Notes under the pieces: model-generated | Databases searched by the model: none | Told to the model about the DNA's origin: nothing | Seen by the model: only the letters and a program-made list of their open reading frames with translations | In this document: positions 1 to 64,000 of the stretch, piece by piece | Position numbering within the stretch: position 1 is the first letter of the stretch | Layout: each line of letters starts with the position of its first letter | Translations under genes and position numbers: made by a program | IMG/VR virus record: IMGVR_UViG_2907233695_000001 | Coordinates: 64,001 to 128,000 of that record | Reading direction: 5' to 3' (one strand) | DNA from: a virus | Lineage: Duplodnaviria; Caudoviricetes | Length of the DNA: 64,000 bases

Positions 1-431
1 TGACCCAAATCAATCGTCCACTGCTTTGTCGATCTTTCTCTCCATTCTTTAAATGCATGTTTCCTGTGTGATTCATATTCCTTTTTTGTGCAATTATTAA
101 CTTTCATGAAATGAGAAACTAATTCATCTAAATTTAATTCACCCTTTTGTGCAAGAATATTGGCGTAACCATGATGTTTAATCAAATGGCACGGTTTACA
201 AATTGCAATTAATCCTACAAGTTTCTGGATCAAGTCAGTCTCGTCGTATTCCCAAATTTCATGACAGTCAAGAACTACATTTTCAGCACCACATATTCCA
301 CAAGTTACTTTATATTTTGAATAAGTTTGTTTTCTCAATTTATCCCAAGTTTCTTTCGAGACAACTTTTCTGAGATTATTGTAAAAAGAAGTTTCTGGCA
401 CTAAATCTATTTCTAATTTCAATTTCTCCAT
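1..431 (-). CDS. HNH endonuclease-like protein (runs off the window edge)
   Basis: Read manually: MEKLKLEIDLVPETSFYNNLR...CGICG...DCHEIW...ICKPCHLIKH; GGAGGTG RBS. Confidence 0.75.
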   Translation of the reverse strand, partial: MEKLKLEIDLVPETSFYNNLRKVVSKETWDKLRKQTYSKYKVTCGICGAENVVLDCHEIWEYDETDLIQKLVGLIAICKPCHLIKHHGYANILAQKGELNLDELVSHFMKVNNCTKKEYESHRKHAFKEWRERSTKQWTIDLG

Positions 432-517
432 TTTTACACCTCCATCAATCTCGCTCATGTTCTCTAATGCTCTGTTTTTCATCATCATTTTTACAATGAA
501 ATCTGAATTTTAACGAC

Positions 518-733
518 TCAGTACTTCTCACCATTATCATTCAATATCTCTACAACCTGTTCAATCGGAACCTTGAGAATTGAGCAAAGTCTGTCGATGG
601 TTTCCAACGTAATCGACTCACCCTTTCTGATCTTAGCAAGTGTCCTCGATGAGAAACCATGAGATTCAATCAACTCTTTAAATGTCATTTCTTGTTCCTC
701 TAGAGTTTTCAATAATGGACTAAAATTAATCAT
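518..733 (-). CDS. XRE/Cro-family HTH regulator (YozG-like)
   Basis: SSRTLAKIRKGESITLETIDRLCSILKVPIEQVVE signature. Confidence 0.85.
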   Translation of the reverse strand: MINFSPLLKTLEEQEMTFKELIESHGFSSRTLAKIRKGESITLETIDRLCSILKVPIEQVVEILNDNGEKY

Positions 734-771
734 CTTATCACCTCAATAACCAACATAATTTCCATATATTG

Positions 772-800
772 AATATAACATGTTTACATGTGTAAATCAA
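772..800 (-). promoter_or_regulatory. Sigma-A promoter containing a 14-bp palindromic operator (TTTACATGTGTAAA, 783-796)
   Basis: Minus strand TTGATT-17-TATATT with extended -10 TG. Confidence 0.75.
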
Positions 801-878
801 TACGATAATTAATATTTTATATATTATTCATCTTTTATTTTTTTCATGATAAGAGGCATTGCTGCCTCATAAAACTTA

Positions 879-1556
879 TTACTTCATTGGTTTTAATTTT
901 AATGCCCTATACGTCATCAAACATGCTTCTAAGTAATCGCGTTCGTCAGATGTTAAATTTGTCATCGAATAAGAATTAGAGCGAGCATTAAGAAACCATT
1001 GGGGAATACTTGTTTCTTCTTCCTTTAGATATTCTTCAAATTTAGTTTTAATGATAATACCTTGTTTTTTTCTAGTATCTTTCCATTTCTGAAATCTAAG
1101 TAAATGATTCAATTGCATTAACAACTCAATAGGATTATTCAAATACAAAGTTTCATCTATATCAATAGGTAGTTGATATTGCATCTTTAGACGTTTCAAC
1201 TTAACTAAATCATCTTTATGCTGTTTCCCTTTGTCTGCTATGGCAGATAAATCGCCTATCATCGTTAACAAATCTGTTACCAAGTCGGCCTTGTTAAGTT
1301 CCTCTTTAACTTCTTCTGGAGCCTTCTCCATATATGCTGCTCGAATCAACAGTTCAGGATCGTTTCCAGTTAATTCTGCAATTGCCCTGTTCAATTCGTT
1401 ATTCGCAGGAGAAACCTTCCCATTTTGCAACTTACTCAAATAGGCTTTATCAACTTGGAATCCAATTTTCTTAAGTTTGTTCGATAATACTTGCAGTGAA
1501 AATGGAGACCTTGCTATATAATCCTTTATCATGTCAGCATAGTTCATTATCATCAC
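879..1556 (-). CDS. XRE-family repressor-like protein
   Basis: N-terminal HTH (YLSKLQNGKVSPA...DPELLIRAAYMEKAP); adjacent to four operators. Confidence 0.75.
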   Translation of the reverse strand: MMIMNYADMIKDYIARSPFSLQVLSNKLKKIGFQVDKAYLSKLQNGKVSPANNELNRAIAELTGNDPELLIRAAYMEKAPEEVKEELNKADLVTDLLTMIGDLSAIADKGKQHKDDLVKLKRLKMQYQLPIDIDETLYLNNPIELLMQLNHLLRFQKWKDTRKKQGIIIKTKFEEYLKEEETSIPQWFLNARSNSYSMTNLTSDERDYLEACLMTYRALKLKPMK

Positions 1557-1577
1557 CCGTTACATATCATACCACTC

Positions 1578-1669
1578 GTTGTATTTTTTAGTCAACCAAT
1601 GTTGTACGTTGACTACAACGAATATATGTAGTATATTAAATACAACAATCGTTGTACTAGTTTTACTAC
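1578..1669. promoter_or_regulatory. Four tandem operators GTWGTA-N7-TACWAC overlapping divergent promoters
   Basis: Copies at 1578-1596 (right arm GTCAAC), 1601-1619, 1628-1646, 1651-1669; rightward TTGACT-17-TATATT at 1609-1637. Confidence 0.8.
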
Positions 1670-1712
1670 GTTTAAGGGAAAGGAGATGAGAACAAATATG
1701 CGAACATAAATA

Positions 1713-1752
1713 CGAACAAGTGTTTGTAATTTCCAGCAAGTCATGCTATTAT
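1713..1752 (+). promoter_or_regulatory. LexA (Cheo) box overlapping a sigma-A promoter
   Basis: CGAACAAGTGTTTG at 1713-1726 fits the Bacillus CGAAC-N4-GTTYG consensus; TTGTAA-17-TATTAT follows. Confidence 0.7.
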
Positions 1753-1808
1753 ATATTCAACCGTTACAGAACAGCCCACGCCCACCAAAATGAATCGGAG
1801 ATGGTTAC

Positions 1809-2042
1809 ATGGAGCCGCAAAAGACACGAAGAGCATGGGGTAAACTCGAAATATACCTTGAACACCCTACCCAATATTACAGCCGTGAGGAAGTCATAAA
1901 AGCAGCTACAGACGCTCTCAATAGTAAGCTAATCACTGTACTCGATGGCGATATACATACGTCTGACGGACGCTGCTTTCCACTTATAGCGACCAACTGC
2001 AAATTGACATGGCTTGATGCTGTGTCAGATGATGAATTATAA
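1809..2042 (+). CDS. Hypothetical protein, probably SOS-inducible
   Basis: GGAG RBS; downstream of the LexA-boxed promoter; hairpin terminator after the stop. Confidence 0.6.
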   Translation: MEPQKTRRAWGKLEIYLEHPTQYYSREEVIKAATDALNSKLITVLDGDIHTSDGRCFPLIATNCKLTWLDAVSDDEL

Positions 2043-2088
2043 ACAAAGAAACCTGCTTCCGAATCGCCCACGGAAACAGGTTTTATTT

Positions 2089-2322
2089 TTACCATCTAGT
2101 TAAATCCACATTGCGTACTACTTCTTTGTTATTGTTTTTAGTATCCACTATCCGGTAACGATCAGCAAGGAAGAATGTCAATGCACTTTTATGGTTACTA
2201 GTTAATCCCGTTTTTATCCATGTCTCCATTTTATTAACTGGATCATAATTGGATAATCTCTCTAGACAGTACCTTTTACTCTTTGAATCACTCATTGCTC
2301 TCCCCAGCTTTACTTTTTTCAA
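2089..2322 (-). CDS. Hypothetical protein (likely start ATG near 2296)
   Basis: GGGGAG RBS; perfect sigma-A promoter upstream. Confidence 0.55.
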   Translation of the reverse strand: MKKVKLGRAMSDSKSKRYCLERLSNYDPVNKMETWIKTGLTSNHKSALTFFLADRYRIVDTKNNNKEVVRNVDLTRW

Positions 2323-2375
2323 TAACGTTTTTCGTCATTGACACACATTATAATAACGCAAAACGCTATTGTCAA
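2322..2375 (-). promoter_or_regulatory. Consensus sigma-A promoter with two operators ATAACG-N5-CGYYAT
   Basis: TTGACA-17-TATAAT on the minus strand; operators at 2322-2338 and 2353-2369; divergent XRE gene at 2470. Confidence 0.7.
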
Positions 2376-2469
2376 GGAATTTATTTGTATTATTTTGGGT
2401 ACGGCAATATAATTGTTTATGCTGCACTGATAACACTTCGATCTTAATTGGCAAATAAAGGGGATACAT

Positions 2470-2718
2470 ATGACGAAACGAAGAGTAGTCAAATCAAACT
2501 TAAAGGATTTGCTTCGAAAGCATGGAATAGATCAGAAAACACTACATAACATCTCTAAAGTTAGGGAATTAACTATAGGCGACATGGTTAAGGATGAAAA
2601 CAAGATGTTTGCCAGAGATAATTTAAATAGCATAATCAATGCTTTGGGTGTGAAGGATATAAAGGAACTTATAACCATTGTAGAAGTCGATGAAAAAGAT
2701 GATAAGGGAAAGAAATAA
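2470..2718 (+). CDS. XRE/Cro HTH regulator
   Basis: KSNLKDLLRKHGIDQKTL...TIGDM...IINALGVKDIKELI pattern. Confidence 0.75.
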   Translation: MTKRRVVKSNLKDLLRKHGIDQKTLHNISKVRELTIGDMVKDENKMFARDNLNSIINALGVKDIKELITIVEVDEKDDKGKK

Positions 2719-2752
2719 ACACAGGTAGATTAATTCTTCCTGTGTTTTATAT

Positions 2753-3277
2753 TTATATTGAAGTTGATGACGTTTGAAATAAGTCAAATAAGTCCATGAG
2801 AATATCCGAATTAGTATACGCGGCAATCGCCTTATCTGAGATACGACTCAAGAATGATCCAATATCTTTAAACAGCTCAACTGGATTCATAAACTTTCCA
2901 TTCGCATCAATGAGACCAAAATGGAGATGATTGCCCGTTGAGTTTCCGCTGCTTCCGCATTTTCCAATTGCGTCTCCCCGTTGAACAAAATCTCCAACGT
3001 GTAACTTTGTTGACTCGCTAAAATGCCCGAACACCATTTGCTTACCGTCATTTAGTTTTATGATGATCCCATGGCCTAAACCTTTTGATCCTTGCTCGAC
3101 TACTCGTGACACAACCCCACTTAGAGGCGCATAAATCGAATCTCCTGCGTTGCACGTAAAGTCGATGCCCGTATGAGGAATTTTATGAACTGAGTCTACT
3201 GATCCGAATCCTGCGCTTACAGTGCCCACAGGAACAATCATAGTAACGAATCCACTCTTACGATAAACCACTTCCAT
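2753..3277 (-). CDS. M23-family metallopeptidase
   Basis: HTGID (HxxxD) and HLHF (HxH) Zn motifs, GNSTG. Confidence 0.9.
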   Translation of the reverse strand: MEVVYRKSGFVTMIVPVGTVSAGFGSVDSVHKIPHTGIDFTCNAGDSIYAPLSGVVSRVVEQGSKGLGHGIIIKLNDGKQMVFGHFSESTKLHVGDFVQRGDAIGKCGSSGNSTGNHLHFGLIDANGKFMNPVELFKDIGSFLSRISDKAIAAYTNSDILMDLFDLFQTSSTSI

Positions 3278-3828
3278 GATGAACTCACCTCATGATGTCT
3301 TCTTCCTTCATAAATAATGGGTAGCAACGCAATCCGAACATTGTTATGGTCTCTTTGCTTATCTTTTGCAGTAGTATCATAATTCTTCGTACTATAATTT
3401 AGTTTTAGCTCACTGTACTCATCTAATTGAAAAACATGATAGTCAGTTATGTCGTACATGACAGCAGGTTTAAGAATATAGTCATCGCATATTTTCACTG
3501 CTTTTGATTCATCTGTCCCATTAAGTTGAAATCGTTTAATTGCTTCTTTAATAATATGCTGATACTTCGCCTTACCTTCACCAGCGATTTTACCATTGCT
3601 ATAAGTTGCGTTTATTACAGGGAGACTAAATACCCAATAATACTTAGCCCACCAATTCCAACCGTCTCGTATCTCTGTCACTGTAACTTTTACACTTTTT
3701 AGAGGTGGCAATCCTTCAAATAACCTATCGAACATATTTGGTTCGCTATTATGGAAATTTGAAAAATCAAACGTCTTTGATCTGATTTTAGGGTCTTTTG
3801 ACCAATATACGTCTTCACTTTTTCGCAT
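3238..3828 (-). CDS. Hypothetical protein
   Basis: 196-aa ORF with GGAGG RBS. Confidence 0.6.
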   Translation of the reverse strand: MRKSEDVYWSKDPKIRSKTFDFSNFHNSEPNMFDRLFEGLPPLKSVKVTVTEIRDGWNWWAKYYWVFSLPVINATYSNGKIAGEGKAKYQHIIKEAIKRFQLNGTDESKAVKICDDYILKPAVMYDITDYHVFQLDEYSELKLNYSTKNYDTTAKDKQRDHNNVRIALLPIIYEGRRHHEVSSSWKWFIVRVDSLL

Positions 3829-3846
3829 AGTAGCCTCCGCAAAAGA

Positions 3847-4898
3847 TTATTTGTTTTCAACCACCAGTCCGATTGATTTTAAATATTCAATTTGAGCATC
3901 CGTTATCAGCAAAATGTCTTCTATTGTGTACAACTTTCCTTTATTCTTCAAATAATCTTGAATAAACTCTGCTTCTTCGAGTTCATCTACTTTCACTAAG
4001 ATCACTTCTCCTTGAACAATGTTGTGTACCAAACACTCCTTAACTTATAAGGAAAGACGAGTTTCATAAGCTTTTAAAAATTTCAGTAAGATCAATGGCA
4101 TCTTCAAATGCAATCTCATGAATATAGCATTCTCCAGAAACAACTTCGCCATTGTTCCTGATTTCAGTGCATACAATACCTCCACCTGAATATCGAAGCG
4201 GAATAACTATGATATTATCGCATCTTGGCAATTTTAAAATTTTCATACTTACCTCCAGTTGAATCACAAATTTTAAGCCGATTTAACTAATTTACTTTTA
4301 ATCTGCTGTAACGATAAATCTTTAACCATTCTACAGTAATAATCAAAACTGCTGGAATTCAAATCTTCGACTGTTATAAGCTCATCTGTATAGTTGTCGA
4401 TGATATCAACTTTGAATCCATTCGGCTTTTCAAAAATTACAAAAGTTACATCAGCGTAGTAATCATGCTCATCAAGGATTGTTTCTGCTGCATCTGCTGT
4501 TATGTATTCACTGTTAGAAATAATCCGCTTAAGTAAATAGTCTCTTTCAATAAATCGAATCCTCTTGGCATTTTTCACGTTTTAAATCCTCCCATATTCC
4601 TTTTTAGCGTCATTGACTGCCCACACAATACCAACCATTACAGCAAGCCATAGGATCGAACCTAACGCTTTCCACCAAGTTGAATCTATAAAGTCCATAC
4701 ATCGGCCTCCTCTTTATATGTATCCCGTTCCTCTTTGGTGTGGAATACGCTTAATATAGAACTACGATAAGTTTTTACACGTTGCTTTCCGTTAATAAAA
4801 ACAGAAGCCAAGTATTTTTCTTGCTCTGGATAATAATCCTTAATGATTGCTTTACCCAAACCATTAATCCAAACTGCTTGATTCTTTGCGAAGATCAT
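3847..4898 (-). CDS. Run of small hypothetical ORFs (3847-4032, 4064-4267, 4273-4578, 4582-4698 single-TM, 4686-4898)
   Basis: Each has an RBS; tightly packed and co-oriented. Confidence 0.65.
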
Positions 4899-4936
4899 TT
4901 TTTGTTGTCCTCCTGTTATATGATAAATCGAAGATT

Positions 4937-5425
4937 TTATCGAGGTAAATCACGAGAAAAGACAGACCCACGCTTAGGTGCTGCTACTTCTTCTGGAGCA
5001 ATCCCTTTACCTACTACACTCAAACGGCCTTCATCGTACCATTGCCCATCACGAGGCTTACCATCTTTATCAACTGGAGGTTCTACCCAATATTGATTAC
5101 AATTATGAAGGTTTTCAATTACCACTAATACCTTACCTCGAAAACCAGACACTTTATCCTGAACTTCTGTACCCAGAGGAATAGCATATATTTTTTGATA
5201 TTCATCTTCTCCATGCACTGCTTTAGAATCATCGACAATTTCAATTCTAGACTCATCAAAATACTCCGTTTTCTTGGGTGTTCCATCTGATGCTAATTCT
5301 TGAGGTGCTATGCCATATTGAGCACATCCGAACAAATGAGCGTTACGAGCAATAATAATACCTTCAAATCCAGATACACTGTCTTTAGCTACTACGTTCA
5401 TTGGATAATTAAATTTTGTTTGCAT
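4937..5425 (-). CDS. Protein with two tandem SH3-like repeats
   Basis: KDSVSGFEG...GCAQY...DG...YFDESRI and QDKVSGFRG...NCNQY...DG...WYDEGRL; AGGAG RBS before ATG 5425. Confidence 0.7.
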   Translation of the reverse strand: MQTKFNYPMNVVAKDSVSGFEGIIIARNAHLFGCAQYGIAPQELASDGTPKKTEYFDESRIEIVDDSKAVHGEDEYQKIYAIPLGTEVQDKVSGFRGKVLVVIENLHNCNQYWVEPPVDKDGKPRDGQWYDEGRLSVVGKGIAPEEVAAPKRGSVFSRDLPR

Positions 5426-5478
5426 TGTAGTCCATCTCCTAGTTTTTATTTTGTTATGATTAAAAAAGCTGCTCTTTA

Positions 5479-8400
5479 TCAAAATTCCTCAATTGAGACC
5501 AATTCATAATTACAACAATTTTTAATCGCCTCGGCTTGAGCAAGAATTAATGCTTCTTTCTCACAAAATGCATAAACTGTAGTCGTCCATCCAATCAATC
5601 TCACTTCATATTTCTTAGGTTTCATTTTTCATCTCTCCTGCTATCGAATAAAATTGCTTTTTCATTAGTTCAATCTAATCACATGTTGAGTCTTACACTT
5701 TTTACATTCTACATAGAAAGAACCAATATATTCCCAATGATGTTGATGCAATAACTTACAAATTAACTGTTTCAATTTTCAAATTCCCCTTTGCTTCAAT
5801 ACTTCTGGCCTCATACTCTGCATCCGTCTCGCTGTTATAGCAGGTTTTACATTCATCATAGAAACCAAAATGAACCTCTCCACAATTGCTACAGACTTTA
5901 AATTCAACCTCTACCATGCACACTCAACTCCTATGCATAATTTAGTTTTCAACTTGCCTGAGCCAATCCTAGAGCCTCTAAGACTTCATCATAGATACCA
6001 TTGTCATAGATAAACTGATTTACATGTTCAACTTCTTCATTGGTGAGCGAGATTTCAAAAGCCTCCGTACCTTCAAGCAGTGCCGTTATGATGATTTCAC
6101 CATCTGGATCATAAACCAGATTCAAAATAGTCACTACGTTAACACCAATCTCAGCAGCTTCGGCCTGAGTCAATTGCACATCTAACAATACTTCAACGAA
6201 TTCCTCTGACTTTAACACCATTACCAAACCTTTTGCTTTCATGTTCAAACACTCCTCTTGATGTTATTAGAGTAAAGATTGGTTTCCAGTTAGGCGAGTA
6301 ACATTTGGGGCAAACCATCGTTTTCTCTTGATACTCCGCAAAGGTAAATTGAGAATTACATCTTTTACATTCTTTTTTACACATTGTCATATGTATTGGT
6401 TCATCTCCTGTTTTATAGGATATTATATGCACTGGCCTATATTCATGTTACAATTCAATTCATATATTTTTCTTTTATAACTTTTGCAATGGCCTCGTTA
6501 ATCTTATACGTATCATAACCGATGTGTATTTCGTAAATAGTGAAATTGCTGTATGCAGGAAATTTGCGTGATGTAAGCTTGAATGGTTCGCCTGATCTAA
6601 TCCGCTGCAATAGTTCTTGAGTGGTTATTCCAGACACATAAATCAACTCCTCGCAAATTGTTGCTCCTTATTGATAAAGTCAATCATGTTATCAATAGCC
6701 TCGCTTCTAGACTTACCAAAAGCCACTCTGCCAAACAAATCTTCAACCACCCACATAAAGCCACGTTGATAAATTGAAAAATTCTCTTTTTGTTTGTTGC
6801 CGTTAATAATTTCTTGAAAGTCAAATTCACTGCCCATGTTTATCTCCTCCATTCCACAATTTAATCAATTCATGCTAAATGCTACAACTAAATACATCTT
6901 GTTATCAATAGTAAAAACTACTGTTCGGATATTTAATACATCGGAAATAACATAAGAATTTAATTTGGCATATAGATTAATTTTTCATCCCTGCTTTCCT
7001 TGTGATTCAGTGGCATAAATTCCAGCCACCCGTTTGTGCCTAGCTAAAACTTTTCATTGTCTCATAGTCTCATCTCTCCAATGGTTTATGCTTTATATAA
7101 ACAAGAAACATTATCGAGCCATTCTCAATCTTTTGAACATCATATACATTCATTAATTAATCCATTAGAATATTTCTAACTACAAACATTTAGTTTTTCC
7201 TCCATATATTATCCCTAGTAAATCCATAAAAAACCCACAAGAAGAACCAAGCCGCTGTTACTGACGTTCCAATTACACCTAGGTTTACATTTTCTAATAT
7301 GCCAGCTAAAGATACATAAGAAAATAACAATCCGAAAGACAATGAGAATATCTGTATTAGTAACATAAATATTTTTACTGCAATATGCTTATTTTTCATT
7401 TTTAACCTCGTTCAAAAGGAGTCATCGATTCAAGTCCATATACATTTCGTTTGCCATTAACGACATTGCTTCTGTGTTATTAGAAATAAGCATCATCATA
7501 AATGTTTCGTACACCTTTCTATATTCTTCTCCAGTTAAACCCTTACGATTTGCAACCTGTCTAAACTCTCCAAGTAAAGCACGTGCTTTCGCATCATTGT
7601 TTAAAACATCGATTACTTTTTGACTAATCATTTTAGACACCATCCCCTCGAAATACTTCTTTTATTGTACTTCTTTTTCCAGTTGCTCAAGTTGTTCTGC
7701 AATAAAATCAATCTGCTCCTGTGTCCAATCATCATCATATTGCCAATCATTCATTCTTAAGTTTACCTCCTCATGAAAGAATCCTTTTATCGTCTTTTTT
7801 CTAATTCTACTCGTGTTATGTCTTTTTCATTAATTCCATGTTCCTTTGTTGCTTTTTTAACTGCGTATTTTTCATCGTTAGCTATAATCCGAGTAAATAT
7901 CTCCTTACCGTTTGAAAGAGTATGGTAAACTAAATAGAAAGGTTGCGCCGTTAATCCGTTCATTTTACTTCATCTCCTTTTAAAATATTCAATTCATCAG
8001 AACCATTTGCCATAATAGTGTTCATCCTGCTTTTTCTTTGATAAGGTGTTACATTGATTTTGCTCATCTTTCAATATAATCTCTTTATCATCTTCATAAA
8101 CAATCTCATACAACTGACCCTTTGTAAAAATTATAGAAATGCAATCTTCTACACACATTAGGTTTCGTTTTTTTGATTTATCCTTTTTAATTTCATCTAA
8201 GTGATTAATTAAAAAGTCTTTACCCTCAATTGAAAGATGAATATTTTTCATTAGTTTATCAATCCTTTCTCAATCATCCATTGTCTTGTATTGCTTGAAC
8301 AGTGGTCATAAAACCCTTTTTTAACAATCCACTTTCCAGCATCAATCATATTATCAAATGTTTTTAAAACTTTCGCCGCTACATTTGAACTACCAGTGTA

Positions 8401-8490
8401 GTAAGTGTTTTGTTTAACTTGAATTTTTCTACTACCTGAAGTATTTTTTTGACTAGACTCCTGAAAAAATACAATCACTTTGTTTTCCAT
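5479..8490 (-). CDS. Array of small hypothetical ORFs (5479-5625, 5949-6248 acidic, 6193-6432 CxxC, 6455-6646, 6643-6852, 7190-7399 2-TM, 7422-7643, 7662-7754, 7787-7963, 7997-8251, 8251-8490)
   Basis: Co-oriented, mostly with an RBS; many end in the 18-bp palindrome. Confidence 0.65.
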
Positions 8491-8547
8491 TTTTGAAAAT
8501 CCTCCTCATCGAATGAAAATATAGTTTCATTACCATTTGTTACCTTA

Positions 8548-8576
8548 ATATTAGCACGTTTACATATATAAATCAA
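8548..8576 (-). promoter_or_regulatory. Sigma-A promoter with the 14-bp operator (8559-8572) driving the small-ORF array
   Basis: TTGATT-17-TAATAT; TTTACATATATAAA. Confidence 0.7.
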
Positions 8577-8716
8577 TATGTATTTTCTATATTTTACTTA
8601 ATTTATTTTCTTTATTCATATTAAAAATCCCACATATCAATTATTCATTGATACATGGGATCATGTTTTAAATTTAAATATAAACGGCAACTAGTAACAT
8701 CCCTTTCGACTGTTGG

Positions 8717-8869
8717 TTACATGACCAGCATTATTCTAATGTTTCCTTGTTCAAAACGCTTATCTTTCTCTGCTTTGCTAATTGCTTTCTGAGGATCAAT
8801 ACCCCATTCAATAAGTTTATTCATCAGCATTTCCTTTGTAAAAGCTCCTTTGCCAACAACAAGAAACAT
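8717..8869 (-). CDS. Small hypothetical protein (50 aa) downstream of the toxin
   Basis: MFLVVGKGAFTKEMLMNKLIEWGIDPQK...; AAAGGAG RBS. Confidence 0.55.
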   Translation of the reverse strand: MFLVVGKGAFTKEMLMNKLIEWGIDPQKAISKAEKDKRFEQGNIRIMLVM

Positions 8870-8897
8870 ATAATCGACTCTCCTTTTAAATTTTTAT

Positions 8898-9299
8898 TTA
8901 TACACAAGCAGCAACTTGTTTTTCTGGAATATAATTAAACAATCCAAAACTAATCATAAGAGCCTCATCAACTTTAGTCATATCTCTTGTACTAACAACT
9001 GCGTCTAGTTTATGTAATACTCTTCCCTTATCTACAAATCTGCATTGTTCCAAAAGCGCAATGCTGCTTTCTTTTAAATTTAGATTAACATGAGTAGGTA
9101 ACATTTTTTTAACCTTCGAAGTAATAGGACAAATGCCCACAACTGGTGAAAATCTATTTCCAATGTCATTAGAAACAACTAGACATGGCCTCAATCCTTT
9201 TTGTTCAGCTCCCACAGCGAAGGTTAAGTCGCAAAGCACAATATCTCCACGTTTGATTTCTAATTGATCCATACTTTTCACTCCTATATCTAAATTCAT
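8898..9299 (-). CDS. mazF: PemK/MazF-family endoribonuclease toxin
   Basis: IKRGDIV..DL....G.EQ.G.RPCLVVSNDIGNRFSP...PITS...LEQ.R.VDK.R signature. Confidence 0.9.
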   Translation of the reverse strand: MNLDIGVKSMDQLEIKRGDIVLCDLTFAVGAEQKGLRPCLVVSNDIGNRFSPVVGICPITSKVKKMLPTHVNLNLKESSIALLEQCRFVDKGRVLHKLDAVVSTRDMTKVDEALMISFGLFNYIPEKQVAACV

Positions 9300-9318
9300 A
9301 TTTTATGTTTATAATCAC

Positions 9319-9362
9319 ATTATACTGTTCCAATTAACCAAACACAAGCGAACATTTGTTTT
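9319..9362 (-). promoter_or_regulatory. Sigma-A promoter with an adjacent LexA-like box
   Basis: TTGTGT-17-TATAAT; CGAACATTTGTTTT at 9349-9362. Confidence 0.55.
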
Positions 9363-9585
9363 ATTTCCAACTTGTCAATACTATTTTCTGTTATGAAAAT
9401 CCATCTTGAAATATGCTCCATTTTATGGTATCGGCATCATCAATCACACCCCTTTGTATATCTTATTTATACCCAGTTTGTACATATGCTAATCATTTAA
9501 TCATTAAATTATAATCATATTTTCATTTTTAAGTAATAAAAAATCACCTCCAGCTTGCGGAGATGATCCTAAAGAAATCTACATT

Positions 9586-10432
9586 TTATGCTATGTCCGA
9601 ATCTCCAATTTCAAAAATAAAACCTTTGGATAAGCCTTCAGTTACTTTAACTTTGATTTTTTCACCTATGCTAACTATTTCAACTTCATCAGATATTAAT
9701 CCGATATAAGGGAAATCATGAGCATAAGCGAGACAAACCTTTTGACCAACTTCAAGCTTTTTCATTTGTATACAACTCCTTTAAATGAGAGTATGAATCA
9801 GTCATTTTATTGGAAAATCTCTTCAATGTCTTCTCTTTCGTTAATTTGCTCAAGAATGAAATCTAAGCCCCACTGAGATACTTCTTCATCGGACATCTCT
9901 TTAGGATCAAGCTTTCCAATACCTTCAGATAAGGTTTTTTCTAACATGTACTTTCCGTATTCCAGAGTTGTGTATTTATCTCCATCGATAATAAAACTTC
10001 TCATTTTCTTTCCCTCCATTTCACACAATAAAATAACCCTTTTATTTGGTAATAATATCCCAAACTAAATTAAATAAGCCTCGCTCAAACATAATGCTCT
10101 TGTACTCTCGCCATTCAGTATACGAAGTTGTGATACCCAATTTCGCTTTGTGATAACTGGTTTTAGCCTTAACAAAGAGTTCTTCATTGCTATATTCCAT
10201 ACTCAGCCCTCCAATCCTTTTCTTGTTCTGCTGCTTCTGATTTGCTTGCAACATAAATTGCGTCACCTATTTGGTTTCCTTCATGATCCTTCAACTGAAC
10301 AACCCACGAGCGTGTTCCTCTGTCGTACCATTTATCAACTTTAGCTGGTTTTTGTTCAGTATCTTCTAGTGAGAAGTTATATTTAAACTTTTTCATTTCG
10401 ACACCTCCTATGTATTTCCTTCTTGACTCCAT
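9586..10432 (-). CDS. Four small hypothetical ORFs (9586-9765, 9807-10028, 10042-10266, 10190-10432)
   Basis: RBS present; three stop codons lie inside the 18-bp palindromes. Confidence 0.65.
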
Positions 10433-10542
10433 TATAACCCATATATTTATATATGTAAAGTTTTAATATCTATATTTTACTTTATTTATTTTCAAACGAA
10501 ATCATCTTTTCAATGGGAAAAGAAAAAGCCCTAAAAAAGGGC

Positions 10543-11670
10543 TTATTTAAACACTGGCACACCATCTTTAATTGTATATTGCATACCTTTGTTTTCTTTG
10601 CTCTCCACTTGTTTCTTTTTGGCCTGTGACCTACCAGTAATCATATCCTCAATTGAACTAAGTTTCTTCTTGCTCTCTGCATACTTCTTTTTCCACTTTT
10701 CAACTTCTTCTGAAAGTTGCTGATTCTTCTCATTCACCTGCTCAATAAGTCGATCCTTATCCATGGTTATAAAGTCAGCCATTGTCTTGTCGCTTTCCAA
10801 TTCATTCACCCGAAGTCTCAGCATCGTGTTATCATCTTTTAGTTTAAATACATCATCAAGCAAATTACTGTTTTTCTTAAACAAGTCATCAATAACAATT
10901 GTTTGGGAATTATGTATCTGTTCCAGCATCCCATTATCAATATATACACTTTCAACAGATGAAGCCGTTTCTTCAACCGTTACCAATTGGAGGTGATTTT
11001 TCTTTCTTCCTCTTAACTTTTTATTTTGTTCAACAGTTTCAAAAAACTTTTCGTCTGTGATGATCGTTTTTAAGCTATTGTTGTATTTATTCAAACAAGC
11101 AGCCTTTGTATGATTTATTTTCTCTGATGCTTTTTGTGCTGCCTCTCCAAGTGTTCCACCATTATTGATTGTACTATAGTAACAATCCAGCAAAATCAAT
11201 TCTTCTTTTGGTGTCCATGTTACAAGATGGTGATCCATGGCCTTAGACCGTTGCTCTTTGCTTGCAGACTCTTCAACGTTAAGGAGGTACGTTCTAACCT
11301 GCTTTGCAATTTCGCTGTCTCTGAGAAGCATTCCAATGCGTAGGATCGACCTTCTCGGAATCAACTTTACTATGAACTGGTTAGGGTTTAAGGCTTTTGA
11401 CAAGATGTCAAAACCCTCTGATTTAGAAGTAACTTTCTTGACTCCATCTGATTTGAATTCATCTTTATGCCTATGCAATACTTGGTCAATAGCTGTCTTG
11501 TTTACTTCGTAATAATCTGCCACCATTTGAACCGTCATGCTCTCACCGTCCGGTAACAATGAAAGCAATTTAACCTTATTCATTACTTCCGTTTTAACTA
11601 TGTATTGATCTCGAAAACTTTGATCCTCAATGAATTTTTCCTGTAATGCTAAATTTGTCAAAATAAACAT
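10543..11670 (-). CDS. Antirepressor-like N-domain + RsfA/Myb-like domain + coiled coil
   Basis: VADYYEV...RIGMLLRDSEIAKQVRTYLL; WTPKEELILL...GGTLGEA...INHTKAAC..KYN; heptad-rich C-terminus. Confidence 0.7.
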   Translation of the reverse strand: MFILTNLALQEKFIEDQSFRDQYIVKTEVMNKVKLLSLLPDGESMTVQMVADYYEVNKTAIDQVLHRHKDEFKSDGVKKVTSKSEGFDILSKALNPNQFIVKLIPRRSILRIGMLLRDSEIAKQVRTYLLNVEESASKEQRSKAMDHHLVTWTPKEELILLDCYYSTINNGGTLGEAAQKASEKINHTKAACLNKYNNSLKTIITDEKFFETVEQNKKLRGRKKNHLQLVTVEETASSVESVYIDNGMLEQIHNSQTIVIDDLFKKNSNLLDDVFKLKDDNTMLRLRVNELESDKTMADFITMDKDRLIEQVNEKNQQLSEEVEKWKKKYAESKKKLSSIEDMITGRSQAKKKQVESKENKGMQYTIKDGVPVFK

Positions 11671-11759
11671 CTCCTTTTATATAATTTATAATTGATTAAT
11701 GTAAATATAACATATGAATTTATGTATGTAAATATAGGAAAATAAAAAACTCCAAGGGA

Positions 11760-11915
11760 TTAACCCCTCAGAGCAGATTTAACACGGTAAACCATCGTTC
11801 TCCACACTTTCCTCAAGCTGCGTCTCTTCTCCTCTCTAAAGACAACCTCGATCTTCTTAGGGGAAGAAATAACGTATGGTTTACCATCTTTCATGCCGAT
11901 AATCACTTGTTTCAT
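11760..11915 (-). CDS. Small basic protein (51 aa)
   Basis: MKQVIIGMKDGKPYVISSPKK...; AAGGAG RBS; sigma-G-like promoter upstream. Confidence 0.55.
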   Translation of the reverse strand: MKQVIIGMKDGKPYVISSPKKIEVVFREEKRRSLRKVWRTMVYRVKSALRG

Positions 11916-12019
11916 ATATGTATCTCTCCTTTGTGCTTTGATAATATAGTATATTTCACATTAATTTCAATATGCTATTTTTATCTATTTAACACAAAAT
12001 AAAAAGCCACTTTTTAATT

Positions 12020-12253
12020 TTATTTCCCTTCTTCTTGATCCTCATAAAACCATTTAGGCTGCTTAGGAGCCTCATACAGAGGGTTTTCCTCGATGTCATA
12101 GATATTATCTAGCTTACCCATTTTCTTATACCAGAGCCAAACGTCATTCTTTGTGGCTAGGTTACTGTAATGTTTGCTTCCGTCATGGTAAATGACGACC
12201 CAACGAAATGATTTATCAATGAGAGATGTCATTCTGATTCCCCTTCTAAGCAT
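12020..12253 (-). CDS. Hypothetical protein
   Basis: ORF with RBS in the early arm. Confidence 0.5.
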   Translation of the reverse strand: MLRRGIRMTSLIDKSFRWVVIYHDGSKHYSNLATKNDVWLWYKKMGKLDNIYDIEENPLYEAPKQPKWFYEDQEEGK

Positions 12254-12656
12254 TTATTGCAGATATCCAGCATTACTCCTGATCCTTCTAGTTGTTTTGG
12301 CTCATACCAGACTTGAACAATTTCAGATTCGTTTACTTCTCTTTCACAACCATCACAAATTATTTTTTCCATGGAATAATACCTCCTCGCTGTTATAGAA
12401 GGAAAGATACATCATTAGTCTATCCACCAAGCCAAATGTCATCATCAAAATACGGACAATCATTGTCTGTTACCAATTCCTCAAATGTTAATTTATTCAA
12501 TTCATTCTTTTTCACGTTTCGATTCTGGCAATAGCCGTATGTCCCATAGTCATGACACCATGAGCAGTCTTGACATGCATGATCTTTATTTTCTTCTGTA
12601 ATTGTTATAGCCTCCTTTATAGCGGCCTTAGAATGAAAAGTGTCGGCTGTTATGTA

Positions 12657-13172
12657 TCAAATATCACTATTGCTGATTTTCAGTTGTATATTTAGTGTTT
12701 TATTATTGCCCTGAATTTCTTTTGTAGCCCACCTGCAATTTGATGGACTATAGCCTTTATTTACGTTTATTCTGTCAATAGTTAGGTTTTGACTATATCC
12801 ATTATTTATAGACCATTGATAAAAATTGTCCAGACCATTTCCGCCTAACCATTCCTTACATATCATTATTCCTCTACCACCATAGTCTTGGAATTGTCTA
12901 TGGTTTGAATTTAAACATCTTTGCTTCATATTATGATAAATCCTAGATATTCGTCCAAAAGTAATATCATTTTTTCTAGAATTGTTTAATTTTGTATGAT
13001 CTTTGTTTTGTATATGACCACAAGTTTTTGTACGTCCTCTAGTTAAGTCACTTCCTCTAGTAATTACATAGTTTGGGTTTCCACAATCACATAAACAATT
13101 CCAAGCAACTCTATCCATTAAATTGTCTGCTCTGCTTATAACTATTAGTTCACCAAATTTTTGCCCTGTCAA
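12657..13172 (-). CDS. HNH homing endonuclease (possibly C-terminally truncated)
   Basis: DLTGQKFGEL, CLCDCG, YGGRGI.IC.EW, LTIDRINVNKGYSPSNCRWAT. Confidence 0.85.
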   Translation of the reverse strand: MTGQKFGELIVISRADNLMDRVAWNCLCDCGNPNYVITRGSDLTRGRTKTCGHIQNKDHTKLNNSRKNDITFGRISRIYHNMKQRCLNSNHRQFQDYGGRGIMICKEWLGGNGLDNFYQWSINNGYSQNLTIDRINVNKGYSPSNCRWATKEIQGNNKTLNIQLKISNSDI

Positions 13173-13215
13173 ATCCTTGAGTTTAATAAACTCATCTCCC
13201 TTATATTTTTTAGTT

Positions 13216-13256
13216 TTAATGGTGTAACAGAAACTTAAATCCTGTTACACCATTAA
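13216..13256. repeat. Perfect 15-bp inverted repeat between the promoter and RBS of the HNH gene
   Basis: TTAATGGTGTAACAG-N11-CTGTTACACCATTAA. Confidence 0.85.
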
Positions 13257-13540
13257 TATACAATATAAAAGATGAGAAGTTCAATACTTTTTCTGGAATA
13301 TTTTTCAAACTCTGTTATAGTGCCAGAATAAAAATTAGCGTGAAAAAATTTTTGCTTGCTGTTATTGAGATAATTCTACTTCATTTCTGTCCATAGAGAA
13401 AGTTGCGCCTGATTTTGTCTTAAAGTATGCGCTCACGAATGTTCTAACACCATCGTTTGTAATTTTCCAATCTGTAACACGTTCCAATAACTCACCAGTA
13501 ACTTTATCCTTGTAGTATACTGACATATCTATAGCCTCCT

Positions 13541-13822
13541 TTATGCCATTATATGCTGTTTTGGTTCATACTCAGGCAAGTGGTATAGATCGAATCCATT
13601 ATGTAATACCTCATACTTTAATTGCTTTGCTCTGCCTTTTTCAAACTGTTTAATTGTCTCTACTCCTAACCAGTTAAAGTCTGTTATCCATTCGCCAAAC
13701 ATTAACAGATGACCGTCAATGATATCATAATTAAAGAATTTGACTGTTTTTATTTCATCATCCAATTCAACCACAGACCAACATGGAACATTTTTATGAT
13801 ATTCTTGAAATGCTTTTTTCAT
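13541..13822 (-). CDS. Hypothetical protein
   Basis: AGGAGG RBS. Confidence 0.65.
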   Translation of the reverse strand: MKKAFQEYHKNVPCWSVVELDDEIKTVKFFNYDIIDGHLLMFGEWITDFNWLGVETIKQFEKGRAKQLKYEVLHNGFDLYHLPEYEPKQHIMA

Positions 13823-13860
13823 AAGAAATAAAACCTCCTTGGAATATTTTCGATGTTCTG

Positions 13861-14277
13861 TTATACAGTGAATTGCATTCTCATTCTTTGGTTTTCTGTT
13901 AAGCGTTCCATTCTCTTTTCTCTTTCCTCTTCGATTTGCCGTTCCCGTTCTTCTACTTCAATCCTAGCCTGTTTATATGCTTCTGTTTGCTGATTCTCAC
14001 GAATGGCTGCTGTTAAACGATCAATTAACTCTAATTCATCTGTTATAATGCTGAATACATGAGAATACGTATGGAAATTTCCAAAGAAGGAAGTACATCC
14101 TTTATACTTTTCGTTTTCTGGCCTCCAACCCTTTGCAGGTTTAAACTCAGTAACAAAGTTTCCGTATTTTTCAAAAGTAGCATCCAATGGATATTCAGAT
14201 AAGACTTTCATTAAATCTTCAATGGTATCTAACTCCTGACCGTACCACTTAGAACCATTTGAACGGATTTCTAGCAT
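13861..14277 (-). CDS. Hypothetical protein
   Basis: AGGAGG RBS; charged helical C-terminus. Confidence 0.7.
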   Translation of the reverse strand: MLEIRSNGSKWYGQELDTIEDLMKVLSEYPLDATFEKYGNFVTEFKPAKGWRPENEKYKGCTSFFGNFHTYSHVFSIITDELELIDRLTAAIRENQQTEAYKQARIEVEERERQIEEEREKRMERLTENQRMRMQFTV

Positions 14278-14354
14278 GTTAACAACCTCCTATAATTTGA
14301 TTTGATTAGGCTGCAAGCCACAATAAAACTCACAGCCTGTTATATATGGTTCTG

Positions 14355-15533
14355 TTAAACTGTTACAGGTTGATTGTATTTGTAGAGGTAATAATCATCA
14401 TAGTTTACAACCATTACGCCGCTACGGTTCATTTTTACACTTCTACGCTCTTGCTTCTCACTGGTAAATTCATCAGGAAACGGTATACCATTTTCAACTT
14501 TTATACGTTGGATCATAACGCTTTTGTCTGTTGTTTTTAATATTTGAAAAGCTCTCATAACTCTGTCAGTGCCAATTTGATTCATGGTAACAATATCCCC
14601 GATAATAAAAGGGTTAACTGTTATCTCCTTTTTCTCTGTCCATCCTTCAGGAATTTTCATATCTTTGATATCCGCATAAGCATATTTAAGCGTATAGGGA
14701 ACGTGTCTAGATTGAGTTTCTACTGTTTTGGTATTGGCCTTGACTACAATTTCCCAATCATTGCGAATTTTCACTAAATAACCAGCTTTAACATTATCCT
14801 TACTGTATAGGACTCCCCCGAGCTCATCCATGCAATTATGCATGAATGCCAGTTTATCCAACTCATACTCCATTTTTTCAAGCAGCGATTCCAGCCACTC
14901 GCTGTTATTACGTTCTTCTGCTGCCACAATGGAACGCTCTAAGGCTCTAATACTGGTATTGCATTCTTCGATCCGGTTATTAAGATAAGATTTATTTTTT
15001 AACTGTGACTTGTCAGCCGTTTGTCGTGCTGTTATGGCTCTATCTTTGAAATAATCGCTTTTCCGATACTCTGTAAAACCTTTTTCGTATCGGTCTATAA
15101 GTTTCTGCTTTTGTCGTGCGAAACGCTCAGACCCAGAATGACCAGCAATAATAGGTTGTGTTACCCATGACCAATCTCTAGCAGCTTCCTTAAAACCTGA
15201 CTGCAAATCTTTACCTCTGTTATACGCATTGTCTGAATATTGCTCAAAACGTTCTGCACGAGCTTCGGCCTTTTCCGCTTTGCGTTCTAACTCTTCAGCA
15301 TAAGAGAGACGTTCCCCAACATTGCCTCCATTAGTAAAGCCCAACTTTTCAGCCGTTCTAATGGCTGCATAATGGTTATTAGAGCTTCTAGAAACCCATG
15401 CAGACAATTTACCACTAAAGAGAAAGGATCGTTTTAAATCGGCTTTTTGCTCTACTGACAATACTTGATATTCTGATTTGCTGAAATGCAATTCAATTTT
15501 ATTAGTTTCACGGTTTAATATGTATTCACTCAT
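14355..15533 (-). CDS. DUF3560-domain protein
   Basis: AEARAERF...QPIIAGHSGSE...R...DYFKDRA pattern. Confidence 0.75.
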   Translation of the reverse strand: MSEYILNRETNKIELHFSKSEYQVLSVEQKADLKRSFLFSGKLSAWVSRSSNNHYAAIRTAEKLGFTNGGNVGERLSYAEELERKAEKAEARAERFEQYSDNAYNRGKDLQSGFKEAARDWSWVTQPIIAGHSGSERFARQKQKLIDRYEKGFTEYRKSDYFKDRAITARQTADKSQLKNKSYLNNRIEECNTSIRALERSIVAAEERNNSEWLESLLEKMEYELDKLAFMHNCMDELGGVLYSKDNVKAGYLVKIRNDWEIVVKANTKTVETQSRHVPYTLKYAYADIKDMKIPEGWTEKKEITVNPFIIGDIVTMNQIGTDRVMRAFQILKTTDKSVMIQRIKVENGIPFPDEFTSEKQERRSVKMNRSGVMVVNYDDYYLYKYNQPVTV

Positions 15534-15607
15534 TTGTACTACCTCCGATTTATATTGGATTGTTAGACCGTTACCGCATTAGATAACGGCCTGTTTATTG
15601 ATATTTA

Positions 15608-17344
15608 TTATTTATTTTTAACTTTGTTACCTTTGAGCATTATTGCAACTTCTGCACTAACATTAAATAACTTATCAATGTCATTATTAAAAGCTTCTAT
15701 GCCTTGATTAAAGTTATCTTCCCCGAACAATTCAAGCAGGATCAACTTTTTAAACTCTTGTTCGGCTGTTAGTGTGTTTGTCTTGTTGTCGCTGTTATTG
15801 GTTGTTTTGTTGCTTTTGAATGATGCAAAATCGATAACGTTGGAAGTGTTAACAGTTTCCTTTTCCGGTTCTGGTGATGGCTCTACAATATCTACTAGTG
15901 CGTATGTATCCAAAAACTCTCTATATTCGGCCTTCTCTTTATCTGTAATTCCATACGCTTTTAAAGTGCTCTCATAGTCCTGTTGTGTATAATGGGATGG
16001 TTTGTTGTCTCCCATCATAAACAGGCAATGGCCTTCAATGTGCTCTTTTAACGGTGCTGCCTTATGTCTGTAACTTGCTAATACATCAATACGGCCTGAA
16101 TAAGTATTACCATCTTCCCATGTTATGCAGAATTTAGTTTTATCATATCCCTGAGTATCTTTGCTATAAGCGATTCTTAAAATGATTTCTTCGGCTTCAG
16201 CAAAGGTTGAAACCGTTTGACCGTCTTTTACTTCTGAGGATTCAGACCAAAGGAAAGTTATTTCTTTTACCTTTATTTTTTCACCGTCATTGCGGTTTAC
16301 TTCTGTTTGCTGCTCTTCCTCCAATTCGTCATATTTGGCATCACAGAAAATGATAGCTCCATTTTCCTTGTTGATTACTTCAATCCATGCCACCTCATCA
16401 ACCGTCAAACCTTTACAAAAAAACTTTTCGCCAGCTACATAATAATTAATTTTCTTGTGGTCTAATAGCTTTGCAAGCGTCTCTGCATCGTCATTCCATG
16501 CCTTAAAATGTACGTCATGGTAAAGGTAATTAAAATCAATTTTGAAAGCGTATGGATCATTAGTTGTTTGCTGCTCCTGAGCCTCACAAACGGCCTCAGA
16601 TTCCATTGAATCCGGTTCCTCTTGAGTAATTCCGTTAAAAGTATCAACAAACATCTGAGCAAAATTTAAAGCGTCTGGAGTTTGTTTTGTATACCATACA
16701 GAGTTGTAAGAAGACCATTTAAAACCATTTTCCTTTAATGTATCAATTACGTTTTGAGATGGTTTTACAGTAAATTTGATTTCTATTCCTTTCTTTTCTT
16801 TATTTACGTTTAAAGTCGCTTCGTTATTCGAATTGTTATATGTATTAGCTTCATGTACTGTTTTGACCGCTTGCTCTTCGATGGCTGGAGCATTTTCGAA
16901 TTCTTCAATAACTGTTAAACCTTCACGGTTTTTCATGGATTCAATTGCATTCGTTACATACTCTCTAATTTCTTCAGTTACATTGTAGTACTGCAAATCA
17001 GATACAGTATGAGAATACATATGTTCTTTACCGTGAATATTTTTGAGCCAGTTATACCAAAGTTGTTTAGACGCTTCAGGGTTAAGAATTTCACTTTCTT
17101 GAATTTCTTCAATAAACAAACCATCAGCAGCATTGACCATTTTATTAGTCATGTCATCACACCAAGAAACTTTGGATTTTTTAGAAATGTAACCTTCTGC
17201 ACCTCTTTTAGTTTTGGAAAAGTGGTAAACCGTTCCCCATGCGGTTCCAATAACATACACCTTACCGTGATACAGATTTTTGATAGCCTGCTTTGCTTCA
17301 TGGGGAATTGTGTTGATCACTTGCAGAAGTGTTTTGTTTGTCAT
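15608..17344 (-). CDS. Polyvalent protein with an LPD25-like domain
   Basis: GIEIKF..KP....LKENGFKWS....WY domain; FLWSES...FAEAE...GYDKTKF.I.......YSGRID. Confidence 0.7.
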   Translation of the reverse strand: MTNKTLLQVINTIPHEAKQAIKNLYHGKVYVIGTAWGTVYHFSKTKRGAEGYISKKSKVSWCDDMTNKMVNAADGLFIEEIQESEILNPEASKQLWYNWLKNIHGKEHMYSHTVSDLQYYNVTEEIREYVTNAIESMKNREGLTVIEEFENAPAIEEQAVKTVHEANTYNNSNNEATLNVNKEKKGIEIKFTVKPSQNVIDTLKENGFKWSSYNSVWYTKQTPDALNFAQMFVDTFNGITQEEPDSMESEAVCEAQEQQTTNDPYAFKIDFNYLYHDVHFKAWNDDAETLAKLLDHKKINYYVAGEKFFCKGLTVDEVAWIEVINKENGAIIFCDAKYDELEEEQQTEVNRNDGEKIKVKEITFLWSESSEVKDGQTVSTFAEAEEIILRIAYSKDTQGYDKTKFCITWEDGNTYSGRIDVLASYRHKAAPLKEHIEGHCLFMMGDNKPSHYTQQDYESTLKAYGITDKEKAEYREFLDTYALVDIVEPSPEPEKETVNTSNVIDFASFKSNKTTNNSDNKTNTLTAEQEFKKLILLELFGEDNFNQGIEAFNNDIDKLFNVSAEVAIMLKGNKVKNK

Positions 17345-17517
17345 TAGAACCGCCTCCAGTGATTAATTGAATTTTTTTAATTCCTTATATTTCTTATTAT
17401 AAGGCTTTACATATATAAAGTCAAACATTATTTATTGTTTTTATATCTTTTATTTTAAATGTTTGTAACCCTATGAAGCAGCTATTTCATTCCCTGATAC
17501 AAAAAGAAAACCGCTTT

Positions 17518-20107
17518 TTAGCGGCAAGAATACATAGGTAAGGAATATTCTTTTGTAGGAACCCAATGTAATTTGATACGATCCTTTTCTATTGAATCAA
17601 TAACTAGATCGTAATTGATTTCAGGATATGCGCTGTTTACGTATACTTTGTATCCTTCTTTGAAGTTGTTCCAGTTACAACCTTTGAAGATATCAAGAAG
17701 TTGTTTTCCTGTTTCTGTGTCAGCCGATACATAACCACCATTTACAAAGTACATCATTAGAAAATCCCTCCATTTGTTTTCCTTTAGTTTATACTTTATA
17801 TATATGTGAATCAAGTTCAGTTTATAACCATTAATTTTATATTTTTTGTATTATATAGCCCCATAAAACAACTCATTTATAGGGTTATTGCCATTCGAAT
17901 GGCAAACCATTATTAAACCGAGTTTCGACCGCTTTTTTCCACGCTGCTAAACGTTTGAATTCTTTATGATCCCCATTAACTAAAGTAACCCCACCTTGAT
18001 TCTTATCTACTTCATAATAGGCCATTTACAGAGTAATAAGAAACTTTTACCGAGATTGAATTTCCTTCATAATCAACTTTAAATTTCATATCTGTCAACC
18101 TCCTTTAAACATTAACTAACCCCTTAACTATATTTTACCATAGTCATTTATAAATGTAAAGTTATTCATTTCATTATACGTATTTTATTTTACACTCACA
18201 CAATAAAACAAAAAGAGGCTTTTCAGCCTCTCACACCATGAACGCTTTTCCTTTGTTCGCCATCTTATCAACTTGATTTATAATAATGTTTATGAGCTTC
18301 TCACGGTTTTTAGTGTTAACTTTGATTAATAGCTGCTTTTTTAATTCGTTTAGTTCTGGATCAGTTAGCGAGTTTACAAAGGTTTGAAGCGTTCCAGTGT
18401 GATAAGAACGAAAAGCAGCGTCAAACAATTTGTAATCATATTTCATTTTTTATCCTCTCCTCTTTTGCTTTATACTTTATTATATGAGAGAGTTAATAGA
18501 AATATGACAAAACAAACGTAATTTTTATTATTTTTACGTTTGTTTTGTTTCGGTTATTTTGCCCAATCAAAATTATCATTCTTTAGCTGCTTTTTATGTT
18601 CACTATATAATCGGTTTACGTCGATTGGCTCAAGCTCAATATTTAATTCATATTGATAACGTGTATTAACAATTTCTGATATTTTGGTTTGATCCTTTGT
18701 TAGTACTGCATTATGCAATTCCTCATTGAAAACAGCTTTTAACAGAATGAATTCATTTAATTTTAACATGGGTATTACCTCCATTAAGGTTATAAATGTA
18801 ATATTTTATTCTAATAATTCAATTCATTATTTAACCGCTTAATTTCAATTTTTATTAATTTGTCAATCGTTTTTTTGGATTGCAAATTAGTTAGTGATTT
18901 AATGATTTCTAAATCATGTTTTAAGTTTGCAATTTCTTGAATTAAGGTTATTTTATCCATCTAATTTATTCAAACTCCTTTTTTTATAATCTCAAAGCCG
19001 ATAAGGGGAATTACATAAAAATTCATTCGTGTTTTTAAGTCTAATTGCAAATTTCATTTTATAATCTCTCCTAGTAGATTATTATACATAATAAATAAAG
19101 GGGAAATATTAATCCCCTTTATCTTAATACATGTATTAATCCTTTTTCATCTCTTCTAACCTTAATTTTACCTTTTTCAGCATCTTTTTTTAATTCGTCA
19201 ACTTTTTCCCATTCGTAGTTACGACCATTTATTAAGGCAATTTCATAGCCTTGATCCTTTAAAAATGCTTTCGCCTCTTTATCGTAAAGCGTTTCTTTAA
19301 TGAATCCAGTAATATCGCCATGCATAACAGGAGTAATATTGTAGCCTACAACATGAAAGCCTTTTTCCATAATTCTGACTTCTAAATTCGCTTTTTTTGT
19401 TTTCATTTGTAAAACCTCCTATGTATTAAACTCTATAGTTAAATAATACCATAGAAATTTATAAATGTAAATATTTAAAGTACATCTTTTACGTTTTATT
19501 TTTGGTTATAAAATTAAAACTTTATCGGCTTATGCAATCTTATCTAACACATTAAAATAGAATCGGTTTAATGGATCATCAAAGTCTGTAGAGGTGCGAA
19601 GTGTAAAGTTTAAAAGGCCTGCAAAGCCTCCAGAAGCTTTGATTTTGCGTTTGAGTATCTTGTAAGTGTATTCGCTGCTCTCCTCTATATCACGCATATG
19701 TAGGCCGTTTTGATTGTGTATAATCATCTTTCCATTGTAAAACTGAAAATATAAAACCTTGATAACATCCCCATTGTATTTAGTTAATTTATATTCATTC
19801 ATGCACTGAAAAGTTTTCGCTGCTGGTTCTTGCTTATGCGCTTTCAATACTTTGAATGCATGATTAAAGTAAATCATTATATGTCATCCTTTCAAGCATT
19901 AACCGCTTATGTACTTTATACAACTTTATAAGTAATAAAATCATATGTGCCTTTAATCGGCCTAATTGCATAACCATTTGATACAATTTCATTAGCTAGA
20001 ATCTGAGCCTTTTCTTTATTGCTGAATGTTTCTAAAATTTCATTAACTGTAGTGTAATGGTCAAACACTTTACCATAGTATACTTTAATTTGCATATGTA
20101 TCAGCAT
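17518..20107 (-). CDS. Small early hypothetical ORFs (17518-17757, 18231-18446, 18554-18784, 19119-19406, 19530-19877, 19916-20107)
   Basis: RBS and individual promoters/terminators. Confidence 0.6.
18479..18507 (-). promoter_or_regulatory. Sigma-E-type sporulation promoter
   Basis: TCATATT-14-CATATAAT matches the B. subtilis sigma-E consensus. Confidence 0.55.
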
Positions 20108-20383
20108 CCTTTACAAACTCAGAAGAGATAATTTCTATTTCGTCATCGGTCTCTAGACTGCCAGTGTACACAATAACTATAGAACGGCCTTTATATTGCT
20201 CTGTAAGCTGTTTTAATGTTGCTTGATCCAGTTTATCAGATTCTAACAGTGAAAGCGTCCAATGGCCTCCTGTAGCATCTGGAAGCGTATCGGCAAAGTA
20301 TACGTGCTCTTGAGAATCATAATACACTTTATCAATAGTTGCGGTTATTTTTGTTTGTGCAGCACAATGTTGTCCAATCTCAT
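20085..20383 (-). pseudogene. Hypothetical gene with an apparent 1-nt frameshift near the 5' end
   Basis: RBS + TTG GAC AAC...CAA AAA TAA; one extra A in the A-run would join it to the 20085-20327 frame. Confidence 0.3.
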
Positions 20384-20570
20384 CCCCTATATATTATTAT
20401 TAATATCGGGCTTCTGAATGGACAACATTTTATATTTTACTTTTATTCATTCATTGTTATGCGTCAAATTTAAAAAGGCCAGCAATCAAAAGTAAGTGCT
20501 GTTATGCGACTTTTTGATGGATCAGAAATAAAAAGTTGCTGGAATAATTATAACGTGCTGTTATGCTGCA

Positions 20571-21599
20571 TTATGCTGATTTAAAATACTCATTATACAC
20601 CGTCAAAACATTATCATACATTTTCTCAATGGTTATTCCTGACCCGATAAAAGATATTAAAACATCGTTGTTATAGGTGTATTTTATTCCGTAACTTATA
20701 GCGACTCTCTCTAGTCCCTTTTGTTGCATCTCCTCTATCATGGAATTAATTTGATTATACATGAATGATTGAAGTTGTTCTTTTTGTTTTTTACGTTGTT
20801 CAGATTCATTACGATGCTTAATTATAAAGTTTAAATGGTTAATACGTTGTTCAATGTCTAGAGATAATGGCAATGTATTTAGATGAGATAGAAATGCTAA
20901 AGCGTCATTTAATGACATGGAGTGTTTAGCGGTAATATATTGCCATTCTAATTCATGTAATCGGTCATTTGTTATAGGTGACTTTTCATGGTGTATCATG
21001 AATGTTTTAACCTGATTCATTATAGCGTATTGATAAGCTTCAGTATATGTTGGGTAAGTTTTATTGTATAGTGTACATTGACCGGATATAGTTGTTATAG
21101 GCTCACTTGAGACAATGAAAGAGGGATCGAAGTCACTGGAAATACAATATGCTTCGGCTTCGGCATAAGTAGGAAAAGAACGGTTATAAGCGGTGTAATA
21201 TGTATTCGTTTGTTCGTTTGTTGGTTCTGTAGTTTCTTCTTGGACTGGTTCAGCAACAGGTTTATAGTCGAATGTATAACCCCTAGCACATACACCGATT
21301 AAACCGTTATTCTTCAAGATAGAAAAGAACGTCCAATACTGAGGATTATTGTAGTTTGACTCAATAAAAGAGTGAATGGAATCGCGGTAAAGAATGTCAT
21401 CTTGAATAAGATTCGATCCATTAAAATGGTTATAGATAGCTGAATAAAAGGATAAAATTTGAGTGGTAATATCGGATTGTAGTTCATCGACAGTAATTTG
21501 CTTAGATTTAACTTGAGTTACTGCAAGTTTGAATGATTCATCTGAAGCGAAAACATTTTTATCTAATGCATAATTCAGTTTAATAGTCATAGGTAACAC
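20571..21599 (-). CDS. Hypothetical protein with an internal repeat
   Basis: YTAYNRSFPTYAEAEAY / CTLYNKTYPTYTEAYQY; first gene behind the promoter at 21628-21656. Confidence 0.7.
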   Translation of the reverse strand: MLPMTIKLNYALDKNVFASDESFKLAVTQVKSKQITVDELQSDITTQILSFYSAIYNHFNGSNLIQDDILYRDSIHSFIESNYNNPQYWTFFSILKNNGLIGVCARGYTFDYKPVAEPVQEETTEPTNEQTNTYYTAYNRSFPTYAEAEAYCISSDFDPSFIVSSEPITTISGQCTLYNKTYPTYTEAYQYAIMNQVKTFMIHHEKSPITNDRLHELEWQYITAKHSMSLNDALAFLSHLNTLPLSLDIEQRINHLNFIIKHRNESEQRKKQKEQLQSFMYNQINSMIEEMQQKGLERVAISYGIKYTYNNDVLISFIGSGITIEKMYDNVLTVYNEYFKSA

Positions 21600-21627
21600 T
21601 CCTTTAGGCGATTTATTCTATAAGTTA

Positions 21628-21656
21628 ATTATACCAAGTTTATATATGTAAATCAA
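21628..21656 (-). promoter_or_regulatory. Sigma-A promoter with the 14-bp operator (21639-21652)
   Basis: TTGATT-17-TATAAT with TG extension. Confidence 0.75.
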
Positions 21657-21746
21657 GATAATAATGGTTATTATTCGTATTTTATTTTATTATGAGTGAT
21701 GTAATGTTAATGCAAGTGGGACAATATGTGACCCATTTATGATAGT

Positions 21747-21817
21747 TAGTTTAATAGTTAAACTAATACGATAAGTTTATATGATTAACTATTATAGTTA
21801 GTTTATTCGTTAAACTA
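21747..21817. repeat. Three 19-bp palindromes at an exact 26-bp period
   Basis: TAGTTTAA-TAG-TTAAACTA (21747), AAGTTTAT-ATG-ATTAACTA (21773), TAGTTTAT-TCG-TTAAACTA (21799). Confidence 0.8.
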
Positions 21818-22455
21818 TGTGTTAGGTCATGCGGTTACTGTTACTATGCGATTACCTTAATGATTAAATTAATACACTGCTCCAGTATGCTCCCATATCC
21901 ATTTTACCTCTCATCCTGTCCCATATACGGCTTCATTACGCCTATCCGGTCAACTGCTTCATGGTTATATGGATCAACTGGAGCTAACCAGCAGCATAAA
22001 CCTAGATGCATTAGAACTATAATTATATAGCATCTATAAGGGTTATTTAGGCATGTATTCATAAGGGTATCGGGGCGTATTTTACATCGAAATCACTTAC
22101 TTATAGTAAGTATAGCACCAGAGCACATCAAAATCGACACTATTCCTATAATTTTACTCGATTATATTTACCATCAATTTCACCTCATCTCCACTATTAT
22201 TTCAATCGATTTTCTATCGTAAAATGTCATATAAAATAAAGATTTTGAGTCTGCATAATTTTCGTTAATTTATCATTTATTGCATATTAATCAGCAAAAA
22301 CTCTTGTTGCATAAGGATTTGAGCGATATTTGCCATATAATTCGCTAGGTAATTTCGCCATATCCCTGATAAACGCTGGATAAAATAAAAAAAATGTATC
22401 AAGAATACGATAGCACCGCATCGATACATTTCTACAAAATTTAATTTATTATATT

Positions 22456-23448
22456 TTATTCTACGGACAAAACTTTCTGTCGCTCTTCTTCCTCAATGTT
22501 ATTAGCCTCTGTATACAATTTATTTAAAATAGGTATGTAGTAATCTTGTCTCTCTCTAGATAATCTCTTTATGTATTTATAAACACTCATTACTTTTGTT
22601 TTTTCGGTTAAATATTTTACTATATTCTTATTTCCACGTAAATATATGATAGTGAGTTGATGACAATACAGCTCATATTTATCAATTGTCTCATTTATGC
22701 TATTTGTCCAAACAGATAGCTTTGCGTCTATCCAATCACCATATTCAACAACAAAATCAGGTCTAGCATGATGATCGTATCCTTTTGGGACTTCCCTCTG
22801 ATAAACATCTCTAAGAATATCGCCTAATAGTTTTTCAAATTTAATGCCACAGTACCTAAGCAATTCCGCATCTTCTCTTATTTCCTCGTAATCTAAACCA
22901 GCTTCAGAAATTGCATTTTGCCATGAGCCGAGGTTATTAATAGCAGCATCATGTAATGATCGATATTCCTTTTGTACAGAAGCACTTGATAAAGATAGCC
23001 CTTCTTGCTGTCTTTTTTTAATTTCTTTAATTATCATTCTCTTTGTCCATTTTTTATTCTTAACTTTCTTCTTTTTTAACGATTTTAATAATCTCTCGGT
23101 AATATGCAAAGTATGTATGCCTAAATATTCATGCAATTTATTCTGATCCAATATATTTGCTGCTGTCAGTCTTGCAATATTTGTTTTTACTAAAATTTCA
23201 ATAAGTCCATGCTCAGATATGTATGTTGTGCTTTTCTTTGGTTGTTTAGGAGTGTATCGTATATCAAAAAATTTGAAATGATGCTTATATATAGTTGTCA
23301 TTTCTTTATCGGAACACAATGAACGCCCCAAAATAAATTTATTTAACCTCCCTAAAGGCCACCATCGAATCCCTATCTCATCAAATACAAATGGTATCTC
23401 TGTGCCCTGCACTTCTATATTAATTTGTTTATAAACACCACTAGTCAT
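22456..23448 (-). CDS. Putative endonuclease: homing-endonuclease-associated repeat + PD-(D/E)XK
   Basis: LHDAAINNLGSWQNAISEAGL repeat; RPDFVV...IDAKLS. Confidence 0.6.
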   Translation of the reverse strand: MTSGVYKQINIEVQGTEIPFVFDEIGIRWWPLGRLNKFILGRSLCSDKEMTTIYKHHFKFFDIRYTPKQPKKSTTYISEHGLIEILVKTNIARLTAANILDQNKLHEYLGIHTLHITERLLKSLKKKKVKNKKWTKRMIIKEIKKRQQEGLSLSSASVQKEYRSLHDAAINNLGSWQNAISEAGLDYEEIREDAELLRYCGIKFEKLLGDILRDVYQREVPKGYDHHARPDFVVEYGDWIDAKLSVWTNSINETIDKYELYCHQLTIIYLRGNKNIVKYLTEKTKVMSVYKYIKRLSRERQDYYIPILNKLYTEANNIEEEERQKVLSVE

Positions 23449-23483
23449 TCAATCTCTCCTTTATATTCAACTTCCACCACTTC

Positions 23484-25412
23484 CTACACCTTATAAATTA
23501 CAAACGGATACCCATTCACCATACCCTCTATTCCTAACAACTTAACCAACTTCTTACTCAATCTCTCCCTCTTTAATCCATATCCATCAACCAGTTCATT
23601 CAAACTCTTTTTTATATTTTTCATACTTCTCGTCTTACCTTTGATTTCTCCATTGGTCTTCTCCAAATTTTCCTTCACCAATTCATCCAAAATCTCACTC
23701 TCACTCACCCATCCATTCTGTTCAATTTTATCCACAAACTTTTTCTTTATGTATTCAGATATCTCATTACTCTGTTTTGATAATTCTACATTACTAAGCA
23801 TAGGATAAACTTTATCGGCCTCATCCTTATTCATACCTCTTATCACCATCTCCCTTCCAAATCCAGTCATCGCCATATTGTTCTCTTTAAACTCAATCGC
23901 TTTCAGGTTAGCACTGGTCATCAACTGATCTCCATATTCAGGCATGGAATAAAAATTTTGAAAATTAACCTCTCTATTTCCATTCCCTTTCATTTTCTTC
24001 TCACGTTCAAATGTAGCAATCTGATACAACTCTTTGGGCAACTCGTTAATATGTATCTTCTCTAACACTCCAAGGAAAGCAAATAAATCAATCCTTTTAC
24101 TAATTTCCTTAATGTCACTATTGATTTTCACATATTCCAAATCATTGCTATATGCATTTGAAATCATATCGGATAAATCCCTAGCCATTTCTGATAAGTA
24201 ACTTTTACTTGCTGAGAACATATTCACCTCGATTTCCCTCAGTGTATTTGTGCCTATGTATTGTTTTGCTAATAAATTCATCATAATGAGCAAAGGTATA
24301 TATCGTTTGATTCTTTTATATAACTCAGGATGCTCATCCTTCAATCCGCTGCTAGTCAATATATGTATGTTATGATCCATGATTTCCTTCTGTTGTTTCT
24401 GCCATTCGGTTTCAATCAAATGGATATTAAACTGCTTGCAAAGCAACTTGTATGCTTCGACTCGCTTTAATCCAGTTAGCCTTTCCACAACACGAACAAT
24501 GTTCCCTGTGAATCCGCATTCTTTACTATGGCACTTGTACATGTAATTGTCTGTTTTTACATCTCTAAATATAGAGGCAGATGGACTTTTATCCTCATGG
24601 AAGAGACAGCGAAATTTATAACTATCGTCATCTAAGTGGTTATATCTAACTAAATAGTCGGTCAAATCCTGTTTATACAAAAAGTCGTATGCGTCATTGA
24701 TGTGTGTAAATTCATGAGTTATATTTGCTATCTGTACATAGTCATCGAGTACATTGGATAATTCCTTATGATTACTGACTTTTTCATGAGATGGGGGGTT
24801 TTTTCTACCAATTATATTATTAGGTATTAATGTATCCTTGGTAGAAAAAACCCCTGCACGACAAAAGTCACTTGTATATATTTTACTCTTATCAATATAG
24901 TCACTAACAATGAGTTTATTATTATAATCCAATTCAATAATCTCATTACCACCAAAGAACATTCGAGAACCATCAGAACAACTCTTATCAGCCATAGGAT
25001 ACTTGGCAAGCAATGTTCCAATCAAATCACTAAACACACTATAATCATCAATAGTCTCATCCAACACAAAGACAACTCTAAACTTATGATGATCATCAGT
25101 ATGATTAAATGTAGTGTAAATGAATGCAGCAGTATCACTAAACTCCATTACGGCTTCATCCAATCTCATGCCATCATCAAAGTCTAAGCAAACAATCTCT
25201 TGAGACGACCAAGAGTTAATTGATCGTCTCACCTTTCCATTAATTTTCTTATCAATCAGAGCTGGTACAAATGTTTTACCTTTGACTATTTCCTGAGCCA
25301 ACTCTTGAGTACTAATATCAACAATATTATTAATAATCCTATTATTTACTTTCTTTACTTCAATCTTATCCGGTTTACTTTTATATTCAACAGTATCAAG
25401 CAATAACTTCAT
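23484..25412 (-). CDS. Replication initiator/primase: AEP-like (Prim-Pol) domain + CHC2 zinc finger
   Basis: CLDFDDG, YTTFNH....KFRVVF, D.SC.D.SR; CLFHEDKSPS...YKCHSKEC. Confidence 0.75.
   Translation of the reverse strand: MKLLLDTVEYKSKPDKIEVKKVNNRIINNIVDISTQELAQEIVKGKTFVPALIDKKINGKVRRSINSWSSQEIVCLDFDDGMRLDEAVMEFSDTAAFIYTTFNHTDDHHKFRVVFVLDETIDDYSVFSDLIGTLLAKYPMADKSCSDGSRMFFGGNEIIELDYNNKLIVSDYIDKSKIYTSDFCRAGVFSTKDTLIPNNIIGRKNPPSHEKVSNHKELSNVLDDYVQIANITHEFTHINDAYDFLYKQDLTDYLVRYNHLDDDSYKFRCLFHEDKSPSASIFRDVKTDNYMYKCHSKECGFTGNIVRVVERLTGLKRVEAYKLLCKQFNIHLIETEWQKQQKEIMDHNIHILTSSGLKDEHPELYKRIKRYIPLLIMMNLLAKQYIGTNTLREIEVNMFSASKSYLSEMARDLSDMISNAYSNDLEYVKINSDIKEISKRIDLFAFLGVLEKIHINELPKELYQIATFEREKKMKGNGNREVNFQNFYSMPEYGDQLMTSANLKAIEFKENNMAMTGFGREMVIRGMNKDEADKVYPMLSNVELSKQSNEISEYIKKKFVDKIEQNGWVSESEILDELVKENLEKTNGEIKGKTRSMKNIKKSLNELVDGYGLKRERLSKKLVKLLGIEGMVNGYPFVIYKV
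24795..24854. repeat. Perfect 17-bp inverted repeat inside the primase gene
   Basis: GGGGTTTTTTCTACCAA-N26(AT-rich)-TTGGTAGAAAAAACCCC. Confidence 0.9.
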
Positions 25413-27786
25413 TCAATCTCTCCTTTGTTGTTCTTAATAAATTTTCTAAAAATGTTCTTCTTCGCATATTTTCAAACTTTTTACATGCAAAATTCAATGT
25501 CTCTGCCTGACACAGTATGATTACTCGTTGTTTGAACCTTGTGATAGCCGTGTAGATGAGGTTAGCGTTCAATTGGAACTTATGCGACTTGTCGAGGATA
25601 CATAACACTCCTTGACCACTACCTCCTTGAGATTTATGCATTGTCAATGCCCATCCATGCATCAGTTGCTCCATTTTCTCAAATGGAATAGATACAATTC
25701 CAACATCAAATTGAACATATATCCCAATCTTATGAGATAAGTCTTCTTCGTCATCAACATTGTCATCAACATTGTCATCAGTCTCATTTGTAGCGGTCGC
25801 TTCTAAGTCGCTTTCCTTTACAATATCAACGATAACTCCAGTATCACCGTTAACAATATCAACCCAAGAACCATTTAAATCTCGAATTTCATATGTATTT
25901 TTTGTATTCATAACATAATCGCCAATTCTAAATGTGCAGTCATCATGATACTTTAATTCTTTCTTCATCTCATCTGGAGGATTAACAATAGACTGAATAT
26001 GCTTATTAATCATCACTGTTCCAAGATTGCCTTTTTTAGTTGGGGTAAGCACCATGATATCTTCAGGCTTATAATATTGTAGCAGCAACTTATAGTAGTA
26101 TTTGTAACCATCTTCCATATGTTCTTGTGATACTGATCTTAACAATGCATCTGAACCAAATTTCTTTTCTCCGACAAAATTACTCTCGATAAATTTATGT
26201 CCCTGTCTTACATCTGTGGCAATAGAAAGTCCTCCACCTTCTGCTTGACGAAACACCTTATCTAACTTTGTAACAGGAAGCACTCCGCTATCCAAACAGT
26301 TCCTTAGAAAATTTCCGCACCCTACGGAAGCTATTTGAGCGTCATCGCCAATAAATACAACTCGTGCAAATGGGTTTACAATTTTTTTTAATAATACACA
26401 TGCTAATCTAACGTCCATCATTGAGACTTCATCAATAATAATAATGTCCTCTCGCAATTCATAATTAGCCTTATCCTCTTTATTCTTTTCCTGTCGTCCA
26501 TATCCAATTGCGCGATGTATGGTTGAAGCTTCAGTATCTCCAACATAAGTAGATAAAACTTTGGCAGCTCTCCCTGTTGGAGCTAATAGTCTGTACTTAA
26601 TAGCAGAACTGCCCCCATCTTCGACATCAGTCTCGTCGCTATATTCATCATATTTTACTTCTATTGTATCTAATACATTTGTTTCAGCATTCATTTTCTT
26701 TGCAAGATTAATGAGTATCTTCTGTAATGCAGATTTACCCATACCTGCTGATCCAATCAAAAAATTAACATTATACTTTGCAAAATTGTGAAAGAACTCT
26801 TTTTGCTTATCTGTCAGAGTCATACCCATTTCACGTTCCTGAGTAATCAGAAACTCACCAATATCAATATTAAGCGTGGTTGATTTATTCAATCTGTTCA
26901 ATAACAACTTCGCAACATCAGATTCAGCATCGTATGTTTTGCGCAGTGCTATCTTGTCGTCTTCTATGTATAACCCTTCAGTTTTATCAATTTCAGGCTC
27001 AATTAAACCTCTATCCAAGACGAGACATTCAGCAGCCTTCTCTAACAAATCATCATATTCTAAGTATGTATGACCAGATTGCTCCTCTTCGCTTATAATA
27101 TGTTTGATTCCTGCTTGGATACGAAACTTAGAGTTGTCGGGGATACCCATGTTCTTAGCGATGATATCTGCTTTTTTAAAGCCGATCCCATGTAAGTGTT
27201 CAGCTAAACAGTAGGGATTTTTCTTTACTTTTTCAATCGCATTATCAGCCGTCCCAAATACGTCGATCAATTTGCTGAAGTGTTCATACTTGACTCCGTA
27301 TTTACCCAACTCAGCGAATAGGGATTGCTGTTCAACGTTTTCAAGCAATTTTTTTCTGATTTTATTATATGTTTTACTGCCAATTCCTTTAATTTTAAAT
27401 AATTCGAACGTATTATGTATGAACATTTCCAGTATGTCTTGGTTTGGATATGCATTATAGAATGCTGACAACTGCAATTCAGTCATCATTGTCGAAAGAA
27501 AATCGCGTTTTTCTTGATTAGTCTTAGGTACGTCTCTATAAATGGTATGAACATTGTATCCGAAACCGTATTTTTTATCTTCTACACCTTCTAGTTTAGC
27601 CTTGTACACTATGTCTAAGATGAGTTCTTGCATCTTTCCTTTAATGCAAAAATTGCCGTATGAGTTTAGCTGAAATAAGTGTTCGTCATTAGGGTTTTGA
27701 GGGATCGCAGAATAGATACCAAATGAATTGTTGTAAAATAACTTTTTAGTTGGCACAATTTCAACTTCAATAATGTTTTTTGACAT
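25396..27786 (-). CDS. recD2: RecD2-family SF1B helicase
   Basis: GSAGMGKS, LAPTGRAA, STIHR, IIDEVSM, IGDDAQ, TMHKSQG, YTAITR; HhH N-terminus. Confidence 0.92.
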   Translation of the reverse strand: MSKNIIEVEIVPTKKLFYNNSFGIYSAIPQNPNDEHLFQLNSYGNFCIKGKMQELILDIVYKAKLEGVEDKKYGFGYNVHTIYRDVPKTNQEKRDFLSTMMTELQLSAFYNAYPNQDILEMFIHNTFELFKIKGIGSKTYNKIRKKLLENVEQQSLFAELGKYGVKYEHFSKLIDVFGTADNAIEKVKKNPYCLAEHLHGIGFKKADIIAKNMGIPDNSKFRIQAGIKHIISEEEQSGHTYLEYDDLLEKAAECLVLDRGLIEPEIDKTEGLYIEDDKIALRKTYDAESDVAKLLLNRLNKSTTLNIDIGEFLITQEREMGMTLTDKQKEFFHNFAKYNVNFLIGSAGMGKSALQKILINLAKKMNAETNVLDTIEVKYDEYSDETDVEDGGSSAIKYRLLAPTGRAAKVLSTYVGDTEASTIHRAIGYGRQEKNKEDKANYELREDIIIIDEVSMMDVRLACVLLKKIVNPFARVVFIGDDAQIASVGCGNFLRNCLDSGVLPVTKLDKVFRQAEGGGLSIATDVRQGHKFIESNFVGEKKFGSDALLRSVSQEHMEDGYKYYYKLLLQYYKPEDIMVLTPTKKGNLGTVMINKHIQSIVNPPDEMKKELKYHDDCTFRIGDYVMNTKNTYEIRDLNGSWVDIVNGDTGVIVDIVKESDLEATATNETDDNVDDNVDDEEDLSHKIGIYVQFDVGIVSIPFEKMEQLMHGWALTMHKSQGGSGQGVLCILDKSHKFQLNANLIYTAITRFKQRVIILCQAETLNFACKKFENMRRRTFLENLLRTTKERLNEVIA

Positions 27787-27802
27787 ATTTCATCTCCATT
27801 TT

Positions 27803-27958
27803 TTATTTTAATATCAATTTTAGTTTTCTAACCTTCTCTGGTGACATGCTAGTCTTTCCTCTTAAATACATACTCAACATTGCTCCTGTAACTCCTAATT
27901 GCTCTGCAATCCACTTCTGTTTAAGTCCTTTGTTTTTGATGGCACTCTGTAGTTCCAT
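27803..27958 (-). CDS. Cro-like XRE HTH (51 aa)
   Basis: Read manually: MELQSAIKNKGLKQKWIAEQLGVTGAMLSMYLRGKTSMSPEKV. Confidence 0.8.
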   Translation of the reverse strand: MELQSAIKNKGLKQKWIAEQLGVTGAMLSMYLRGKTSMSPEKVRKLKLILK

Positions 27959-28003
27959 TGTAAACATCTCCCGTTAATTATATTTAAGTAAATAAAAAAT
28001 AAA

Positions 28004-28029
28004 AAGTGTACTATATATTTAGTACACTT
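28004..28029. promoter_or_regulatory. 10-bp inverted repeat (operator or minus-strand terminator)
   Basis: AAGTGTACTA-N6-TAGTACACTT with a T-tract on the minus strand. Confidence 0.6.
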
Positions 28030-28094
28030 GTAATATACATTATTCACCATTCGAAATACAATACTTTTTACACATCTTTTTCATCTTTTATTAT

Positions 28095-29147
28095 TTATCT
28101 ATTTCCTATAATCTTCATCGCTTCTCTAAGCAATTGCGTTCTCATTCCATTTCTTGTTCCGTTGAGTAGCATTTTCATCTCATCAAATGTAAGTTCGTCA
28201 AAAGCGTCATTGTCAATTTCTTCATCCAACAAAATTCCAGCCATCTTAGATACATCACGCTTTTTGTTCACGTAAGATTTCCATAAAGTATTAATATCAC
28301 TATGTCCAGTCTGCATTTGAGCAGCTTTAAAGTCCCCTTGAGTATCAATGATGAAGTTGGGGGCAAAATTTCTGAAACTGTGGAAAACGATATTCCGTTT
28401 CGGATGTATGCCCAACTCTTCCTTTAGAGTGTTCATCATTTCCCAAATTGTTCTTTTGCTTAGATGGAAAATTTTATTGTCACTGTACCGCTGGTAGTAT
28501 GTAAGCGACTTGATTTGTTTCAGGTCATTGTACAAGTCAAGAGTAATCGGTTGAGACATTTCTTTATCAGTTTTTTCTTCAACTGTATTAACGAAACAAC
28601 AATTTTGTTCATGATCCACTTGCAAATCATCCCAAGAGAGATTTAACAGCGTATCTTCCCTGTAACTGGTGCGAGTAGCCATTCTAATAAGAAGACTCTT
28701 CTCCAATCCTTTAACCTGTTTTTGCACTGCAACAATCATAGCATCTACTTCTTCAGGGGATAAGTCGCCATAACTTTTGCTTTTATTATTTAGTTTATCA
28801 ATTTGAAATACTTCGGTATCGATTCCGTATTTCGTATCATATTTATTCCTTTTGAAGAATGCATATAAGCTTTGGAGGGAAGCAATTTTGCGATTCACAC
28901 TACTGGAAGAATATTTTTTATCATTAATTAAAAAGTTTCTATAATGAACAACTGTTTTATGTTCTATTTGAAGATCATCAAATGATAGCGAAAGCAAGTT
29001 TTTCCCTAGAAATGAGAAAAATAATTCAATATCATGTTTATAACCTATTTTTGTTCCCTCTGAAAGTCGCACGTCTTCGAGAAATAAGCATATATCAGAA
29101 TATACTGAACTATTAACAAATCCAACAATATTTTTAAGACTTTGCAT
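28095..29147 (-). CDS. Tyrosine recombinase
   Basis: SAM-like N-domain; R(SYRE), HSFR, GHS, Y(KSY) catalytic residues intact. Confidence 0.88.
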   Translation of the reverse strand: MQSLKNIVGFVNSSVYSDICLFLEDVRLSEGTKIGYKHDIELFFSFLGKNLLSLSFDDLQIEHKTVVHYRNFLINDKKYSSSSVNRKIASLQSLYAFFKRNKYDTKYGIDTEVFQIDKLNNKSKSYGDLSPEEVDAMIVAVQKQVKGLEKSLLIRMATRTSYREDTLLNLSWDDLQVDHEQNCCFVNTVEEKTDKEMSQPITLDLYNDLKQIKSLTYYQRYSDNKIFHLSKRTIWEMMNTLKEELGIHPKRNIVFHSFRNFAPNFIIDTQGDFKAAQMQTGHSDINTLWKSYVNKKRDVSKMAGILLDEEIDNDAFDELTFDEMKMLLNGTRNGMRTQLLREAMKIIGNR

Positions 29148-29167
29148 TGGTATCCCACCTCATTATT

Positions 29168-30667
29168 TTATGATTTCAACTTTTCATAATCATTTTTAAA
29201 CATCCATTTATATCCATGTGCTGATTTTCCCTTTCCATTGCAAACATTTGATATGCGACTACTTTGTTGTAAATTTAGTTCTCTCGCTGCTTTCGATTGA
29301 CTTTCAAATTCATCAATATACTCTCCGTTTAGGGTTAATCTTACAATACTTTTAGTGATGTGTATTTTTTCTGGCGTTTTTATTTTATCTTTTTCATTTT
29401 CATAATCATCTTTGTACATCCATATATACCCACCTGAATGCTTATATTTCCCTATGCACACATCTCGAATACTTTGATGATGAATATTAGTTTGTCTTGC
29501 AGCCTCAACACTGCTACTATACTTATTTATATATGTTCCATCTAAATTTAATTGAACTACGGGTTTAGGTTGGTTTTTTAATTTTTGAGGATCATATGCA
29601 CACCACCTAAGTTCATGACCGTATTTTAAATATCTTATCACTGTACTTTTGTTTAACAATAATTCTTTCTCGATTTGTTTAGCTGTTTTACCATTATTCC
29701 ATAATTCACATGTTGTTTTAATAATGGATTTCATTGAAAATTCATTGCAAACGTTCCAATCAACATCTGTTAAATCAAATAATATTGCTAACTCAGAATT
29801 TATTAAACTATTTTTAATAAAATTAAAATCAGAATATCGACAGTCAATAACAATATATTTGTTAATTTCATTTTCCTCTGCAAGTCGTTTTTTCATTTTA
29901 TCATTTTCAATTTCTTGTTCTAATGTTCTTCCTCCTACATTTGCAAATCCCTTCTCATAATGCTGTAGCCCATGCGTCTCTAATAGAACATCGACTTGAT
30001 TTACTTTAAAGTAAAAATCATATCTTTTTCCACTAGACCACTTAAATATTTTTTCTTTTTCAAATTGCACATTCAGTTGTCTTAATAAGGAAGTAATAAA
30101 TTTTTCAGGGTAGCTAATACTGTCTGAGCAAAATGGACAACCAACATTGTATAAAGTTCTTATTTGTACTTTCAGTTCAAACGGCAGTCCACAATTTGAA
30201 CAAAGAAACCATGCTTTTTGCTGAGATTGGGCATATGTAGATTTCGGTTTCTGTGCCCCATTCATTGTCGAATGCCATTCTTTTGCAATATTAGGAAACA
30301 AATAGTCCAATGATTTATTATATGGAGCATTTGTTCGATTCGACTCTCCACTTTTTAATTTTCCACAATCAACACATCTGTCTAATCCATCGATTTTTCT
30401 GTGTCTGATTATATTCTGATATTTTTGATTTAATATTCTTTTATTGCAGCAGTCACATATCTTAATAACCCTCTCATTACTACTTTTTAACAAATGTTCG
30501 ATTCTGACCAAGATTTTTGTTCCCTTGGGAACAATTAATTTGCCTTCATAATTTGGTTTTCTCGGAATAACATAACCTAATTCTTCGTAATATCTAATCA
30601 TCTTACTTGCTAAAGATGTCTCTACCCAATACGACCCATCCTTATAAATATCGGTAATAATCGCCAA
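29168..30667 (-). CDS. Zn-ribbon / PD-(D/E)XK / NUMOD1 homing-endonuclease-like protein
   Basis: CxxC pairs, RYDFY...ETHGLQHY, two NUMOD1-like repeats (VVQLNLDG...SSVEAAR...GGYIW). Confidence 0.75.
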   Translation of the reverse strand: MAIITDIYKDGSYWVETSLASKMIRYYEELGYVIPRKPNYEGKLIVPKGTKILVRIEHLLKSSNERVIKICDCCNKRILNQKYQNIIRHRKIDGLDRCVDCGKLKSGESNRTNAPYNKSLDYLFPNIAKEWHSTMNGAQKPKSTYAQSQQKAWFLCSNCGLPFELKVQIRTLYNVGCPFCSDSISYPEKFITSLLRQLNVQFEKEKIFKWSSGKRYDFYFKVNQVDVLLETHGLQHYEKGFANVGGRTLEQEIENDKMKKRLAEENEINKYIVIDCRYSDFNFIKNSLINSELAILFDLTDVDWNVCNEFSMKSIIKTTCELWNNGKTAKQIEKELLLNKSTVIRYLKYGHELRWCAYDPQKLKNQPKPVVQLNLDGTYINKYSSSVEAARQTNIHHQSIRDVCIGKYKHSGGYIWMYKDDYENEKDKIKTPEKIHITKSIVRLTLNGEYIDEFESQSKAARELNLQQSSRISNVCNGKGKSAHGYKWMFKNDYEKLKS

Positions 30668-30669
30668 CT

Positions 30670-30837
30670 TTATTCCTCCTTAACGTTTAATAATTTATTT
30701 AGCATACTTATTTTTTCTGGAGACAAATTCTTTTTTCCAGATAAAAATAATGACATCATTGTTTTGCTTATGCCAAGCTTATCTGCGAGAAATTGCTGCT
30801 TAATACCTCTCTCATTAATTAGTTGTTTATAATCCAC
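30670..30837 (-). CDS. Cro-like XRE HTH (55 aa), paralogue of 27803-27958
   Basis: Read manually: MDYKQLINERGIKQQFLADKLGISKTMMSLFLSGKKNLSPEKI. Confidence 0.8.
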   Translation of the reverse strand: MDYKQLINERGIKQQFLADKLGISKTMMSLFLSGKKNLSPEKISMLNKLLNVKEE

Positions 30838-30995
30838 ATCATTCAGCCTTTCGTATAGGGTAAACTTTTGTTTACCTATGTATAAAAAATTCGGAGATTG
30901 AACATCTCCTATTTTTAATATAACATATTTACCAATTAGTGGTCAATTATTTTTTCACTATTTTTTATTTTTTATTTATCTTAATACTTTCTTCA

Positions 30996-31211
30996 TTAAT
31001 AATCCCAAAAATGACTCGCTCTCTTACTTGGATCAATCTGCTTTACACCATCCATAATCTTCTTCATTACATTTTGGCTAGGAATCCATCCGTTCCGAGT
31101 TAATGCGGTTCTAAGAGTATCTGTAGTAATACCTATCTCTTCGGCAAACTCAACTTGGTTGTATGCGTCCTGTTCATCATAAAACCATTTGCCAAACGGT
31201 GTTAGCGACAT
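30996..31211 (-). CDS. XRE HTH regulator divergent from the tubZ/ftsK cluster
   Basis: TPFGKW...QVEFAEEIGI...WIPS...IMDG...FWD. Confidence 0.7.
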   Translation of the reverse strand: MSLTPFGKWFYDEQDAYNQVEFAEEIGITTDTLRTALTRNGWIPSQNVMKKIMDGVKQIDPSKRASHFWDY

Positions 31212-31246
31212 AAAAAATACATCTCCTTGGACTTTAAGTTAGAAAC

Positions 31247-31338
31247 TAGTATTGTCCAAGCAGTGACATTTTAAAACAAGCTATACCGAAATTTTTTGGT
31301 ATGAGTTGGTATCAGGACAAAATATCCACTCATATCCT
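31247..31338. promoter_or_regulatory. Divergent sporulation-sigma-like promoters
   Basis: Minus strand GTTTTA..GGACAATACTA (sigma-F/G-like, 31247-31277); plus strand CATATCCT -10 (sigma-E/K-like, 31331-31338); no sigma-A consensus seen. Confidence 0.4.
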
Positions 31339-31378
31339 GTAACATAAAGCAAAAACAACATGAATTCAGAAAGGAGCG

Positions 31379-31669
31379 ATGAAGATGGAACAGTATTTTA
31401 AAGATGTGGTTGGCGAATTATCAATAGACGATATGAACTTCCTCGGTGTTCTTTACGACAATGACGCTACAGCAGGATTTAAAGCTATGACGCATAGTGT
31501 TGTAATGGATAAGGTTGGTTTGTCAGAGGCTACATTCCGTAAAGTGGTATATCGACTAGTAGCGAACAAATTCATCTCTACAGTCCCAAATAAGCGTCAA
31601 CACAGCGTTTATCTCACCCACTATGGTATCGCAGCATTGAAGATTAACGTCGAAGGAGTGAGTGCTTAA
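31379..31669 (+). CDS. Winged-helix DNA-binding protein, TubR-like
   Basis: 96-aa wHTH pattern (GLSEATFRKVVYRL...VYLTHYG); stop overlaps the tubZ start. Confidence 0.6.
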   Translation: MKMEQYFKDVVGELSIDDMNFLGVLYDNDATAGFKAMTHSVVMDKVGLSEATFRKVVYRLVANKFISTVPNKRQHSVYLTHYGIAALKINVEGVSA

Positions 31670-32778
31670 TGTTAGGTGTTCTAGGGTTAGGTCAGGCAGG
31701 ATCGAATTTCGCAGAAGAAGCTTCAAAATACGGAATTGTATCTGGTGTCATTAACTATTCTCAAAAAGATTTGGATTCAGTCGATGTAAAACACAAATTG
31801 AGGTTGTTGGGGTCAGAGGGAGTAGGAAAAAATCGAGATGAGGCCATCGCTCTCTTTCAGGATCAGTGGGAAATTGCTTTAAAGTTCATCCAAGATCATT
31901 TTTCAAACTGTGATGTAATTGCATTCGCTTTTTCATCGAGCGGAGGTTCTGGAAGCGGTATAAGCCCAATCTTGCTGGACATAGCCACTAATTCCATGCC
32001 TGATAAAACATTCATTGCTTTTGTGGTAATGCCCGAATTAAGCGAAGCAACTTCTAGTCAAATCAACTGCCTAAAGACGTTTGAGGAGTTATCTGGCTTA
32101 AACATTGCAATCTTCCCTGTTGATAATCAACTAGTTCGGAACCAAAATCCGTATGTCGGAAAAAATAAACTATATGAATTGTCCAATAGGAACTCCATTG
32201 CGTTGCTTTATAAATTGGCTATGTATACAGATATGCACTCCAAAAACGGTAACTTTGATAAAAAAGATTTCATAACTGTTCTCAGAACTCAGGGGATCGC
32301 AACAATTGCTGAAGTAGATATTGCTGTTGTAGGTCAAAACATCAGCCTCACTCCTGAAGGTGTAGCCGATAAAGTCAGAAAGTCGTGGGCTAATACATTA
32401 TTTACACCTGTTGAAATGGAAAAAGTAACACGAGCAGCAATTATCTTCGATGGTCAGGAATCTTTAATGGAGCAAATTCGTCACGACCTGATGTTCTCGG
32501 AGTTTATACATGGGATGCCAGTGGATTTGTTCGAGGGTAATTATCATGAAAGCAATGGGAAAATTGTCTCTATCTTGACTGGTCTTGCATGGTGTAACTC
32601 GCGCTTACAAGATATTGAAAGATTGAACAAGAGCAACCAAGAGCGTGTTGAATCCATGATGGCGAATCAAATGAGTTATCAGTCTAATGCTTCTGACCTG
32701 CTTAGTAAGATTCGTAAACCAGTTGAGAAAGAGCAGAAAAAGTCGATGCTGGATATTTTGAGTAAATATAAGAGGTGA
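31669..32778 (+). CDS. tubZ: Tubulin/FtsZ-family GTPase (TubZ/RepX-like)
   Basis: GLGQAGSN, GVGKNR, SGGSGSG signature, PVDN, NFDKKDF T7 loop, helical C-terminal tail. Confidence 0.88.
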   Translation: MLGVLGLGQAGSNFAEEASKYGIVSGVINYSQKDLDSVDVKHKLRLLGSEGVGKNRDEAIALFQDQWEIALKFIQDHFSNCDVIAFAFSSSGGSGSGISPILLDIATNSMPDKTFIAFVVMPELSEATSSQINCLKTFEELSGLNIAIFPVDNQLVRNQNPYVGKNKLYELSNRNSIALLYKLAMYTDMHSKNGNFDKKDFITVLRTQGIATIAEVDIAVVGQNISLTPEGVADKVRKSWANTLFTPVEMEKVTRAAIIFDGQESLMEQIRHDLMFSEFIHGMPVDLFEGNYHESNGKIVSILTGLAWCNSRLQDIERLNKSNQERVESMMANQMSYQSNASDLLSKIRKPVEKEQKKSMLDILSKYKR

Positions 32779-32957
32779 GAAAAATGCTTCTTGAAACATT
32801 GCTCGCGTACACCGTTAAAGTGGCGATGTTACATCCCTTTAAGTATTGTGGCCTCATGGGTGCTTTAACAATAAAGAAAACAATGGATGATGCAGAAAAG
32901 GAAAAGAAATTTGAAGTAGTTTGCAAAATCAGCGAAATGAAAAAATACATTGTCTAA
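32775..32957 (+). CDS. Small hypothetical protein
   Basis: Coupled to tubZ; GAGGTG RBS. Confidence 0.55.
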   Translation: MRKMLLETLLAYTVKVAMLHPFKYCGLMGALTIKKTMDDAEKEKKFEVVCKISEMKKYIV

Positions 32958-32972
32958 GGGAGAGTGTTTACT

Positions 32973-33134
32973 ATGACAAAACAAAACAAAATGGAAATCA
33001 TCGCAATGCTGCTTAAATTGGAGACTCAAGGCGTGGAGTTAAATCTGACCAAAGAGGGATTCGAGTGGTATTACCAACTGCAACAAGAGGTTTTAGGGGA
33101 AACGTCCGAAGATGTTCAAGAGTTGGTTGGTTAA
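32973..33134 (+). CDS. Small acidic hypothetical protein (53 aa)
   Basis: MTKQNKMEIIAMLLKLETQGVELNLTKEGFEWYY...; AAGGGAG RBS. Confidence 0.6.
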   Translation: MTKQNKMEIIAMLLKLETQGVELNLTKEGFEWYYQLQQEVLGETSEDVQELVG

Positions 33135-33233
33135 TCCATCTTTTCCTTAATTTCATCTTCTCACTGTTTAAAATCATCTTTCCCAAGTGCCGTTTTGCCC
33201 ACTTTTCGAGACAAAAGAAAAAGGGAAAGATGA

Positions 33234-33458
33234 TTAATATCTCTTTCCCTCTCTTTCCAATACCTCATATTCCTTCATTATTTCAATGACCTCTCTAAGT
33301 TTGCGTTTAGAGAGTCCAGTCTTGTCGGCAATTTCACCTTCATAGAACTCAAATTTTCTTTCCCACTCCGGTTTGATTCTTTTGTGGTTGTCGAGGATCA
33401 TACTGGAGATTCCAACTACATAAGAAGCAGCAGAAATAATTTTATTAAGTTTAGTCAT
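33234..33458 (-). CDS. Small HTH-like protein inverted within the cluster
   Basis: GGGGGAG RBS; EIADKTGLSKRKLREVIEIMKEYEVLER. Confidence 0.55.
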   Translation of the reverse strand: MTKLNKIISAASYVVGISSMILDNHKRIKPEWERKFEFYEGEIADKTGLSKRKLREVIEIMKEYEVLEREGKRY

Positions 33459-33517
33459 GAATAATCTCCCCCTCTGCTTTTTATTTTTATTATGTTCCGA
33501 GGAGAGGTGTTTTAAAC

Positions 33518-33706
33518 ATGGAAGTAATAACAGCAATGGCAGTGGTTGCACTTGGCTTGAAAGTTGCAGTAGCTCTGGGGTCAGTGGTCGGAATTACTTC
33601 AGGAGTCAATTGGTTCAACAAGAAGACCATTAATCTGAAAGGTAGTGGTAAGGATGAAGGTAAGCATGAATCCCTCCCGAGATTTCACCGTGATGATATC
33701 GAGTAA
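33518..33706 (+). CDS. Small membrane protein
   Basis: Hydrophobic N-half; GAGGTG RBS. Confidence 0.6.
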   Translation: MEVITAMAVVALGLKVAVALGSVVGITSGVNWFNKKTINLKGSGKDEGKHESLPRFHRDDIE

Positions 33707-34181
33707 ATCATTTGTTGTGGGAGAGAATGCCGTAACGAGTGAAACGGAAAATTTTTTCGAAGCATTAAAAGAGGAGGTGATGCAGAACCCAAAGCAAGCC
33801 AAATCGTTGCTCAAGAATCTTTGTACAACAGGTACAACATTGGCATCCATGTTAATGCAAACAAACTTAGCTATGGCTGCTCCAACAAGTCCAGTTCCGA
33901 CAGATATTACGGACGGACTAAAGGCAACAATAATAACAATAATTGTAATAGGCGTAGGTTTATCGATAATTTTGCTTTCACTGTCCTCAATTCTCAAAAT
34001 GTCTCCAATAAAAAACAAGGCAGACGAATGGTCGGTGAACATCCTCAAGGGTCTAGCTCAACTACTGATGGCTCCAATCATAGTCGGTCTGATAGTGGGA
34101 CTATACTTTCTTCTCTTTGGCAACGTTGCAATTTTTCAGCCAATCGAAGACCCAATTCGAGTATTTTTTCAACATCATTAA
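33645..34181 (+). CDS. VirB2/TrbC pilin-like membrane protein
   Basis: Signal-like segment ending AMA-A, two TM helices separated by KNKADEWSVNILKG. Confidence 0.55.
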   Translation: MVRMKVSMNPSRDFTVMISSKSFVVGENAVTSETENFFEALKEEVMQNPKQAKSLLKNLCTTGTTLASMLMQTNLAMAAPTSPVPTDITDGLKATIITIIVIGVGLSIILLSLSSILKMSPIKNKADEWSVNILKGLAQLLMAPIIVGLIVGLYFLLFGNVAIFQPIEDPIRVFFQHH

Positions 34182-34198
34182 AAAACAAACAACAATTT

Positions 34199-35452
34199 AT
34201 GATTGCAATGGCTCCACTTTCACTCTCGGATTTATTGTTTGGGAAAGAGCATCAAAAGGGAGTTATTACTGAACTCGCGACAAATGAGAAGATGCAGGAG
34301 AACATGAAGCAATCCTCTCTCTTTCCTTCAATTAGCGATTGGCTAGGGATTAAGCAGAAGATTCAAGAATTAGCAGAACAACTCCACCAACAAGCCCTCC
34401 TAACACCTGACCCTAATGACGATAAGATTGACTTTGTAAAATACATGTATGACTATGTAGGCGCAGCTCCAGCCACTCATTTTATGCCTGACTGGTTTAA
34501 AGAAATAATCATCTACATCAGTGCGATGTTCAATCAGTTGACTCATAATTCTGTGCAATTTGTTTTTAAGAAGATATATGAGTTTGTAACCAAAATCGTC
34601 ATCTATACTCCCGAATGGATATTTAACAACTCATGGTTCCCTTCCTCGGTTGCAAAATTCTCATCAGTAAGCGTGATCCTGATTATCATCATAGCGATGA
34701 TTGAAGGTATCAAGCGCATGTGCAAACTCAATCATACACCTTATCCAGATTTCCTAAAAAGACTTCCTATAGCTTTGGGAGTATCGGCTGCTACGCCATT
34801 CATTTTTTCAAGTGGTCTTAAATTACTTAACACGGTAACTGACTGGATTCTTAAACTAGGGGCAGATGAAATCGGTGCAAATAAGGCTGTTGGGATTTTC
34901 ATTACTCCCATACTTTTTGAGCCAGTAAATGCAATCGTGATGGTTCTATTCTTAATTCTAATCTCATTATTATGCGTACCTATGCTCTTATTACATGCTC
35001 GTCGTTGGTTCGATCTTACTATGCTTGGAATGTTAACACCTTTAGCTATGGTTGCATTTATTTTTGACTCTACAAGAGATTATTTTAATCAATGGCTAAG
35101 AGGAATTAAGCGGTTGGGATTGGTTCAACTTGCGTATGCAGGATTCGTTACAGTTATAGGAATATTAATGTTCGGGACACCTAACCCCACTACATTCACA
35201 GGAGTAATTTCTAAAACACTTTTGCTAACAGGTGGAATATACCGTCTCGCTTTTCCTCCTCAAATTGTAAAGAATTTTGATGATAACGCAGCAGGTATGT
35301 ATAGATGGATGCAACAGTTGAAGGATAGAGAAATTAGAGATGGCAAATTGAAACGTGTTGAAACTGCCAAAGAAATGAGTGAAGGTGCTCTACTTGGTTC
35401 GGCTAAGATTGCAGGTAAAGCATACAGAATTATATTTAAAAAGAGAGGTTGA
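34199..35452 (+). CDS. VirB6/TrbL-like polytopic membrane protein
   Basis: About 6 TM segments; RRWFDLTMLGMLTPLAMVAFIFDSTRDYFNQW resembles the TrbL core; start uncertain. Confidence 0.6.
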   Translation: MIAMAPLSLSDLLFGKEHQKGVITELATNEKMQENMKQSSLFPSISDWLGIKQKIQELAEQLHQQALLTPDPNDDKIDFVKYMYDYVGAAPATHFMPDWFKEIIIYISAMFNQLTHNSVQFVFKKIYEFVTKIVIYTPEWIFNNSWFPSSVAKFSSVSVILIIIIAMIEGIKRMCKLNHTPYPDFLKRLPIALGVSAATPFIFSSGLKLLNTVTDWILKLGADEIGANKAVGIFITPILFEPVNAIVMVLFLILISLLCVPMLLLHARRWFDLTMLGMLTPLAMVAFIFDSTRDYFNQWLRGIKRLGLVQLAYAGFVTVIGILMFGTPNPTTFTGVISKTLLLTGGIYRLAFPPQIVKNFDDNAAGMYRWMQQLKDREIRDGKLKRVETAKEMSEGALLGSAKIAGKAYRIIFKKRG

Positions 35453-35455
35453 TAC

Positions 35456-37768
35456 TTGATGGTACTAAAACAACTTTTACCTAAGTCATTATCGCTTCCA
35501 GATGTACGGCATTTCAATTTCGATGGATTAACTATTCATATGTTAAAGTCCTATCTTGCCACAATTCCTGTGGCAGATAGGATATACGGAATTGAATGTT
35601 TCATTAGCAAGGATAAGTTAGAACCTTTCTTTATTGCCGAATCGCATTCAGTTGACCTTCCAATTCAGCAGACAGAAAGTAAGCTTATCCTGAGAGAATA
35701 TGGTGAATCAAACTGTAGCTTTCTCTACTCCAACAAATCATCAGTGTTTCCATTTACAATGAGTGAATCCCCTATCGAGGGGCTGCATGAAATCGGCACA
35801 CAAATGAAAGATGATGAATTGATCATATTGCAAGTACTTGCGATTAAAAAACAAACCGAGTTCTGGAATGACAAATTAACGGATCAGTATATTGACTACA
35901 TCAATGGAGTGGAATATCCCACAAATAATAAAATAATCCGAGGTATTCAGCACAAAATAATGGAGATTCAGGCTAAACTCGAAGGTGGATATAGAAGAAA
36001 TCAACGTATTAATGAGGCCGAAAAAAAACTAAAGGAGGATATGTTTCAGACCGAGGTTCGCTTCATGGTAATCGCGCCAAATAGAGACACTAGACGAAAA
36101 TTGGCAAGGTTAGTGCATTCGAAATTTTCCAAGGTCGATTATGTGAATAGTTGGCTACTGTCAGAAGATAAGGACATTCATGGCTATTTTGAGGATGTGC
36201 AGTTGCGTAGACCATCGTTGAGTTACCCTAGACAAATATTGTGTGCCTCAGAGTTGGTTAACTTGTTAATGATCTCGAAACATCAACCGTTAGAAGTAGT
36301 AACTCCAATCATTGAACCTGCGGCACCTCCTATTCCTGCTGCGATTGAATCGCCTGTGTCAGAGGAAGATAAGAGCAACCCATTTGCGCTCTTTCCAAGA
36401 GGTTCGAAACTGGTACGTGAAAATGATGTTAACTTTGCATCGAATCTAAATAATGCCCTTAAAAAACTTTCATTGACCACAGCAGATGTTGTAGTACAAA
36501 AATTTCAACATGGGGCAACCACACAAAAAATTACATTTAGTTTACCTGCTGGATTAAAATTGTCAGACTTAACGAAGTCAACACAGAATATTCAAGTGGA
36601 GCTTGGAATGAATAGCATAAGTTTTGAACAAGGCGATGTCGCAGGTACGGCTAACATTATTATCCCACAAGAGGATAGAGAAATGGTATTCGTTCGTGAT
36701 TGCAGTGAATCATTAGCATTTCAGGAGAAGACGAAAAAGTATGAGTTGCCAATATTCTTTGGAGTGGATACCGCTGGAGAAATCGTCATGACTTGTCTTA
36801 CCATGATAAAGCATCTTCTAATCGCTGGTACAACTGGTTCAGGGAAGAGTTATTTTCTAAATACGTTGCTTGTTGTGCTATTCTCACTTGTTAGTCCTGA
36901 CATGCTAAAAGTGTATATGCTTGATCCAAAAAAAGTTGAGTTATCAGGATACAGGTCGTTTCCCCACGTCCAGAATGTTTATACTGAAATGAACGAAGCC
37001 GAAGGTGTGCTGTTCTTCTTGTGTGCGAAAATGGAGGAGCGTTACTCGTTATTCGAACAAAAGGGCTATAAAAATATTCAACAATATAACAAGCATGAGA
37101 AAGTGAAACTCCCCTACCTTCTACTAGTCATCGATGAGTTGGCTGATTTGATGTCAACAAACTCTGAAGTGGAGGAGTATTTGGTTAGATTAGCTCAAAA
37201 GGCCAGAGCAGCAGGAATCCACCTTATAATTGCAACACAATATCCAATTAGAGAGGTTGTAACACCGCTCATCAAGCGGAACATTTATTCTCGCGTATGT
37301 CTTATGTTAGACAGTTCAACAGCGTATCGTGTTGTGCTTGACGAGGCTCCTAAGTACACGCTTCTTGGTAAAGGAGATGGAATGTATCGGCTTGAGGGTA
37401 TCCAAGGCATACACAGGTTCCAAGGGGCTGTAATAGGCAAGGATGACGATGAGCAGGAAAAAGCAATTGAGAGATTGTCGTCATTTTGGAAAAGCGACAA
37501 CAAAAAAGAAGTTATTGATCTTGAGGCTGCTAGGAATAAGAAACGTAACGATGAAACCAAGGCGTTCAGAAAAGTCGTACTCGAAACAGGTGAAACACGG
37601 ATATCAGAATTGCCGAAAGTGTTGGAAATGAGAACAGAAAAAGTCAAAGCATATATGGATGAATTGGTCATATTAGGTTGGGTTAAGAAGCATAGTGCTA
37701 GATCGAAGGGATATGAATTACTACTCTCCCCTGAACAACGTAAAGTTGAACTTGAAAAATTAAAATGA
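35456..37768 (+). CDS. ftsK: FtsK/SpoIIIE-family DNA translocase
   Basis: HLLIAGTTGSGKS, MLDPKKVEL, LVIDELADL, LAQKARAAGIHLIIATQ, LLGKGDG; C-terminal wHTH. Confidence 0.9.
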   Translation: MMVLKQLLPKSLSLPDVRHFNFDGLTIHMLKSYLATIPVADRIYGIECFISKDKLEPFFIAESHSVDLPIQQTESKLILREYGESNCSFLYSNKSSVFPFTMSESPIEGLHEIGTQMKDDELIILQVLAIKKQTEFWNDKLTDQYIDYINGVEYPTNNKIIRGIQHKIMEIQAKLEGGYRRNQRINEAEKKLKEDMFQTEVRFMVIAPNRDTRRKLARLVHSKFSKVDYVNSWLLSEDKDIHGYFEDVQLRRPSLSYPRQILCASELVNLLMISKHQPLEVVTPIIEPAAPPIPAAIESPVSEEDKSNPFALFPRGSKLVRENDVNFASNLNNALKKLSLTTADVVVQKFQHGATTQKITFSLPAGLKLSDLTKSTQNIQVELGMNSISFEQGDVAGTANIIIPQEDREMVFVRDCSESLAFQEKTKKYELPIFFGVDTAGEIVMTCLTMIKHLLIAGTTGSGKSYFLNTLLVVLFSLVSPDMLKVYMLDPKKVELSGYRSFPHVQNVYTEMNEAEGVLFFLCAKMEERYSLFEQKGYKNIQQYNKHEKVKLPYLLLVIDELADLMSTNSEVEEYLVRLAQKARAAGIHLIIATQYPIREVVTPLIKRNIYSRVCLMLDSSTAYRVVLDEAPKYTLLGKGDGMYRLEGIQGIHRFQGAVIGKDDDEQEKAIERLSSFWKSDNKKEVIDLEAARNKKRNDETKAFRKVVLETGETRISELPKVLEMRTEKVKAYMDELVILGWVKKHSARSKGYELLLSPEQRKVELEKLK

Positions 37769-37779
37769 GGTGAAATTGA

Positions 37780-38581
37780 ATGGTTCTGAAAATGAATGGA
37801 ATTCCATTAACTATTGATGATAGTGGAGTAAATGTTAAGTTGGATATCGCTGAAATTATTCATACGCCGATTAACGTTGATATTACGTATGCTGGTCATC
37901 ATTTGATTAATGGAGATATCAACATGATAAATTTCTGGAGTCATGCTTACGATCATGCTGTTAGTGCTATAGGAAGTCTATTTTAAGGAGGGTGACGAAC
38001 ATGCTTGGGACTCTAATAGTCGTTAATTTGATTACAGGGGTTGTCGGAGCTACTTACATGGGAGCATCACTTGGGAGTAAAATGGGCAAAAGATTGAATA
38101 AAAAAATTCATGGTAAGTATTCAAAGTATAATGAGATAGTGACCATCGCTAAAGGGTCTGATTTGAGGCTCAAATGAAAAAACATTTTTACACATTCGAC
38201 GTTGGTTATTCATGCGTACCTGATGACGATGACAGTGAATACGGTGGATGGGACTTTAGAGAGTATGAAAGCATTTTCGAGGCCGTAAACACCATGCTGT
38301 CCGAATATGGACATTTGGAATTTCATATTCAGCATTTAGAGAAAAATTATGCTTCAATATACTTTCCCAAAGTGGATGATGTAAGCGATAACGGAATTAT
38401 TTTTAAGATATATCGTATGGGGTCTACTCCGTCTAAGGTGGAATTCATATGTGACTCTTGCTTCAGAAAAAATGTGGTAGTTGAATGCGATGATTGCAAG
38501 GAATTGCATTTGTGCCTTAATTGCGATTATTGTTCCACTTGTTGGGAACATAAATTTGAAGATGAGGAAGAAAATGCATAG
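37780..38581 (+). CDS. Three small ORFs (37780-37986; 37992-38177 TM; 38174-38581 with a Cys-rich C-terminus)
   Basis: RBS; coupled downstream of ftsK. Confidence 0.6.
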
Positions 38582-38767
38582 AAAAATGAAATCATTATTT
38601 TAATGGAATCCATTTTTGTGGATTCTTTATTTTTTATTTTGAAAAGTATTGACCTTTAAAAGCAAAAGATGGTAATTTAAGTGTGCAGGGAACAACTACC
38701 AAATGTACCTGCCGAATCTAAATCTTAGAGGGAGTGATAAAATGAAAAATACAAAGGAGAAGATTAA

Positions 38768-39049
38768 ATGGGAAAAGGTAAACATTCGAGATTAACATGG
38801 GAAGACCTCTATTATGATGGACTGATTGATGAACGGTATGAGATTTTCGATGAAGAGTCACAGAAAATTTTTAATGTAAGAGTAAATGATGGATGGGATC
38901 ATCATCTACGAGATAAAAAATACATAGACGAGTGTAATTGTAACGATGACCACTTTATTGAACTGAAAAATATGTGCGAGGACTCCCCTTATTATAGAAA
39001 GCCGTTTGATCCTAAAACAGATGATGTCTTTGTCTTTATAAATAAATAA
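38768..39049 (+). CDS. Hypothetical protein
   Basis: AAGGAG RBS; TTGACC promoter near 38649. Confidence 0.6.
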   Translation: MGKGKHSRLTWEDLYYDGLIDERYEIFDEESQKIFNVRVNDGWDHHLRDKKYIDECNCNDDHFIELKNMCEDSPYYRKPFDPKTDDVFVFINK

Positions 39050-39096
39050 TACATATCAACTTTTTTTAACAAAAATAATCAGGAGTGATACATACG

Positions 39097-39237
39097 ATGA
39101 AAAACAAAGAACAATATATTATTTGTGATGAAGAGTTGGATAACTATTATAACGGTGATGATGAAACCGAAGAATCCGTTGCTGCTGGTCTTGGTTTCAA
39201 CGTAGACGATGAAGGAAATTGGGTTCCAATGGACTAG
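39097..39237 (+). CDS. Small highly acidic protein (46 aa) upstream of the RNAP
   Basis: MKNKEQYIICDEELDNYYNGDDETEESVAAGLGFNVDDEGNWVPMD; AGGAGTG RBS. Confidence 0.65.
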   Translation: MKNKEQYIICDEELDNYYNGDDETEESVAAGLGFNVDDEGNWVPMD

Positions 39238-39252
39238 AGGGGGATAAATTAT

Positions 39253-41844
39253 TTGAATAATAGTTTGCATAAGCCTGTATACATACCGTCAATTGAAGCA
39301 AATGATATTTATTCGCACATGCATCGAGATAAGGACATTGATCGTAAGTATGTGGGGATGATTCCAAGTAGCTTAGAATTGAATAAATTAGTAAGTATTG
39401 GTCTTTCCATGTATAAAAAGAAGCCAAGTGAGAAATTTCTATCAGACGATATTATTAACGTTAAGTTTAAGCAGAAGGTTAAATCAGCAGATGAAATGGT
39501 ATCACAGATTAAGAAGAAGATCAATCTGCTTACAGATAATCAGGCTGATTACAAAAATAAATTAGAAGAATTCGTACAACTATTGAAACAGGAAAAAATT
39601 CTTCCCAAATGGAAAGAAGTAAGTAATGACCAATTAAGAAAACTATTATACGAGAATGGCTTCGTTCTAACTTCAATTGATGACAAAACAGACGCTATTA
39701 TTAAAACAAGATATGTGGTTTACAAGAGGAGTTCCGCAAAGAGTCGAGTTGGAGAGTGCTTGTTTATTAAAGAGACCTTATACGATGAGATGATAAATTG
39801 GAGTCGTATGAACCTCCCTCTTCAGGATGTTAAGGTGGATGTTCCTAGTTTGCTTGCGTATCAATCCCTAGTTGGTTCGTCTCTCGATGATGTTGTAAAA
39901 ATTCATCCTAATAATATTCTCTTGGTCGATGACATTGAGAGTAAATTCTTAAGAAAGTGCAATGTTGTCCGAAAGGGCGAAAATGGATTGCTGGACAGTT
40001 TTCAAGAAGATATTGTAATTTCTAATAGTTTGTTTGATGGCGAATCGCTGTTAGATAGCAGTTACTTCCCTGAAGATAAAGGAATGATGTTGCTTCGTAA
40101 TCACATGTTTAAATCAGCAGCCTTCAATTGCAATATTCAATCGTATCTAAGGGATAACTGTCCAGAAGGTATCAACTTCGATGAGTGGAAAATAAAAAAC
40201 GCGTATAATGAAGTCTTCGCAAAGGATATTCATTTAATAATTACTCCAAGCAGTTTAAAGGCTTTAAAATTTAGTCACGCAGTTGGTAACGATTCAGAAA
40301 TGTTTAGTTATTGGAAGAATTATATTTCTGACGTAAGCATTGACGGAGCATCACTCTTTGGTGTTGTTAAGAGTGAAAAGAAATCTAAGCATGGGTTAAA
40401 TGAGAGTGGAGAAATCCTTCAGCAAACATCGTATCAAATGCTCAATAGTATGCCAGTAAATAAAAATGACATCCATGAACTTGCTGAATACGAAAATACA
40501 TATATTGAAAAATTAAAAAATGACGATGACTTTTTTGTTCAACACATCTTAAAGTCTGTCACCACTGTAAATAGTAACGCTATGTTTGCTGATCTTTATT
40601 ACCGTAACAAGAAAATTGCACATACGAAGATATTTAAAGATTTCCGCAAGGCCGAGGTTAATAAGCACCTGACTCATATTAAACATGGAAAGATTAGATT
40701 GCACGGTGATTACTGCACGATGTTAGGGAATCCAATGGAATTTCTGGTTCATTCCATTGGGCGCTTAAATATTTGTGAGGATGAATCCAGTCTTAAAGAA
40801 AATGAAATATACACTACTTTATTTGAGTTTAACAAGTGTTTGGTGGGCTTTAGAAATCCTCACACAAGTCCTAGTAATGTATTAGTAGTCAAAAACACTT
40901 ATAATGCGGAGATTGAGAAATATTTTAACTTAACTGACAACATCGTTTGTGTCAACGCAATTAATTTCCCATTGCAAGACATATTAAGCGGTTCTGATTA
41001 TGATTCAGATACATTGCTACTATTCGATAATTCGAAAATGCTTGAGTTAGCAATGAATTGCTTTGGCAAATACAATGTCTGCATTAACAAGGTTGAGAGC
41101 AGCAAAAGGCAATATAACTTAACCGAATCAGATATGGCAATCATTGATAACCAATTGTCAATGAGTCAAAAGAATATTGGCAGAGTCGTAAACCTTGGGC
41201 AATTTTGTATGTCAAAGTATTGGGACTTATTGAACAAAGGAGTGAATAAAGACAACCTTACTGATTTATTGAAGAAAATAGATATTATGACTGTTTTAAG
41301 TGGCATATGCATTGATTTGGCAAAGAAATTCTATGATATTGATATTAATCAAGAGGTTGAGCAAGTTGCAAAAACAAAGGAATTAAATTGTCGGAAGCCT
41401 CTGTTCTGGAAATACGTTAGCCAGAACAAGGAAATAAAAACATTTGAGATGCAATGCCCCATGGATTATCTATACATAGAGTTTTCAGACGTTAAATATG
41501 CTGAGACGCGAGAAAGTATATCTCTGAATGAACTACTCGTGAAGCATAAAATAAAAGATGGAGATAGAAATCAGGAACAAAAAATAATCAAATACGTTGA
41601 GGAAATGAGCAATAAGATAATTAAGGTGTACATTAATATAGCCGATGAAGACGAAAGAAATCACATTTTAGATGATATAATCAAGTATTACGACTTCTAT
41701 ATTAGCAAATTAAAGGTTAAACCGGAAACAATGTATGCAATTTTATCAAAGATACAGAAAAATAAAAGTAAAGTGTCAACAAGATTGATGAATGTCTTAT
41801 ATAGAACACAGAAAAACATTTTTTTAAATGCAATTAATACATAA
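39253..41844 (+). CDS. yonO: YonO-type single-subunit DNA-dependent RNA polymerase
   Basis: KRSSAKSR.G, LFDGESL, LLRNHMFKSAAF, FRNPH, SGSDYDSD catalytic DxDxD; upstream of HU as in SPbeta. Confidence 0.9.
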   Translation: MNNSLHKPVYIPSIEANDIYSHMHRDKDIDRKYVGMIPSSLELNKLVSIGLSMYKKKPSEKFLSDDIINVKFKQKVKSADEMVSQIKKKINLLTDNQADYKNKLEEFVQLLKQEKILPKWKEVSNDQLRKLLYENGFVLTSIDDKTDAIIKTRYVVYKRSSAKSRVGECLFIKETLYDEMINWSRMNLPLQDVKVDVPSLLAYQSLVGSSLDDVVKIHPNNILLVDDIESKFLRKCNVVRKGENGLLDSFQEDIVISNSLFDGESLLDSSYFPEDKGMMLLRNHMFKSAAFNCNIQSYLRDNCPEGINFDEWKIKNAYNEVFAKDIHLIITPSSLKALKFSHAVGNDSEMFSYWKNYISDVSIDGASLFGVVKSEKKSKHGLNESGEILQQTSYQMLNSMPVNKNDIHELAEYENTYIEKLKNDDDFFVQHILKSVTTVNSNAMFADLYYRNKKIAHTKIFKDFRKAEVNKHLTHIKHGKIRLHGDYCTMLGNPMEFLVHSIGRLNICEDESSLKENEIYTTLFEFNKCLVGFRNPHTSPSNVLVVKNTYNAEIEKYFNLTDNIVCVNAINFPLQDILSGSDYDSDTLLLFDNSKMLELAMNCFGKYNVCINKVESSKRQYNLTESDMAIIDNQLSMSQKNIGRVVNLGQFCMSKYWDLLNKGVNKDNLTDLLKKIDIMTVLSGICIDLAKKFYDIDINQEVEQVAKTKELNCRKPLFWKYVSQNKEIKTFEMQCPMDYLYIEFSDVKYAETRESISLNELLVKHKIKDGDRNQEQKIIKYVEEMSNKIIKVYINIADEDERNHILDDIIKYYDFYISKLKVKPETMYAILSKIQKNKSKVSTRLMNVLYRTQKNIFLNAINT

Positions 41845-42024
41845 AAATACACACTTTTTAGAAAAGAGGTCGAAAAAACCCTTATTTTTACTGGATTTTT
41901 CGGTACATGCAAAGGTTTTTATATAGTAAGATATGTTTTTACATATTTTACGTACATTATTTTAACATGCGAAGCGGAACTCCGCTTTAAAAACTAAATT
42001 ATAATCCAAAGGGAGAAATAAACA

Positions 42025-42300
42025 ATGAAAAAAGAAGATTTGATTTTGAAATTTGCAGGTAAAACAGGTCATTCCAAGAAAGATGCTACAGTTTGCGTAG
42101 ACGCATTCCTAGATTGTATCGTTGAAGGACTTGACGAAGATGGTGTAGTGGATATCACTAAGGTGCTGAAACTAACCGTAAAAGAAACTTCTGCACGTAA
42201 AGGTCGCAATCCTCAAACTGGCGAAGAAATTGAAATTCCTAAAGGTAAGAAAATCGCATTCAAAGCATTGAAACGTCTAGATGAAGTTGTAGGCAAATAA
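42025..42300 (+). CDS. hup: HU-family DNA-binding protein
   Basis: ARKGRNPQTGEEIEIP...FKA. Confidence 0.93.
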   Translation: MKKEDLILKFAGKTGHSKKDATVCVDAFLDCIVEGLDEDGVVDITKVLKLTVKETSARKGRNPQTGEEIEIPKGKKIAFKALKRLDEVVGK

Positions 42301-42403
42301 CGTTATCCTCGCAAAGAGGCGCAATACATACAAAGAGGGTTAGCCGATTACGGTTAGCTCTCTTCCCCATTTCCTAATCTACCGTGAAAGGTAAAGACTG
42401 CCT

Positions 42404-43648
42404 ATGAAGAGCTATCTTGTAGATACCAACGTTATTCTTGATCAATATGAAATTCTCAACGATACAAAGTATGTTGTTTCGAGCCATGCTTTGCGTGAAA
42501 TCGAGAAACATGAACATAGTCATAATCAAGAATTATCATATAAAGCGAGACAAGTAAAAAGATTTTTGGATGAGAATAGCAATATTTCGTATGACTTGAA
42601 AGATTATCATTTCAATTTAAACGAAATATTTGATAATTACTACGAAGATAACCGTATGCTTCAAGCGTGTGTTGAAAACGAATATGGATTAGTAACCAAT
42701 GACATCCTGCTAAAACTTAAAGCAGAAGGATTTGGCATTGAGGTTGTCGTTCCAAGTCGAACAGATGTAACTCATGAACACTATAGAGGCGTGAAAGATA
42801 TTTATTTTGATCGGAATAGTACAGAGGATCAAATTAAATTAGCCAGTATTTATGAATCACAGGAACAAAATGTATATGACTTGTCACTCAATGAGTACAT
42901 TTCAATCTGGGATTTATCTAAACCAACATACGATGAAAACAATAAAGTAACCGGATATGAATTAATCGACCAACTAAAATGGGATGGCAATCGATTAATT
43001 AAAATCAAATATAAACATGCAGAGAGCCGTTTTATGGGTAAAGTATCACCTATTAACTATAAGCAGCGTCTTTTATTTGATTTGTTGCAAAATCGCAATA
43101 TTGGAATTAAACTCTGCCAAGGTAACTTTGGCACAGGAAAAGATTACTCCATGGTTGCTAACATGATTAAGTTAATTGAAGATAATGCATTTGAGAAAAT
43201 GATATTCATTCGAAATACAGAACCACTTGAAGGAAGCAAAGAATTAGGATTTTTGCCGGGGGATTTGATGGCAAAAATGGAACCGTGGGTCGGAATGATT
43301 GCTGACTGTCTAGGTGGGTATGAAGGATTACGAATGCTCGTTGAAAAAGGAAAAATTGAAATTGCTAACTTTTCTGCTTTACGTGGCAGAAGCTTTGCTA
43401 ATTCAATTTTATACTGTAGCGAGGGACAGAATTTATCGTCCAATCATATGAAACTTATCATTTCTCGCGTAGGACAAGGTTCTGAACTGTGGATTAACGG
43501 GGACTTAAAGCAGCGAGATAACAAGAGATATGATTCCGATAGCGGTATTCGAACACTTTACAAGTTGAAAGGCCACAAACTATTTGGCATGGTAACTTTG
43601 GATAAAAATGAACGTTCTAATGTTGCCTCGCTGGTTGAACTGCTTTAA
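42404..43648 (+). CDS. phoH: PIN-PhoH protein
   Basis: LVDTNV PIN; GNFGTGKD, LGFLPGDL, LRGRSF, EGQN, SRVG. Confidence 0.9.
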   Translation: MKSYLVDTNVILDQYEILNDTKYVVSSHALREIEKHEHSHNQELSYKARQVKRFLDENSNISYDLKDYHFNLNEIFDNYYEDNRMLQACVENEYGLVTNDILLKLKAEGFGIEVVVPSRTDVTHEHYRGVKDIYFDRNSTEDQIKLASIYESQEQNVYDLSLNEYISIWDLSKPTYDENNKVTGYELIDQLKWDGNRLIKIKYKHAESRFMGKVSPINYKQRLLFDLLQNRNIGIKLCQGNFGTGKDYSMVANMIKLIEDNAFEKMIFIRNTEPLEGSKELGFLPGDLMAKMEPWVGMIADCLGGYEGLRMLVEKGKIEIANFSALRGRSFANSILYCSEGQNLSSNHMKLIISRVGQGSELWINGDLKQRDNKRYDSDSGIRTLYKLKGHKLFGMVTLDKNERSNVASLVELL

Positions 43649-43680
43649 TAATAAAAAATACTTAGGGAGATGTTTTATCC

Positions 43681-43845
43681 ATGTCTAGTGAAAAAATTGT
43701 TGGATTGAACCAAGTTCGTGAAGCACTATTCGCTATTTATCCCAATGCAACAAAAATTACAGTAACTATTGATGGGGATAAAATTAAAGTAGCACCAAAC
43801 GAGGAATATGAAATTCCAGTTGGTGGATACGATTCAGAGGAGTGA
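43681..43845 (+). CDS. Small hypothetical protein (54 aa)
   Basis: GGGAG RBS; ORF read manually. Confidence 0.6.
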   Translation: MSSEKIVGLNQVREALFAIYPNATKITVTIDGDKIKVAPNEEYEIPVGGYDSEE

Positions 43846-43849
43846 TTGA

Positions 43850-45067
43850 ATGACTCCATCTGAATTAAACAAACTGGAAAATGAAACCATCAAAGACTTC
43901 AAGATTCGTATCTGTTCCAATAAAGAACATTATGGTCTAACTTGGGATGATATTCGTGATCTTATTAATAAGCAAACTGGCGATAACTACGGTGAATCTG
44001 CTTACCGCAAATGGTGGGCTGCATTTTCTGATGGTTTAGAGTTAGGAAAACAATCCGGTTTGGATAATGATCAAATCAAAGAGATCGAAGATAAAACTTT
44101 GGAGTTAAAAAAAGAGAGAATTAAACTTCAATCTGTGAGATTTGAGCCAAGCAGGGATTTGCGACTAGAGGCTAGAGACGAATTAATTGAAGAAAAAATT
44201 CTTAAGGCTATTGAGAATAGGCAGACAATCCAAGTTCCTGACATCTACATTAGACCGAACACATTAAAAAGAGACTACCTCTTTACTCTCGCAGATATTC
44301 ATTATGCAGCTAACTTCCAACTCTTAGGATGGATGGATGAAATCCTTAATGAATATAACCCTCAAATTGCACAAAGACGATTGTGGGACATTCTTGAGCT
44401 GTATGTTAACCAAAACGACATTGATAACATTAATCATGTTCATTTGTTTAATTTAGGTGACAGCTTAGACGGTATTCTTCGTATGAGTCAGTTGCAATGG
44501 ATCAAGATGGGAAATGTTGATTCGGCAATTGAGTTCGCAGAGTTTATGAGTACTTGGTTAAATGAATTATCTAAATACTCTAAAGTGGACTACTATGCCG
44601 TATCAGGCAATCATACGGAACTTCGATTACTTAACGGTAAACGAGGCGACTTCTCTAACGAAAATATGGAGAAAGTTGTTTCGCATATCATCTCATGCAA
44701 TCTTAAAGACAATAAAAACGTAAATATACATAAATGTAAAAATCACATGTATGTTGACATTCTAGGCACAAAAGTTCTTGCTGTTCATGGACATGACGAG
44801 CGAAATTTGAGCATGAGTTTAACAGAGTATCCTAAAATCTATGGTCATAACGTTGATTTAATGATAAGTGGGCATTTGCATCATACAGACAGCAAAACCG
44901 TTGGTATGAATGGGCTTAGGGATATTGAGTATATCCAATGTCAAAGCGTTGTTGGAATTGACGACTTCTCGTTAAAAATTAAAAAGACAGCAAATGCTGG
45001 AGCTAAGTTGATGGTCATTAAAGAAGATGTGGGAAGATCGACCATTCATGATTTTAGAGTGAAATAA
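43850..45067 (+). CDS. Calcineurin-like metallophosphoesterase (YonJ-like)
   Basis: DIH, GDSLDG, GNH, HGH, GHLH motifs. Confidence 0.88.
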   Translation: MTPSELNKLENETIKDFKIRICSNKEHYGLTWDDIRDLINKQTGDNYGESAYRKWWAAFSDGLELGKQSGLDNDQIKEIEDKTLELKKERIKLQSVRFEPSRDLRLEARDELIEEKILKAIENRQTIQVPDIYIRPNTLKRDYLFTLADIHYAANFQLLGWMDEILNEYNPQIAQRRLWDILELYVNQNDIDNINHVHLFNLGDSLDGILRMSQLQWIKMGNVDSAIEFAEFMSTWLNELSKYSKVDYYAVSGNHTELRLLNGKRGDFSNENMEKVVSHIISCNLKDNKNVNIHKCKNHMYVDILGTKVLAVHGHDERNLSMSLTEYPKIYGHNVDLMISGHLHHTDSKTVGMNGLRDIEYIQCQSVVGIDDFSLKIKKTANAGAKLMVIKEDVGRSTIHDFRVK

Positions 45068-45176
45068 ATAGAGGTTTAGGTCATGTTGTGAAACACTATC
45101 CTCTACCTCCTTTTATAAGGGACTGCTTCTGTCGTGAGACATTAAGCGGTCTTTTTATTATTTAAGGAGGATAAAC

Positions 45177-46196
45177 ATGATAATATTACCGCAAATGGTA
45201 AAGGTTAAATGGCATAATTTTAATAGAGAATGGTACGAGTCTAAGGGGTATGTCTATACAGGACATCTAAAAGAATTTGAAGTACCAGTTTATGATTTAA
45301 TTGAGGGAAGTCATCAAAAAGTTAGAATTAAATGTGACTACTGCGACAAAGAATTTTCTAGAACATTTAAAGACCATAATTTAATACGCAAGAATTCAGT
45401 AATCGACAAAGATGCTTGTTTTAAATGTGGCAATATTAAATCAATGGAAAGTTCACAGTTGCTATACGGGGTTAATAGCGCAGCACAACTCCCCAAAGCC
45501 AAGGAGAAACGCAAAAGAACATGCTTAAAGAAGTACGGCACAGAAAGTCCGTTGAGTAATGAAACTGTAAGAAATAAAATAAACAATACAGTGATTGAAT
45601 TATACGGCGTAAGCAATCAGTTTCAAAGAGAAGAAGTAAAAGAAAAAAGTAAACAAACATTGTTAAAAAATTATGGCGCTACAAATCTGATGCAAATTCC
45701 TGAGCATTTAGAAATAGCATTGTCAAAAAGGGCACAAACATTATATAAAAATGGCGATGTGTCAACGTCGAGACAGCAAATATATATCTGGAATGTGCTC
45801 GGAGGAGAACTAAATTATCCCGTTGACAGAATTAATTTAGACATTGGTTTCTTATTGGATAAAATTTATTTGGAGTATCAAGGTTCAGGTCATGACCTGT
45901 CTGTTAAAATGAATAAAATATCCAAAGAAGAGCAGAAAGAAATCGATAAGAAACGATATTACTACCTGAAAAACAGAGGGTGGAAAATGATCGAAATTAT
46001 TTCTACTTCTCAGTACGATTATCTTCCAAATGAAGAAGTTCTAATTTCCATGTTCGAATACTCCAAGGAACACCTCAAGGAGCATTCATGGATTACTTTT
46101 GATATTGACAAGTTGACAGTTAGAACGAGTATTTTTGAGATACCCTACAACTTTGGAAAATTACTAAATACGAGACAATATGCTTGTAATATTTAA
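45177..46196 (+). CDS. Zn-finger/repeat homing-endonuclease-like protein
   Basis: CDYC, repeated KT.LKKYG/LYGV units, LDIG..IYLEYQGSGH nuclease-like C-terminus. Confidence 0.7.
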   Translation: MIILPQMVKVKWHNFNREWYESKGYVYTGHLKEFEVPVYDLIEGSHQKVRIKCDYCDKEFSRTFKDHNLIRKNSVIDKDACFKCGNIKSMESSQLLYGVNSAAQLPKAKEKRKRTCLKKYGTESPLSNETVRNKINNTVIELYGVSNQFQREEVKEKSKQTLLKNYGATNLMQIPEHLEIALSKRAQTLYKNGDVSTSRQQIYIWNVLGGELNYPVDRINLDIGFLLDKIYLEYQGSGHDLSVKMNKISKEEQKEIDKKRYYYLKNRGWKMIEIISTSQYDYLPNEEVLISMFEYSKEHLKEHSWITFDIDKLTVRTSIFEIPYNFGKLLNTRQYACNI

Positions 46197-46224
46197 TACA
46201 TACGATATTAGATTATAGGGAGAT

Positions 46225-46758
46225 ATGTTCATGGATAAAAATAAGAATGTTATTGATTTTGATACTATCTTAAATCAAAAAGAAAATTGCAACCATGAGC
46301 ATGTATGTCCTCACTGTGAGTGGCAAGACAAAACAATTGATAATTTTATTAGTCGTATTAAAGGGTTGAGTATCAACGGTCAGACATTCCGTGAGGAAGT
46401 TGAAAACTTAATCGGATATGTTGAGTATTTGACTAGACGCGATACTCTTGCTGAAATTGCAGGAACTCTAATGCAAGAAGTTCAATATATGGATGGCGAT
46501 GACGAGGAATAAACTATGGAATTAGACCATGATATTCCTATCAACCTTATAATGCTCAACAACTATGAGGAAGAGCGCTATGAACACGTGGATGATTACA
46601 TTGAAATTCTGAAAACGTGTAAGAAAGCCGATGAATTTTATGCTCTCATCAGAATGATTATCGATGATACACGTGACAATACGTTGCGTGATATTCTAAC
46701 CAAAAATATTCAACATCAAGCTAAGATACTCGAAGAGACGAAAATAAAAAAGTCTTAG
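46225..46758 (+). CDS. Two hypothetical proteins (46225-46512, 46516-46758)
   Basis: RBS; co-oriented. Confidence 0.6.
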
Positions 46759-46844
46759 GTATGTATGCTCTGTTTATTAAAAGCCTCCACCCTGTCCAGA
46801 GCAGACCGATGCCTCCAAGCTAAATCATATTGGAGGAATGAAAC

Positions 46845-47438
46845 ATGGAAAAAGAACAATTTAAAATGCCCTACTCTGCACTTGATTTTGAGGAATATAC
46901 TTTTTTCAGAGCTTTAGAAGATCGTCAAATTATCTTAAATAGCGAAGTCGATGATTATCTTCTCGAACGTGTTGGATATCAAATCATCAAGTGGAATCGT
47001 GAAGACGATAAATTGCCTGATGGTGAGTCTCGCAAGGAAATTGAAATTATTCTCAATAGTCCCGGTGGAGACGTATATCTTGGCATGGCACTATGCGCTG
47101 TAATTGAGAAATCAGTAACTCCTATTGCAATCACTGTCATCGGTAATGCTGCTTCAATGGGTGCTCTCTTGCTTGTGTCCGGTTCTAGGCACGGACGTAG
47201 ACGAGCATACGAGTTCTCGAATGTCCTCTTCCACGATGGTTCGACCGTACTTTATGGTTCCAGTAACAAGGTAAAAGACCATGTTAAATTCCAAGAGGAA
47301 AAGGATCAACAAATCCGAGACTTTATTATTCGTAACACTAAGATTACAGATGCAAAGTATGAGGATATGAAGGATCGTGAGTGGTGGCTCACTGCTAAAA
47401 GTGCATTAGAGTGGGGCGTTATCGATGAGATTATTTAA
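46845..47438 (+). CDS. clpP: ClpP-family protease
   Basis: LNSPGGDV, AASMG (Ser), FHDG (His), DREWWLTA..ALEWGVIDEI. Confidence 0.9.
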   Translation: MEKEQFKMPYSALDFEEYTFFRALEDRQIILNSEVDDYLLERVGYQIIKWNREDDKLPDGESRKEIEIILNSPGGDVYLGMALCAVIEKSVTPIAITVIGNAASMGALLLVSGSRHGRRRAYEFSNVLFHDGSTVLYGSSNKVKDHVKFQEEKDQQIRDFIIRNTKITDAKYEDMKDREWWLTAKSALEWGVIDEII

Positions 47439-47648
47439 TTAATTAAAACTTATTAAAACTCACATTTCATAAACTTTTTGAACTAGACTGACTCACCATC
47501 TTGGTGGGTCTTTTTGGTTTGCAAAGTTTTTGAGCTGGAAGCAATCTGTTTAAGGTCGTGTAAAGTAAGGGCGATATCTCCCGTCTACCCCTTAGTCCAG
47601 CTCAAGATATTTTAGCCCATATTCGGGTTAGGGAGATTCTTTTCTTTT

Positions 47649-48605
47649 TTGAAAGAAGGTGGAAATATGGCTAGGCCAAAAGGGAGCAGCGCTAAAGATA
47701 AACTCGTAATAGAAAAGATTAAATGTAAAGGCAAGTGTGGTAAAGAAAAAGCGCCAACAAATTTTTATATAAATACAAACCCACTCTTCTCTTCTGAGAA
47801 GTTAGAAGTGTGTAAGGATTGCATATCAGAATATATAGGTACTAAAAGTTCGTCAGGATATCTGAATAGAGTAAAACTTGTTCTTGGACTTATGGATAAA
47901 CCTTTCCTCTATGACTTATGGATATCAAGAGATGAAGATTGGGGAAGGTATATCCCTCAATTATCTTCGTTTCCTCAGTACAAAGGATTGACGAATGCAG
48001 ATAGTACATTTACTGATAAAAAAATAAACACAGAAAACCCAAATGAAAGCTTTGTGCTAAACAGTTCTCCAAGCAGTTACACGAGTGAAGAAATTTCAGA
48101 GTTATCTTCATTTTGGGGTAAAAATTACACTCCTGATGAACTTGAATATCTGCAAACACAATATGAGAAATTTCTAAACTCTTATGAATGCGACTCCTAT
48201 GCAATGGAATTGCTTTTCCAAGAAGCATCTCAGCAAAGGTTAACAATTAATAAATTGCGTCAAGAAGGTAAATCGGTAGACAAAGAACTCAAAACTCTCC
48301 AAGACTTGTTGGGATCAGCAAATGTTAAACCCGTTCAAGAGACAGGTGCAAATGCAACGGAACAGGCCACGTTTGGAACCTTGATTAAGAAATATGAAAA
48401 CGAGCGTCCAATTCCTGAGCCTGATGAAGCTTGGAAAGATGTTGATGGAATAAAGCGTTATATCCAAGTTTGGTTTCTCGGACACCTGTGTAGAATGATT
48501 GGAATTAACAACGACTATTCCAGACTTTATGATGAAGAAATTGCCAAATATACTGTTGATCCTCCAAAGTACGATGATGACATCAGCGAAGAGGTAACAG
48601 TATGA
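47649..48605 (+). CDS. Probable terminase small subunit (YonG-like, Zn finger)
   Basis: CxxxC...CKDC; overlaps the large-subunit start. Confidence 0.65.
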
Positions 48606-50374
48606 GTGGTTTTGCGAATTTTCAGGTTAATCGTAACAAGGCTCATAATGGTAACGATATCTTCGCTAAAAGTAGAAATTTTAATAAGTCAGCAGATAAA
48701 TCTGAAAGACTTCTGGATGGCATAGGGGTTTGGGCTAGTTTCTATCGTGCAAATCCACATCGATTTGCTAAAGAATATCTTGGGATTACATTAAAGTTGT
48801 TTCAAATAATCCTCATTTTCATGATGAACTTCTCTCACTACTTCATGTATTTAGCTAGTCGAGGTCAAGGGAAAACATTCCTTACTTCTATCTATTGCGT
48901 GATTCGCTGTATCCTTTGGCCTGAAACTAAAATTGTAGTTGCTTCAGGTAATATGAAACAGGCAAGAGAAGTTATAGAGAAGATTGCTGATTTAAGAAAG
49001 AACTCACCTAATTTATCTAGAGAAATTAGTGACTTATCAACTTCAACAAACGATCCTAAAGTAGAGTTTCATAACGGTAGTTGGATAAAGGTAGTTGCGT
49101 CAAATGATGGAGCACGAAGTAAAAGAGCAAACTGTCTTATTGCAGATGAGTTTCGAATGATTGACTTAGAAATCATCAACAAGGTACTAAGAAAGTTTTT
49201 AACTGCTCCTCGGCAACCAAAATATCTAAACAAGCCTGAGTACGCACATTTACAAGAGCGAAACAAGGAAATCTATCTCTCGTCCAGTTGGTATAAGATT
49301 CATTGGTCATGGAATAAGTTGCTTGCATTCTACAAATCGATGTCTGAAGCAAAGAACTATTTTGTGTGTGGGCTCCCTTATCAGTTAGCAGTCAAAGAAG
49401 GATTGCTAATGAAGGAACAAGTTGAAGATGAGATGTCTGAAGCAGATTTTGATGAAATTGGATTTAGCATGGAAATGGAATGCTTATTCTTTGGCGAGTC
49501 AGAGAAAGCCTTCTTTAAATTTGAGGAATTGGACAAGAACAGAAGAATCTCTAAGCCATTGTATCCAAAGGAAATGTATCCTCTTTTAAAGGATAACTCA
49601 TTTAAATACGAGCCTAAAAAAGATGGTGAATTACGCTTGGTTAGTTGCGATATCGCAGGTATGGCAGGAAAAGAAAATGATGCCAGCGTATACACTATTT
49701 TTCGCTTAATACCAAACTCTAAGGGATTTGATCGCCATATCGTCTATATGGAAAGTATGTCTGGTGGTCATACCGTAACTCAAGCAATCCGTATAAGACA
49801 ATTATATGATGATTTTGACTGCGATTATCTTGTATTAGATACGCAGAATATGGGATTGGGCATATATGACCAATTGGTTCAGCCTTTGTATGACAAGGAC
49901 AGAAATGTTGAATATGATCCTTGGACTTGTATCAATGACGATAAAATGGCTGAAAGATGTACTTATACAAACGCACCGAAACTTATTTATAGCATCAAGG
50001 GTAATATGCAGTTCAATAGCGAGTGTGCAATCCTTCTTAGAGATGGATTAAAGCGAGGAAAGGTTAGATTGCTTGCTAAAGAGGCTGATGGCAAAGAGTA
50101 TTTGAAGAGTTTAAAAGGTTTCGAAGCTCTCCCGATTGAGATACAGGTAAAATACGAAGCCGTATTTATCCAAACTACTCTACTCGTAAATGAAATGATT
50201 AATCTTGAGGGTGAACGAACAGATAATGGTTTAATTCGTCTTAAAGAGCCAAAGTCCAAACGGAAAGACCGTTATAGTTCGGTTACATATGGGAATTTTA
50301 TAGCTTCGGAACTTGAGCGTAGTTTATTTAAAGAGAACAATTACGACGACTATAACTACTTCATCTACAACTAA
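48602..50374 (+). CDS. terL: Terminase large subunit
   Basis: [19 protein letters not shown]...ND nuclease, RKDRYSS. Confidence 0.92.
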
Positions 50375-50391
50375 ATAAAATATGAAAGAGG

Positions 50392-51954
50392 GTGAAAACA
50401 ATAACAGAACAGAAAAAACGTGGTCGCCCACCCAAGCAACAAATCGACACCAATTCTATGGTTGATACATCGTATTACGAATTGGCTGCTTATTTTGATT
50501 TTATTAGCACATCTGCTGTTGGTAGAGGAATTATCGATATTAATATCAACAATTTAATGAATTGGCTTCGGAACCCACCAAAGTTTCGTAGAGAACTTAT
50601 TCAATTAAGTAAATATTATTACAATCGTGATGGAGTCGTAACGGATTGTTACGATCTTTTTAATGTTCTTCCTGTGCTAAATTTCTCGGTTCTTTGGCAG
50701 AACATGAACATGAAGGCTTTTACTAAAAATAAACTAACTGTCGATACTTTTCTCGAAAAAATTAAAGTAAAAAAGTTAGTTCGAGACACCATTTTCTCTG
50801 TCATTCAAGAGGGTACTTGTGTTTGGTATAACCGTGATAACAAGTACATTCAATTTCTCGAAAATGAAGAATATATGATTGATTATATGGTTAACGGTAA
50901 ATGGCAAGTGTTTTACGATATGCTCTATATCGACCAATATCGTACAAGTCATAATCTTGATTATATTATGGCAAAGATCGATTCTGCCCCAGATGAAGTG
51001 ACGCTTGAGAAATATAATCTATATAAGAAAGATAATAAAAAATATAGATATGTGCCATTAGATATCGATAAGACTCAGGTTTTTAAACTTCGTGGATCAC
51101 GAAATGAGCCATACGGTATTCCCTATTCGATACCTGCTATTAGTAGCATCATACATAGGGATTTGCTTGAAAAGACGGAGAAGGCTGTAGCTGATCGTAT
51201 TATCAATCAGATTATTGTTCAAAAGGTTGGTAACATGCCTAGTGCTGATGGAAAAGTGGGTCTTCCAGTTCCTAAAGCAACCGTTGAGGGATACCACACT
51301 AATCTTAAAAATTTGTTACAGAAAAAATTTGATACAAATTCCTCTGATAATGCTGCAACTGCTCCATTGACTGTCCCTTCATTCGTTGATATCGAAGAGT
51401 TGAAAATCAATATGAGCACTTTCCCAAAAGAAATTTGGGAACGTATTGATCGAGATATCTACAAAAAATTAGGGTTCTCCTCTACTCTTAACATGGGTGG
51501 TGGAACAGGCCAGAGTTTTGGTTCAGGTACAATTAACGTTGAAAAAGTATATTCCATTGTTTTCTATATTATAGAAGATATTGAATCTGCATTAAACGAG
51601 TTCTTAGGAATCATTGTGCCAAGTGGCAACTTCAATCCTAAGATTAGATTTAGTCGAGCAACTATTTTGGATAAGGATAGTGCATTTACTCAGGCTGAAT
51701 CACTGTATCTTAAAGGGCGAGGAAGTCTTAAAGACTATGTTGAGGCAAGCGGCAGAGACTTTGACCATTGGCTTGCACAAGTTAGGTACGAGAATGAAGT
51801 TCTTAAATTGGATGAAACATTACCTATTCACGTAACCTCATTCACTCAATCTGGCGATGGAAACAGTAGTGGCAGGCCGAGTGTAAAGAATCCAACTAAT
51901 GATAACACTGCTAAATCCAAAGGGAACAACGGTAACGCAAAACCTGATATGTAA
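50392..51954 (+). CDS. Portal protein (YonE-like)
   Basis: Position after terL, size, PYGIP motif, GRPS C-terminal tail. Confidence 0.8.
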   Translation: MKTITEQKKRGRPPKQQIDTNSMVDTSYYELAAYFDFISTSAVGRGIIDININNLMNWLRNPPKFRRELIQLSKYYYNRDGVVTDCYDLFNVLPVLNFSVLWQNMNMKAFTKNKLTVDTFLEKIKVKKLVRDTIFSVIQEGTCVWYNRDNKYIQFLENEEYMIDYMVNGKWQVFYDMLYIDQYRTSHNLDYIMAKIDSAPDEVTLEKYNLYKKDNKKYRYVPLDIDKTQVFKLRGSRNEPYGIPYSIPAISSIIHRDLLEKTEKAVADRIINQIIVQKVGNMPSADGKVGLPVPKATVEGYHTNLKNLLQKKFDTNSSDNAATAPLTVPSFVDIEELKINMSTFPKEIWERIDRDIYKKLGFSSTLNMGGGTGQSFGSGTINVEKVYSIVFYIIEDIESALNEFLGIIVPSGNFNPKIRFSRATILDKDSAFTQAESLYLKGRGSLKDYVEASGRDFDHWLAQVRYENEVLKLDETLPIHVTSFTQSGDGNSSGRPSVKNPTNDNTAKSKGNNGNAKPDM

Positions 51955-52081
51955 TTAAACTGAAGCGTTTTTGACGCTTCTTTTTCTTTTTAAGGTGGTG
52001 ATTTTTTGAAAGGCAGCTCTCCTATTCAACTCAATAAACCAACAACAAAGATTCAAACCAATTCTCTCACCACTACTTTTC

Positions 52082-53614
52082 TTGAACTTGGTTCAATCGA
52101 ACCGGAAGAAGGAGGTGAAATTATTGAACAAAGAAATCTTATCCGTAAAACCAAAGATTCTCCATCTACAAGAAGCAAATGATATTTACATGGAATTAAC
52201 CATGTGTGTTCTTACCAATGAAACCAATCTTAATAAATTAAAATTCACTGATGATTATATCAGCGGAATTGTTGATAACAAAGATCGATATATTGGGATA
52301 CCTCTTGTTGCAAATAGAGACAAACTTGAAAACGGTTTATACTACAATCTTACTCATGAGCTAGATAAGAAAACCGGAATTCTTAAAACAGATTCTATCG
52401 GTAGTTTCGTTGATTTTTGGTCTGAAACTGATGATGACGGTGTTTTAAAACTCATGGGTCTTGTTCGAGTGTATAAGCGCTACCCAAATGTTTGCAATGC
52501 AATGATTGAGCTTTTTGAATCCGAGGATTTAGAGTTTAGTTGTGAGATTTACGCCTACGGTTATGCTGATATCAATACTGAAACAAATGAGCGTTCCGTC
52601 AATTATGAATATGAAGGAAGTATCAATAGTTTGTTCGGTTCGTGCATTGTCACAAATCCAGCCGAACCGAAATCTAAAGCGAATCTGTTGGTAGCAGAAG
52701 CTTTGGAAAAAGACTTGGGAGGAGGTGAAAACGTGTCTGAAGTTCTCGTTTTCAATAAGGGTGTTGAAATTAGTTACTATGGAAACATTGAAATTTCTGC
52801 TTTAACTTCAAGTGATATCTCTAATCAGATTTATAACGTTCTGAATCCGGTTGACCCGAAAAGTAACTATAGAAAATATAACTATTGGATTAATGCTGTC
52901 TATTTTGCAAAGACGGATAATTTTGACGGTTATGTGATCGTTGAAGATTGGGAAGACTGCTCAACTCTTTTTCGTATCAACTTTAGCATTGAGAGCGACA
53001 TGGTTGTACTTGACGCTAAGGAGAATTGGATTGAGGGGTATAAAGGCTTTATCCCGAAAGGAATTAATGTGGATGATCTTATCTCACAACAAAACGCTGC
53101 TGAGATTGAGATAAATAATATCAAAAATGAACTTAATACCAAGCATGAGGAGGCATTACAGGTGACAGAAGAACAAATTAAAGAGCTTCAATCTCAACTT
53201 GAAACACTGCAAAATCAAGTTTCTGAATTGAACGGTATCGTAGTATCGCAAAAGGAAGAAATCGTTCAACTGCAAAATAAAGAAACTGAACTTAACGGTG
53301 TAATCGAAGGTCTGCAACCTTTTAAAGAGCAGGTTGAAACTGCTGAGAAACAAGCTAAAAAAGATGGTATGACAGAGAAATTTAGCAAGTTACTGTCTGC
53401 TGAGACTATGAAATCTGAGCAAGTTGTAAATGCAATTGAAGCACTTGATGAAGTTGCTATGAATGCAATTGTTGTGTCCGAGGTTGCAAAAGAAATTGCA
53501 TCTAAATCCACTCAAGAAGTACCTGCTAAAACCGATGTTGTTGTAAGTGCTCGTCAATCGGAAGACCTTCTTCCGCAAGACCTCAGAAGCAAACTCTATG
53601 CTTCTAAACAATAA
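52082..53614 (+). CDS. Prohead protease/scaffold (YonD-like; likely start near 52124)
   Basis: FSCEI...NPA protease-like N-half, coiled-coil C-half. Confidence 0.7.
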   Translation: MNLVQSNRKKEVKLLNKEILSVKPKILHLQEANDIYMELTMCVLTNETNLNKLKFTDDYISGIVDNKDRYIGIPLVANRDKLENGLYYNLTHELDKKTGILKTDSIGSFVDFWSETDDDGVLKLMGLVRVYKRYPNVCNAMIELFESEDLEFSCEIYAYGYADINTETNERSVNYEYEGSINSLFGSCIVTNPAEPKSKANLLVAEALEKDLGGGENVSEVLVFNKGVEISYYGNIEISALTSSDISNQIYNVLNPVDPKSNYRKYNYWINAVYFAKTDNFDGYVIVEDWEDCSTLFRINFSIESDMVVLDAKENWIEGYKGFIPKGINVDDLISQQNAAEIEINNIKNELNTKHEEALQVTEEQIKELQSQLETLQNQVSELNGIVVSQKEEIVQLQNKETELNGVIEGLQPFKEQVETAEKQAKKDGMTEKFSKLLSAETMKSEQVVNAIEALDEVAMNAIVVSEVAKEIASKSTQEVPAKTDVVVSARQSEDLLPQDLRSKLYASKQ

Positions 53615-53645
53615 AACTAAAATACACACAAGGAGGCTATATTAA

Positions 53646-54095
53646 ATGGCTGCTGTAATTAATATTGGTGATAACGATTATATTGGAACTCTTAAAGCTG
53701 TAGCATCTATTGCTAATGGCGTTTTCGTAAAGGCTGACTATGCTGCTGGTACTGCTGCTGCTACTGCAAGTACTGCTGAGGGTGACGCTGCTGGTCTTTT
53801 GTTCGTGAACAACGTAAATATCAACATCGATCAACAAACTGTTGGAGATGACACTTTTGCTGTTGCTAATGGTGAATATCTGCGTCTGAAAGCTCTTGAG
53901 ACTGGTGACATTTTCACGACTGATCAATTTGTTCCAGCAATTGGCTCTATCAACGTGAATGATGTTCTTGCTGCTGCTGCCGCTGGTAAGTTAGACGCAA
54001 TTGGTGCTCGTACGCCTAAACTGTCGGTAAAAGTTATCGAGAAAACTACTCTGTTCGGCAACAACGCTATTAAATGCGTAGTATTGTCCGTTTAA
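53646..54095 (+). CDS. Head decoration/cement protein
   Basis: Ala-rich, high-expression codons, precedes the capsid gene. Confidence 0.6.
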   Translation: MAAVINIGDNDYIGTLKAVASIANGVFVKADYAAGTAAATASTAEGDAAGLLFVNNVNINIDQQTVGDDTFAVANGEYLRLKALETGDIFTTDQFVPAIGSINVNDVLAAAAAGKLDAIGARTPKLSVKVIEKTTLFGNNAIKCVVLSV

Positions 54096-54127
54096 TAAAT
54101 AAAACATACATAGGAGGTATAAAATAA

Positions 54128-55120
54128 ATGTCTCAACTTAATAAAAAATCCGCTATTATTGAAACTTTTGCCGAAGCCGCACTGAACCATGGCAAGCAAA
54201 TGACTGCTATTGAAAAATCCGATTATGCTTCTGCAATGGAACTGGTGAAAGAATTGGCTTCCAACCCTAATCCAAATAACCTGTATGAGTTGAACCAAAT
54301 TATCGCTTATACTGTTGACGCTGTAATCGATGTTCGCATGGACTATATGAGCAAAATTGCTGAAGTTAAAAACACTGCTTTCGATGAGCGTCCAAAATTC
54401 AAAATTAAGACTCAAAATGCACAAGGTTTCTGGCAAGCTGTTGGTGCAACTCCACAAAAGACTAAAATCGGTTACAAGTATGATTCCTTGAAAATCGATG
54501 CATTGTCTGCTCGTCCGATTACTGAATGGGCTGAAGTTGCCGCTGGTCGTTATGACTTCGCTGAACTGACTCGTGATATCACTAACGATTTCGAAGTTAA
54601 AGTTGCACAAAAAGTTCAAAACACTTTGTATGCAACTTTCAGCGGTCTGTCCTCCCCTAACTATGCTAGTGGTGCTGGCGTAACTGCTACTTTCGATACG
54701 CTTTTGAACTCTATGATGCGTCTTGGTGGAGCAGCTATTATCGGTGACTACGAAGCTCTGCAAAAACTTCCTGCTCTTACTGCTATTAGTGGTCGTACGA
54801 GCAATGAAATCATCAACGACCTGAACCGCAATGGTATCATCGGTACATATAAAGGCGCTCCAGTTGTTTCCCTGACTAACCCATACACTGGCCTGTCTGG
54901 TTTCAACACTGTTTTGGATCGTGGTTATATTTATATCGTTCCTGCTGTTAGTGACATGAATAAGACTCTGAAAATTCAATTTGCTGGTGGAGTTCAATCC
55001 ATGCAAGGTCAAAATATTGAAGATGGCTCGTATGAAATGCGTTTTGACAAGCATATGGGTGCTGGTGTAATCGCTGGTACTCGTCATGCCCTTGCCGTAT
55101 ACGAAGATACTACTCTGTAG
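54128..55120 (+). CDS. Major capsid protein
   Basis: 330 aa, strongly biased codons, G.YKGAPVV.L.NPY, followed by a terminator. Confidence 0.82.
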   Translation: MSQLNKKSAIIETFAEAALNHGKQMTAIEKSDYASAMELVKELASNPNPNNLYELNQIIAYTVDAVIDVRMDYMSKIAEVKNTAFDERPKFKIKTQNAQGFWQAVGATPQKTKIGYKYDSLKIDALSARPITEWAEVAAGRYDFAELTRDITNDFEVKVAQKVQNTLYATFSGLSSPNYASGAGVTATFDTLLNSMMRLGGAAIIGDYEALQKLPALTAISGRTSNEIINDLNRNGIIGTYKGAPVVSLTNPYTGLSGFNTVLDRGYIYIVPAVSDMNKTLKIQFAGGVQSMQGQNIEDGSYEMRFDKHMGAGVIAGTRHALAVYEDTTL

Positions 55121-55135
55121 TATTAACTAATTAGT

Positions 55136-55168
55136 TGAGAGGATGGTTTCGATCATCCTCTCTTTTTA
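55136..55168 (+). terminator. Rho-independent terminator
   Basis: GAGAGGATG-gtttcgat-CATCCTCTC + T-tract. Confidence 0.8.
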
Positions 55169-55199
55169 TTTTTAAAATTACTTAGGGAGAGATTTTAAA

Positions 55200-55643
55200 A
55201 TGGCAAATAAAAAAGTGAAACTTGTTAATCCAAATCCTTTTGCTCATGGACTCAAATTAATGGATGGCATTCGTGAAATCAATATTGCTGGTGGTTCATT
55301 CACGCTACTCGATGAGGATGAAGTATACTTCATCAACAGTGTAAGCAGAACGTTTAGCCACAAGCATCTACTTATTGCTGATCCTGAAATCAATCAAGCG
55401 CTTGGATATGCAGAGAAGCCAGTTATCGGACTTTCTGATGAAGAAATTAAAACTCTACTTCGTGGAACAATTAACAAAATCAAAGATACTCTTGTCAATG
55501 TAACTGAAAAACATGAGATTGACAGAGTTATTGATGTTGCAAAAGGAATGGAAGATTTGCAACGCAATAAAATCACATATCTTCAAGAGTGGTCTGGATA
55601 CGACTTTGATCAACTTGTAGACACAGGTAAAGAAGAAAAATAA
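55200..55643 (+). CDS. Virion morphogenesis protein
   Basis: Position after the capsid gene. Confidence 0.55.
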   Translation: MANKKVKLVNPNPFAHGLKLMDGIREINIAGGSFTLLDEDEVYFINSVSRTFSHKHLLIADPEINQALGYAEKPVIGLSDEEIKTLLRGTINKIKDTLVNVTEKHEIDRVIDVAKGMEDLQRNKITYLQEWSGYDFDQLVDTGKEEK

Positions 55644-55657
55644 GGAGCCGTGATTAA

Positions 55658-56065
55658 ATGGCTACCACATATGACATAATCTTTGACCGATTCCTCAGTA
55701 AAATAACTGACTATGAGCTTGCAGAGTTGATTGATGCTGATCTTGAGTCTAATCTGAATAAATTCCTTAGAGGCGCAATTTCTGACTTTAAATATTGCCC
55801 AAAAGACTTGTCTAATCGTGATGATTCCGCAATGACATTTAACATTGACTTGAATGACTCTGAACAGGAGATTCTTGCTAAGTTTATGTTGGTACATTGG
55901 ATTAATCCTAATATTCTTCGATTGGAGAACATACGACAAAATTTAGGAAACAAGGATTTTCAGATTTATTCTGGAGCCAACTTTCTAGATAAGCTCACAA
56001 CTCTGAAGAAGCAGTTAATTTCTGAAGCGGTTGAAGATATGGTGTACTACTACTATGCCACTTAA
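55658..56065 (+). CDS. Head-tail adaptor
   Basis: T.YD.IF..FLSKITDY...FNIDL...EILA; position. Confidence 0.65.
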   Translation: MATTYDIIFDRFLSKITDYELAELIDADLESNLNKFLRGAISDFKYCPKDLSNRDDSAMTFNIDLNDSEQEILAKFMLVHWINPNILRLENIRQNLGNKDFQIYSGANFLDKLTTLKKQLISEAVEDMVYYYYAT

Positions 56066-56079
56066 TAAGGTGGTGAACT

Positions 56080-57054
56080 ATGAGTTCAATTAATGATTAT
56101 AAATCCAGAGTACATGGAACAATTAGAAATTCCTTGCTCAAAACTACATCTAAAATAATCGATAACAATTTTACCTCTTCTCCATCTTACTATGAAGTCC
56201 TATTAAATTCCTCCACAACTCCTATTGGAGTCCATATTGTCGATGATTCTGATGTGCGTGAGCAAAAAATGTTGCTTTCTCTACATGATAACCCTATTGC
56301 AAATGGTGATATCATCACATGGAATAGTGAAAAGTGGATCAACATTTTAACGGACAATATGAGCGATGTCTATTATCGTGGGACTTTGAGAAAATGTGTA
56401 TCATCGTTAAAGTGGATGGAAACTGGCGTGATAAAAGAGGCGTGGTTTACTTATAAATCTGATACTTCTCGTGGGTTAGGTGTAAATGATGGAACTGTCC
56501 TCATTATGCCTCAAGAGAGAAGATACATCTATGTCCAGAATAATGCCGATACCATTAAAATTGATAAAGATAGACGTTTTATCATTGACGGAAGATGCTG
56601 GAGAGTTGTAGGTGTTGATAGGTTGACAACTGGACTTGTTTACTTAGAGTTAACTGAGGACTCCATCAATCCATCCAAGGATAATTTGGATTTACGATTA
56701 GTTGATTATTACTCTAGCACTACACCAACCTCTACGCCTTCCCCTCAACCATCTGGATATTCAATTGTGGTTACAGGTTCTGATATTTGCAAAGTAACAC
56801 AAAGTCAAACTTATACGGCTAATGTATATCTCAATGGAGTAATTGACAATACACAAACTGTAACTTGGGTACTTGTAAATGATAGTGAGGATGGTAATAC
56901 AGACTTAGTTACTATTACAAGTCAAAGTGGAACTCAGTGTGTGATTAAGGGTAATGACAATAAGTTATATGGATACTGTAAGGTGAAAGCAAGTTTGGTG
57001 AGCGATGGGTCAATTTTTAGTGTAAAGCGAATACAAGTAAAAAGTCTGATATAG
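56080..57054 (+). CDS. Head closure protein with a C-terminal Ig-like domain
   Basis: Position; P/T linker then a beta-rich domain. Confidence 0.6.
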   Translation: MSSINDYKSRVHGTIRNSLLKTTSKIIDNNFTSSPSYYEVLLNSSTTPIGVHIVDDSDVREQKMLLSLHDNPIANGDIITWNSEKWINILTDNMSDVYYRGTLRKCVSSLKWMETGVIKEAWFTYKSDTSRGLGVNDGTVLIMPQERRYIYVQNNADTIKIDKDRRFIIDGRCWRVVGVDRLTTGLVYLELTEDSINPSKDNLDLRLVDYYSSTTPTSTPSPQPSGYSIVVTGSDICKVTQSQTYTANVYLNGVIDNTQTVTWVLVNDSEDGNTDLVTITSQSGTQCVIKGNDNKLYGYCKVKASLVSDGSIFSVKRIQVKSLI

Positions 57055-57064
57055 GGGGTGTAAA

Positions 57065-57565
57065 GTGTATACCTTAGATAATGTTGATCGAGTCATCGAA
57101 AATATCTTAATTAAATTGATTGACAATCAAAACTTATTAAAATGTCTCAAGTATCCATCTCCTGATGCATTAAGTAAACCTGATTTAACTCAAGATGAAA
57201 TCAATGTCCTTTTCGACTATGACTCTGATCCCAGAGACATAAGGATATCTTTCACACCTTTCAACCTAACGACAGTAGAAGAAGCAAAAAGTGAATTGCG
57301 AATCTTTATCAGAGATTTTGAGCCTGAAAATATTCATATTGCCAATGTTAATATTGCCTTTCAGGTTATTGTAAGTAATAGGATATGGAGACTCGATGAA
57401 GGTAAACAAAGGCCATTGGTCATCATTCAAGAGTTGCTGAAAAGTCTTAATGGAGTAGACATTGAACTTGTTGGGAATTTGTATTTTAACAGTCGAATAC
57501 GAATTGTAAACTATAACGCCTACTTTTCAGGTTATGAATTGTATCCAAATGTGAGGTCGATTTAG
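57065..57565 (+). CDS. Tail terminator-like protein
   Basis: Position; LLKCLKY...DAL motif. Confidence 0.55.
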   Translation: MYTLDNVDRVIENILIKLIDNQNLLKCLKYPSPDALSKPDLTQDEINVLFDYDSDPRDIRISFTPFNLTTVEEAKSELRIFIRDFEPENIHIANVNIAFQVIVSNRIWRLDEGKQRPLVIIQELLKSLNGVDIELVGNLYFNSRIRIVNYNAYFSGYELYPNVRSI

Positions 57566-58294
57566 ATGAGAGTCTGGGGCGATCCTCATGAGTTCAAAGG
57601 TGTCTCTATCTATCCTATAACCATGCAAGACTGCATGGATTTTTATGAATGCGTTCAGGTATTCTTGTATGAAAAAAATAAAGTTCAAGACATCCAAGTG
57701 ATCAAGATGACATATCTTGATTTTTTATTTGCGCTTATTCAGCAAGAAAACGCATTAATGGGTAAACTGGATCGACTTTTGAGCCTAGTTTTAAAAGAGC
57801 AAAAATATGCATTTTTATACAATGAAACTGACTCTGCCAAGATATCTTTACAAGTCGAAGATGCAATCATCAATGGATACGAGTTCGATGAGTTCAAAAA
57901 GATTATTCTTGAGCAAAATCTAATTCAATTCAATGAGGAGTTCATCGATCCTGAATTGGAACAAGAACTTAAAGCGGCAGAAGAGTTTTTAGCCAAGAAA
58001 AACGGAACTCCTGCCACATTAGAGGAACGAGTAGTTGCCCTGCATTGTCTATCAGGTGTTTCGTATCAGGAAATCAAAAACTACACCATTTTTCAATTTA
58101 ACAAAACGTTAGAACGCTTTGCAATAATCAAAAACTTCGATGTTTATTCTGCTTTATTAGCGGAAAATGGTGCAAGCAAAGACATACAACATTGGCTATC
58201 CCATGTCGAAGAAAAAGGTAAATACGACGATGTGATTATGTCCAAAGAAGAGTTTGACAAAATTACATCTGACAAAGACATGTTCAAGGCATAG
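57566..58294 (+). CDS. Conserved tail-region protein (YomV-like)
   Basis: KMTYLDFL, KKIILEQN, YTIFQF, IQHW. Confidence 0.55.
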   Translation: MRVWGDPHEFKGVSIYPITMQDCMDFYECVQVFLYEKNKVQDIQVIKMTYLDFLFALIQQENALMGKLDRLLSLVLKEQKYAFLYNETDSAKISLQVEDAIINGYEFDEFKKIILEQNLIQFNEEFIDPELEQELKAAEEFLAKKNGTPATLEERVVALHCLSGVSYQEIKNYTIFQFNKTLERFAIIKNFDVYSALLAENGASKDIQHWLSHVEEKGKYDDVIMSKEEFDKITSDKDMFKA

Positions 58295-58328
58295 TTTAAT
58301 AAATAAAATATAGGAGGAATACAATAAT

Positions 58329-59318
58329 ATGTCTACTAACACGAATCAGTTCTTGGTTTCGGTAGCTGACGTTGTGCTTCGAGATACTGTAGCTGATGCT
58401 GTAGTATTGAAAGGTAAGACGCTGATCAACTCTGCTTTCAAGCAAACTCTTGCTACAACTGAGCAACGCGGTGGAGCCAATAATGGACTTCTCTTCGTTT
58501 ATCAACATGACAAAAAATTGGAAGTTTCGATTGAAGATGCGAAGTTTGACGAAACTTATTTGGCTTTGAATAATGGTGCTTCCATTATCAACTCCCCACA
58601 AAATTTCTATGTAATCGATGAAGTTATCACCCTTGCAAGTGGTAATGGTACACTTGCTAACACACCTGTAGGTTCGGTTTATGTACAAAAAGCTGACAAC
58701 TCGTTAGTCACAGTTACCCCATCTGGAACTAGCTTCTCTGTTGCTGGTGGTGCAAATACAACTGTAAAAGTAACCTATCGTTACAGCACAGCGGTTGATA
58801 CTATTACAATTGACGCACAAAGCGTACCGAACGGGTACGAGCTGACCCTCAGCGCAAAGGTATTTCAGGCTAGTGGTCAAACAGCTACTATGCAAATTGT
58901 CATCCCTAACTTCCGTATCTCCGGTAACTTCGATCTTAACTTAACGGCAAACGGTATCTCCAGCTCCAAACTGGATGGTATGGCTCTCGTAAATGCTGCT
59001 GATGGCGCATATGCTTATGTAAATATGAAGCCTACTGGTGCTGGTGCAGTAACTTATCAAGCAATTGCTGCTACACCATCTGCAATTTCGGTGTCTGCCG
59101 GAACACCTACGGCTCAGTTGACGGTATATGGTATTCGTGGGGGAGTATACGCAAACAATGTTGTAACTAGTGGCTGTACTTTTGTATCGTCTGACGTTTC
59201 CAAGGCAACTGTTAGTGCTGGAGGCTTGATCACACGTGTCGCAGCAGGTACTTGCACCATTACAACTACTCATACTGCGTCTGGACTGACTGATACTTCT
59301 ACTGTAACTGTTTCTTGA
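58329..59318 (+). CDS. Major tail (tube) protein with an Ig-2 domain
   Basis: FVSSDVSKATVSAGGLITRVAAGT Big_2 domain; terminator follows. Confidence 0.8.
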   Translation: MSTNTNQFLVSVADVVLRDTVADAVVLKGKTLINSAFKQTLATTEQRGGANNGLLFVYQHDKKLEVSIEDAKFDETYLALNNGASIINSPQNFYVIDEVITLASGNGTLANTPVGSVYVQKADNSLVTVTPSGTSFSVAGGANTTVKVTYRYSTAVDTITIDAQSVPNGYELTLSAKVFQASGQTATMQIVIPNFRISGNFDLNLTANGISSSKLDGMALVNAADGAYAYVNMKPTGAGAVTYQAIAATPSAISVSAGTPTAQLTVYGIRGGVYANNVVTSGCTFVSSDVSKATVSAGGLITRVAAGTCTITTTHTASGLTDTSTVTVS

Positions 59319-59480
59319 TAATTTTATATTCTTCTAAGAGAGGCAATCATTTTGGTTGCTTCTCTTTTTATTTACCAAATGAAATGTTGGTTTTATTGTG
59401 ATTTTCATCTTGAGAAACCCTTTATTTATAAGGGTTTTTGAATATGAGGATTAAAAATATTCAGGGAGGTTTTATCCAAA

Positions 59481-59978
59481 ATGTCAAAACAACTTACGCT
59501 TTCATCCATAAATAAAGCCCACGCAAAAGAGTTCAACGAACAAAAGCGAGTAACACTTAAAACAGGTGATTATATCGATTTACAAGTAAGGTTTAAGAAA
59601 ACTAGTATTCAACGCTTCTTAATCGACTATCAAGAAATCCTCGAACAACTTAAAGAAAAAGAAGTGGATATGAACGTCATTAAGGACATCACTTTTATTT
59701 TCTATATGCTCCTTCTACGCCACTTCACAAGTTTAAATATTATCCCGAACGAAGTTGATAAAATGGTAATTGTCTGCGAAAAGTTGATCGACCTTGATAT
59801 TCTAGAGGAAATCATGAATGCTTTTGATCCTGCTGAAATTGAAAAAGTGAATAATATGATGAAACAAGTTAGTGAAAATAGCGACTTGATTGGAGAGCAA
59901 TTAGGAGAGATTTTTGCTAAGGCTGCTTTGAGTAAATTGACACAAAACGAGGTTGAGCAAGATGCCAACATTCAATAG
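59481..59978 (+). CDS. Tail assembly chaperone-like protein
   Basis: Position after the tube gene. Confidence 0.5.
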   Translation: MSKQLTLSSINKAHAKEFNEQKRVTLKTGDYIDLQVRFKKTSIQRFLIDYQEILEQLKEKEVDMNVIKDITFIFYMLLLRHFTSLNIIPNEVDKMVIVCEKLIDLDILEEIMNAFDPAEIEKVNNMMKQVSENSDLIGEQLGEIFAKAALSKLTQNEVEQDANIQ

Positions 59979-60411
59979 TTTGAATGAACTTCAAAAATAC
60001 ATCGAGTCTCAAGCATCAAAAGTATTGAAAAATGAAGTTGCTCAAACAGTTACTCAGGAAATGAGTGAGACAATAAAAGAAGTTGAGTATCCCAAGTATG
60101 TATCACATGCTGAGAATCCGTATATTAGACAAATGGATGATGGTGGCTTGAGTGACGTTCGAAACATGCAAGTAGAGGTTATAGACGATAACACTATATC
60201 CATTACTAATGAGCGTATGGATGGTACTACAGATGTAGCACAAATTTTCGCAACAGGTATTGGATATACATGGAAGAATTCTGAAATTTATAGTATGCAA
60301 CCATTTCCTCGTAATTTCTATGCCGATACTGTTGAAAGATTGTTAAAGAATCAGAAACACGTTGAGGCATTTAAACAAGGTATGACTAGGCTAGGATTGA
60401 ATGTGAAATAA
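59962..60411 (+). CDS. Tail completion-like protein
   Basis: PYIR....GLSD..N, PFPRNFY..T motif; position. Confidence 0.55.
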   Translation: MPTFNSLNELQKYIESQASKVLKNEVAQTVTQEMSETIKEVEYPKYVSHAENPYIRQMDDGGLSDVRNMQVEVIDDNTISITNERMDGTTDVAQIFATGIGYTWKNSEIYSMQPFPRNFYADTVERLLKNQKHVEAFKQGMTRLGLNVK

Positions 60412-60555
60412 ATTTTAGATTTTGAATTACTTGTTCAACAAGCGCACAAGGGTTGCAAACCTTGAGTGTCACTAACTCATCCTAGTGATACGTTGCGCTT
60501 GTTTCTTTTTATATAGGGAAGTTGGGATGGGGTGAATTGAGAGGATGAGAAAGTA

Positions 60556-60744
60556 ATGCCAGCAAAAATAGATTTTAATATTATATATGAAGGAATAATA
60601 AACTATACAAGAAAATTGGGAAGAATACCTACAAATGCTGAAATAGATCAAAATGATAATTTACCCAGTTATCGAACAATACATACTGCATTTGTTAAAA
60701 ACCAAGGTCAGGGATACATTCCATATTTAATTTCAAAATGCTAA
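60556..60744 (+). pseudogene. Truncated homing-endonuclease-associated repeat ORF
   Basis: KLGRIPT..EID...LPSY.TI...F repeat with no nuclease domain. Confidence 0.55.
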
Positions 60745-60850
60745 AACGTAATAATTTAAATTACAAAATACTTTATCCTGCTGATTTTCACAATAAATCG
60801 CTTGATGAAGTATTTTCTTTTTTATTTGAAGAATCAAGAGAGGTGGTTTA

Positions 60851-61873
60851 ATGCCTAGAAAAACATTTAAAAAGCAAATCACATCACCAGAACTGACAGA
60901 ACAAATAAATCAAAAAAATAAGAAACTGATTGATCGTTTCTTGAAGGAAAAAAATACACGATGTTCAGACACAACAATTGAAGCTTACACCAGCGACTTA
61001 AATATTTTCTTCACATGGAATCTTCTGAATAATGAAAATAAATTTTTCATTGAAATTAAGAAGATTGAATTCGCAGATTTCTTTAGTTACTGTGTTGAAG
61101 AATTAAAGTGGGGTTCTGCTCGTTTTGGACGAATGAAGTCTTGCCTTAGTTCGCTCTCTGAATTTATCATTCGATACTATGATGAAGATCATCCCAATTT
61201 TAGAAATGTTATCCTAAAAGCAATTGAATCAATGCCTCGTAACCCTGTACGAGAAAAAACGATTTTATCTGAAGAACAAGTAAATAGTCTTTTGAATCAT
61301 CTTAAAAATGAAATCAGCAGACCTCAAGAAGCCTGTCTTCTCGCGTTAGCAATCGCAAGTGGTGCAAGGGTCTCTGAGTGGCTACGATTCACAACCGATA
61401 TCATAGATGAAAATAACACGGCTTTTGAAGATATGTTTCTTGAGACTACTAAGAAAATAAAAACTAAAGGCCGAACCAAGACAGGCAAAATGATTGAGAA
61501 GTATATAATTAAAGACATTTTCCTGCCCTATTATAAAGACTGGTTGGTTGAGAGAGAAAGAATTATGAATGACAAAGGCAAGGATCATAATTCAATCTTT
61601 ATTAAAAGAGATGGTGAACCTGCCACAGTTGAGACAGTTCGAGGATGGATCGAAAAATGGGAATTATTTTTGGGAGTTCCTTTCTATCCTCATTGCCTTC
61701 GTCATTTCATAACTACCTACATGTCTCGTCTAGGAATGTCTTCTGATTTTATCGTTGAAGTGATGGGATGGAATTCTACTGACATGGTTAAGGTCTATAA
61801 CGACTTAACCGCTAAAGAAAAGAAATGGAAAGACCTAGAAAAACTGAAGGATCACTTAACTAAAACAGAATAA
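60851..61873 (+). CDS. Tyrosine recombinase (YomM-like) within the tail module
   Basis: SGARVSE, KTKG, HCLR, MGW, VKVY; stop codon lies inside an 18-bp palindrome (61870-61887). Confidence 0.88.
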   Translation: MPRKTFKKQITSPELTEQINQKNKKLIDRFLKEKNTRCSDTTIEAYTSDLNIFFTWNLLNNENKFFIEIKKIEFADFFSYCVEELKWGSARFGRMKSCLSSLSEFIIRYYDEDHPNFRNVILKAIESMPRNPVREKTILSEEQVNSLLNHLKNEISRPQEACLLALAIASGARVSEWLRFTTDIIDENNTAFEDMFLETTKKIKTKGRTKTGKMIEKYIIKDIFLPYYKDWLVERERIMNDKGKDHNSIFIKRDGEPATVETVRGWIEKWELFLGVPFYPHCLRHFITTYMSRLGMSSDFIVEVMGWNSTDMVKVYNDLTAKEKKWKDLEKLKDHLTKTE

Positions 61874-61995
61874 AATCACACTTTCATTCCATCGCACAAA
61901 AAAAACAAAATAAGCAAGTTTGACTAAGAGAGCCAAATTTACAGGTTCTCTTTTTTATATCTAACAAAACAAAAAAACATAGGAGGAATTATAAA

Positions 61996-62466
61996 ATGAT
62001 TGATGCAAATATCAAAGTAACAGGGCGCTTAAAAGTTGATTTATATCGCGATGGCGTACTTGTACAAGAAGGTCAATGGAGAGACAACGTTGTAACGACA
62101 GCAGGTAAAAACTCTCTCGCATCTTTGTTGAACTCTGCAAGCGCAGGTACATCTCTTGTTACTCACATGGGCTTTGGCACATCTGCTACCGCAGTTGCCG
62201 CTGGAGATACTGCACTCGGCGCAGAATTAACAATTGGATCAGCAGGATATAACCGTGTTTCTGTAACTCGTTCTAATCCATCTGGTAACGTAATTCAATA
62301 CCAAGCTACTTTAACTGGAGTAACCTCTACACCTACGATTCAAGAATGCGGCCTTTTCAGTGCTTCCTCTGCTGGCACATTATTCGCTCATCAACTTACA
62401 GGAGCAGTAACTTTATCATCCTCTTCTGACAGTCTTCAAATTACATGGCAAGTAACGTTTAGTTAA
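61996..62466 (+). CDS. Tail fibre/baseplate-type structural protein
   Basis: NVVTTAG...HMGFGT...DTAL..E...IQECGLF....GTLFAH. Confidence 0.65.
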   Translation: MIDANIKVTGRLKVDLYRDGVLVQEGQWRDNVVTTAGKNSLASLLNSASAGTSLVTHMGFGTSATAVAAGDTALGAELTIGSAGYNRVSVTRSNPSGNVIQYQATLTGVTSTPTIQECGLFSASSAGTLFAHQLTGAVTLSSSSDSLQITWQVTFS

Positions 62467-62520
62467 TAGCGTGGCAGAGACTATGTTAAATGGTATTTTA
62501 TTATTTAAGGGGGTAATTAT

Positions 62521-62811
62521 ATGGCAGTAGGTGACGTAACATCGGGATTATCTGCATCCGTAGCAAATAACGGCACAGTTAACATTCAGCCTGCATCAGG
62601 TGCGGAATGGGTTGTCCATAACGTGTACTATTCCGGTGCGGTGGAGTTCTACATTGTGAACGGCGCGAACTCCATTAAATTCGATTCAGATACCTCTTTT
62701 GGTGCGCGTTTGGGTGCGGTATTCCACGTAAACAACACGCAATATCTGCAAATCAAAAACGTGTCGGGCGGCGCAGTCAATATTGCCTATGACGGCGTTG
62801 TAACGAAGTAG
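62521..62811 (+). CDS. Small beta-rich virion protein
   Basis: RBS; beta-rich composition. Confidence 0.55.
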   Translation: MAVGDVTSGLSASVANNGTVNIQPASGAEWVVHNVYYSGAVEFYIVNGANSIKFDSDTSFGARLGAVFHVNNTQYLQIKNVSGGAVNIAYDGVVTK

Positions 62812-62819
62812 GTGAAAAT

Positions 62820-63599
62820 ATGAGCGTGAAATGGTTAGGCGATACCCGAGCGAATTATAAAGACCTCGGCGAACTTGTTGCAAGATATGTATTTAATGGT
62901 AATAAATCCGTATCAGTCTCTAGTGTTGATACGGTTAATAACATTTTTACAAGTACAGCACATGGTCTTACAAATGGTCAGAGGGTTGCAATATTTCTTA
63001 ATCAAAATGCAGGCAAGATACATCCCTTTACCGCTTTTCCTACAGGGTTTTCAACGAACAATTCTTATTATTATGTGGTCAATGCTACAACGGATACCTT
63101 TCAGGTATCTGCAACATCAGGCGGGGCGGCAAAAACTATAAGTGGTGGAGATATAACCAAGTGGCATTTTGAAGTGATAGGAGCGACTCTAATAAGCATT
63201 TCTAATCTTCCACCCGCCCCAAAATATAGATGTATTTTGTATGGCACAACAGCGTCGAATGTTTCGTTAATGCTTTACCCTAGTGCGCCTAACAACTGGA
63301 ACGATAACAGTTCGATAAGGTACGCAGATAACACATTCGGTAACTGTAGTCTTGGCAGTAGTGCGAATTATTGGAACTATGTAGAAGCGTATTTCGATTC
63401 AACTGGAATCGCCAAAGCAAGCTATAAAGGAAAAACAATAACGGCTTCACCGTCGGCGGCGACGTTTACAGGTACAAGTATAACTGACGCTTTTGTATTT
63501 ACAAACACGACATTCGCTGATTCCTTAATTTCGGGGATTACGTTCAATTGTGGGGAACTAATTGCTAACGGAACGGTAATGGAGGTGTATACGGCATGA
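62820..63599 (+). CDS. Fibre/receptor-binding-like protein
   Basis: TAHGLTNGQ...YYVVNATTDTFQVSATSGG domain. Confidence 0.6.
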   Translation: MSVKWLGDTRANYKDLGELVARYVFNGNKSVSVSSVDTVNNIFTSTAHGLTNGQRVAIFLNQNAGKIHPFTAFPTGFSTNNSYYYVVNATTDTFQVSATSGGAAKTISGGDITKWHFEVIGATLISISNLPPAPKYRCILYGTTASNVSLMLYPSAPNNWNDNSSIRYADNTFGNCSLGSSANYWNYVEAYFDSTGIAKASYKGKTITASPSAATFTGTSITDAFVFTNTTFADSLISGITFNCGELIANGTVMEVYTA

Positions 63600-64000
63600 A
63601 AAGTGCAAACTTCGATGCGCTAACAGGTGAAGTTACTTATGTAGATGCACCCGTGAATACACTATCGCTTTCCGAAGCACAAACACAACAAATTACATTA
63701 ATTACAAATGATTATCGAAGGGCAACTCAAACTTTTCAATCTTCAGCATTAGGCTCTGTTTTTACTTACTTAGCCGATGACACATCACTAGGTAAATTTA
63801 ACGCAGAGTATGCTTATGTTAATAGCACTGACTATGACGGACTACCTATTTTATGGTATACCTTGGAACAAGGTGGAGTAAACCATACAAAAGACCAGTT
63901 CTGCCAAGTTTGGAAAGACGGAAGGCTGTATCTTCGGGATAAATTCAATAAATGGGATACGCTGGTTAAACAAATTAAATCAAATACCAAGGAATCAGAT
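63596..64000 (+). CDS. DUF4376-like tail fibre assembly protein (partial)
   Basis: Read manually: FQSSALGSVFTY...HTKDQF.QV..DG; GGAGGTG RBS. Confidence 0.55.
   Translation, partial: MKSANFDALTGEVTYVDAPVNTLSLSEAQTQQITLITNDYRRATQTFQSSALGSVFTYLADDTSLGKFNAEYAYVNSTDYDGLPILWYTLEQGGVNHTKDQFCQVWKDGRLYLRDKFNKWDTLVKQIKSNTKESD

Follow-up and report, generated by a model that had tools for sequence, protein, structure and literature searches.

The window analyzed here, a stretch of 64,000 nucleotides, is part of C13, a 164-kb SPbeta-like phage contig with a GC content of 35%. An 18-base palindrome, ATRAAA-N6-TTTYAT, recurs between the genes of this contig approximately 65 times. The copies fill short gaps between co-directional genes, either past the stop codon, which often lies inside an arm, or past a terminator. 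The window also encodes two tyrosine recombinases and an HU-family DNA-binding protein (Table 1). We found no publication describing the ATRAAA-N6-TTTYAT palindrome.

Table 1 Palindrome copies and genes for candidate or related proteins in the window
Feature	Position	Strand	Description	Setting	Score or support
Palindrome copy	496..513		ATGAAA-TCTGAA-TTTTAA, single mismatch, in the frequent TTTTAA form	Intergenic, flanked by leftward genes; upstream stop 4 nt away (our gene calls)	14.9 bits; virtually certain to be real
Palindrome copy	17473..17490		ATGAAG arm variant	Intergenic	15.0 bits; almost certain to be real
Palindrome copy	17863..17880		ATTTAT arm variant	Intergenic	14.5 bits; virtually certain to be real
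Palindrome copy	19508..19525		CTTTAT arm variant	4 nt from stop of 19530-19877(-)	13.0 bits; very likely real
Palindrome copy	38586..38603		TTTTAA right end, one mismatch	4 nt past stop of 38174-38581(+), end of TubZ/FtsK plasmid-like cluster	16.7 bits; no control-spacer match that high
Palindrome copy	47453..47470		TTAAAA arm variant	14 nt past stop of 46845-47438(+), 20 nt before terminator-like hairpin 47490-47510	11.8 bits; likely real, weakest of the eight
Palindrome copy	59379..59396		Exact	12 nt past terminator-like hairpin 59336-59366	19.5 bits
Palindrome copy	61870..61887		Exact	Left arm holds TAA stop (61871-61873) of 60851-61873	18.5 bits
Dense further copies	4050..11680		Starts 4050, 4923, 5648, 7773, 8513, 9572, 9793, 10028, 11663	Leftward small-gene array	
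Further copy	18792 (start)			Outside the dense run	
YomM-like tyrosine recombinase	60851..61873	+		Tail-gene module	Pfam Phage_integrase, E 1e-20
YopP (SroD)-like tyrosine recombinase	28095..29147	-			Pfam Phage_integrase and SAM-like N-domain
HU-family DNA-binding protein (YonN-like)	42025..42300	+	Second candidate binder, lead only		tblastn/blastp

An earlier note on this DNA had listed eight copies of the palindrome, and all eight 18-mers were recovered where it had placed them, two matching the consensus exactly and the other six with one mismatch. The placements it gave for the copies at 38586, 47453, 59379, and 61870 were likewise borne out by the stop and hairpin coordinates. The eight listed sites were held out and then scored with a half-site weight matrix built from the 44 remaining intergenic copies. 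All eight passed, at 11.8–19.5 bits, thresholds at which control spacers give 0–9% as many matches; the sites at 47453 and 19508 are the least certain. Each copy of the dense run, as well as that at 18792, falls in the gap that separates a leftward gene's stop from the Shine-Dalgarno sequence of the gene following it.

The spacing of the two arms distinguishes the family from background. The window contains six exact copies, compared with 0.28 in dinucleotide shuffles and 0–1 at each other spacer when spacers of 0 to 20 were compared. Across the whole of C13, 16 exact copies occur at spacer 6 versus 0–3 (about 1) at other spacers, and 50 one-mismatch copies versus approximately 13; two-mismatch copies on C13 showed no excess over other spacers. 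The earlier note had named equal frequency in coding DNA or host chromosomes as an outcome that would count against its proposal, a check that the motif passed: it is near background in the coding DNA of C13, and the other 7.4 Mb of the assembly (host contigs) showed no excess, with 10 copies versus 3–13 at other spacers. The excess is confined to intergenic or junction DNA, which holds 15 exact and 36 one-mismatch copies against approximately 0.2 and 4.9 at other spacers. Of the 66 copies on C13, 52 are intergenic, and non-coding DNA makes up 21% of the contig. Copy density per 20 kb is 6, 12, 12, and 11 in the early and accessory arrays, whereas it is 0–4 in the late half. Some copies stand inside the late operon. 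The site is a dyad, with a weak arm bias in C13 only, where unlike arms are favored (G..T or A..C; Fisher p = 0.02) and the R and Y bases tend not to be complements.

The same palindrome is enriched in other phages, including SPbeta and phages of Staphylococcus, Geobacillus, and Bacillus anthracis, and among palindromes detected de novo the ATRAAA-N6-TTTYAT dyad ranked first or nearly first in several of the phages. Exact copies at spacer 6, compared with the mean of other spacers, numbered 14 versus 1.0 in SPbeta, 10 versus 0.5 in a Staphylococcus SPbeta-like phage, 21 versus 0.4 in Tsamsa, and 24 versus 1.0 in Geobacillus E3, with 17 in Skywalker and 19 in pW2. Smaller excesses over other spacers were seen in MT835481 (5 versus 0), 6ec (6 versus 1), and VPE25 (4 versus 0.1). 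SPO1, SPP1, phage K, and Lactococcus 949 showed no excess, and that in Sundance was marginal. Temperate members have numerous copies, whereas lytic 6ec and VPE25 have few.

We compared 25 pairs of orthologous sites from Tsamsa, Skywalker, and pW2, which represent Tyrovirus genera. The arms differed at 1 of 300 positions, compared with 31 of 150 in the six-base centre and 88 of 600 in the 12-nt flanks. Such invariant arms around a free centre fit a duplex site that is read by two subunits and kept for a local function. The six invariant bases of each arm are joined by 2–5 weaker outer bases that change between lineages, from T-Y-T-R-A in SPbeta to C-T-T-G in Tsamsa, which points to a reader encoded by the phage rather than by the host. 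The arms are identical in Bacillus, Geobacillus, and Staphylococcus phages whose terminases share only 24–70% identity. The family is real, located at gene junctions, and conserved across lineages with only the arms constrained. The earlier note had raised, as its alternative to recombination, that the copies are dispersed binding sites; this suggestion is supported, since the copies are intergenic and phage-specific, with arms and spacing alone conserved at orthologous sites of diverged relatives.

Both recombinases in the window, which the earlier note had called catalytically intact, do appear so, since R, HxxR, H/W, and Y are seemingly kept in a five-sequence alignment and in an alignment to XerA (4a8e). 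The YomM-like protein aligns to XerA with GARVSE, HCLRH, and GW...VY and is 26% identical to gp28 of Geobacillus E3, which in turn is 83% identical to SPbeta YomM. The YopP-like protein shares 31% of its residues with SPbeta YopP (E 3e-36) and retains R, HSFR, H, and Y. Matches to the YonN-like protein were found in the SPbeta yonN region (47%), E3 (44%), MT835481, Tsamsa, and Sundance. The earlier note had proposed to check whether the motif co-occurs with the recombinases, and the outcome was divided: all eight of the motif-bearing genomes examined encode a YomM-like protein, but so do motif-free Lactococcus 949 and Brevibacillus Sundance, and YopP-like homologs were absent from three motif-bearing phages, 6ec, VPE25, and MT835481. 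None of the protein families tested tracked the motif cleanly.

A repeat with a known reader offers a direct comparison. SPBRE, the SPbeta repeated element, is bound by MrpR/YopR (SroF), a protein with a tyrosine-recombinase fold (PMC10516654; bioRxiv 10.1101/2025.11.27.690993), and like the palindrome it is a short repeat dispersed in the intergenic DNA of SPbeta-like phages. However, the motif does not match the 15–24 bp SPBRE consensus: the SPBRE sequence, ACAAATACAAAWAATATGTATA, which we derived from ten published ChAP-seq promoters, is quite unlike ATRAAA-N6-TTTYAT. A monomer covers 24 bp of SPBRE, and the element occurs in approximately 10 copies over promoters, whereas the palindromes stand in stop/Shine-Dalgarno gaps. 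ChAP-seq of MrpR gave ten prominent peaks, all at SPBRE-containing promoters (PMC10516654), so none was reported at junction palindromes. We therefore rejected the palindrome as an SPBRE, or MrpR/SroF operator, because its sequence differs and its copies lie in gaps rather than over promoters. MrpR, YopQ-like, and YopP-like proteins are unlikely to be the palindrome binder; the first candidates are the YomM-like recombinase of the tail module and the HU-like phage protein.

We tentatively propose, with confidence a little short of even, that the palindromes are a family of docking sites for a two-subunit phage protein with a roadblock or insulator role at gene junctions. We infer that a phage-encoded protein would bind the double-stranded DNA with one subunit on each ATRAAA arm. 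Each arm may be longer by a few lineage-specific outer bases, and the six central bases would be a mere spacer of fixed length. Selection would hold the copies in place, and they would thus function at their own location. Our best guess at this function is modeled on the stoperators of mycobacteriophage L5 and Cluster A phages, which were reportedly described by Brown and colleagues in 1997 as short protein-binding sites throughout a temperate phage genome. Stoperators are thought to halt transcription passing through them; they are 13-bp, asymmetric, oriented with transcription, bound by the immunity repressor, and different between immunity groups. The two families are alike in placing dozens of short sites in short intergenic gaps of a temperate phage. 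In contrast to stoperators, the palindrome is a dyad, is also found in lytic relatives, and has arms that are identical in very distant phages very unlikely to share immunity.

Several observations sit uneasily with a docking site of this kind. Arm identity across distant phages is unusual for a repressor operator, since operators normally diverge with immunity. Copies occur in the late operon and in lytic phages, where prophage silencing makes no sense, and a palindrome has no direction, unlike the asymmetric, oriented stoperators of L5. Furthermore, a recombination site would account equally well for the 10/11-6-10/11 geometry and for the orphan tyrosine recombinases found in all carriers.

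Active site-specific recombination, which we consider unlikely, would have a phage tyrosine recombinase act on the two arms, exchange strands across the 6-bp centre, and swap gene cassettes between phages at matching junctions. The YomM-like protein would be the main candidate enzyme, and a YomM-like/YopP-like pair is possible in C13 given its asymmetric ATAAAA/ATGAAA arms, which tend to differ as those of XerC/XerD sites do. Inverted arms around a centre of 6–8 bp are typical of Xer cores; here the spacer is exactly 6 bp, conservation in SPbeta reaches about 11-6-11, and intact-looking recombinases are present in every motif-bearing genome. In Spbetavirus, palindrome copies form sharp edges of swapped gene blocks: homology blocks start at palindrome base 0–1 (34 events) and end at base 17–20 (24 events), with the centre shared, and 84 of 242 intergenic breakpoint clusters fall within palindrome windows that make up approximately 6% of intergenic DNA. 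Two palindromes mark the exact limits of a 2.16-kb gene that occurs in different contexts in Goe11 and SPbetaL8, and the same two palindromes bracket yoqD in SPbeta. Against recombination, copies in Tyroviruses are positionally fixed, with only 1–2 of 17–21 at a homology breakpoint (approximately 210 HSP ends per genome), and centres drift while arms are near-invariant, indicating selection on local function rather than on matching centres. In addition, Lactococcus 949 and Sundance have YomM-like and YopP-like proteins without the motif, and approximately 65 copies per genome would risk deletions. The only crossover in the laboratory phi3Ts x SPbeta cross that could be placed to within 40 nt lies away from palindromes; the other six fall in 1.4–18 kb of identical DNA and are uninformative.

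Known recombination systems match the palindrome only in part. The pdif sites and dif modules of Acinetobacter plasmids belong to the XerC/XerD system (PMC6449649), and they share with the palindromes the geometry of many inverted-arm sites around a 6-bp centre. The pdif sites flank small accessory modules that occur in different contexts, a pattern seen for the palindromes in Spbetavirus but not in Tyroviruses. However, pdif sites depend on host XerC/XerD and two unlike 11-bp arms, whereas palindrome arms are short, with 6 conserved bases and weaker ones outside them, and the Tyrovirus copies are not breakpoints. Integron attC sites also follow promoterless small ORFs, at their 3′ ends and in a single orientation, often with the stop codon inside the site. 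They are imperfect palindromes of 57–141 bp, recombined by IntI as folded single strands at an attI/Pc platform. The palindrome is instead an 18-bp duplex, and we rejected it as an attC because this dyad folds at only 0 to −3.8 kcal/mol and lacks R-box GTTRRRY ends. No attI-like platform turned up, and neither recombinase gene in the window heads an array; they lie in the tail module and beside replication genes.

The earlier note had also drawn attention to a copy on the stop codon of the YomM-like recombinase gene, and the copy at 61870 does contain that TAA. In relatives, a palindrome directly after this gene is not conserved; a terminator-like hairpin is found instead, or no such palindrome (MT835481), and the closest copy in E3 lies 218 nt downstream. 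The copy at 61870 is therefore just one of many gene-end copies. A putative Tyrovirus attP has been located just after gp50 (PMC9703825), and it too is an 11-6-11 palindrome right after the stop of a tail-module tyrosine recombinase, the same place as the 61870 copy. It differs in sequence (GAAGATTAAGA-GTAACA-TCTTAATCTTC), is single-copy, and resembles a terminator hairpin. The ATAAAA-N6-TTTTAT copies that we counted in Tyrovirus genomes, 17–21 in each, are absent from the report of that attP (PMC9703825).

A signal in mRNA, either part of the translation-initiation region or an RNase processing site between cistrons, is improbable. Such a signal could be likened to the start-associated sequences of Cluster K mycobacteriophages. 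The palindrome is carried on the strand that is transcribed in co-directional arrays, and many junctions of C13, Tsamsa, and E3 have it ending 1–4 nt before the Shine-Dalgarno sequence and 11–24 nt before the start codon. However, the distance to the Shine-Dalgarno sequence varies from 3 to 15 nt in SPbeta, and many copies are over 80 nt away from the following start, come after terminators, or separate convergent genes. Dyad symmetry would also be needless unless the RNA folded, and a stable RNA fold is absent: sense-strand folds average −1.5 kcal/mol (range 0 to −3.8, several 0.0), and, of the exact C13 copies, half have an A-C mismatch in the sense strand. We rejected an RNA hairpin on the grounds of these weak folds and the non-complementary R/Y positions in C13.

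A promoter-type element is very improbable. The left arm could supply an extended -10 (TGnTAAAAT) for host polymerase or for phage-directed transcription, and in approximately 8 of 21 Tsamsa copies the sequence cTTG-ATAAAA follows T runs resembling terminators and is all that lies ahead of the next Shine-Dalgarno sequence. However, the TG belongs to the symmetric outer arm (CTTG...CAAG) and is missing in C13 and SPbeta, the element would be present on both strands, and sigma-70-like matches in the window are no commoner than in shuffles. The PeSL (promoter-early stem-loop) cassettes of T4-type phages, which combine a promoter with a stable stem-loop, are also repeated intergenic elements between small early genes, at mosaic boundaries in hyperplastic regions; the palindrome differs in having neither a promoter excess nor a stable fold. 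Also against a promoter role, YonO relies on a single promoter, upstream of yonK (PMC5467207). Scarcely probable at all is a conserved host-protein site of Bacilli, or a pattern that AT-rich gene junctions produce through their base composition. In its favor, phages of several host genera carry identical arms, stop codons (TAA/TGA) occur within the half-sites, and A4-N6-T4 places A-tracts in phase. However, other spacers show no excess in the same intergenic DNA, host contigs show none, SPO1, SPP1, and phage K show none although they infect the same hosts, and the outer arm bases vary by phage lineage.

Returning to the docking-site proposal, the bound protein would affect transcription through gene junctions, as a roadblock or insulator by analogy with the L5 stoperators, and long early and accessory gene arrays may thereby be held partitioned or silent. 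With the same 18–28 bp present at many junctions of all related phages, the copies also serve as joints for block exchange in the Spbetavirus lineage. In our reading, blocks are exchanged at these copies because the sequence is shared, and this exchange would be a by-product of the palindromes rather than the reason for their retention.

We examined the palindrome ATRAAA-N6-TTTYAT, in which two 6-base arms enclose a 6-base centre, across the window and the whole SPbeta-like phage contig that contains it (C13). All eight 18-mers reported in the earlier note, starting at window positions 496, 17473, 17863, 19508, 38586, 47453, 59379 and 61870, were confirmed, two of them matching the pattern exactly and six with one mismatch. 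The window holds six exact copies, compared with 0.28 in shuffled sequences and 0-1 for the same arms at each other spacer length from 0 to 20. Over C13, 16 exact and 50 one-mismatch copies occur at spacer 6, versus 0-3 and about 13 at other spacers; two-mismatch copies show no excess. Intergenic and junction DNA of C13 accounts for 15 exact and 36 one-mismatch copies (approximately 0.2 and 4.9 at other spacers), whereas copy number in its coding DNA is near background and the remaining 7.4 Mb of the assembly shows no excess (10 copies at spacer 6 versus 3-13 elsewhere). Given this split by location and the clean remainder, the motif withstands the concern, raised in the earlier note, that it might be equally frequent in coding or host DNA; the excess is intergenic and phage-specific.

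A symmetric half-site matrix was then trained on 44 other intergenic copies, with the eight sites held out. These scored 11.8-19.5 bits, thresholds at which control spacers yielded 0-9% as many matches. At the lowest threshold, 73 sites on C13 against 6.8 control matches indicate that about 65 are real. The family was recovered with a degenerate pattern and spacer controls; enumeration of exact palindromes missed it because the C13 arms are a mixture of ATAAAA and ATGAAA.

C13 is 164,118 bp long with 35.2% GC (the window is its bases 64001-128000) and belongs to a 7.56-Mb assembly whose large contigs are about 50-55% GC. Its large terminase shares 69.5% identity with SPbeta YonF, and it also encodes YopP-, YopQ- and YopR-like proteins, a serine integrase homolog and an HU-like protein; judged from these proteins, C13 is a distant relative of SPbeta. 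Its TubZ, TrbL/VirB6-like and FtsK-like genes resemble the plasmid-like block of Tyroviruses (PMC9703825), whose ParM/type-IV-secretion block has been interpreted as pointing to a plasmid prophage stage (PMC9703825). C13 is a complete-looking phage contig of 35% GC among contigs of 50-55% GC, and contigs of about 40% GC (C83, C97, C128, C131 and C138) are also present; the phage may infect something other than the assembly's main organism, or may persist as a plasmid via TubZ/TubR. The adjacent YopR (MrpR/SroF)-like and YopQ (SroE)-like genes (C13 57393-59741; window -6607 to -4259, outside the window) lie about 33 kb from the YopP-like gene, whereas all three form one operon in SPbeta. A 55-bp direct repeat, 93% identical, occurs at C13 61771-61822 and 88800-88854 (the latter at window 24800-24854), one member starting within a palindrome copy and the other lying in the region of a primase-like gene. 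Contig C64 (100.8 kb, 44.6% GC) has three exact spacer-6 copies versus 0-1 at other spacers, which may reflect another mobile element or chance. Self-similarity revealed no duplicated cassettes on C13. No close relatives of the window were found by megablast against phages, by a terminase search of 400 genomes of the phylum or by a RecD2-like helicase search of IMG/VR; for this reason, the gene-block-edge tests cover Spbetavirus and Tyroviruses and not the lineage of C13 itself.

The copies occupy characteristic positions at gene junctions. On C13, genes in the first 95.2 kb are oriented leftward and those from 95.4 kb onward rightward. Within the leftward arrays, the left arm, in gene sense, frequently includes the TAA or TGA that terminates the preceding gene, as part of ATRAAA, and the right arm stops 0-3 nt short of the GGAGG of the gene that follows. 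Of 48 copies at co-directional C13 junctions, 24 begin no more than 5 nt from the upstream stop, 18 of these overlapping it, and another 18 end 11-24 nt ahead of the next start. Intergenic copies per successive 20 kb number 6, 12, 12, 11, 4, 2, 3, 2 and 0, the late half being sparse, and late copies adjoin terminator-like hairpins on either side. The copy on the stop of the YomM-like recombinase, singled out in the earlier note, is present in the window, but the arrangement is not kept in relatives. Terminator-like hairpins follow the YomM-like gene in 6ec, VPE25 and Tsamsa, no such palindrome follows it in MT835481, and the nearest junction copy in E3 is 218 nt downstream; a conserved link between recombinase stop and palindrome was rejected on this DNA 3' of the gene. 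The published Tyrovirus 'attP' is unlike the junction palindrome in sequence. This putative attP, 3' of gp50, resembles an ordinary terminator hairpin.

Features of the window discussed in the text (window coordinates)
Feature	Position	Description
YopP (SroD) homolog	28095-29147(-)	31% identity to SPbeta YopP, E 3e-36; keeps R, HSFR, H, Y
Plasmid-like block	31379-37768	TubR-like ORF, TubZ (Pfam Tubulin), weak TrbL/VirB6 match, FtsK/SpoIIIE ATPase
Palindrome copy	47453-47470	5' of terminator-like hairpin 47490-47510
Large terminase	48602-50374	
Palindrome copy	59379-59396	3' of terminator-like hairpin 59336-59366
YomM-like recombinase	60851-61873(+)	aligns to XerA (4a8e); GARVSE, HCLRH, GW...VY
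Palindrome copy	61870-61887	contains the TAA stop of the YomM-like recombinase

We searched for the same dyad in other phages. SPbeta carries 14 exact copies at spacer 6 versus 0-3 elsewhere and 35 one-mismatch copies versus about 12, mostly in early rightward operons and with the consensus (stop)ATAAAA-N6-TTTTA(T/A). Copies are abundant in temperate phages and in early and accessory arrays, and scarce in lytic relatives. A description of the motif was not found in the SPbeta, arbitrium, YonO and Tyrovirus literature or by a sequence-word search. The 17-21 strictly conserved CTTG-ATAAAA-N6-TTTTAT-CAAG sites of Tyroviruses are apparently unreported. Other over-represented palindromes were seen in Sundance, where AATACA|TGTATT, similar to the ATACA...TGTAT core of SPBRE (the SPbeta repeated element), occurs six times versus 0.05 expected, and in VPE25, where CTCCA|TGGAG occurs nine times versus 0.14 expected.

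Exact copies of the dyad at spacer 6 in other phages
Phage	Copies	Background
Staphylococcus SPbeta-like NC_029119	10	0.3 expected; 0.5 mean of other spacers
Tsamsa	21	0.4
Skywalker	17	0-1
pW2	19	0-1
Geobacillus E3	24	1.0
MT835481 (uncultured gut phage)	5	0
Staphylococcus 6ec	6	1
Enterococcus VPE25	4	0.1
SPO1	0	0
SPP1	0	0.1
Staphylococcus phage K	1 (unique)	no excess
Lactococcus 949	2	0.9
Brevibacillus Sundance	3 (marginal)	0.9

To characterize the signal, we compared 25 orthologous site pairs among Tsamsa, Skywalker and pW2, with 73-89% identity around the sites. Differences fell on 1 of 300 arm positions, 31 of 150 centre positions (20.7%) and 88 of 600 positions in the 12-nt flanks. By this comparison, strong purifying selection acts on the arms and their spacing at fixed genomic positions and leaves the centre free, the hallmark of a duplex site that two protein subunits read. 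In Spbetavirus, divergence was 4.1% in the centres, 3.75% in the arms and 6.2% in the flanks; in light of the genus-level drift of Tyrovirus centres, conservation of the centre here reflects low divergence rather than selection, and selected 'barcoded' centres were not adopted. An RNA hairpin or cruciform was rejected, as the 16 exact copies on C13 fold on the sense strand at an average of -1.5 kcal/mol, several at 0.0, and non-complementary combinations were commoner at the R/Y positions (G..T 22 and A..C 13 versus G..C 8 and A..T 9; Fisher p 0.02). The outer half-site bases ahead of ATAAAA are T-Y-T-R-A in SPbeta, C-T-T-G in Tsamsa, T-rich in E3 and weak in C13. These lineage-specific bases, and the fact that neither host DNA nor unrelated phages infecting the same hosts carry the motif, point to a phage-encoded putative reader, that is, a protein recognising the palindrome. 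The Tsamsa outer arms (TTGATA...TATCAA) were also considered as an IHF-like site, a reading that was dropped because the spacing does not seem to fit. MrpR/YopR (SroF) of SPbeta, which has a recombinase fold, binds SPBRE at ten promoters (PMC10516654), as a monomer reading 24 bp (bioRxiv 10.1101/2025.11.27.690993). Read from the upstream regions of the ten MrpR targets, SPBRE is ACAAATACAAAWAATATGTATA, which is unrelated to the dyad, and identity of the two was rejected. The YonO promoter was likewise rejected, being a single promoter upstream of yonK in a gap with no palindrome copy.

Both recombinase ORFs of the window encode Phage_integrase proteins, and the earlier note had proposed one of them as the possible cognate enzyme. 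The YopP homolog has HSFR where SPbeta YopP has HSFK. The YomM-like protein shares 26% identity with E3 gp28, itself 83% identical to SPbeta YomM, and its gene occupies the same tail-module position as its counterparts. SPbeta YomM (40301-41302) and E3 gp28 (24183-25109) are 82.8% identical over 309 aa, with terminases only about 28% identical, which suggests a recent transfer of a yomM-type gene between these distant phages. In a presence/absence comparison of 12 mutually related genomes, co-occurrence with the motif was partial: YomM-like proteins were found in all eight carriers but also in the non-carriers 949 and Sundance, and YopP-like proteins, missing from the carriers 6ec, VPE25 and MT835481, are unlikely readers. 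YopQ (SroE)-like proteins are also unlikely, as none was found in Tsamsa even with an HMM, and YopR-like proteins are SPBRE binders. Sundance and the six strongest carriers have HU-like proteins; 6ec and VPE25 lack them. A palindrome lies 5' of the HU-like gene in SPbeta (61158, 46 nt before the start), E3 (5682, 121 nt) and MT835481 (6481, 1 nt), which could be autoregulation or chance. Profiling of C13 and SPbeta proteins over the 12 genomes found none exclusive to motif carriers by tblastn, which is insensitive for small proteins. With co-occurrence unclean and the genomes mutually related, the presence/absence pattern does not amount to a test.

We tentatively read the palindrome, at somewhat less than even confidence, as a docking site for junction control, where the candidate protein would act on transcription crossing gene junctions. 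The strong conservation of the arms in place argues for a local function and against a site kept solely for evolvability. The positions in gaps between co-directional genes and beside terminators, the abundance in temperate phages and early or accessory arrays and the scarcity in lytic phages all fit such a protein. By analogy, the role would be like that of L5 stoperators. The invariance of the arms across distant phages, the copies in late operons and the lack of site orientation are real difficulties for it.

The main rival is genuine Xer/pdif-type site-specific recombination at the palindromes (PMC6449649), which we consider rather unlikely. Its site geometry and the presence of orphan recombinases are in its favour, as are gene-block edges in Spbetavirus. 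Comparing SPbeta 82-97 kb and 110-134 kb each with four relatives, palindrome windows, about 6% of intergenic DNA, held 84 of 242 intergenic breakpoint clusters, in comparisons that are not mutually independent. Block boundaries were sharp: 34 homology-block starts mapped to palindrome base 0-1 and 24 ends to base 17-20. A 2.16-kb gene common to Goe11 and SPbetaL8 has its ends exactly at two palindromes, in two different left contexts, and in SPbeta this pair of palindromes encloses yoqD instead. The edges of long stretches identical between SPbeta and phi3Ts lie on palindromes in 4 of 6 cases. The Tyrovirus data are unfavourable, with only 1-2 of 17-21 copies at a breakpoint in the three phages (about 210 HSP ends per genome). 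On these alignments, the palindrome is a block edge in Spbetavirus, a result that does not generalise to Tyroviruses. Of seven crossovers in phi3Ts x SPbeta hybrids made in the laboratory, six fell within 1.4-18 kb of identical DNA and were uninformative; the sole crossover placed to 40 nt was 894 nt from any palindrome. The probability left by junction control and Xer/pdif recombination is spread over RNA-level, promoter, host-factor and other roles. We regard as improbable a phage-encoded exchange of modules in SPbeta-like phages, Tyroviruses and relatives, in which the late-expressed tail-module YomM-like recombinase would act at ATAAAA-N6-TTTTAT sites between co-resident phages or prophages, only where centres match. 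If true, accessory and anti-defence genes would be swapped with gene order unscrambled, and phages would have their own equivalent of integrons and dif modules.

SPbeta has served as a model for half a century (50 years), and its lysogeny circuit (arbitrium, MrpR/SroF and SPBRE) is actively studied. The palindrome is a second dispersed SPbeta motif, with more copies than SPBRE and not found in the literature searched. The giant temperate Tyroviruses of Bacillus anthracis and B. cereus share it with Geobacillus E3 and the resistance-gene-carrying staphylococcal SPbeta-like phages, and few non-coding bases of the genomes that carry it are conserved as strongly as its arms. Existing tools make the question open to direct test in B. 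subtilis. Finding the reader would give a role to one of the orphan recombinase-fold or HU-like proteins by which these phage groups are defined, and would explain why the hypervariable accessory regions of Spbetavirus, home to anti-defence genes, break exactly at palindromes.

Follow-up and report, generated by a model that had tools for sequence, protein, structure and literature searches.

An 18-bp Dyad at Gene Junctions of Large SPbeta-like Phages: Most Likely a Recombination Joint, Not Part of an Integron

Gene Content and Transcription Signals of the Array

The window analysed here, a stretch of 64,000 nucleotides within a phage contig of 164,118 bp (the remaining assembly amounts to 7.4 Mb), carries near its beginning a run of small genes that an earlier note had described as an integron-like array, in which a promoter precedes ORFs each closed by an 18-bp palindrome. 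The principal features of this region are the following.

3847-10396, minus strand: run of about 23 small ORFs (gene calls; Pfam)
8626-8662, minus strand: terminator-like hairpin within the array, with two others at 9540-9570 and 10526-10544
10431-10459, minus strand: sigma-70-type promoter, TTTACA-17-TATAAT, 11 of 12 matches

When 20 of the array ORFs were scanned against Pfam, a family was found for one only, a PemK/MazF-like toxin at 8898-9272. The region contains at least one strong promoter, a second promoter-like site, and three terminator-like hairpins on the coding strand, and is therefore not organised as a single Pc followed by promoterless cassettes. Palindromes do not close every ORF either, for a site is present at only about 10 of the 22 junctions. 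The integron interpretation fails on other grounds as well: Neither of the two phage recombinases fits the model for integron integrases (one scores 20 bits, the cutoff being 265, and the other gives no match), the architecture of attC is absent from sites of only 18 bp, and clean gain or loss of a cassette bounded by two sites is rare, none of 31 pure insertions in the SPbeta group having a site at each end.

Definition and Spacing Specificity of the Motif

All 14 of the 18-mers listed in the earlier note are present at the coordinates given there. The imperfect palindrome by which they were defined, with 5-bp arms around an 8-bp core, is no commoner than expected by chance: Arm complementarity is only 2-5 of 5 positions, and generic inverted repeats of this geometry (at least 4 of 5 matches) occur 141 times in positions 4000-10600, while dinucleotide shuffles give 145 ± 12, and N8 is not preferred over other spacers in the same interval. 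Inside this loose palindrome lies a tighter core, ATRAAA-N6-TTTYAT, which is 18 bp long, AT-rich, and dyad-symmetric, with a free centre of 6 bp. For this core the spacing preference that the generic repeat lacks is pronounced. Exact matches to ATRAA-N8-TTYAT number 13 in the 64-kb window, the remaining spacings from 2 to 15 yielding 1-5 each, and 7 of the 13 fall outside the region originally described; on the whole contig there are 31, against 2-8 at other spacings, and the excess is absent from the other 7.4 Mb of the assembly. With at most one mismatch, ATRAAA-N6-TTTYAT occurs 66 times on the contig (7-22 at other spacings) and eight times in positions 4000-10600 (0-2 at other spacings), while the host genome has at most a faint N6 excess. 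The copies are mainly intergenic, 50 of the 66 lying between genes in a contig that is itself 12% intergenic.

Could the motif be a chance product of AT-rich intergenic DNA and of TAA or TGA stops, which supply part of one arm for free? This caveat, already voiced in the earlier note, holds for the loose criterion, which is at chance level and admitted three spurious sites among the 14. It does not hold for the tight motif: When the left arm is kept fixed, stop included, the right arm follows 16 times at N6 and 0-2 times at each of the other spacings between 2 and 10; a weight matrix trained on two other phages only recovers, at a score of 12 or more, 49 contig sites at N6 and 1-6 at each other spacing; and AT-rich control phages show no excess. 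Spacing specificity thus refutes the chance reading, to which we attach a negligible probability.

The same weight matrix divides the 14 listed sites into seven confident, four marginal (scores 8.8-9.7; at thresholds of 8-10 the expected false fraction is approximately 16-27%), and three that were rejected as members of the motif (4259, 7097, and 7176). The sites of the region, together with two further copies, are listed below; no strand is assigned to them.

4050-4067: marginal junction site, score 9.3
4923-4940: confident, score 14.3; arm holds the stop of gene 4937-5425 (stop overlap -4)
5648-5665: confident, exact consensus, score 15.5
7648-7665: confident by weight matrix, score 12.4; two mismatches to the strict consensus
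7773-7790: confident, score 19.2; contains the stop of gene 7787-7963
7980-7997: marginal, score 8.8
8513-8530: confident, perfect 7-bp arms, score 16.2; a promoter-like element on one side, the first ORF on the other
9572-9589: marginal, score 9.3; at the stop of gene 9586-9765, abutting the terminator hairpin 9570-9540
9793-9810: confident, score 13.9; contains the stop of gene 9807-10028
10028-10045: confident, score 20.0, the highest in the region
10496-10513: marginal, score 9.7; a terminator on one side, the strongest promoter of the region on the other
17473-17490: copy beyond the region first described (motif search)
59379-59396: structural-arm copy that follows a terminator (motif search)

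The location of the 8513 copy between promoter and first ORF, which had been likened to that of attI, is correct with respect to a promoter-like element, but the single-Pc integron layout is not. The main minus-strand gene run of the window (2753-31211) contains 15 copies with at most one mismatch, including those at 13805, 17473, 17863, 18792, and 19508, and additional copies lie in the plus arm at 38586, 47453, and 61870.

Phyletic Distribution

We found no published description of ATRAAA-N6-TTTYAT in the literature and no close relative of this phage in any collection searched. The motif is enriched in SPbeta, Geobacillus virus E3, FADO, Tsamsa, Perkons, and two closer relatives. Expressed as motif count over built-in control count, with at most one mismatch, the values are 115/18 for G136, 69/16 for E3, 49/8 for FADO, 49/9 for SPbeta, and 31/10 for Tsamsa, while the G051 prophage has 101 copies at N6 against 12-23 at other spacings; exact matches to TRAAA-N6-TTTYA give 52/6 for Perkons, 26/12 for BcoS-136, and 34/2 for the FADO group. 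The control phages SPO1, SPP1, K, AR9, and 0305phi8-36 show no excess. The motif is common to the entire SPbeta-like group of large Firmicute siphophages. Its co-occurrence with a gene for a YopP-like recombinase is not independent of phylogeny and is imperfect: Such a gene is present, with little or no motif excess, in Brevibacillus phage Sundance (7/5) and Lactococcus phage 949 (12/6).

Placement and Symmetry of the Motif

The earlier note had placed the upstream stop in the right arm and the next ribosome-binding site after the left arm, which is accurate for a plus-strand reading, the genes being on the minus strand. Of 209 sites in three genomes, 68 have a TAA or TGA stop at motif bases 2-4, and the median distance from the motif to the start codon that follows it is 25 nt. 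This arrangement, with a stop in the left arm of a third of the copies, would suit a signal acting in mRNA, either as a termination-context or re-initiation signal or as an inter-cistron processing site. We nevertheless consider such a role very improbable. The motif is strand-symmetric; copies occur also after terminators, before promoters, and in leaders having no upstream gene; the commonest arm pair on the coding strand would put an A-C mismatch in the hairpin; and the breakpoint pattern described below would be left unexplained. Pairing covariation is absent between bases 3 and 16 (A/C 68, A/T 55, G/T 43, G/C 32; independence p=0.12), and bases 7 and 12 are mirror images. Given these features and its dyad symmetry, the motif works as DNA and not as a hairpin.

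A second alternative is that of a regulatory DNA site for a putative dimeric DNA-binding protein, serving as operator, roadblock, or insulator, with recombination as a by-product similar to that of the PeSL cassettes of T4-type phages. Dyad symmetry, free centre, and intergenic placement would suit a dimeric binder, as would the concentration of copies in the early/accessory arm and the copy with perfect 7-bp arms just downstream of a promoter-like element, at 8513, where alignment shows a 20-mer identical in three divergent phages with different flanks. The dispersed SPBRE operators of SPbeta provide a precedent (PMC10516654). The known master-repressor family binds other DNA, however: The SPBRE derived here is ATACAAAAAATATGTAT-like, ChAP-seq gave only ten peaks (PMC10516654), and SroF is a monomer on a 26-bp asymmetric box (bioRxiv 10.1101/2025.11.27.690993). 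Moreover, the motif is constant across phages whose MrpR proteins are only approximately 30% identical, its position relative to transcription signals is variable (in 5' leaders, between co-transcribed genes, before a terminator, or between terminator and promoter), and a regulatory function leaves unexplained why the entire 18-mer, with its free centre, is retained where the flanks are otherwise unrelated. We regard it as possible but rather doubtful. A homologue of MrpR is encoded 5.6 kb before the window.

Breakpoints in Related Phages

In five SPbeta-like and three FADO-like genomes, breakpoints of homology are 2-4 times as frequent at site-bearing junctions as at matched junctions devoid of sites. 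The SPbeta group (five genomes) has a breakpoint in 136 of 205 site junctions and in 221 of 768 site-less ones; for its co-directional junctions with gaps of 14-120 bp, the figures are 68 of 113 and 64 of 290 (p from 4e-5 to 0.02 per genome). The FADO group reproduces the enrichment (p from 3.5e-5 to 5e-7), which holds under a neighbourhood control in seven of the eight genomes, in both clades. Homology starts peak at motif base 0-1 (40 events); for homology ends, 35 events cluster at base 16-17 and a smaller peak occurs at base 5. The peaks at both motif edges are 1-2 nt wide, whereas at site-less junctions of equal size homology stops at the stop codon itself. The site of SPbeta with centre GATGCA is exemplary, for it has the right flank alone in common with Goe13 and the left flank alone in common with SPbetaL8, while these two phages share just the 18-19-mer with each other. 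Motif centres move along with their joints: Of 46 one-sided site pairs, 40 have the same centre, and the centre of the 7773 site, GGATTC, recurs in the G051 prophage and E3. Coincidence of motif and mosaic breakpoints is hence observed in two clades of relatives.

This evidence needs qualification, for although breakpoints in relatives are enriched at the motif edges, most of them lie elsewhere. Each SPbeta-group genome has 124-141 breakpoint clusters, of which only 10-24 are within 12 bp of a site, and 219 of 362 replacements have no site near either end. Protein synteny with the G051 prophage (11 breaks and none conserved at site junctions, 73 and 17 at others) goes in the right direction without being significant (p=0.2). 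In laboratory hybrids of phi3T and SPbeta the parent switch lies within identical blocks of 1.4-4.9 kb, where the crossover is not localised and ordinary homologous recombination therefore suffices. Recent indels of the FADO group begin precisely at the edge of a site; two of them lie between a site and another, degenerate one, and in several one end coincides exactly with a site and the other has none. As to the cargo, the proposed link with accessory or anti-defence genes finds support in relatives, where anti-defence genes such as Gad1 of SPbetaL4 are sited immediately behind a motif joint.

Candidate Recombinases

Two genes of the window encode candidate enzymes.

28095-29147, minus strand: YopP-like tyrosine recombinase, with R163, K192, H256-x-x-R259, H282, and Y292
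60851-61873, plus strand: YomM-like tyrosine recombinase, second candidate; catalytic set present, stop codon inside a junction site

The YopP-like protein is among only eight contig proteins with homologues in all four phages compared, and its genes are confined to Firmicute siphophages of 114-170 kb. The catalytic set R-K-H-R-H-Y is kept in four of five YopP-like proteins and also in YomM-like proteins; SPbeta's own YopP and YomM have Lys in place of the second catalytic Arg.

The YopP-like gene adjoins an HNH/homing-endonuclease-like ORF of 499 aa, and SPbeta-like phages carry HNH and LigD-type genes. These genes agree with a third alternative, in which the palindrome would be the target of a phage HNH/homing-type endonuclease, double-strand breaks at gene ends being repaired from a co-infecting relative or end-joined, with junctions left behind at the target; palindromes of 16-18 bp would fit dimeric nucleases, and the FADO-group indels with a site at one end only are also in its favour. 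Yet resection should smear the junctions over tens to hundreds of bases, contrary to the narrow peaks observed, a phage cutting its own genome 50-100 times would need self-protection, and no nuclease is among the contig proteins with homologues in all four compared phages. We judge this explanation unlikely.

Relationships with Known Systems

Integrons resemble the present system in having small accessory ORFs followed by an imperfect palindrome that starts at or within the stop codon, a tyrosine recombinase on the same element, and junctions that match gene gain or replacement in relatives. Integron attC sites are hairpins of 57-141 bp with GTTRRRY cores, whereas the phage sites are 18-bp double-strand dyads that are found genome-wide, within ordinary operons having their own promoters and terminators. 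No IntI-type integrase is encoded in this phage, and replacement at a shared joint prevails over two-site cassette insertion or excision.

The sites of Cre (loxP), Flp (FRT), and Xer (dif) have inverted arms of 11-13 bp around a centre of 6-8 bp, occur in one or two copies per replicon, and recombine productively according to centre identity between partners. The phage motif likewise consists of two inverted arms around a centre that is mostly identical in one-sided pairs, but its arms are 6-7 bp and its 50-115 copies have each their own centre. Stoperators of cluster A mycobacteriophages are dispersed prophage operators. Like these and the SPBRE/MrpR system (PMC10516654), the motif forms tens of short sites in short intergenic gaps of a temperate phage, often touching stops; those sites are asymmetric, monomer-bound, and different between heteroimmune phages, while the motif is symmetric, the same across very distant phages, and not SPBRE.

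Closer in layout are the pdif sites of Acinetobacter plasmids, XerC/XerD sites with a 6-bp centre flanking dif modules of adaptive genes that move between replicons (PMC6449649). Both systems have many short recombinase-type dyads with 6-bp centres in accessory regions. The arms of pdif are 11 bp, chromosomal-dif-like, and used by host XerC/XerD; the phage arms are 6 bp and unlike Bacillus dif, the host genome has at most a faint motif excess, and the candidate enzymes are phage-encoded. Finally, the PeSLs, or promoter-early stem-loops, of T4-type phages, composites of a sigma-70 promoter and a terminator hairpin that recombine by sequence homology (PMC2839356, PMC4122927), are also repeated intergenic elements in hyperplastic, ORFan-rich regions of large phages and lie at the limits of the insertions, deletions, and replacements by which close relatives differ. 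The phage motif has neither promoter nor stable hairpin, and its 12 fixed bases are too few for homologous recombination.

A Proposed Joint for Module Exchange

Since the motif marks the exact points at which gene blocks are swapped in relatives, a built-in joint for recombination is its most likely nature, and an integron is not. The geometry of a tyrosine-recombinase junction proposed in the earlier note is upheld in the form of a dyad with fixed 6-bp free centre, on which the mosaic breakpoints of relatives fall. More specifically, there is in our estimate an even chance that the sites are points of crossover at which modules are exchanged, perhaps by the conserved candidate recombinases of YopP or YomM type. 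The 18-bp dyad would then be a DNA-level junction element just 3' of a gene, with two 6-bp inverted arms read by a protein dimer around a centre varying from copy to copy, the left arm often giving the stop codon before a short leader and the next ribosome-binding site. Six-bp arms are short for a recombinase-binding element. Core-site geometry and the conservation of otherwise unexplained YopP and YomM recombinases suggest that one of them may bind the arms and exchange strands at the arm/centre boundaries, a process that we infer to be site-specific rather than break-induced and to operate also in the present phage. When two related phages meet, crossovers would occur preferentially in or at the element, so that a gene or small gene block could be exchanged cleanly, with its own translation signals and with reading frames intact.

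A Dyad Motif of Fixed Spacing between Small Genes

An earlier note on this DNA had listed 14 strings of 18 nt at 4050-10513 of the window as imperfect palindromes with 5-bp arms around an 8-bp core, and had read them as an integron-like array. All 14 strings lie at the coordinates listed, but their arms pair at just two to five of the five positions, and in the region 4000-10600 inverted repeats of the generic 5-N8-5 form are no more frequent than in shuffles (141 copies vs. 145 ± 12), without preference for N8. A weight matrix made from the same 14 sites peaks at N8, which is a circular test. The pattern taken from the best copies, ATRAA-N8-TTYAT, has 13 exact copies in the window vs. 1-5 at each other spacing; seven of the 13 lie beyond the region that had been listed, which makes this a noncircular result. 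On the 164,118-bp phage contig, of which the window is bases 64001-128000, this pattern occurs 31 times vs. 2-8 at other spacings, and no N8 peak is present in the remainder of the assembly. With longer arms and at most one mismatch, ATRAAA-N6-TTTYAT has 66 copies on the phage contig at N6 vs. 7-22 across N2-N10, 50 of them intergenic, on a contig of which 12% is intergenic.

The earlier note had warned that stop codons and AT content might supply part of the signal. This is answered by holding the left arm fixed, and with it any stop codon: N6 then has 16 exact right arms, as against 0-2 at the other spacings. A matrix trained on two other phages only finds 49 sites at N6 on the contig vs. 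1-6 at other spacings; by this matrix seven of the 14 listed strings are confident sites and four are marginal, whereas those at 4259, 7097, and 7176 are not members. About 10 of the 22 gene junctions in the region bear a site; a site does not close each of the open reading frames (ORFs). What had been observed is partly confirmed, as a genuine motif inside a noisy list.

Two other occurrences may be mentioned here. An exact consensus copy at 11663-11680 does not lie behind a stop codon but overlaps the start of a gene for 372 amino acids, together with its ribosome-binding site, and may be a chance match or an atypical site. In the assembly outside the phage contig, TRAAA-N6-TTTYA is mildly over-represented (82 copies vs. 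~64 at other spacings), with three copies within 1 kb on a contig of lower GC (C64:26397-27307), perhaps a piece of one more related prophage.

The anatomy of the motif was deduced from 209 sites of three genomes, read on the coding strand. The TAA or TGA stop codon of the upstream gene forms motif bases 2-4 in 68 of these sites, and the median distance to the next start codon is 25 nt. The site is 18 bp long, with little information outside the arms and the bases adjoining them and nearly none in the six central bases; the spacing is strictly 6 bp between 6-bp arms, and the dyad symmetry is genuine, base 7 mirroring base 12. A G at base 12, considered as a mark of orientation in a sample of 26 sites, is gone in the set of 209. 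An RNA or DNA hairpin is unlikely, because bases 3 and 16 vary independently, without covariation, and their most frequent combination (A/C) cannot pair. The motif was also rejected as a promoter or terminator: Neither promoter hexamers nor a stable hairpin was found in or around it, and its placement relative to promoter-like and terminator-like signals varies, with sites in a leader, between cotranscribed genes, against a terminator, and between terminator and promoter. The following features lie within the array.

10459-10431, coding strand, strong promoter
near 8576-8548, coding strand, second promoter-like element
8898-9272, minus strand, gene for a PemK/MazF-like toxin (Pfam, E = 3.9e-27)

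The toxin is the sole exception among the scanned ORFs of the array, which otherwise have no known family. On the minus strand of window 8717-9272 it is followed by a 50-amino-acid ORF without family (8717-8869) and then by its own terminator (8662-8626). Such a toxin-first order is unusual for a MazEF pair.

Comparison with Integrons

The integron reading implied a single Pc promoter followed by promoterless cassettes, which does not agree with the two promoter elements and the three terminator-like hairpins present on the coding strand inside the array. Nor do the candidate recombinases of the phage, listed here with a neighboring nuclease-like ORF, belong to the integrase type.

28095-29147, minus strand, YopP-like recombinase
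29168-30667, minus strand, HNH/homing-endonuclease-like ORF of 499 amino acids (PHROG matches), directly upstream of the YopP-like gene
60851-61873, plus strand, YomM-like recombinase

The IntI model TIGR02249 gives the YopP-like protein 20.4 bits vs. a cutoff of 265 and has no match for the YomM-like protein. The attC sites of integrons are imperfect palindromes of 57-141 bp, with R''-L''/L'-R' boxes and GTTRRRY cores, whereas the motif here is 18 bp of the form ATRAAA-N6-TTTYAT. The phage array is not an integron.

The Phage, Its Relatives, and the Spread of the Motif

The phage contig has 35% G+C, as against 51% in the rest of the 7.56-Mb assembly, and stands alone, without host flanks or terminal overlap, so that the phage may be episomal, induced, or merely unjoined in the assembly. 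Small genes and genes for replication run over ~95 kb of its minus strand, and the structural genes lie on its plus strand. No close relative was found among phages, viral, genome, and metagenome contigs, or 136 genomes of the host family, the gene at 4937-5425 alone aligning with ~75% nucleotide identity. The closest named phages by the RecD-like helicase are Geobacillus virus E3 (43% amino acid identity) and the Tsamsa group (38%). Homologues of SPbeta YopP, YopQ, YopR (MrpR), and YomM are all encoded on the contig. A relative in a host-family genome (G051) is integrated in a chromosomal contig of 502 kb (G051:C1, ~30 kb to beyond 200 kb), and the IMG/VR locus L008 is this same prophage. The N6-specific excess, again intergenic, recurs in further genomes, as the following counts indicate.

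Copies of the motif at N6 and at control spacings in phages and prophages
Phage; criterion; copies at N6; control
G136, a 180.5-kb IMG/VR phage; at most one mismatch; 115 (91 intergenic); 18
G051 prophage, other genus of the host family (contig 1, ~30 kb to beyond 200 kb); at most one mismatch; 101; 12-23 at other spacings
Geobacillus virus E3; at most one mismatch; 69; 16
FADO; at most one mismatch; 49; 8
SPbeta; at most one mismatch; 49; 9
Tsamsa; at most one mismatch; 31; 10
FADO, PJN02, and 2S-4; exact 16-mer; 34 each; 2
Perkons; exact 16-mer; 52; 6
BcoS-136; exact 16-mer; 26; 12
Staphylococcus SPbeta-like phage; exact 16-mer; 20; 10 (2 at N5)

Lactococcus phage 949, with counts of 12/6, and Brevibacillus phage Sundance, with 7/5, have a scant excess or none, and none was found in SPO1, SPP1, K, AR9, and 0305phi8-36. 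Between the G051 prophage and the 164-kb phage, 11 pairs of sites share their centre where ~3.3 would be expected, an expectation that ignores base composition, and their order is not clearly collinear; we base no claim on these pairs.

Breakpoints of Homology at the Sites

Because SPbeta has many close relatives, the positions at which homology starts or stops were analyzed in its group of five genomes. In the alignment of relatives that the earlier note had proposed, breakpoints coincide with sites in the SPbeta and FADO groups, which are relatives of the phage in the window. Within an early region of 17 kb compared among five phages, all eight SPbeta junctions with a site have a breakpoint vs. 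9 of 34 without one (p=2e-4), and the other four genomes resemble this result. Genome-wide, breakpoints occur at 136 of 205 site junctions vs. 221 of 768 site-less ones; for co-directional junctions with gaps of 14-120 bp the figures are 68/113 and 64/290, the median gap being alike in both classes (47 vs. 48 bp), and with an added control for neighborhood seven of eight genomes of the SPbeta and FADO groups are still significant. The trio of FADO, PJN02, and 2S-4, a separate clade, replicates the excess (p from 3.5e-5 to 5e-7). For the phage of the window itself, an underpowered comparison of protein-synteny breaks with sites gave p=0.2-1. The idea that the sites are cassette junctions is supported in these two clades of relatives by alignment, and we infer it for the window.

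When breakpoints are oriented by transcription, 40 homology starts map to motif base 0-1 and 35 ends to base 16-17; the ends have a further, minor peak where the left arm stops, at base 5. Homology stops at the stop codon itself in site-less junctions and continues through the motif in those with a site. Among site-anchored pairs, 26 have homology to either side of the site and 46 to one side alone (21 left, 25 right). In 40 of these 46 the two members have the same centre, a picture equally expected from common descent of the site with one flank, and in the other six it differs, with the switch at the boundary of arm and centre. The clearest case is an SPbeta site with centre GATGCA, which shares its right flank only with Goe13 and its left flank only with SPbetaL8, these two having nothing but the 18-19-mer in common. 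In SPbetaL4, homology to SPbeta stops at the left arm of the site directly before the anti-Gabija gene Gad1, and several indels that separate genomes of 95-98% identity start exactly at a site edge.

The majority of breakpoints, nonetheless, are not at sites. Of 31 pure insertions in the SPbeta group none has sites at both ends, and among 362 replacements 30 have both ends at sites, 113 one end, and 219 neither; these counts therefore point to a crossover hot spot yielding replacements, not to capture and excision in the manner of integrons. In FADO, two small insertions lie between a site and a second one that is degenerate; several other insertions of its group have a site at one end only. 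Laboratory hybrids of phi3T and SPbeta switch parent within identical blocks of 1.4-4.9 kb. Sites also lie at the ends of these long blocks, so that the hybrids favor no one mechanism over another.

Other repeats were seen at insertions. Two insertions specific to FADO (L107 ~13190-14370 and ~17960-18270, corresponding to FADO 53.2-54.3 kb and 58.0-58.2 kb) are flanked by a different palindrome, ACGTTGTCAACGT or CGTTGACAACG, and their ends repeat 35-51 bp of sequence. This palindrome may serve as an operator, or it may be one more repeat prone to recombination. FADO ~127,375-127,406 (L111 ~7375-7406) carries a sequence which we take to be close to the chromosomal dif of Bacillus subtilis (ACTTCCTAGAATATATGTTATGTAAACT), and a 1.4-kb insertion in 2S-4 begins right behind it.

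Among known systems, the motif works most like pdif/dif modules (PMC6449649) and the PeSL shuffling of T4-type phages (PMC2839356, PMC4122927), from both of which it differs in its short arms, free copy-specific centre, high copy number, and phage-encoded candidate enzymes. PeSL combines a sigma-70 promoter with a terminator stem-loop, neither of which the motif has, but shares the trait that in close relatives (SPbeta and FADO groups) the end-points of indels and replacements fall on the motif.

Candidate Enzymes

When the phage contig is compared with G136, the G051 prophage, SPbeta, and E3, only eight of its proteins have a homologue in each of the four, YopP, YopQ, and YopR among them. The YopP-like protein of the 164-kb phage has R163, K192, H256, R259, H282, and Y292, and the YomM-like protein the same catalytic set with W (R-K-H-R-H/W-Y). 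Four of five phages retain the Arg, Lys, His-x-x-Arg, His, and Tyr of the YopP family, the exception being SPbeta with Lys at the second Arg, and the YomM family likewise retains its catalytic set. The 91 phage records with a YopP-like gene all belong to Firmicute siphophages of 114-170 kb. A core site with inverted arms and a fixed centre within the 6-8-bp range is found together with an element-encoded R-K-H-R-H/W-Y recombinase as candidate cognate; this pattern, a correlation in one phage group, fits a tyrosine recombinase with a 6-6-6 core site. Two YopP-bearing phages, Lactococcus phage 949 and Brevibacillus phage Sundance, are those without a clear motif excess. Cleavage at the boundaries of arm and centre is hinted at only indirectly, by secondary peaks of breakpoints at base 5 and at bases 12-17. 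A phmmer search with the YopP-like protein matched no solved structure, and no reported role for YopP or YomM in SPbeta was found in the literature. A nuclease-triggered mechanism behind the junctions is a possible alternative, to which the HNH-like ORF adjoining the YopP-like gene lends some weight.

Regulation or Recombination?

The homologues of YopQ (with a DndB domain) and YopR/MrpR are adjacent in a stretch 4.2-6.6 kb before the window.

L033:17393-19771 (phage contig 57393-59771), YopQ and YopR/MrpR homologues (Pfam MrpR_N_CB 1.9e-26, MrpR_C_cat 6.3e-18), the MrpR homologue lying 5.6 kb ahead of the window start

With amino acid identities of 25-33%, the pair is kept in G136, the G051 prophage, E3, and SPbeta. 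In the 164-kb phage it probably forms the module of the lysogeny repressor. Its discovery favored an alternative in which the motif is the operator of an MrpR-like master repressor, but this is no longer the leading interpretation, for several reasons. The SPBRE element, which we derived from 7 of the ten published SPbeta promoter regions (those within the stretch fetched), is ATACAAAAAATATGTAT-like and differs from the motif, though SPbeta bears the latter 49 times; ChAP-seq of MrpR has ten SPBRE peaks only (PMC10516654); the phi3T repressor SroF binds as a monomer to an asymmetric box of 26 bp (bioRxiv 10.1101/2025.11.27.690993); and the motif is unchanged among phages whose MrpR proteins are ~30% identical. 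By this evidence, indirect for the phage's own MrpR homologue, the motif is probably not bound by the prophage master repressor.

That the motif functions as recombination joints we consider an even proposition, and to assign the reaction to a dedicated tyrosine recombinase of the phage is tentative at best. It is similarly a speculative, rather unlikely suggestion that SPbeta-like phages own a dedicated, phage-encoded site-specific system, with a YopP- or YomM-type enzyme and 50-115 core sites, as a genome-wide, replacement-type counterpart of the integron. Such a recombinase would recognize these short sites behind genes, the 6-bp centre particular to each copy serving as its address, and co-resident relatives could swap genes in register, singly or in blocks, and among them anti-defence genes. 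The papers searched contain no description of the motif or of such a system. The proposal is directly testable in B. subtilis with existing strains. If the sites are true crossover joints, they would offer a mechanism by which large temperate phages of Firmicutes reshuffle ORFan and anti-defence genes with reading frames intact, and would give a function to the YopP and YomM recombinases of SPbeta, a model phage amenable to genetics. The sites would be of practical use, too, as landmarks that delimit modules of accessory genes in phage genomes, and possibly for engineering these modules.

Follow-up and report, generated by a model that had tools for sequence, protein, structure and literature searches.

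A TubRZ segregation pair beside a conserved secretion-like membrane protein and FtsK-type ATPase triad in a large SPbeta-like phage: a possible filament-coupled DNA translocon

Why should a phage place a cytomotive filament beside proteins that resemble a secretion channel and a DNA pump? Phage genomes that become trapped in Bacillus spores are called virospores, and to our knowledge the machinery of this entrapment is understood for phi29 only, where it operates via host Spo0J. More than 100 sequenced Bacillus phages carry an FtsK/SpoIIIE gene whose role is unknown and which has been listed in published genomes as a curiosity (PMC3853049, PMC3601020); our literature search found no published description of secretion-like partners, a VirB4-type domain or a filament link for these genes. 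The locus described here lies in a window of 64,000 nucleotides, positions 64,001-128,000 of IMG/VR record IMGVR_UViG_2907233695_000001 (Caudoviricetes), from a large, SPbeta-like phage whose host bacterium forms spores. The 164-kb phage occupies its own contig in the 7.56-Mb assembly that we searched, and on the basis of this separate contig its genome is probably episomal and unintegrated.

All of the genes listed for this locus in the initial annotation are present where it had placed them, on the + strand, in the order TubR, TubZ, small membrane ORFs, VirB2/TrbC-like protein, VirB6/TrbL-like protein and 770-aa FtsK/SpoIIIE ATPase (Table 1). Neither the small ORFs between tubZ and the triad (searched in Pfam and PHROG) nor the three trailing ORFs gave a match in family searches; hydropathy identifies a one-helix membrane protein in each group, and a comparable series of small ORFs to that between tubZ and the triad occurs in relatives. 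The cluster is located at the GC-skew minimum of the contig, adjoining replication genes, and a tyrosine recombinase gene (28095-29147) lies 2 kb upstream.

Table 1. Features of the locus, in window coordinates.
Feature	Coordinates	Strand	Basis or remark
Region 5' of tubR	31205-31378	.	Repeats and palindrome; candidate operator or tubC site
TubR, winged-helix centromere-binding adaptor, 96 aa	31379-31669	+	Solved TubR 4asn
TubZ, tubulin/FtsZ-fold GTPase, 369 aa	31669-32778	+	Pfam Tubulin and solved TubZ
Small ORFs between tubZ and triad	32775-33706		60 aa (+), 56 aa (+), 105 aa (-), 62 aa (+)
62-aa one-helix membrane protein	33518-33706	+	Hydropathy
VirB2/TrbC-like pilin-type protein, 178 aa	33645-34181	+	phrog_3528, architecture
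VirB6/TrbL-like polytopic membrane protein, 417 aa	34199-35452	+	phrog_3750, fold
FtsK/SpoIIIE ATPase, 770 aa	35456-37768	+	Pfam FtsK_SpoIIIE 1e-41
ATPase N-terminal domain, residues 1-275	35456-36280	+	VirB4 N-terminal-domain fold (model)
FtsK/SpoIIIE-type motor	36512-37768	+	Walker motifs, Pfam, NCBIfam
Candidate C-terminal winged helix, gamma position	about 37550-37717	+	Alignment to host FtsK
Three trailing ORFs	37780-38581	+	68 aa; 61-aa one-helix membrane; 135-aa Cys-rich
61-aa one-helix membrane protein	37992-38177	+	Hydropathy
Terminator-like hairpin, then T run	38605-38626	+	Closes cluster

The first two genes form a clear segregation pair. TubR matches the solved TubR 4asn over residues 3-88 (E 4.5e-17) and is kept in relatives L005, L007, L016 and L017, while TubZ, the sole tubulin gene on the phage contig, scores 51.9 bits in Pfam Tubulin, where the cut-off is 33 (1.5e-13), has the TubZ of phage c-st as its closest solved relatives (4xcq/3v3t, 2e-17), contains the G-rich signature loop SSGGSGSG by direct reading, and shares 27% identity over its full length with gp138 of phage G. 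The stop of tubR and the start of tubZ share one base, at 31669, in agreement with the coupling of the two genes proposed earlier. No iteron array was found upstream of tubR, as had also been noted; at 31296-31334 the region contains just two tandem 10-bp repeats (TTGGTATGAG and TTGGTATCAG) with a single inverted copy. It also has a palindrome, CCGAAA-N-TTTTGG, which relative L017 shares in part. Judged from these sequence elements, the region is a candidate operator or tubC site.

The three proteins of the triad each resemble a type IV secretion component, the ATPase in its N-terminal domain. The 178-aa protein is a member of phrog_3528 (3.7e-15), a family that also takes in homologues from SIOphi, 0305phi8-36 and Niallia, and alignment and hydropathy give it a long leader ending in A-x-A followed by two hydrophobic helices with a basic loop between them. 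This architecture suits a VirB2/TrbC pilin. The window's own protein has no match to Pfam TrbC or T4SS_pilin; across its family, TrbC is reached by two of 12 members and T4SS_pilin by one of 12, and the Niallia homologue matches TrbC/VirB2 above the cut-off (2.9e-7). The neighbouring polytopic protein belongs to phrog_3750 (5e-68); its own match to Pfam TrbL is under the cut-off (2.7e-4), and precomputed TrbL or TrbL_4 matches exist for four of 18 homologues. Its structural model, of middling confidence (pLDDT 68), has TrwI/VirB6 as its best five Foldseek matches (probability 1.00) and aligns to TrwI with a Z of 10.2 and to DotA with a Z of 8.9 in VIA-align, all remaining chains scoring at most 5.9, which agrees with the TrbL/VirB6 likeness first suggested from the sequence. 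A start at 33821 was rejected for this gene; the true start, at 34199, gives 417 aa and is identical to the database gene call.

The third protein looks like a fusion of two kinds of ATPase component. As had been described, it is an FtsK/SpoIIIE ATPase with a soluble N-terminal part: it contains no transmembrane helix, and hydropathy finds no hydrophobic segment before residue 466. Lacking a membrane helix of its own, it therefore needs a partner to reach the membrane. In a model of middling confidence (pLDDT 65, pTM 0.63) its N-terminal 275 residues have a VirB4 N-terminal-domain fold, with TrwK as all of the best ten Foldseek matches (probability 1.00) and a VIA-align superposition on TrwK/VirB4 (7o42_A) of Z 15.3 and rmsd 4.2 over 229 residues, the runner-up having a Z of 7.3. 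The ATPase domain itself is FtsK-type, with Walker A GTTGSGKS and Walker B VIDELADL by direct reading and an NCBIfam FtsK match of 2e-49; its score against AAA_10 (18 bits) is under the cut-off. The protein falls in phrog_3551 (6.9e-148), which PHROG classes as moron/host takeover. The statement that the cluster has no VirB4 is thus correct in that no separate AAA_10-type VirB4 was found above the cut-off in the 7.56-Mb assembly, but it has to be amended, since a VirB4-type N-domain is predicted within the FtsK-like protein.

Residues 353-761 of the ATPase share 34% identity with the host's own FtsK in an alignment that includes the host gamma domain. Pfam gives a weak winged-helix match (TrmB, 0.075); a search of the phage for a skewed KOPS/SRS-like 8-mer that might serve this gamma-like domain found none. 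The closeness of the motor to chromosomal FtsK, including the gamma-like domain, could indicate a vegetative role in which the motor clears the episome from closing division septa and switches on the neighbouring tyrosine recombinase to resolve dimers, with TubZR responsible for bulk partitioning and the VirB2-like and VirB6-like proteins acting as anchors only. The recombinase 2 kb upstream, a XerS near the triad in a Niallia plasmid, the position of the cluster at the GC-skew minimum beside replication genes and the probably episomal state of the phage would all suit such a helper. We nevertheless consider it unlikely: the phages in which the module is most frequent are described as lytic or virulent (PMC3601020) and have no need of stable partition, a leader-bearing pilin-type protein together with a VirB6 fold and a docking domain of VirB4 type exceeds the needs of an anchor, and the M23 hydrolases of the Bastillevirinae version are left unexplained.

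The triad is a conserved module. The VirB6-like gene occurs in 162 records of cultured phages, 160 of them Bacillus phages, and in 13 large plasmids, and the order of small two-helix protein, VirB6-like protein and ATPase is kept in every locus examined (five SPbeta-like, three Bastillevirinae, 0305phi8-36, four megaplasmids and one genome). In the present phage and four metagenomic relatives the triad lies downstream of TubRZ, and in Bastillevirinae and 0305phi8-36 directly downstream of an actin-like partition pair that is non-homologous to TubRZ; TubRZ in the present lineage occupies the position held elsewhere by the ALP_N gene, which is the sole one of its kind and is found 2.0-2.9 kb from the VirB6-like gene in all four triad-bearing phages concerned (genomes of 147-219 kb). 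In phage G, TubR/TubZ is situated about 6-10 kb from a set comprising a pilin, TrbL_4, a VirB4-like protein, a phrog_5156 ATPase and Replic_Relax. TubZ is thereby paired with more of the type IV secretion components than in the present phage. Contig C83, from the assembly that contains the present phage, carries a cluster of Alp, M23 and an ATPase like SPO1 gp27.4, and SPO1 itself has no VirB6-like gene and only a variant consisting of Alp, the phrog_5156 ATPase and Replic_Relax. That the same putative pump neighbours a filament gene, of actin or tubulin type, in three further groups of Bacillus phages points to what may be a shared route for moving phage DNA across a membrane.

Should filament and triad be two unrelated neighbours, TubZR would be an ordinary partition system and the triad would have another function, for example excluding superinfecting phages, handling host DNA or exporting proteins or pili, their adjacency being accidental. 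Within 10 kb of the megaplasmid triads there is no filament gene. Between tubZ and the triad of the present phage, small ORFs take up about 0.9 kb, one of them on the other strand, and the moron/host takeover class of phrog_3551 would fit such functions. An accident of this kind is, in our judgement, very improbable, given that less than 3 kb separates the triad from the only filament gene in genomes about 150-220 kb long, that this applies to two non-homologous filament types in separate lineages, and that filament genes are near the variant modules of phage G, SPO1 and contig C83 as well. The filament link drawn by the initial annotation is upheld by gene context, and extends to actin-like pairs. 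Plasmid-like phages are not the only carriers of the module, which is most frequent in phages described as lytic or virulent (PMC3601020).

A complete type IV secretion system or a relaxase elsewhere in the genome had been named as an observation that would account for these genes differently, and neither was found in the assembly. The relaxase profiles searched were Relaxase, Rep_trans and Mob_Pre, which had no match in the 7.56-Mb assembly, and Replic_Relax, which had none on the phage contig; this bears out the earlier report that no relaxase is visible. There is no oriT in the phage and no cell-wall hydrolase within 31-39 kb, the sole M23 gene on the contig being at window position 2753-3277. 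In conjugation-like spread, the translocon would pass phage dsDNA from an infected or carrier cell to a neighbouring one, through a vegetative septum within a chain or through two envelopes, with the filament feeding the pore. All three parts stem from conjugation machinery, genes for peptidoglycan hydrolases occur with the module in Bastillevirinae (M23) and phage G (metallopeptidase), Replic_Relax proteins accompany the variant modules of phage G, 0305phi8-36 and SPO1, and minimal FtsK-motor conjugation with VirB6-like analogues is proven in pELF plasmids and Streptomyces (PMC13492992). Set against this, the present phage has no relaxase of the families searched and no oriT, the carrier plasmids are typed as non-mobilizable by MOB-suite without exception (13 of 13), the cluster shows no genes for adhesins or for aggregation, and moving a 150-kb genome out of a cell committed to lysis has little obvious benefit. 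We regard such spread as an improbable function; if true, it would be a particle-free transmission route for a phage.

The reading that we prefer, with a likelihood we would put a little short of even, is a secretion-derived, FtsK-driven dsDNA translocon coupled to the filament and directed at a septum, preferably the sporulation septum. Two devices would be coupled, the TubZR segregation system and a minimal dsDNA translocon of type IV secretion origin. TubR would bind a site in the phage genome, probably immediately 5' of its own gene, where the contig has its GC-skew minimum, and TubZ filaments would move the unintegrated 164-kb genome and hand it over to the pump. The VirB2-like and VirB6-like proteins would form a membrane platform on which the soluble ATPase docks via its VirB4-type domain, and the hexameric FtsK-type motor, steered by the C-terminal winged helix, would pump duplex phage DNA through the membrane. 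We infer a dsDNA substrate because no relaxase is involved, as in the FtsK-driven conjugation of Streptomyces and pELF. The membrane crossed would most likely be septal, and crossing of the sporulation septum would place a genome copy in the forespore. The stripped-down delivery machine envisaged in the initial annotation is supported by a VirB2-like leader and two helices, a VirB6 fold and an apparent fusion of VirB4 N-domain and FtsK motor.

Published work has already proposed that spore entrapment is promoted by segregation genes of phages (PMC10294663, PMC12991052). The forespore is a plausible destination in the present case, with circumstantial hints: every host that the records name either forms spores or carries spore genes, 160 of the 162 cultured phages with the VirB6-like gene are Bacillus phages, all 13 plasmids with it are typed as non-mobilizable, the host of the present phage encodes SpoIVA, SigF/SigG-like genes are directly upstream in Eldridge and Bc431v3, and a spore-protein (SASP) gene adjoins the triad in one plasmid. 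SPO1 forms virospores (PMC12991052) without a VirB6-like gene, and therefore entrapment in general does not depend on the triad. Forespore delivery could instead be the work of host SpoIIIE, and phage lineage, not sporulation, may be the reason why the module is confined to Bacillus phages.

A broader proposal, which we think somewhat doubtful, is that large phages and megaplasmids of spore-forming Bacillales share a secretion-derived, FtsK-powered dsDNA conduit to which a tubulin or actin filament brings the replicon, and which actively passes a copy of the unintegrated genome through the sporulation septum to the forespore or through a septum to a sister cell. Viruses would then possess a machine dedicated to entering dormancy or to spreading without particles. 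What had been an annotation curiosity, the phage FtsK/SpoIIIE gene, becomes part of a fixed three-gene, putative secretion-like translocon that travels with a cytomotive filament. If delivery into forespores or neighbouring cells is true, viruses would have a route of persistence or transmission that is new, minimal dsDNA pores of the conjugation type would gain another natural example, and a DNA pump would for the first time be tied in function to cytoskeletal filaments of bacteria. Tractable systems are offered by Bastillevirinae phages with Bacillus subtilis as recorded host, such as SIOphi, Grass, Goe3 and SBSphiJ.

TubR and TubZ are clear homologues of the TubZRC proteins of pBtoxis, pXO1, Clostridium phage c-st and B. 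megaterium pBM400, with the same gene order, overlapping stop and start and large unintegrated replicon; unlike classical TubZRC, no iteron-type tubC array was found, and TubRZ is followed by a conserved membrane/ATPase triad of which no classical counterpart is known. As with TrwL/VirB2, TrwI/VirB6 and TrwK/VirB4 of R388, a candidate pilin-type protein, a VirB6 fold and a predicted VirB4 N-fold stand side by side. In contrast to the R388 inner-membrane complex, the ATPase domain is FtsK-type and not VirB4-type, no VirB3, B5, B7-B11, D4, relaxase or oriT was found (VirB8 without a dedicated search), and the module is carried by a phage in a Gram-positive host. With FtsK, SpoIIIE and SftA the ATPase has in common the alpha-beta motor, canonical Walker A/B motifs and a candidate gamma-position winged helix, but a soluble VirB4-fold domain replaces the N-terminal membrane domain and the phage yielded no skewed motif of the KOPS/SRS kind. 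The design principle is that of FtsK-motor dsDNA conjugation (PMC13492992): TraB/Spd of Streptomyces, TraC/TraD/TraG of E. faecium pELF and TcpA/TcpH of C. perfringens Tcp likewise combine an FtsK motor with few membrane proteins, without a relaxase and with a winged helix available for site recognition. Those systems belong to conjugative plasmids for which transfer is shown, whereas the present module is found in phages and in plasmids typed as non-mobilizable, and has in addition a VirB4-type docking domain and a cytomotive filament partner. The FtsK/SpoIIIE-like proteins annotated in Grass, Bc431v3, SIOphi and other Bacillus phages (phrog_3551) form one family with the ATPase, and their genes share the two upstream membrane genes with the present locus.

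All of the genes named in the initial annotation of this cluster are present in the window. The start of tubZ overlaps the stop of tubR, and approximately 0.9 kb of small ORFs separates tubZ from a triad of genes encoding a VirB2/TrbC-like protein, a VirB6/TrbL-like polytopic protein and an FtsK/SpoIIIE ATPase. Three small ORFs and then a terminator-like hairpin (38605-38626) end the cluster; this hairpin was its sole useful signal, a sigma-70 promoter scan being no better than with shuffled sequence.

Features of the cluster and of related loci (window positions unless a record or contig is named)
Feature	Position	Remarks
TubR, 96 aa	31379-31669	Match to solved TubR 4asn, E 4.5e-17
TubZ, 369 aa	31669-32778	Pfam Tubulin above cut-off; best solved relative is phage c-st TubZ
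VirB2/TrbC-like protein, 178 aa	33645-34181	Long leader and two hydrophobic helices
VirB6/TrbL-like polytopic protein, 417 aa	real start 34199	Identical to database gene call
FtsK/SpoIIIE protein, 770 aa	35456-37768	Pfam 1e-41; no transmembrane helix
863-aa protein, phrog_8308 (5.5e-174)	39253-41844	Position of SPbeta YonO, single-subunit RNA polymerase
Phage G secretion-type set	record 85059-93336	Replic_Relax, metallopeptidase, T4SS_pilin/TrbC, TrbL_4, VirB4-like ATPase, phrog_5156 ATPase
SPO1 leftward block	record 91819-97329	gp27.9 (Alp), gp27.8, three tiny ORFs, gp27.4, gp27.3
Alp, M23 peptidase, 804-aa SPO1 gp27.4 homologue (phrog_5156 type)	contig C83 25560-30133, - strand	Side by side

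The polytopic protein belongs to phrog_3750 and scores just under the Pfam TrbL cut-off, with precomputed TrbL or TrbL_4 matches on 4 of 18 close homologues. A model built from those homologues, of middling confidence (pLDDT 68) over a shallow alignment, returned TrwI/VirB6 of R388 as its top five Foldseek matches, and a Foldseek-independent search also placed TrwI first (Z 10.2), followed by DotA of the Dot/Icm channel (Z 8.9), with the remaining chains at Z <=5.9. The 178-aa protein falls in phrog_3528, a family that also takes in the corresponding genes of SIOphi, 0305phi8-36 and a Niallia plasmid, the last of which passes Pfam TrbC/VirB2; among 12 members of the family tested, TrbC was matched by two and T4SS_pilin by one. 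The family alignment contains a basic stretch, a hydrophobic leader ending A-x-A and two helices with a basic loop between them, which, judged from sequence, is the layout of a propilin; the family profile found no match among solved structures.

Residues 353-761 of the ATPase share 34% identity with the host's own FtsK, extending through its gamma winged helix. Residues 1-275 were modelled from eight sequences, again with middling confidence (pLDDT 65, pTM 0.63) over a shallow alignment, and TrwK/VirB4 occupied all of the top ten Foldseek ranks; the match to the TrwK/VirB4 N-terminal domain covered 229 residues (Z 15.3, rmsd 4.2), with the next chain at 7.3. In the R388 structure, the VirB4 N-terminal domain sits on membrane subunits. 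Given this fold, the FtsK-like remainder and the docking position in R388, the ATPase looks like a chimera of a VirB4 docking domain and an FtsK duplex-DNA motor. A type VII secretion (EssC-like) reading was rejected on the single ATPase domain, the gamma-like winged helix and the best score to FtsK, and no WXG100 gene lies near the ATPase. Polar motifs for a gamma-like domain are scarce, with SRS (GAGAAGGG) and variants of KOPS found only 0-2 times on the phage contig. The top over-represented skewed 8-mer on the contig, ATACATAG, is found 30 times on the gene-sense strand and 4 times on the other (about 6 expected), in both arms, and is often extended to ATACATAGGAGG, running into a ribosome-binding-site-like GGAGG. 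It is more likely to be regulatory than a polar motif, and may serve the phage as a promoter or leader element.

The triad is a conserved module. In a context survey of about 20 loci, drawn from a larger set with 162 phages and built from tblastn matches, contig look-ups and genome searches, the order VirB2-like, VirB6-like, ATPase was found in every locus examined. By tblastn, 162 phage records contain the VirB6-like gene (160 are of Bacillus phages), as do 13 large plasmids of 121-491 kb, every one typed as non-mobilizable; of 400 further Bacilli species genomes that were sampled, only 3 carry it. Clustered at 50% identity, the family has 130 representatives in a set of 1.84 billion proteins. 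A pattern scan based on the close alignment gave one related locus, and near-identical DNA was found in neither phage nor plasmid collections.

In SIOphi, Eldridge and Bc431v3, all Bastillevirinae phages, an actin-like partition protein (Alp; Pfam ALP_N; phrog_691) and a small adaptor-like ORF come before the triad, joined in two of the three by an M23 peptidase. An Alp and small-ORF pair likewise precedes the triad in the unrelated myovirus 0305phi8-36, where the ATPase is a variant (phrog_5156) with the shared N-terminal domain and a Replic_Relax protein comes next. Each of these four phages (genomes of 147-219 kb) has one ALP_N gene, 2.0-2.9 kb from the VirB6-like gene. The window phage and four metagenomic relatives have TubR-TubZ in the position held elsewhere by Alp, and the phage contig encodes a single tubulin and no Alp. 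Phage G (498 kb) has a TubR-like and TubZ pair and, 6-10 kb further on, what its predicted proteins suggest is a near-complete Gram-positive-style secretion set, whose VirB4-like ATPase has P-loop_TraG and AAA_10 matches. The PHROGs label for this VirB4-like protein, "terminase large subunit" (phrog_2666), looks like a mislabel. SPO1 has a block with an Alp, the 906-aa gp27.4 (phrog_5156) and the Replic_Relax protein gp27.3; no VirB6-like gene was found in SPO1, and the block is related to the module but reduced. The cluster on C83, a second low-G+C element of the same assembly as the phage contig (69 kb, 39.7% G+C), is an SPO1-style variant of the filament-plus-ATPase module. Finding two non-homologous cytomotive filaments at an equivalent position next to the same machine is a classic signature of functional partnership. 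Because the Bastillevirinae are kin, the independent events joining filament and module are few, numbering three or more (Alp lineages, the SPbeta-like lineage with TubZ, and phage G), and the plasmid triads have an XRE-type regulator upstream and no filament gene within 10 kb; that filament and triad are adjacent by chance we nonetheless regard as very unlikely.

The window corresponds to bases 64001-128000 of the phage contig, C13. This contig is 164,118 bp long with 35.2% G+C, and the whole assembly is 7.56 Mb with 50.7% G+C, an unusually large gap between phage and presumed host that may reflect a mixed culture or an incorrectly assigned host. The assembly encodes SpoIVA, and the host is therefore an endospore former. 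The phage contig has SPbeta-type content. Among its products are a terminase, a portal and a YonO-type RNA polymerase (phrog_8308), the last followed in the window by a PhoH-like protein, as well as replication proteins and tyrosine recombinases; metagenomic relatives that share the gene order of the phage contig have HU, YonK, YonJ and YonG homologues. This gene content, together with the separate contig, identifies a large SPbeta-like phage that is probably unintegrated. Its cumulative GC-skew minimum, at approximately 94-95 kb of the contig (window 30-31 kb, about 30000-31400), is the divergent intergenic region just upstream of tubR, adjoining leftward replication genes, and is likely to be a replication origin or partition site. 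Homing-endonuclease-like ORFs lie on both sides of the region, at 29168-30667 (phrog_4538/20162; between a tyrosine recombinase and the tubR promoter region) and 45177-46196 (phrog_12131).

The initial annotation named a complete secretion system or relaxase elsewhere as an explanation that would overturn its reading, and none was found in the assembly: AAA_10 (Gram-positive VirB4) had no match above cut-off, Relaxase, Rep_trans and Mob_Pre had zero matches, and Replic_Relax was absent from the phage contig. The accompanying statement that no VirB4 is visible holds for a separate VirB4 but not for the ATPase, with its VirB4-type N-terminal fold. The only other FtsK homologue in the assembly is chromosomal. 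A conjugative-element remnant was rejected, given the lack of VirB4 and relaxase in the assembly, the non-mobilizable carrier plasmids and the rarity of the VirB6-like gene in Bacilli genomes. No plasmid of the size or serovar reported for pXO16 was among the 13 plasmid matches to link the triad with its conjugation system. Contig C80 of the same assembly has, in the interval 34005-37634, a second TubZ-like gene (E 2e-19 to phage G TubZ) and, 2 kb from it, a weak match to Replic_Relax.

We propose that TubR would mark the phage genome, which TubZ filaments would move; the VirB2-like and VirB6-like proteins would form a membrane platform, and the soluble ATPase, presumably docked through its VirB4-type domain, would pump duplex DNA. 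Since a relaxase is lacking, a double-stranded substrate is expected, by likeness to FtsK-motor conjugation systems, which move double-stranded DNA (reviewed in PMC13492992). Conjugation-like spread, weighed with that likeness and with the typing of the carrier plasmids, seems unlikely, as does a second rival reading, vegetative septum clearing with dimer resolution. The membrane crossed may be the forespore septum, as initially suggested. In favour of this, the carrier hosts named in records are Bacillus and Niallia, which are spore-forming genera; the three kinds of carrier are all unintegrated replicons, whose survival through the spore stage depends on getting into the spore; and Eldridge and Bc431v3 have sporulation-type sigma genes within a few kb upstream of the triad. 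The one plasmid record under the name of a non-sporulating organism, CP053689.1 (250 kb; Arthrobacter citreus NEB 577), has an alpha/beta-type small acid-soluble spore protein (SASP) gene beside its triad, and since such a gene does not suit an actinobacterial host the organism name is probably wrong. Against the forespore septum, SPO1 makes virospores without a VirB6-like gene, and the host SpoIIIE is present and could do the job.

TubZRC is already known in phages (c-st). Phage FtsK/SpoIIIE genes have long been annotated with function unknown (PMC3853049, PMC3601020), and the idea that phage segregation genes aid forespore or spore entry has been published (PMC10294663, PMC12991052). Our literature search found no paper linking Bacillus phages with VirB6/TrbL, or on the VirB4-type domain of phage FtsK or the pairing of filament and translocon; the sole trace of earlier recognition is the label "VirB-like" in the phage G record itself. 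Compared with minimal FtsK-driven DNA transfer and with TubZRC partition, the cluster is a variant of both known kinds.
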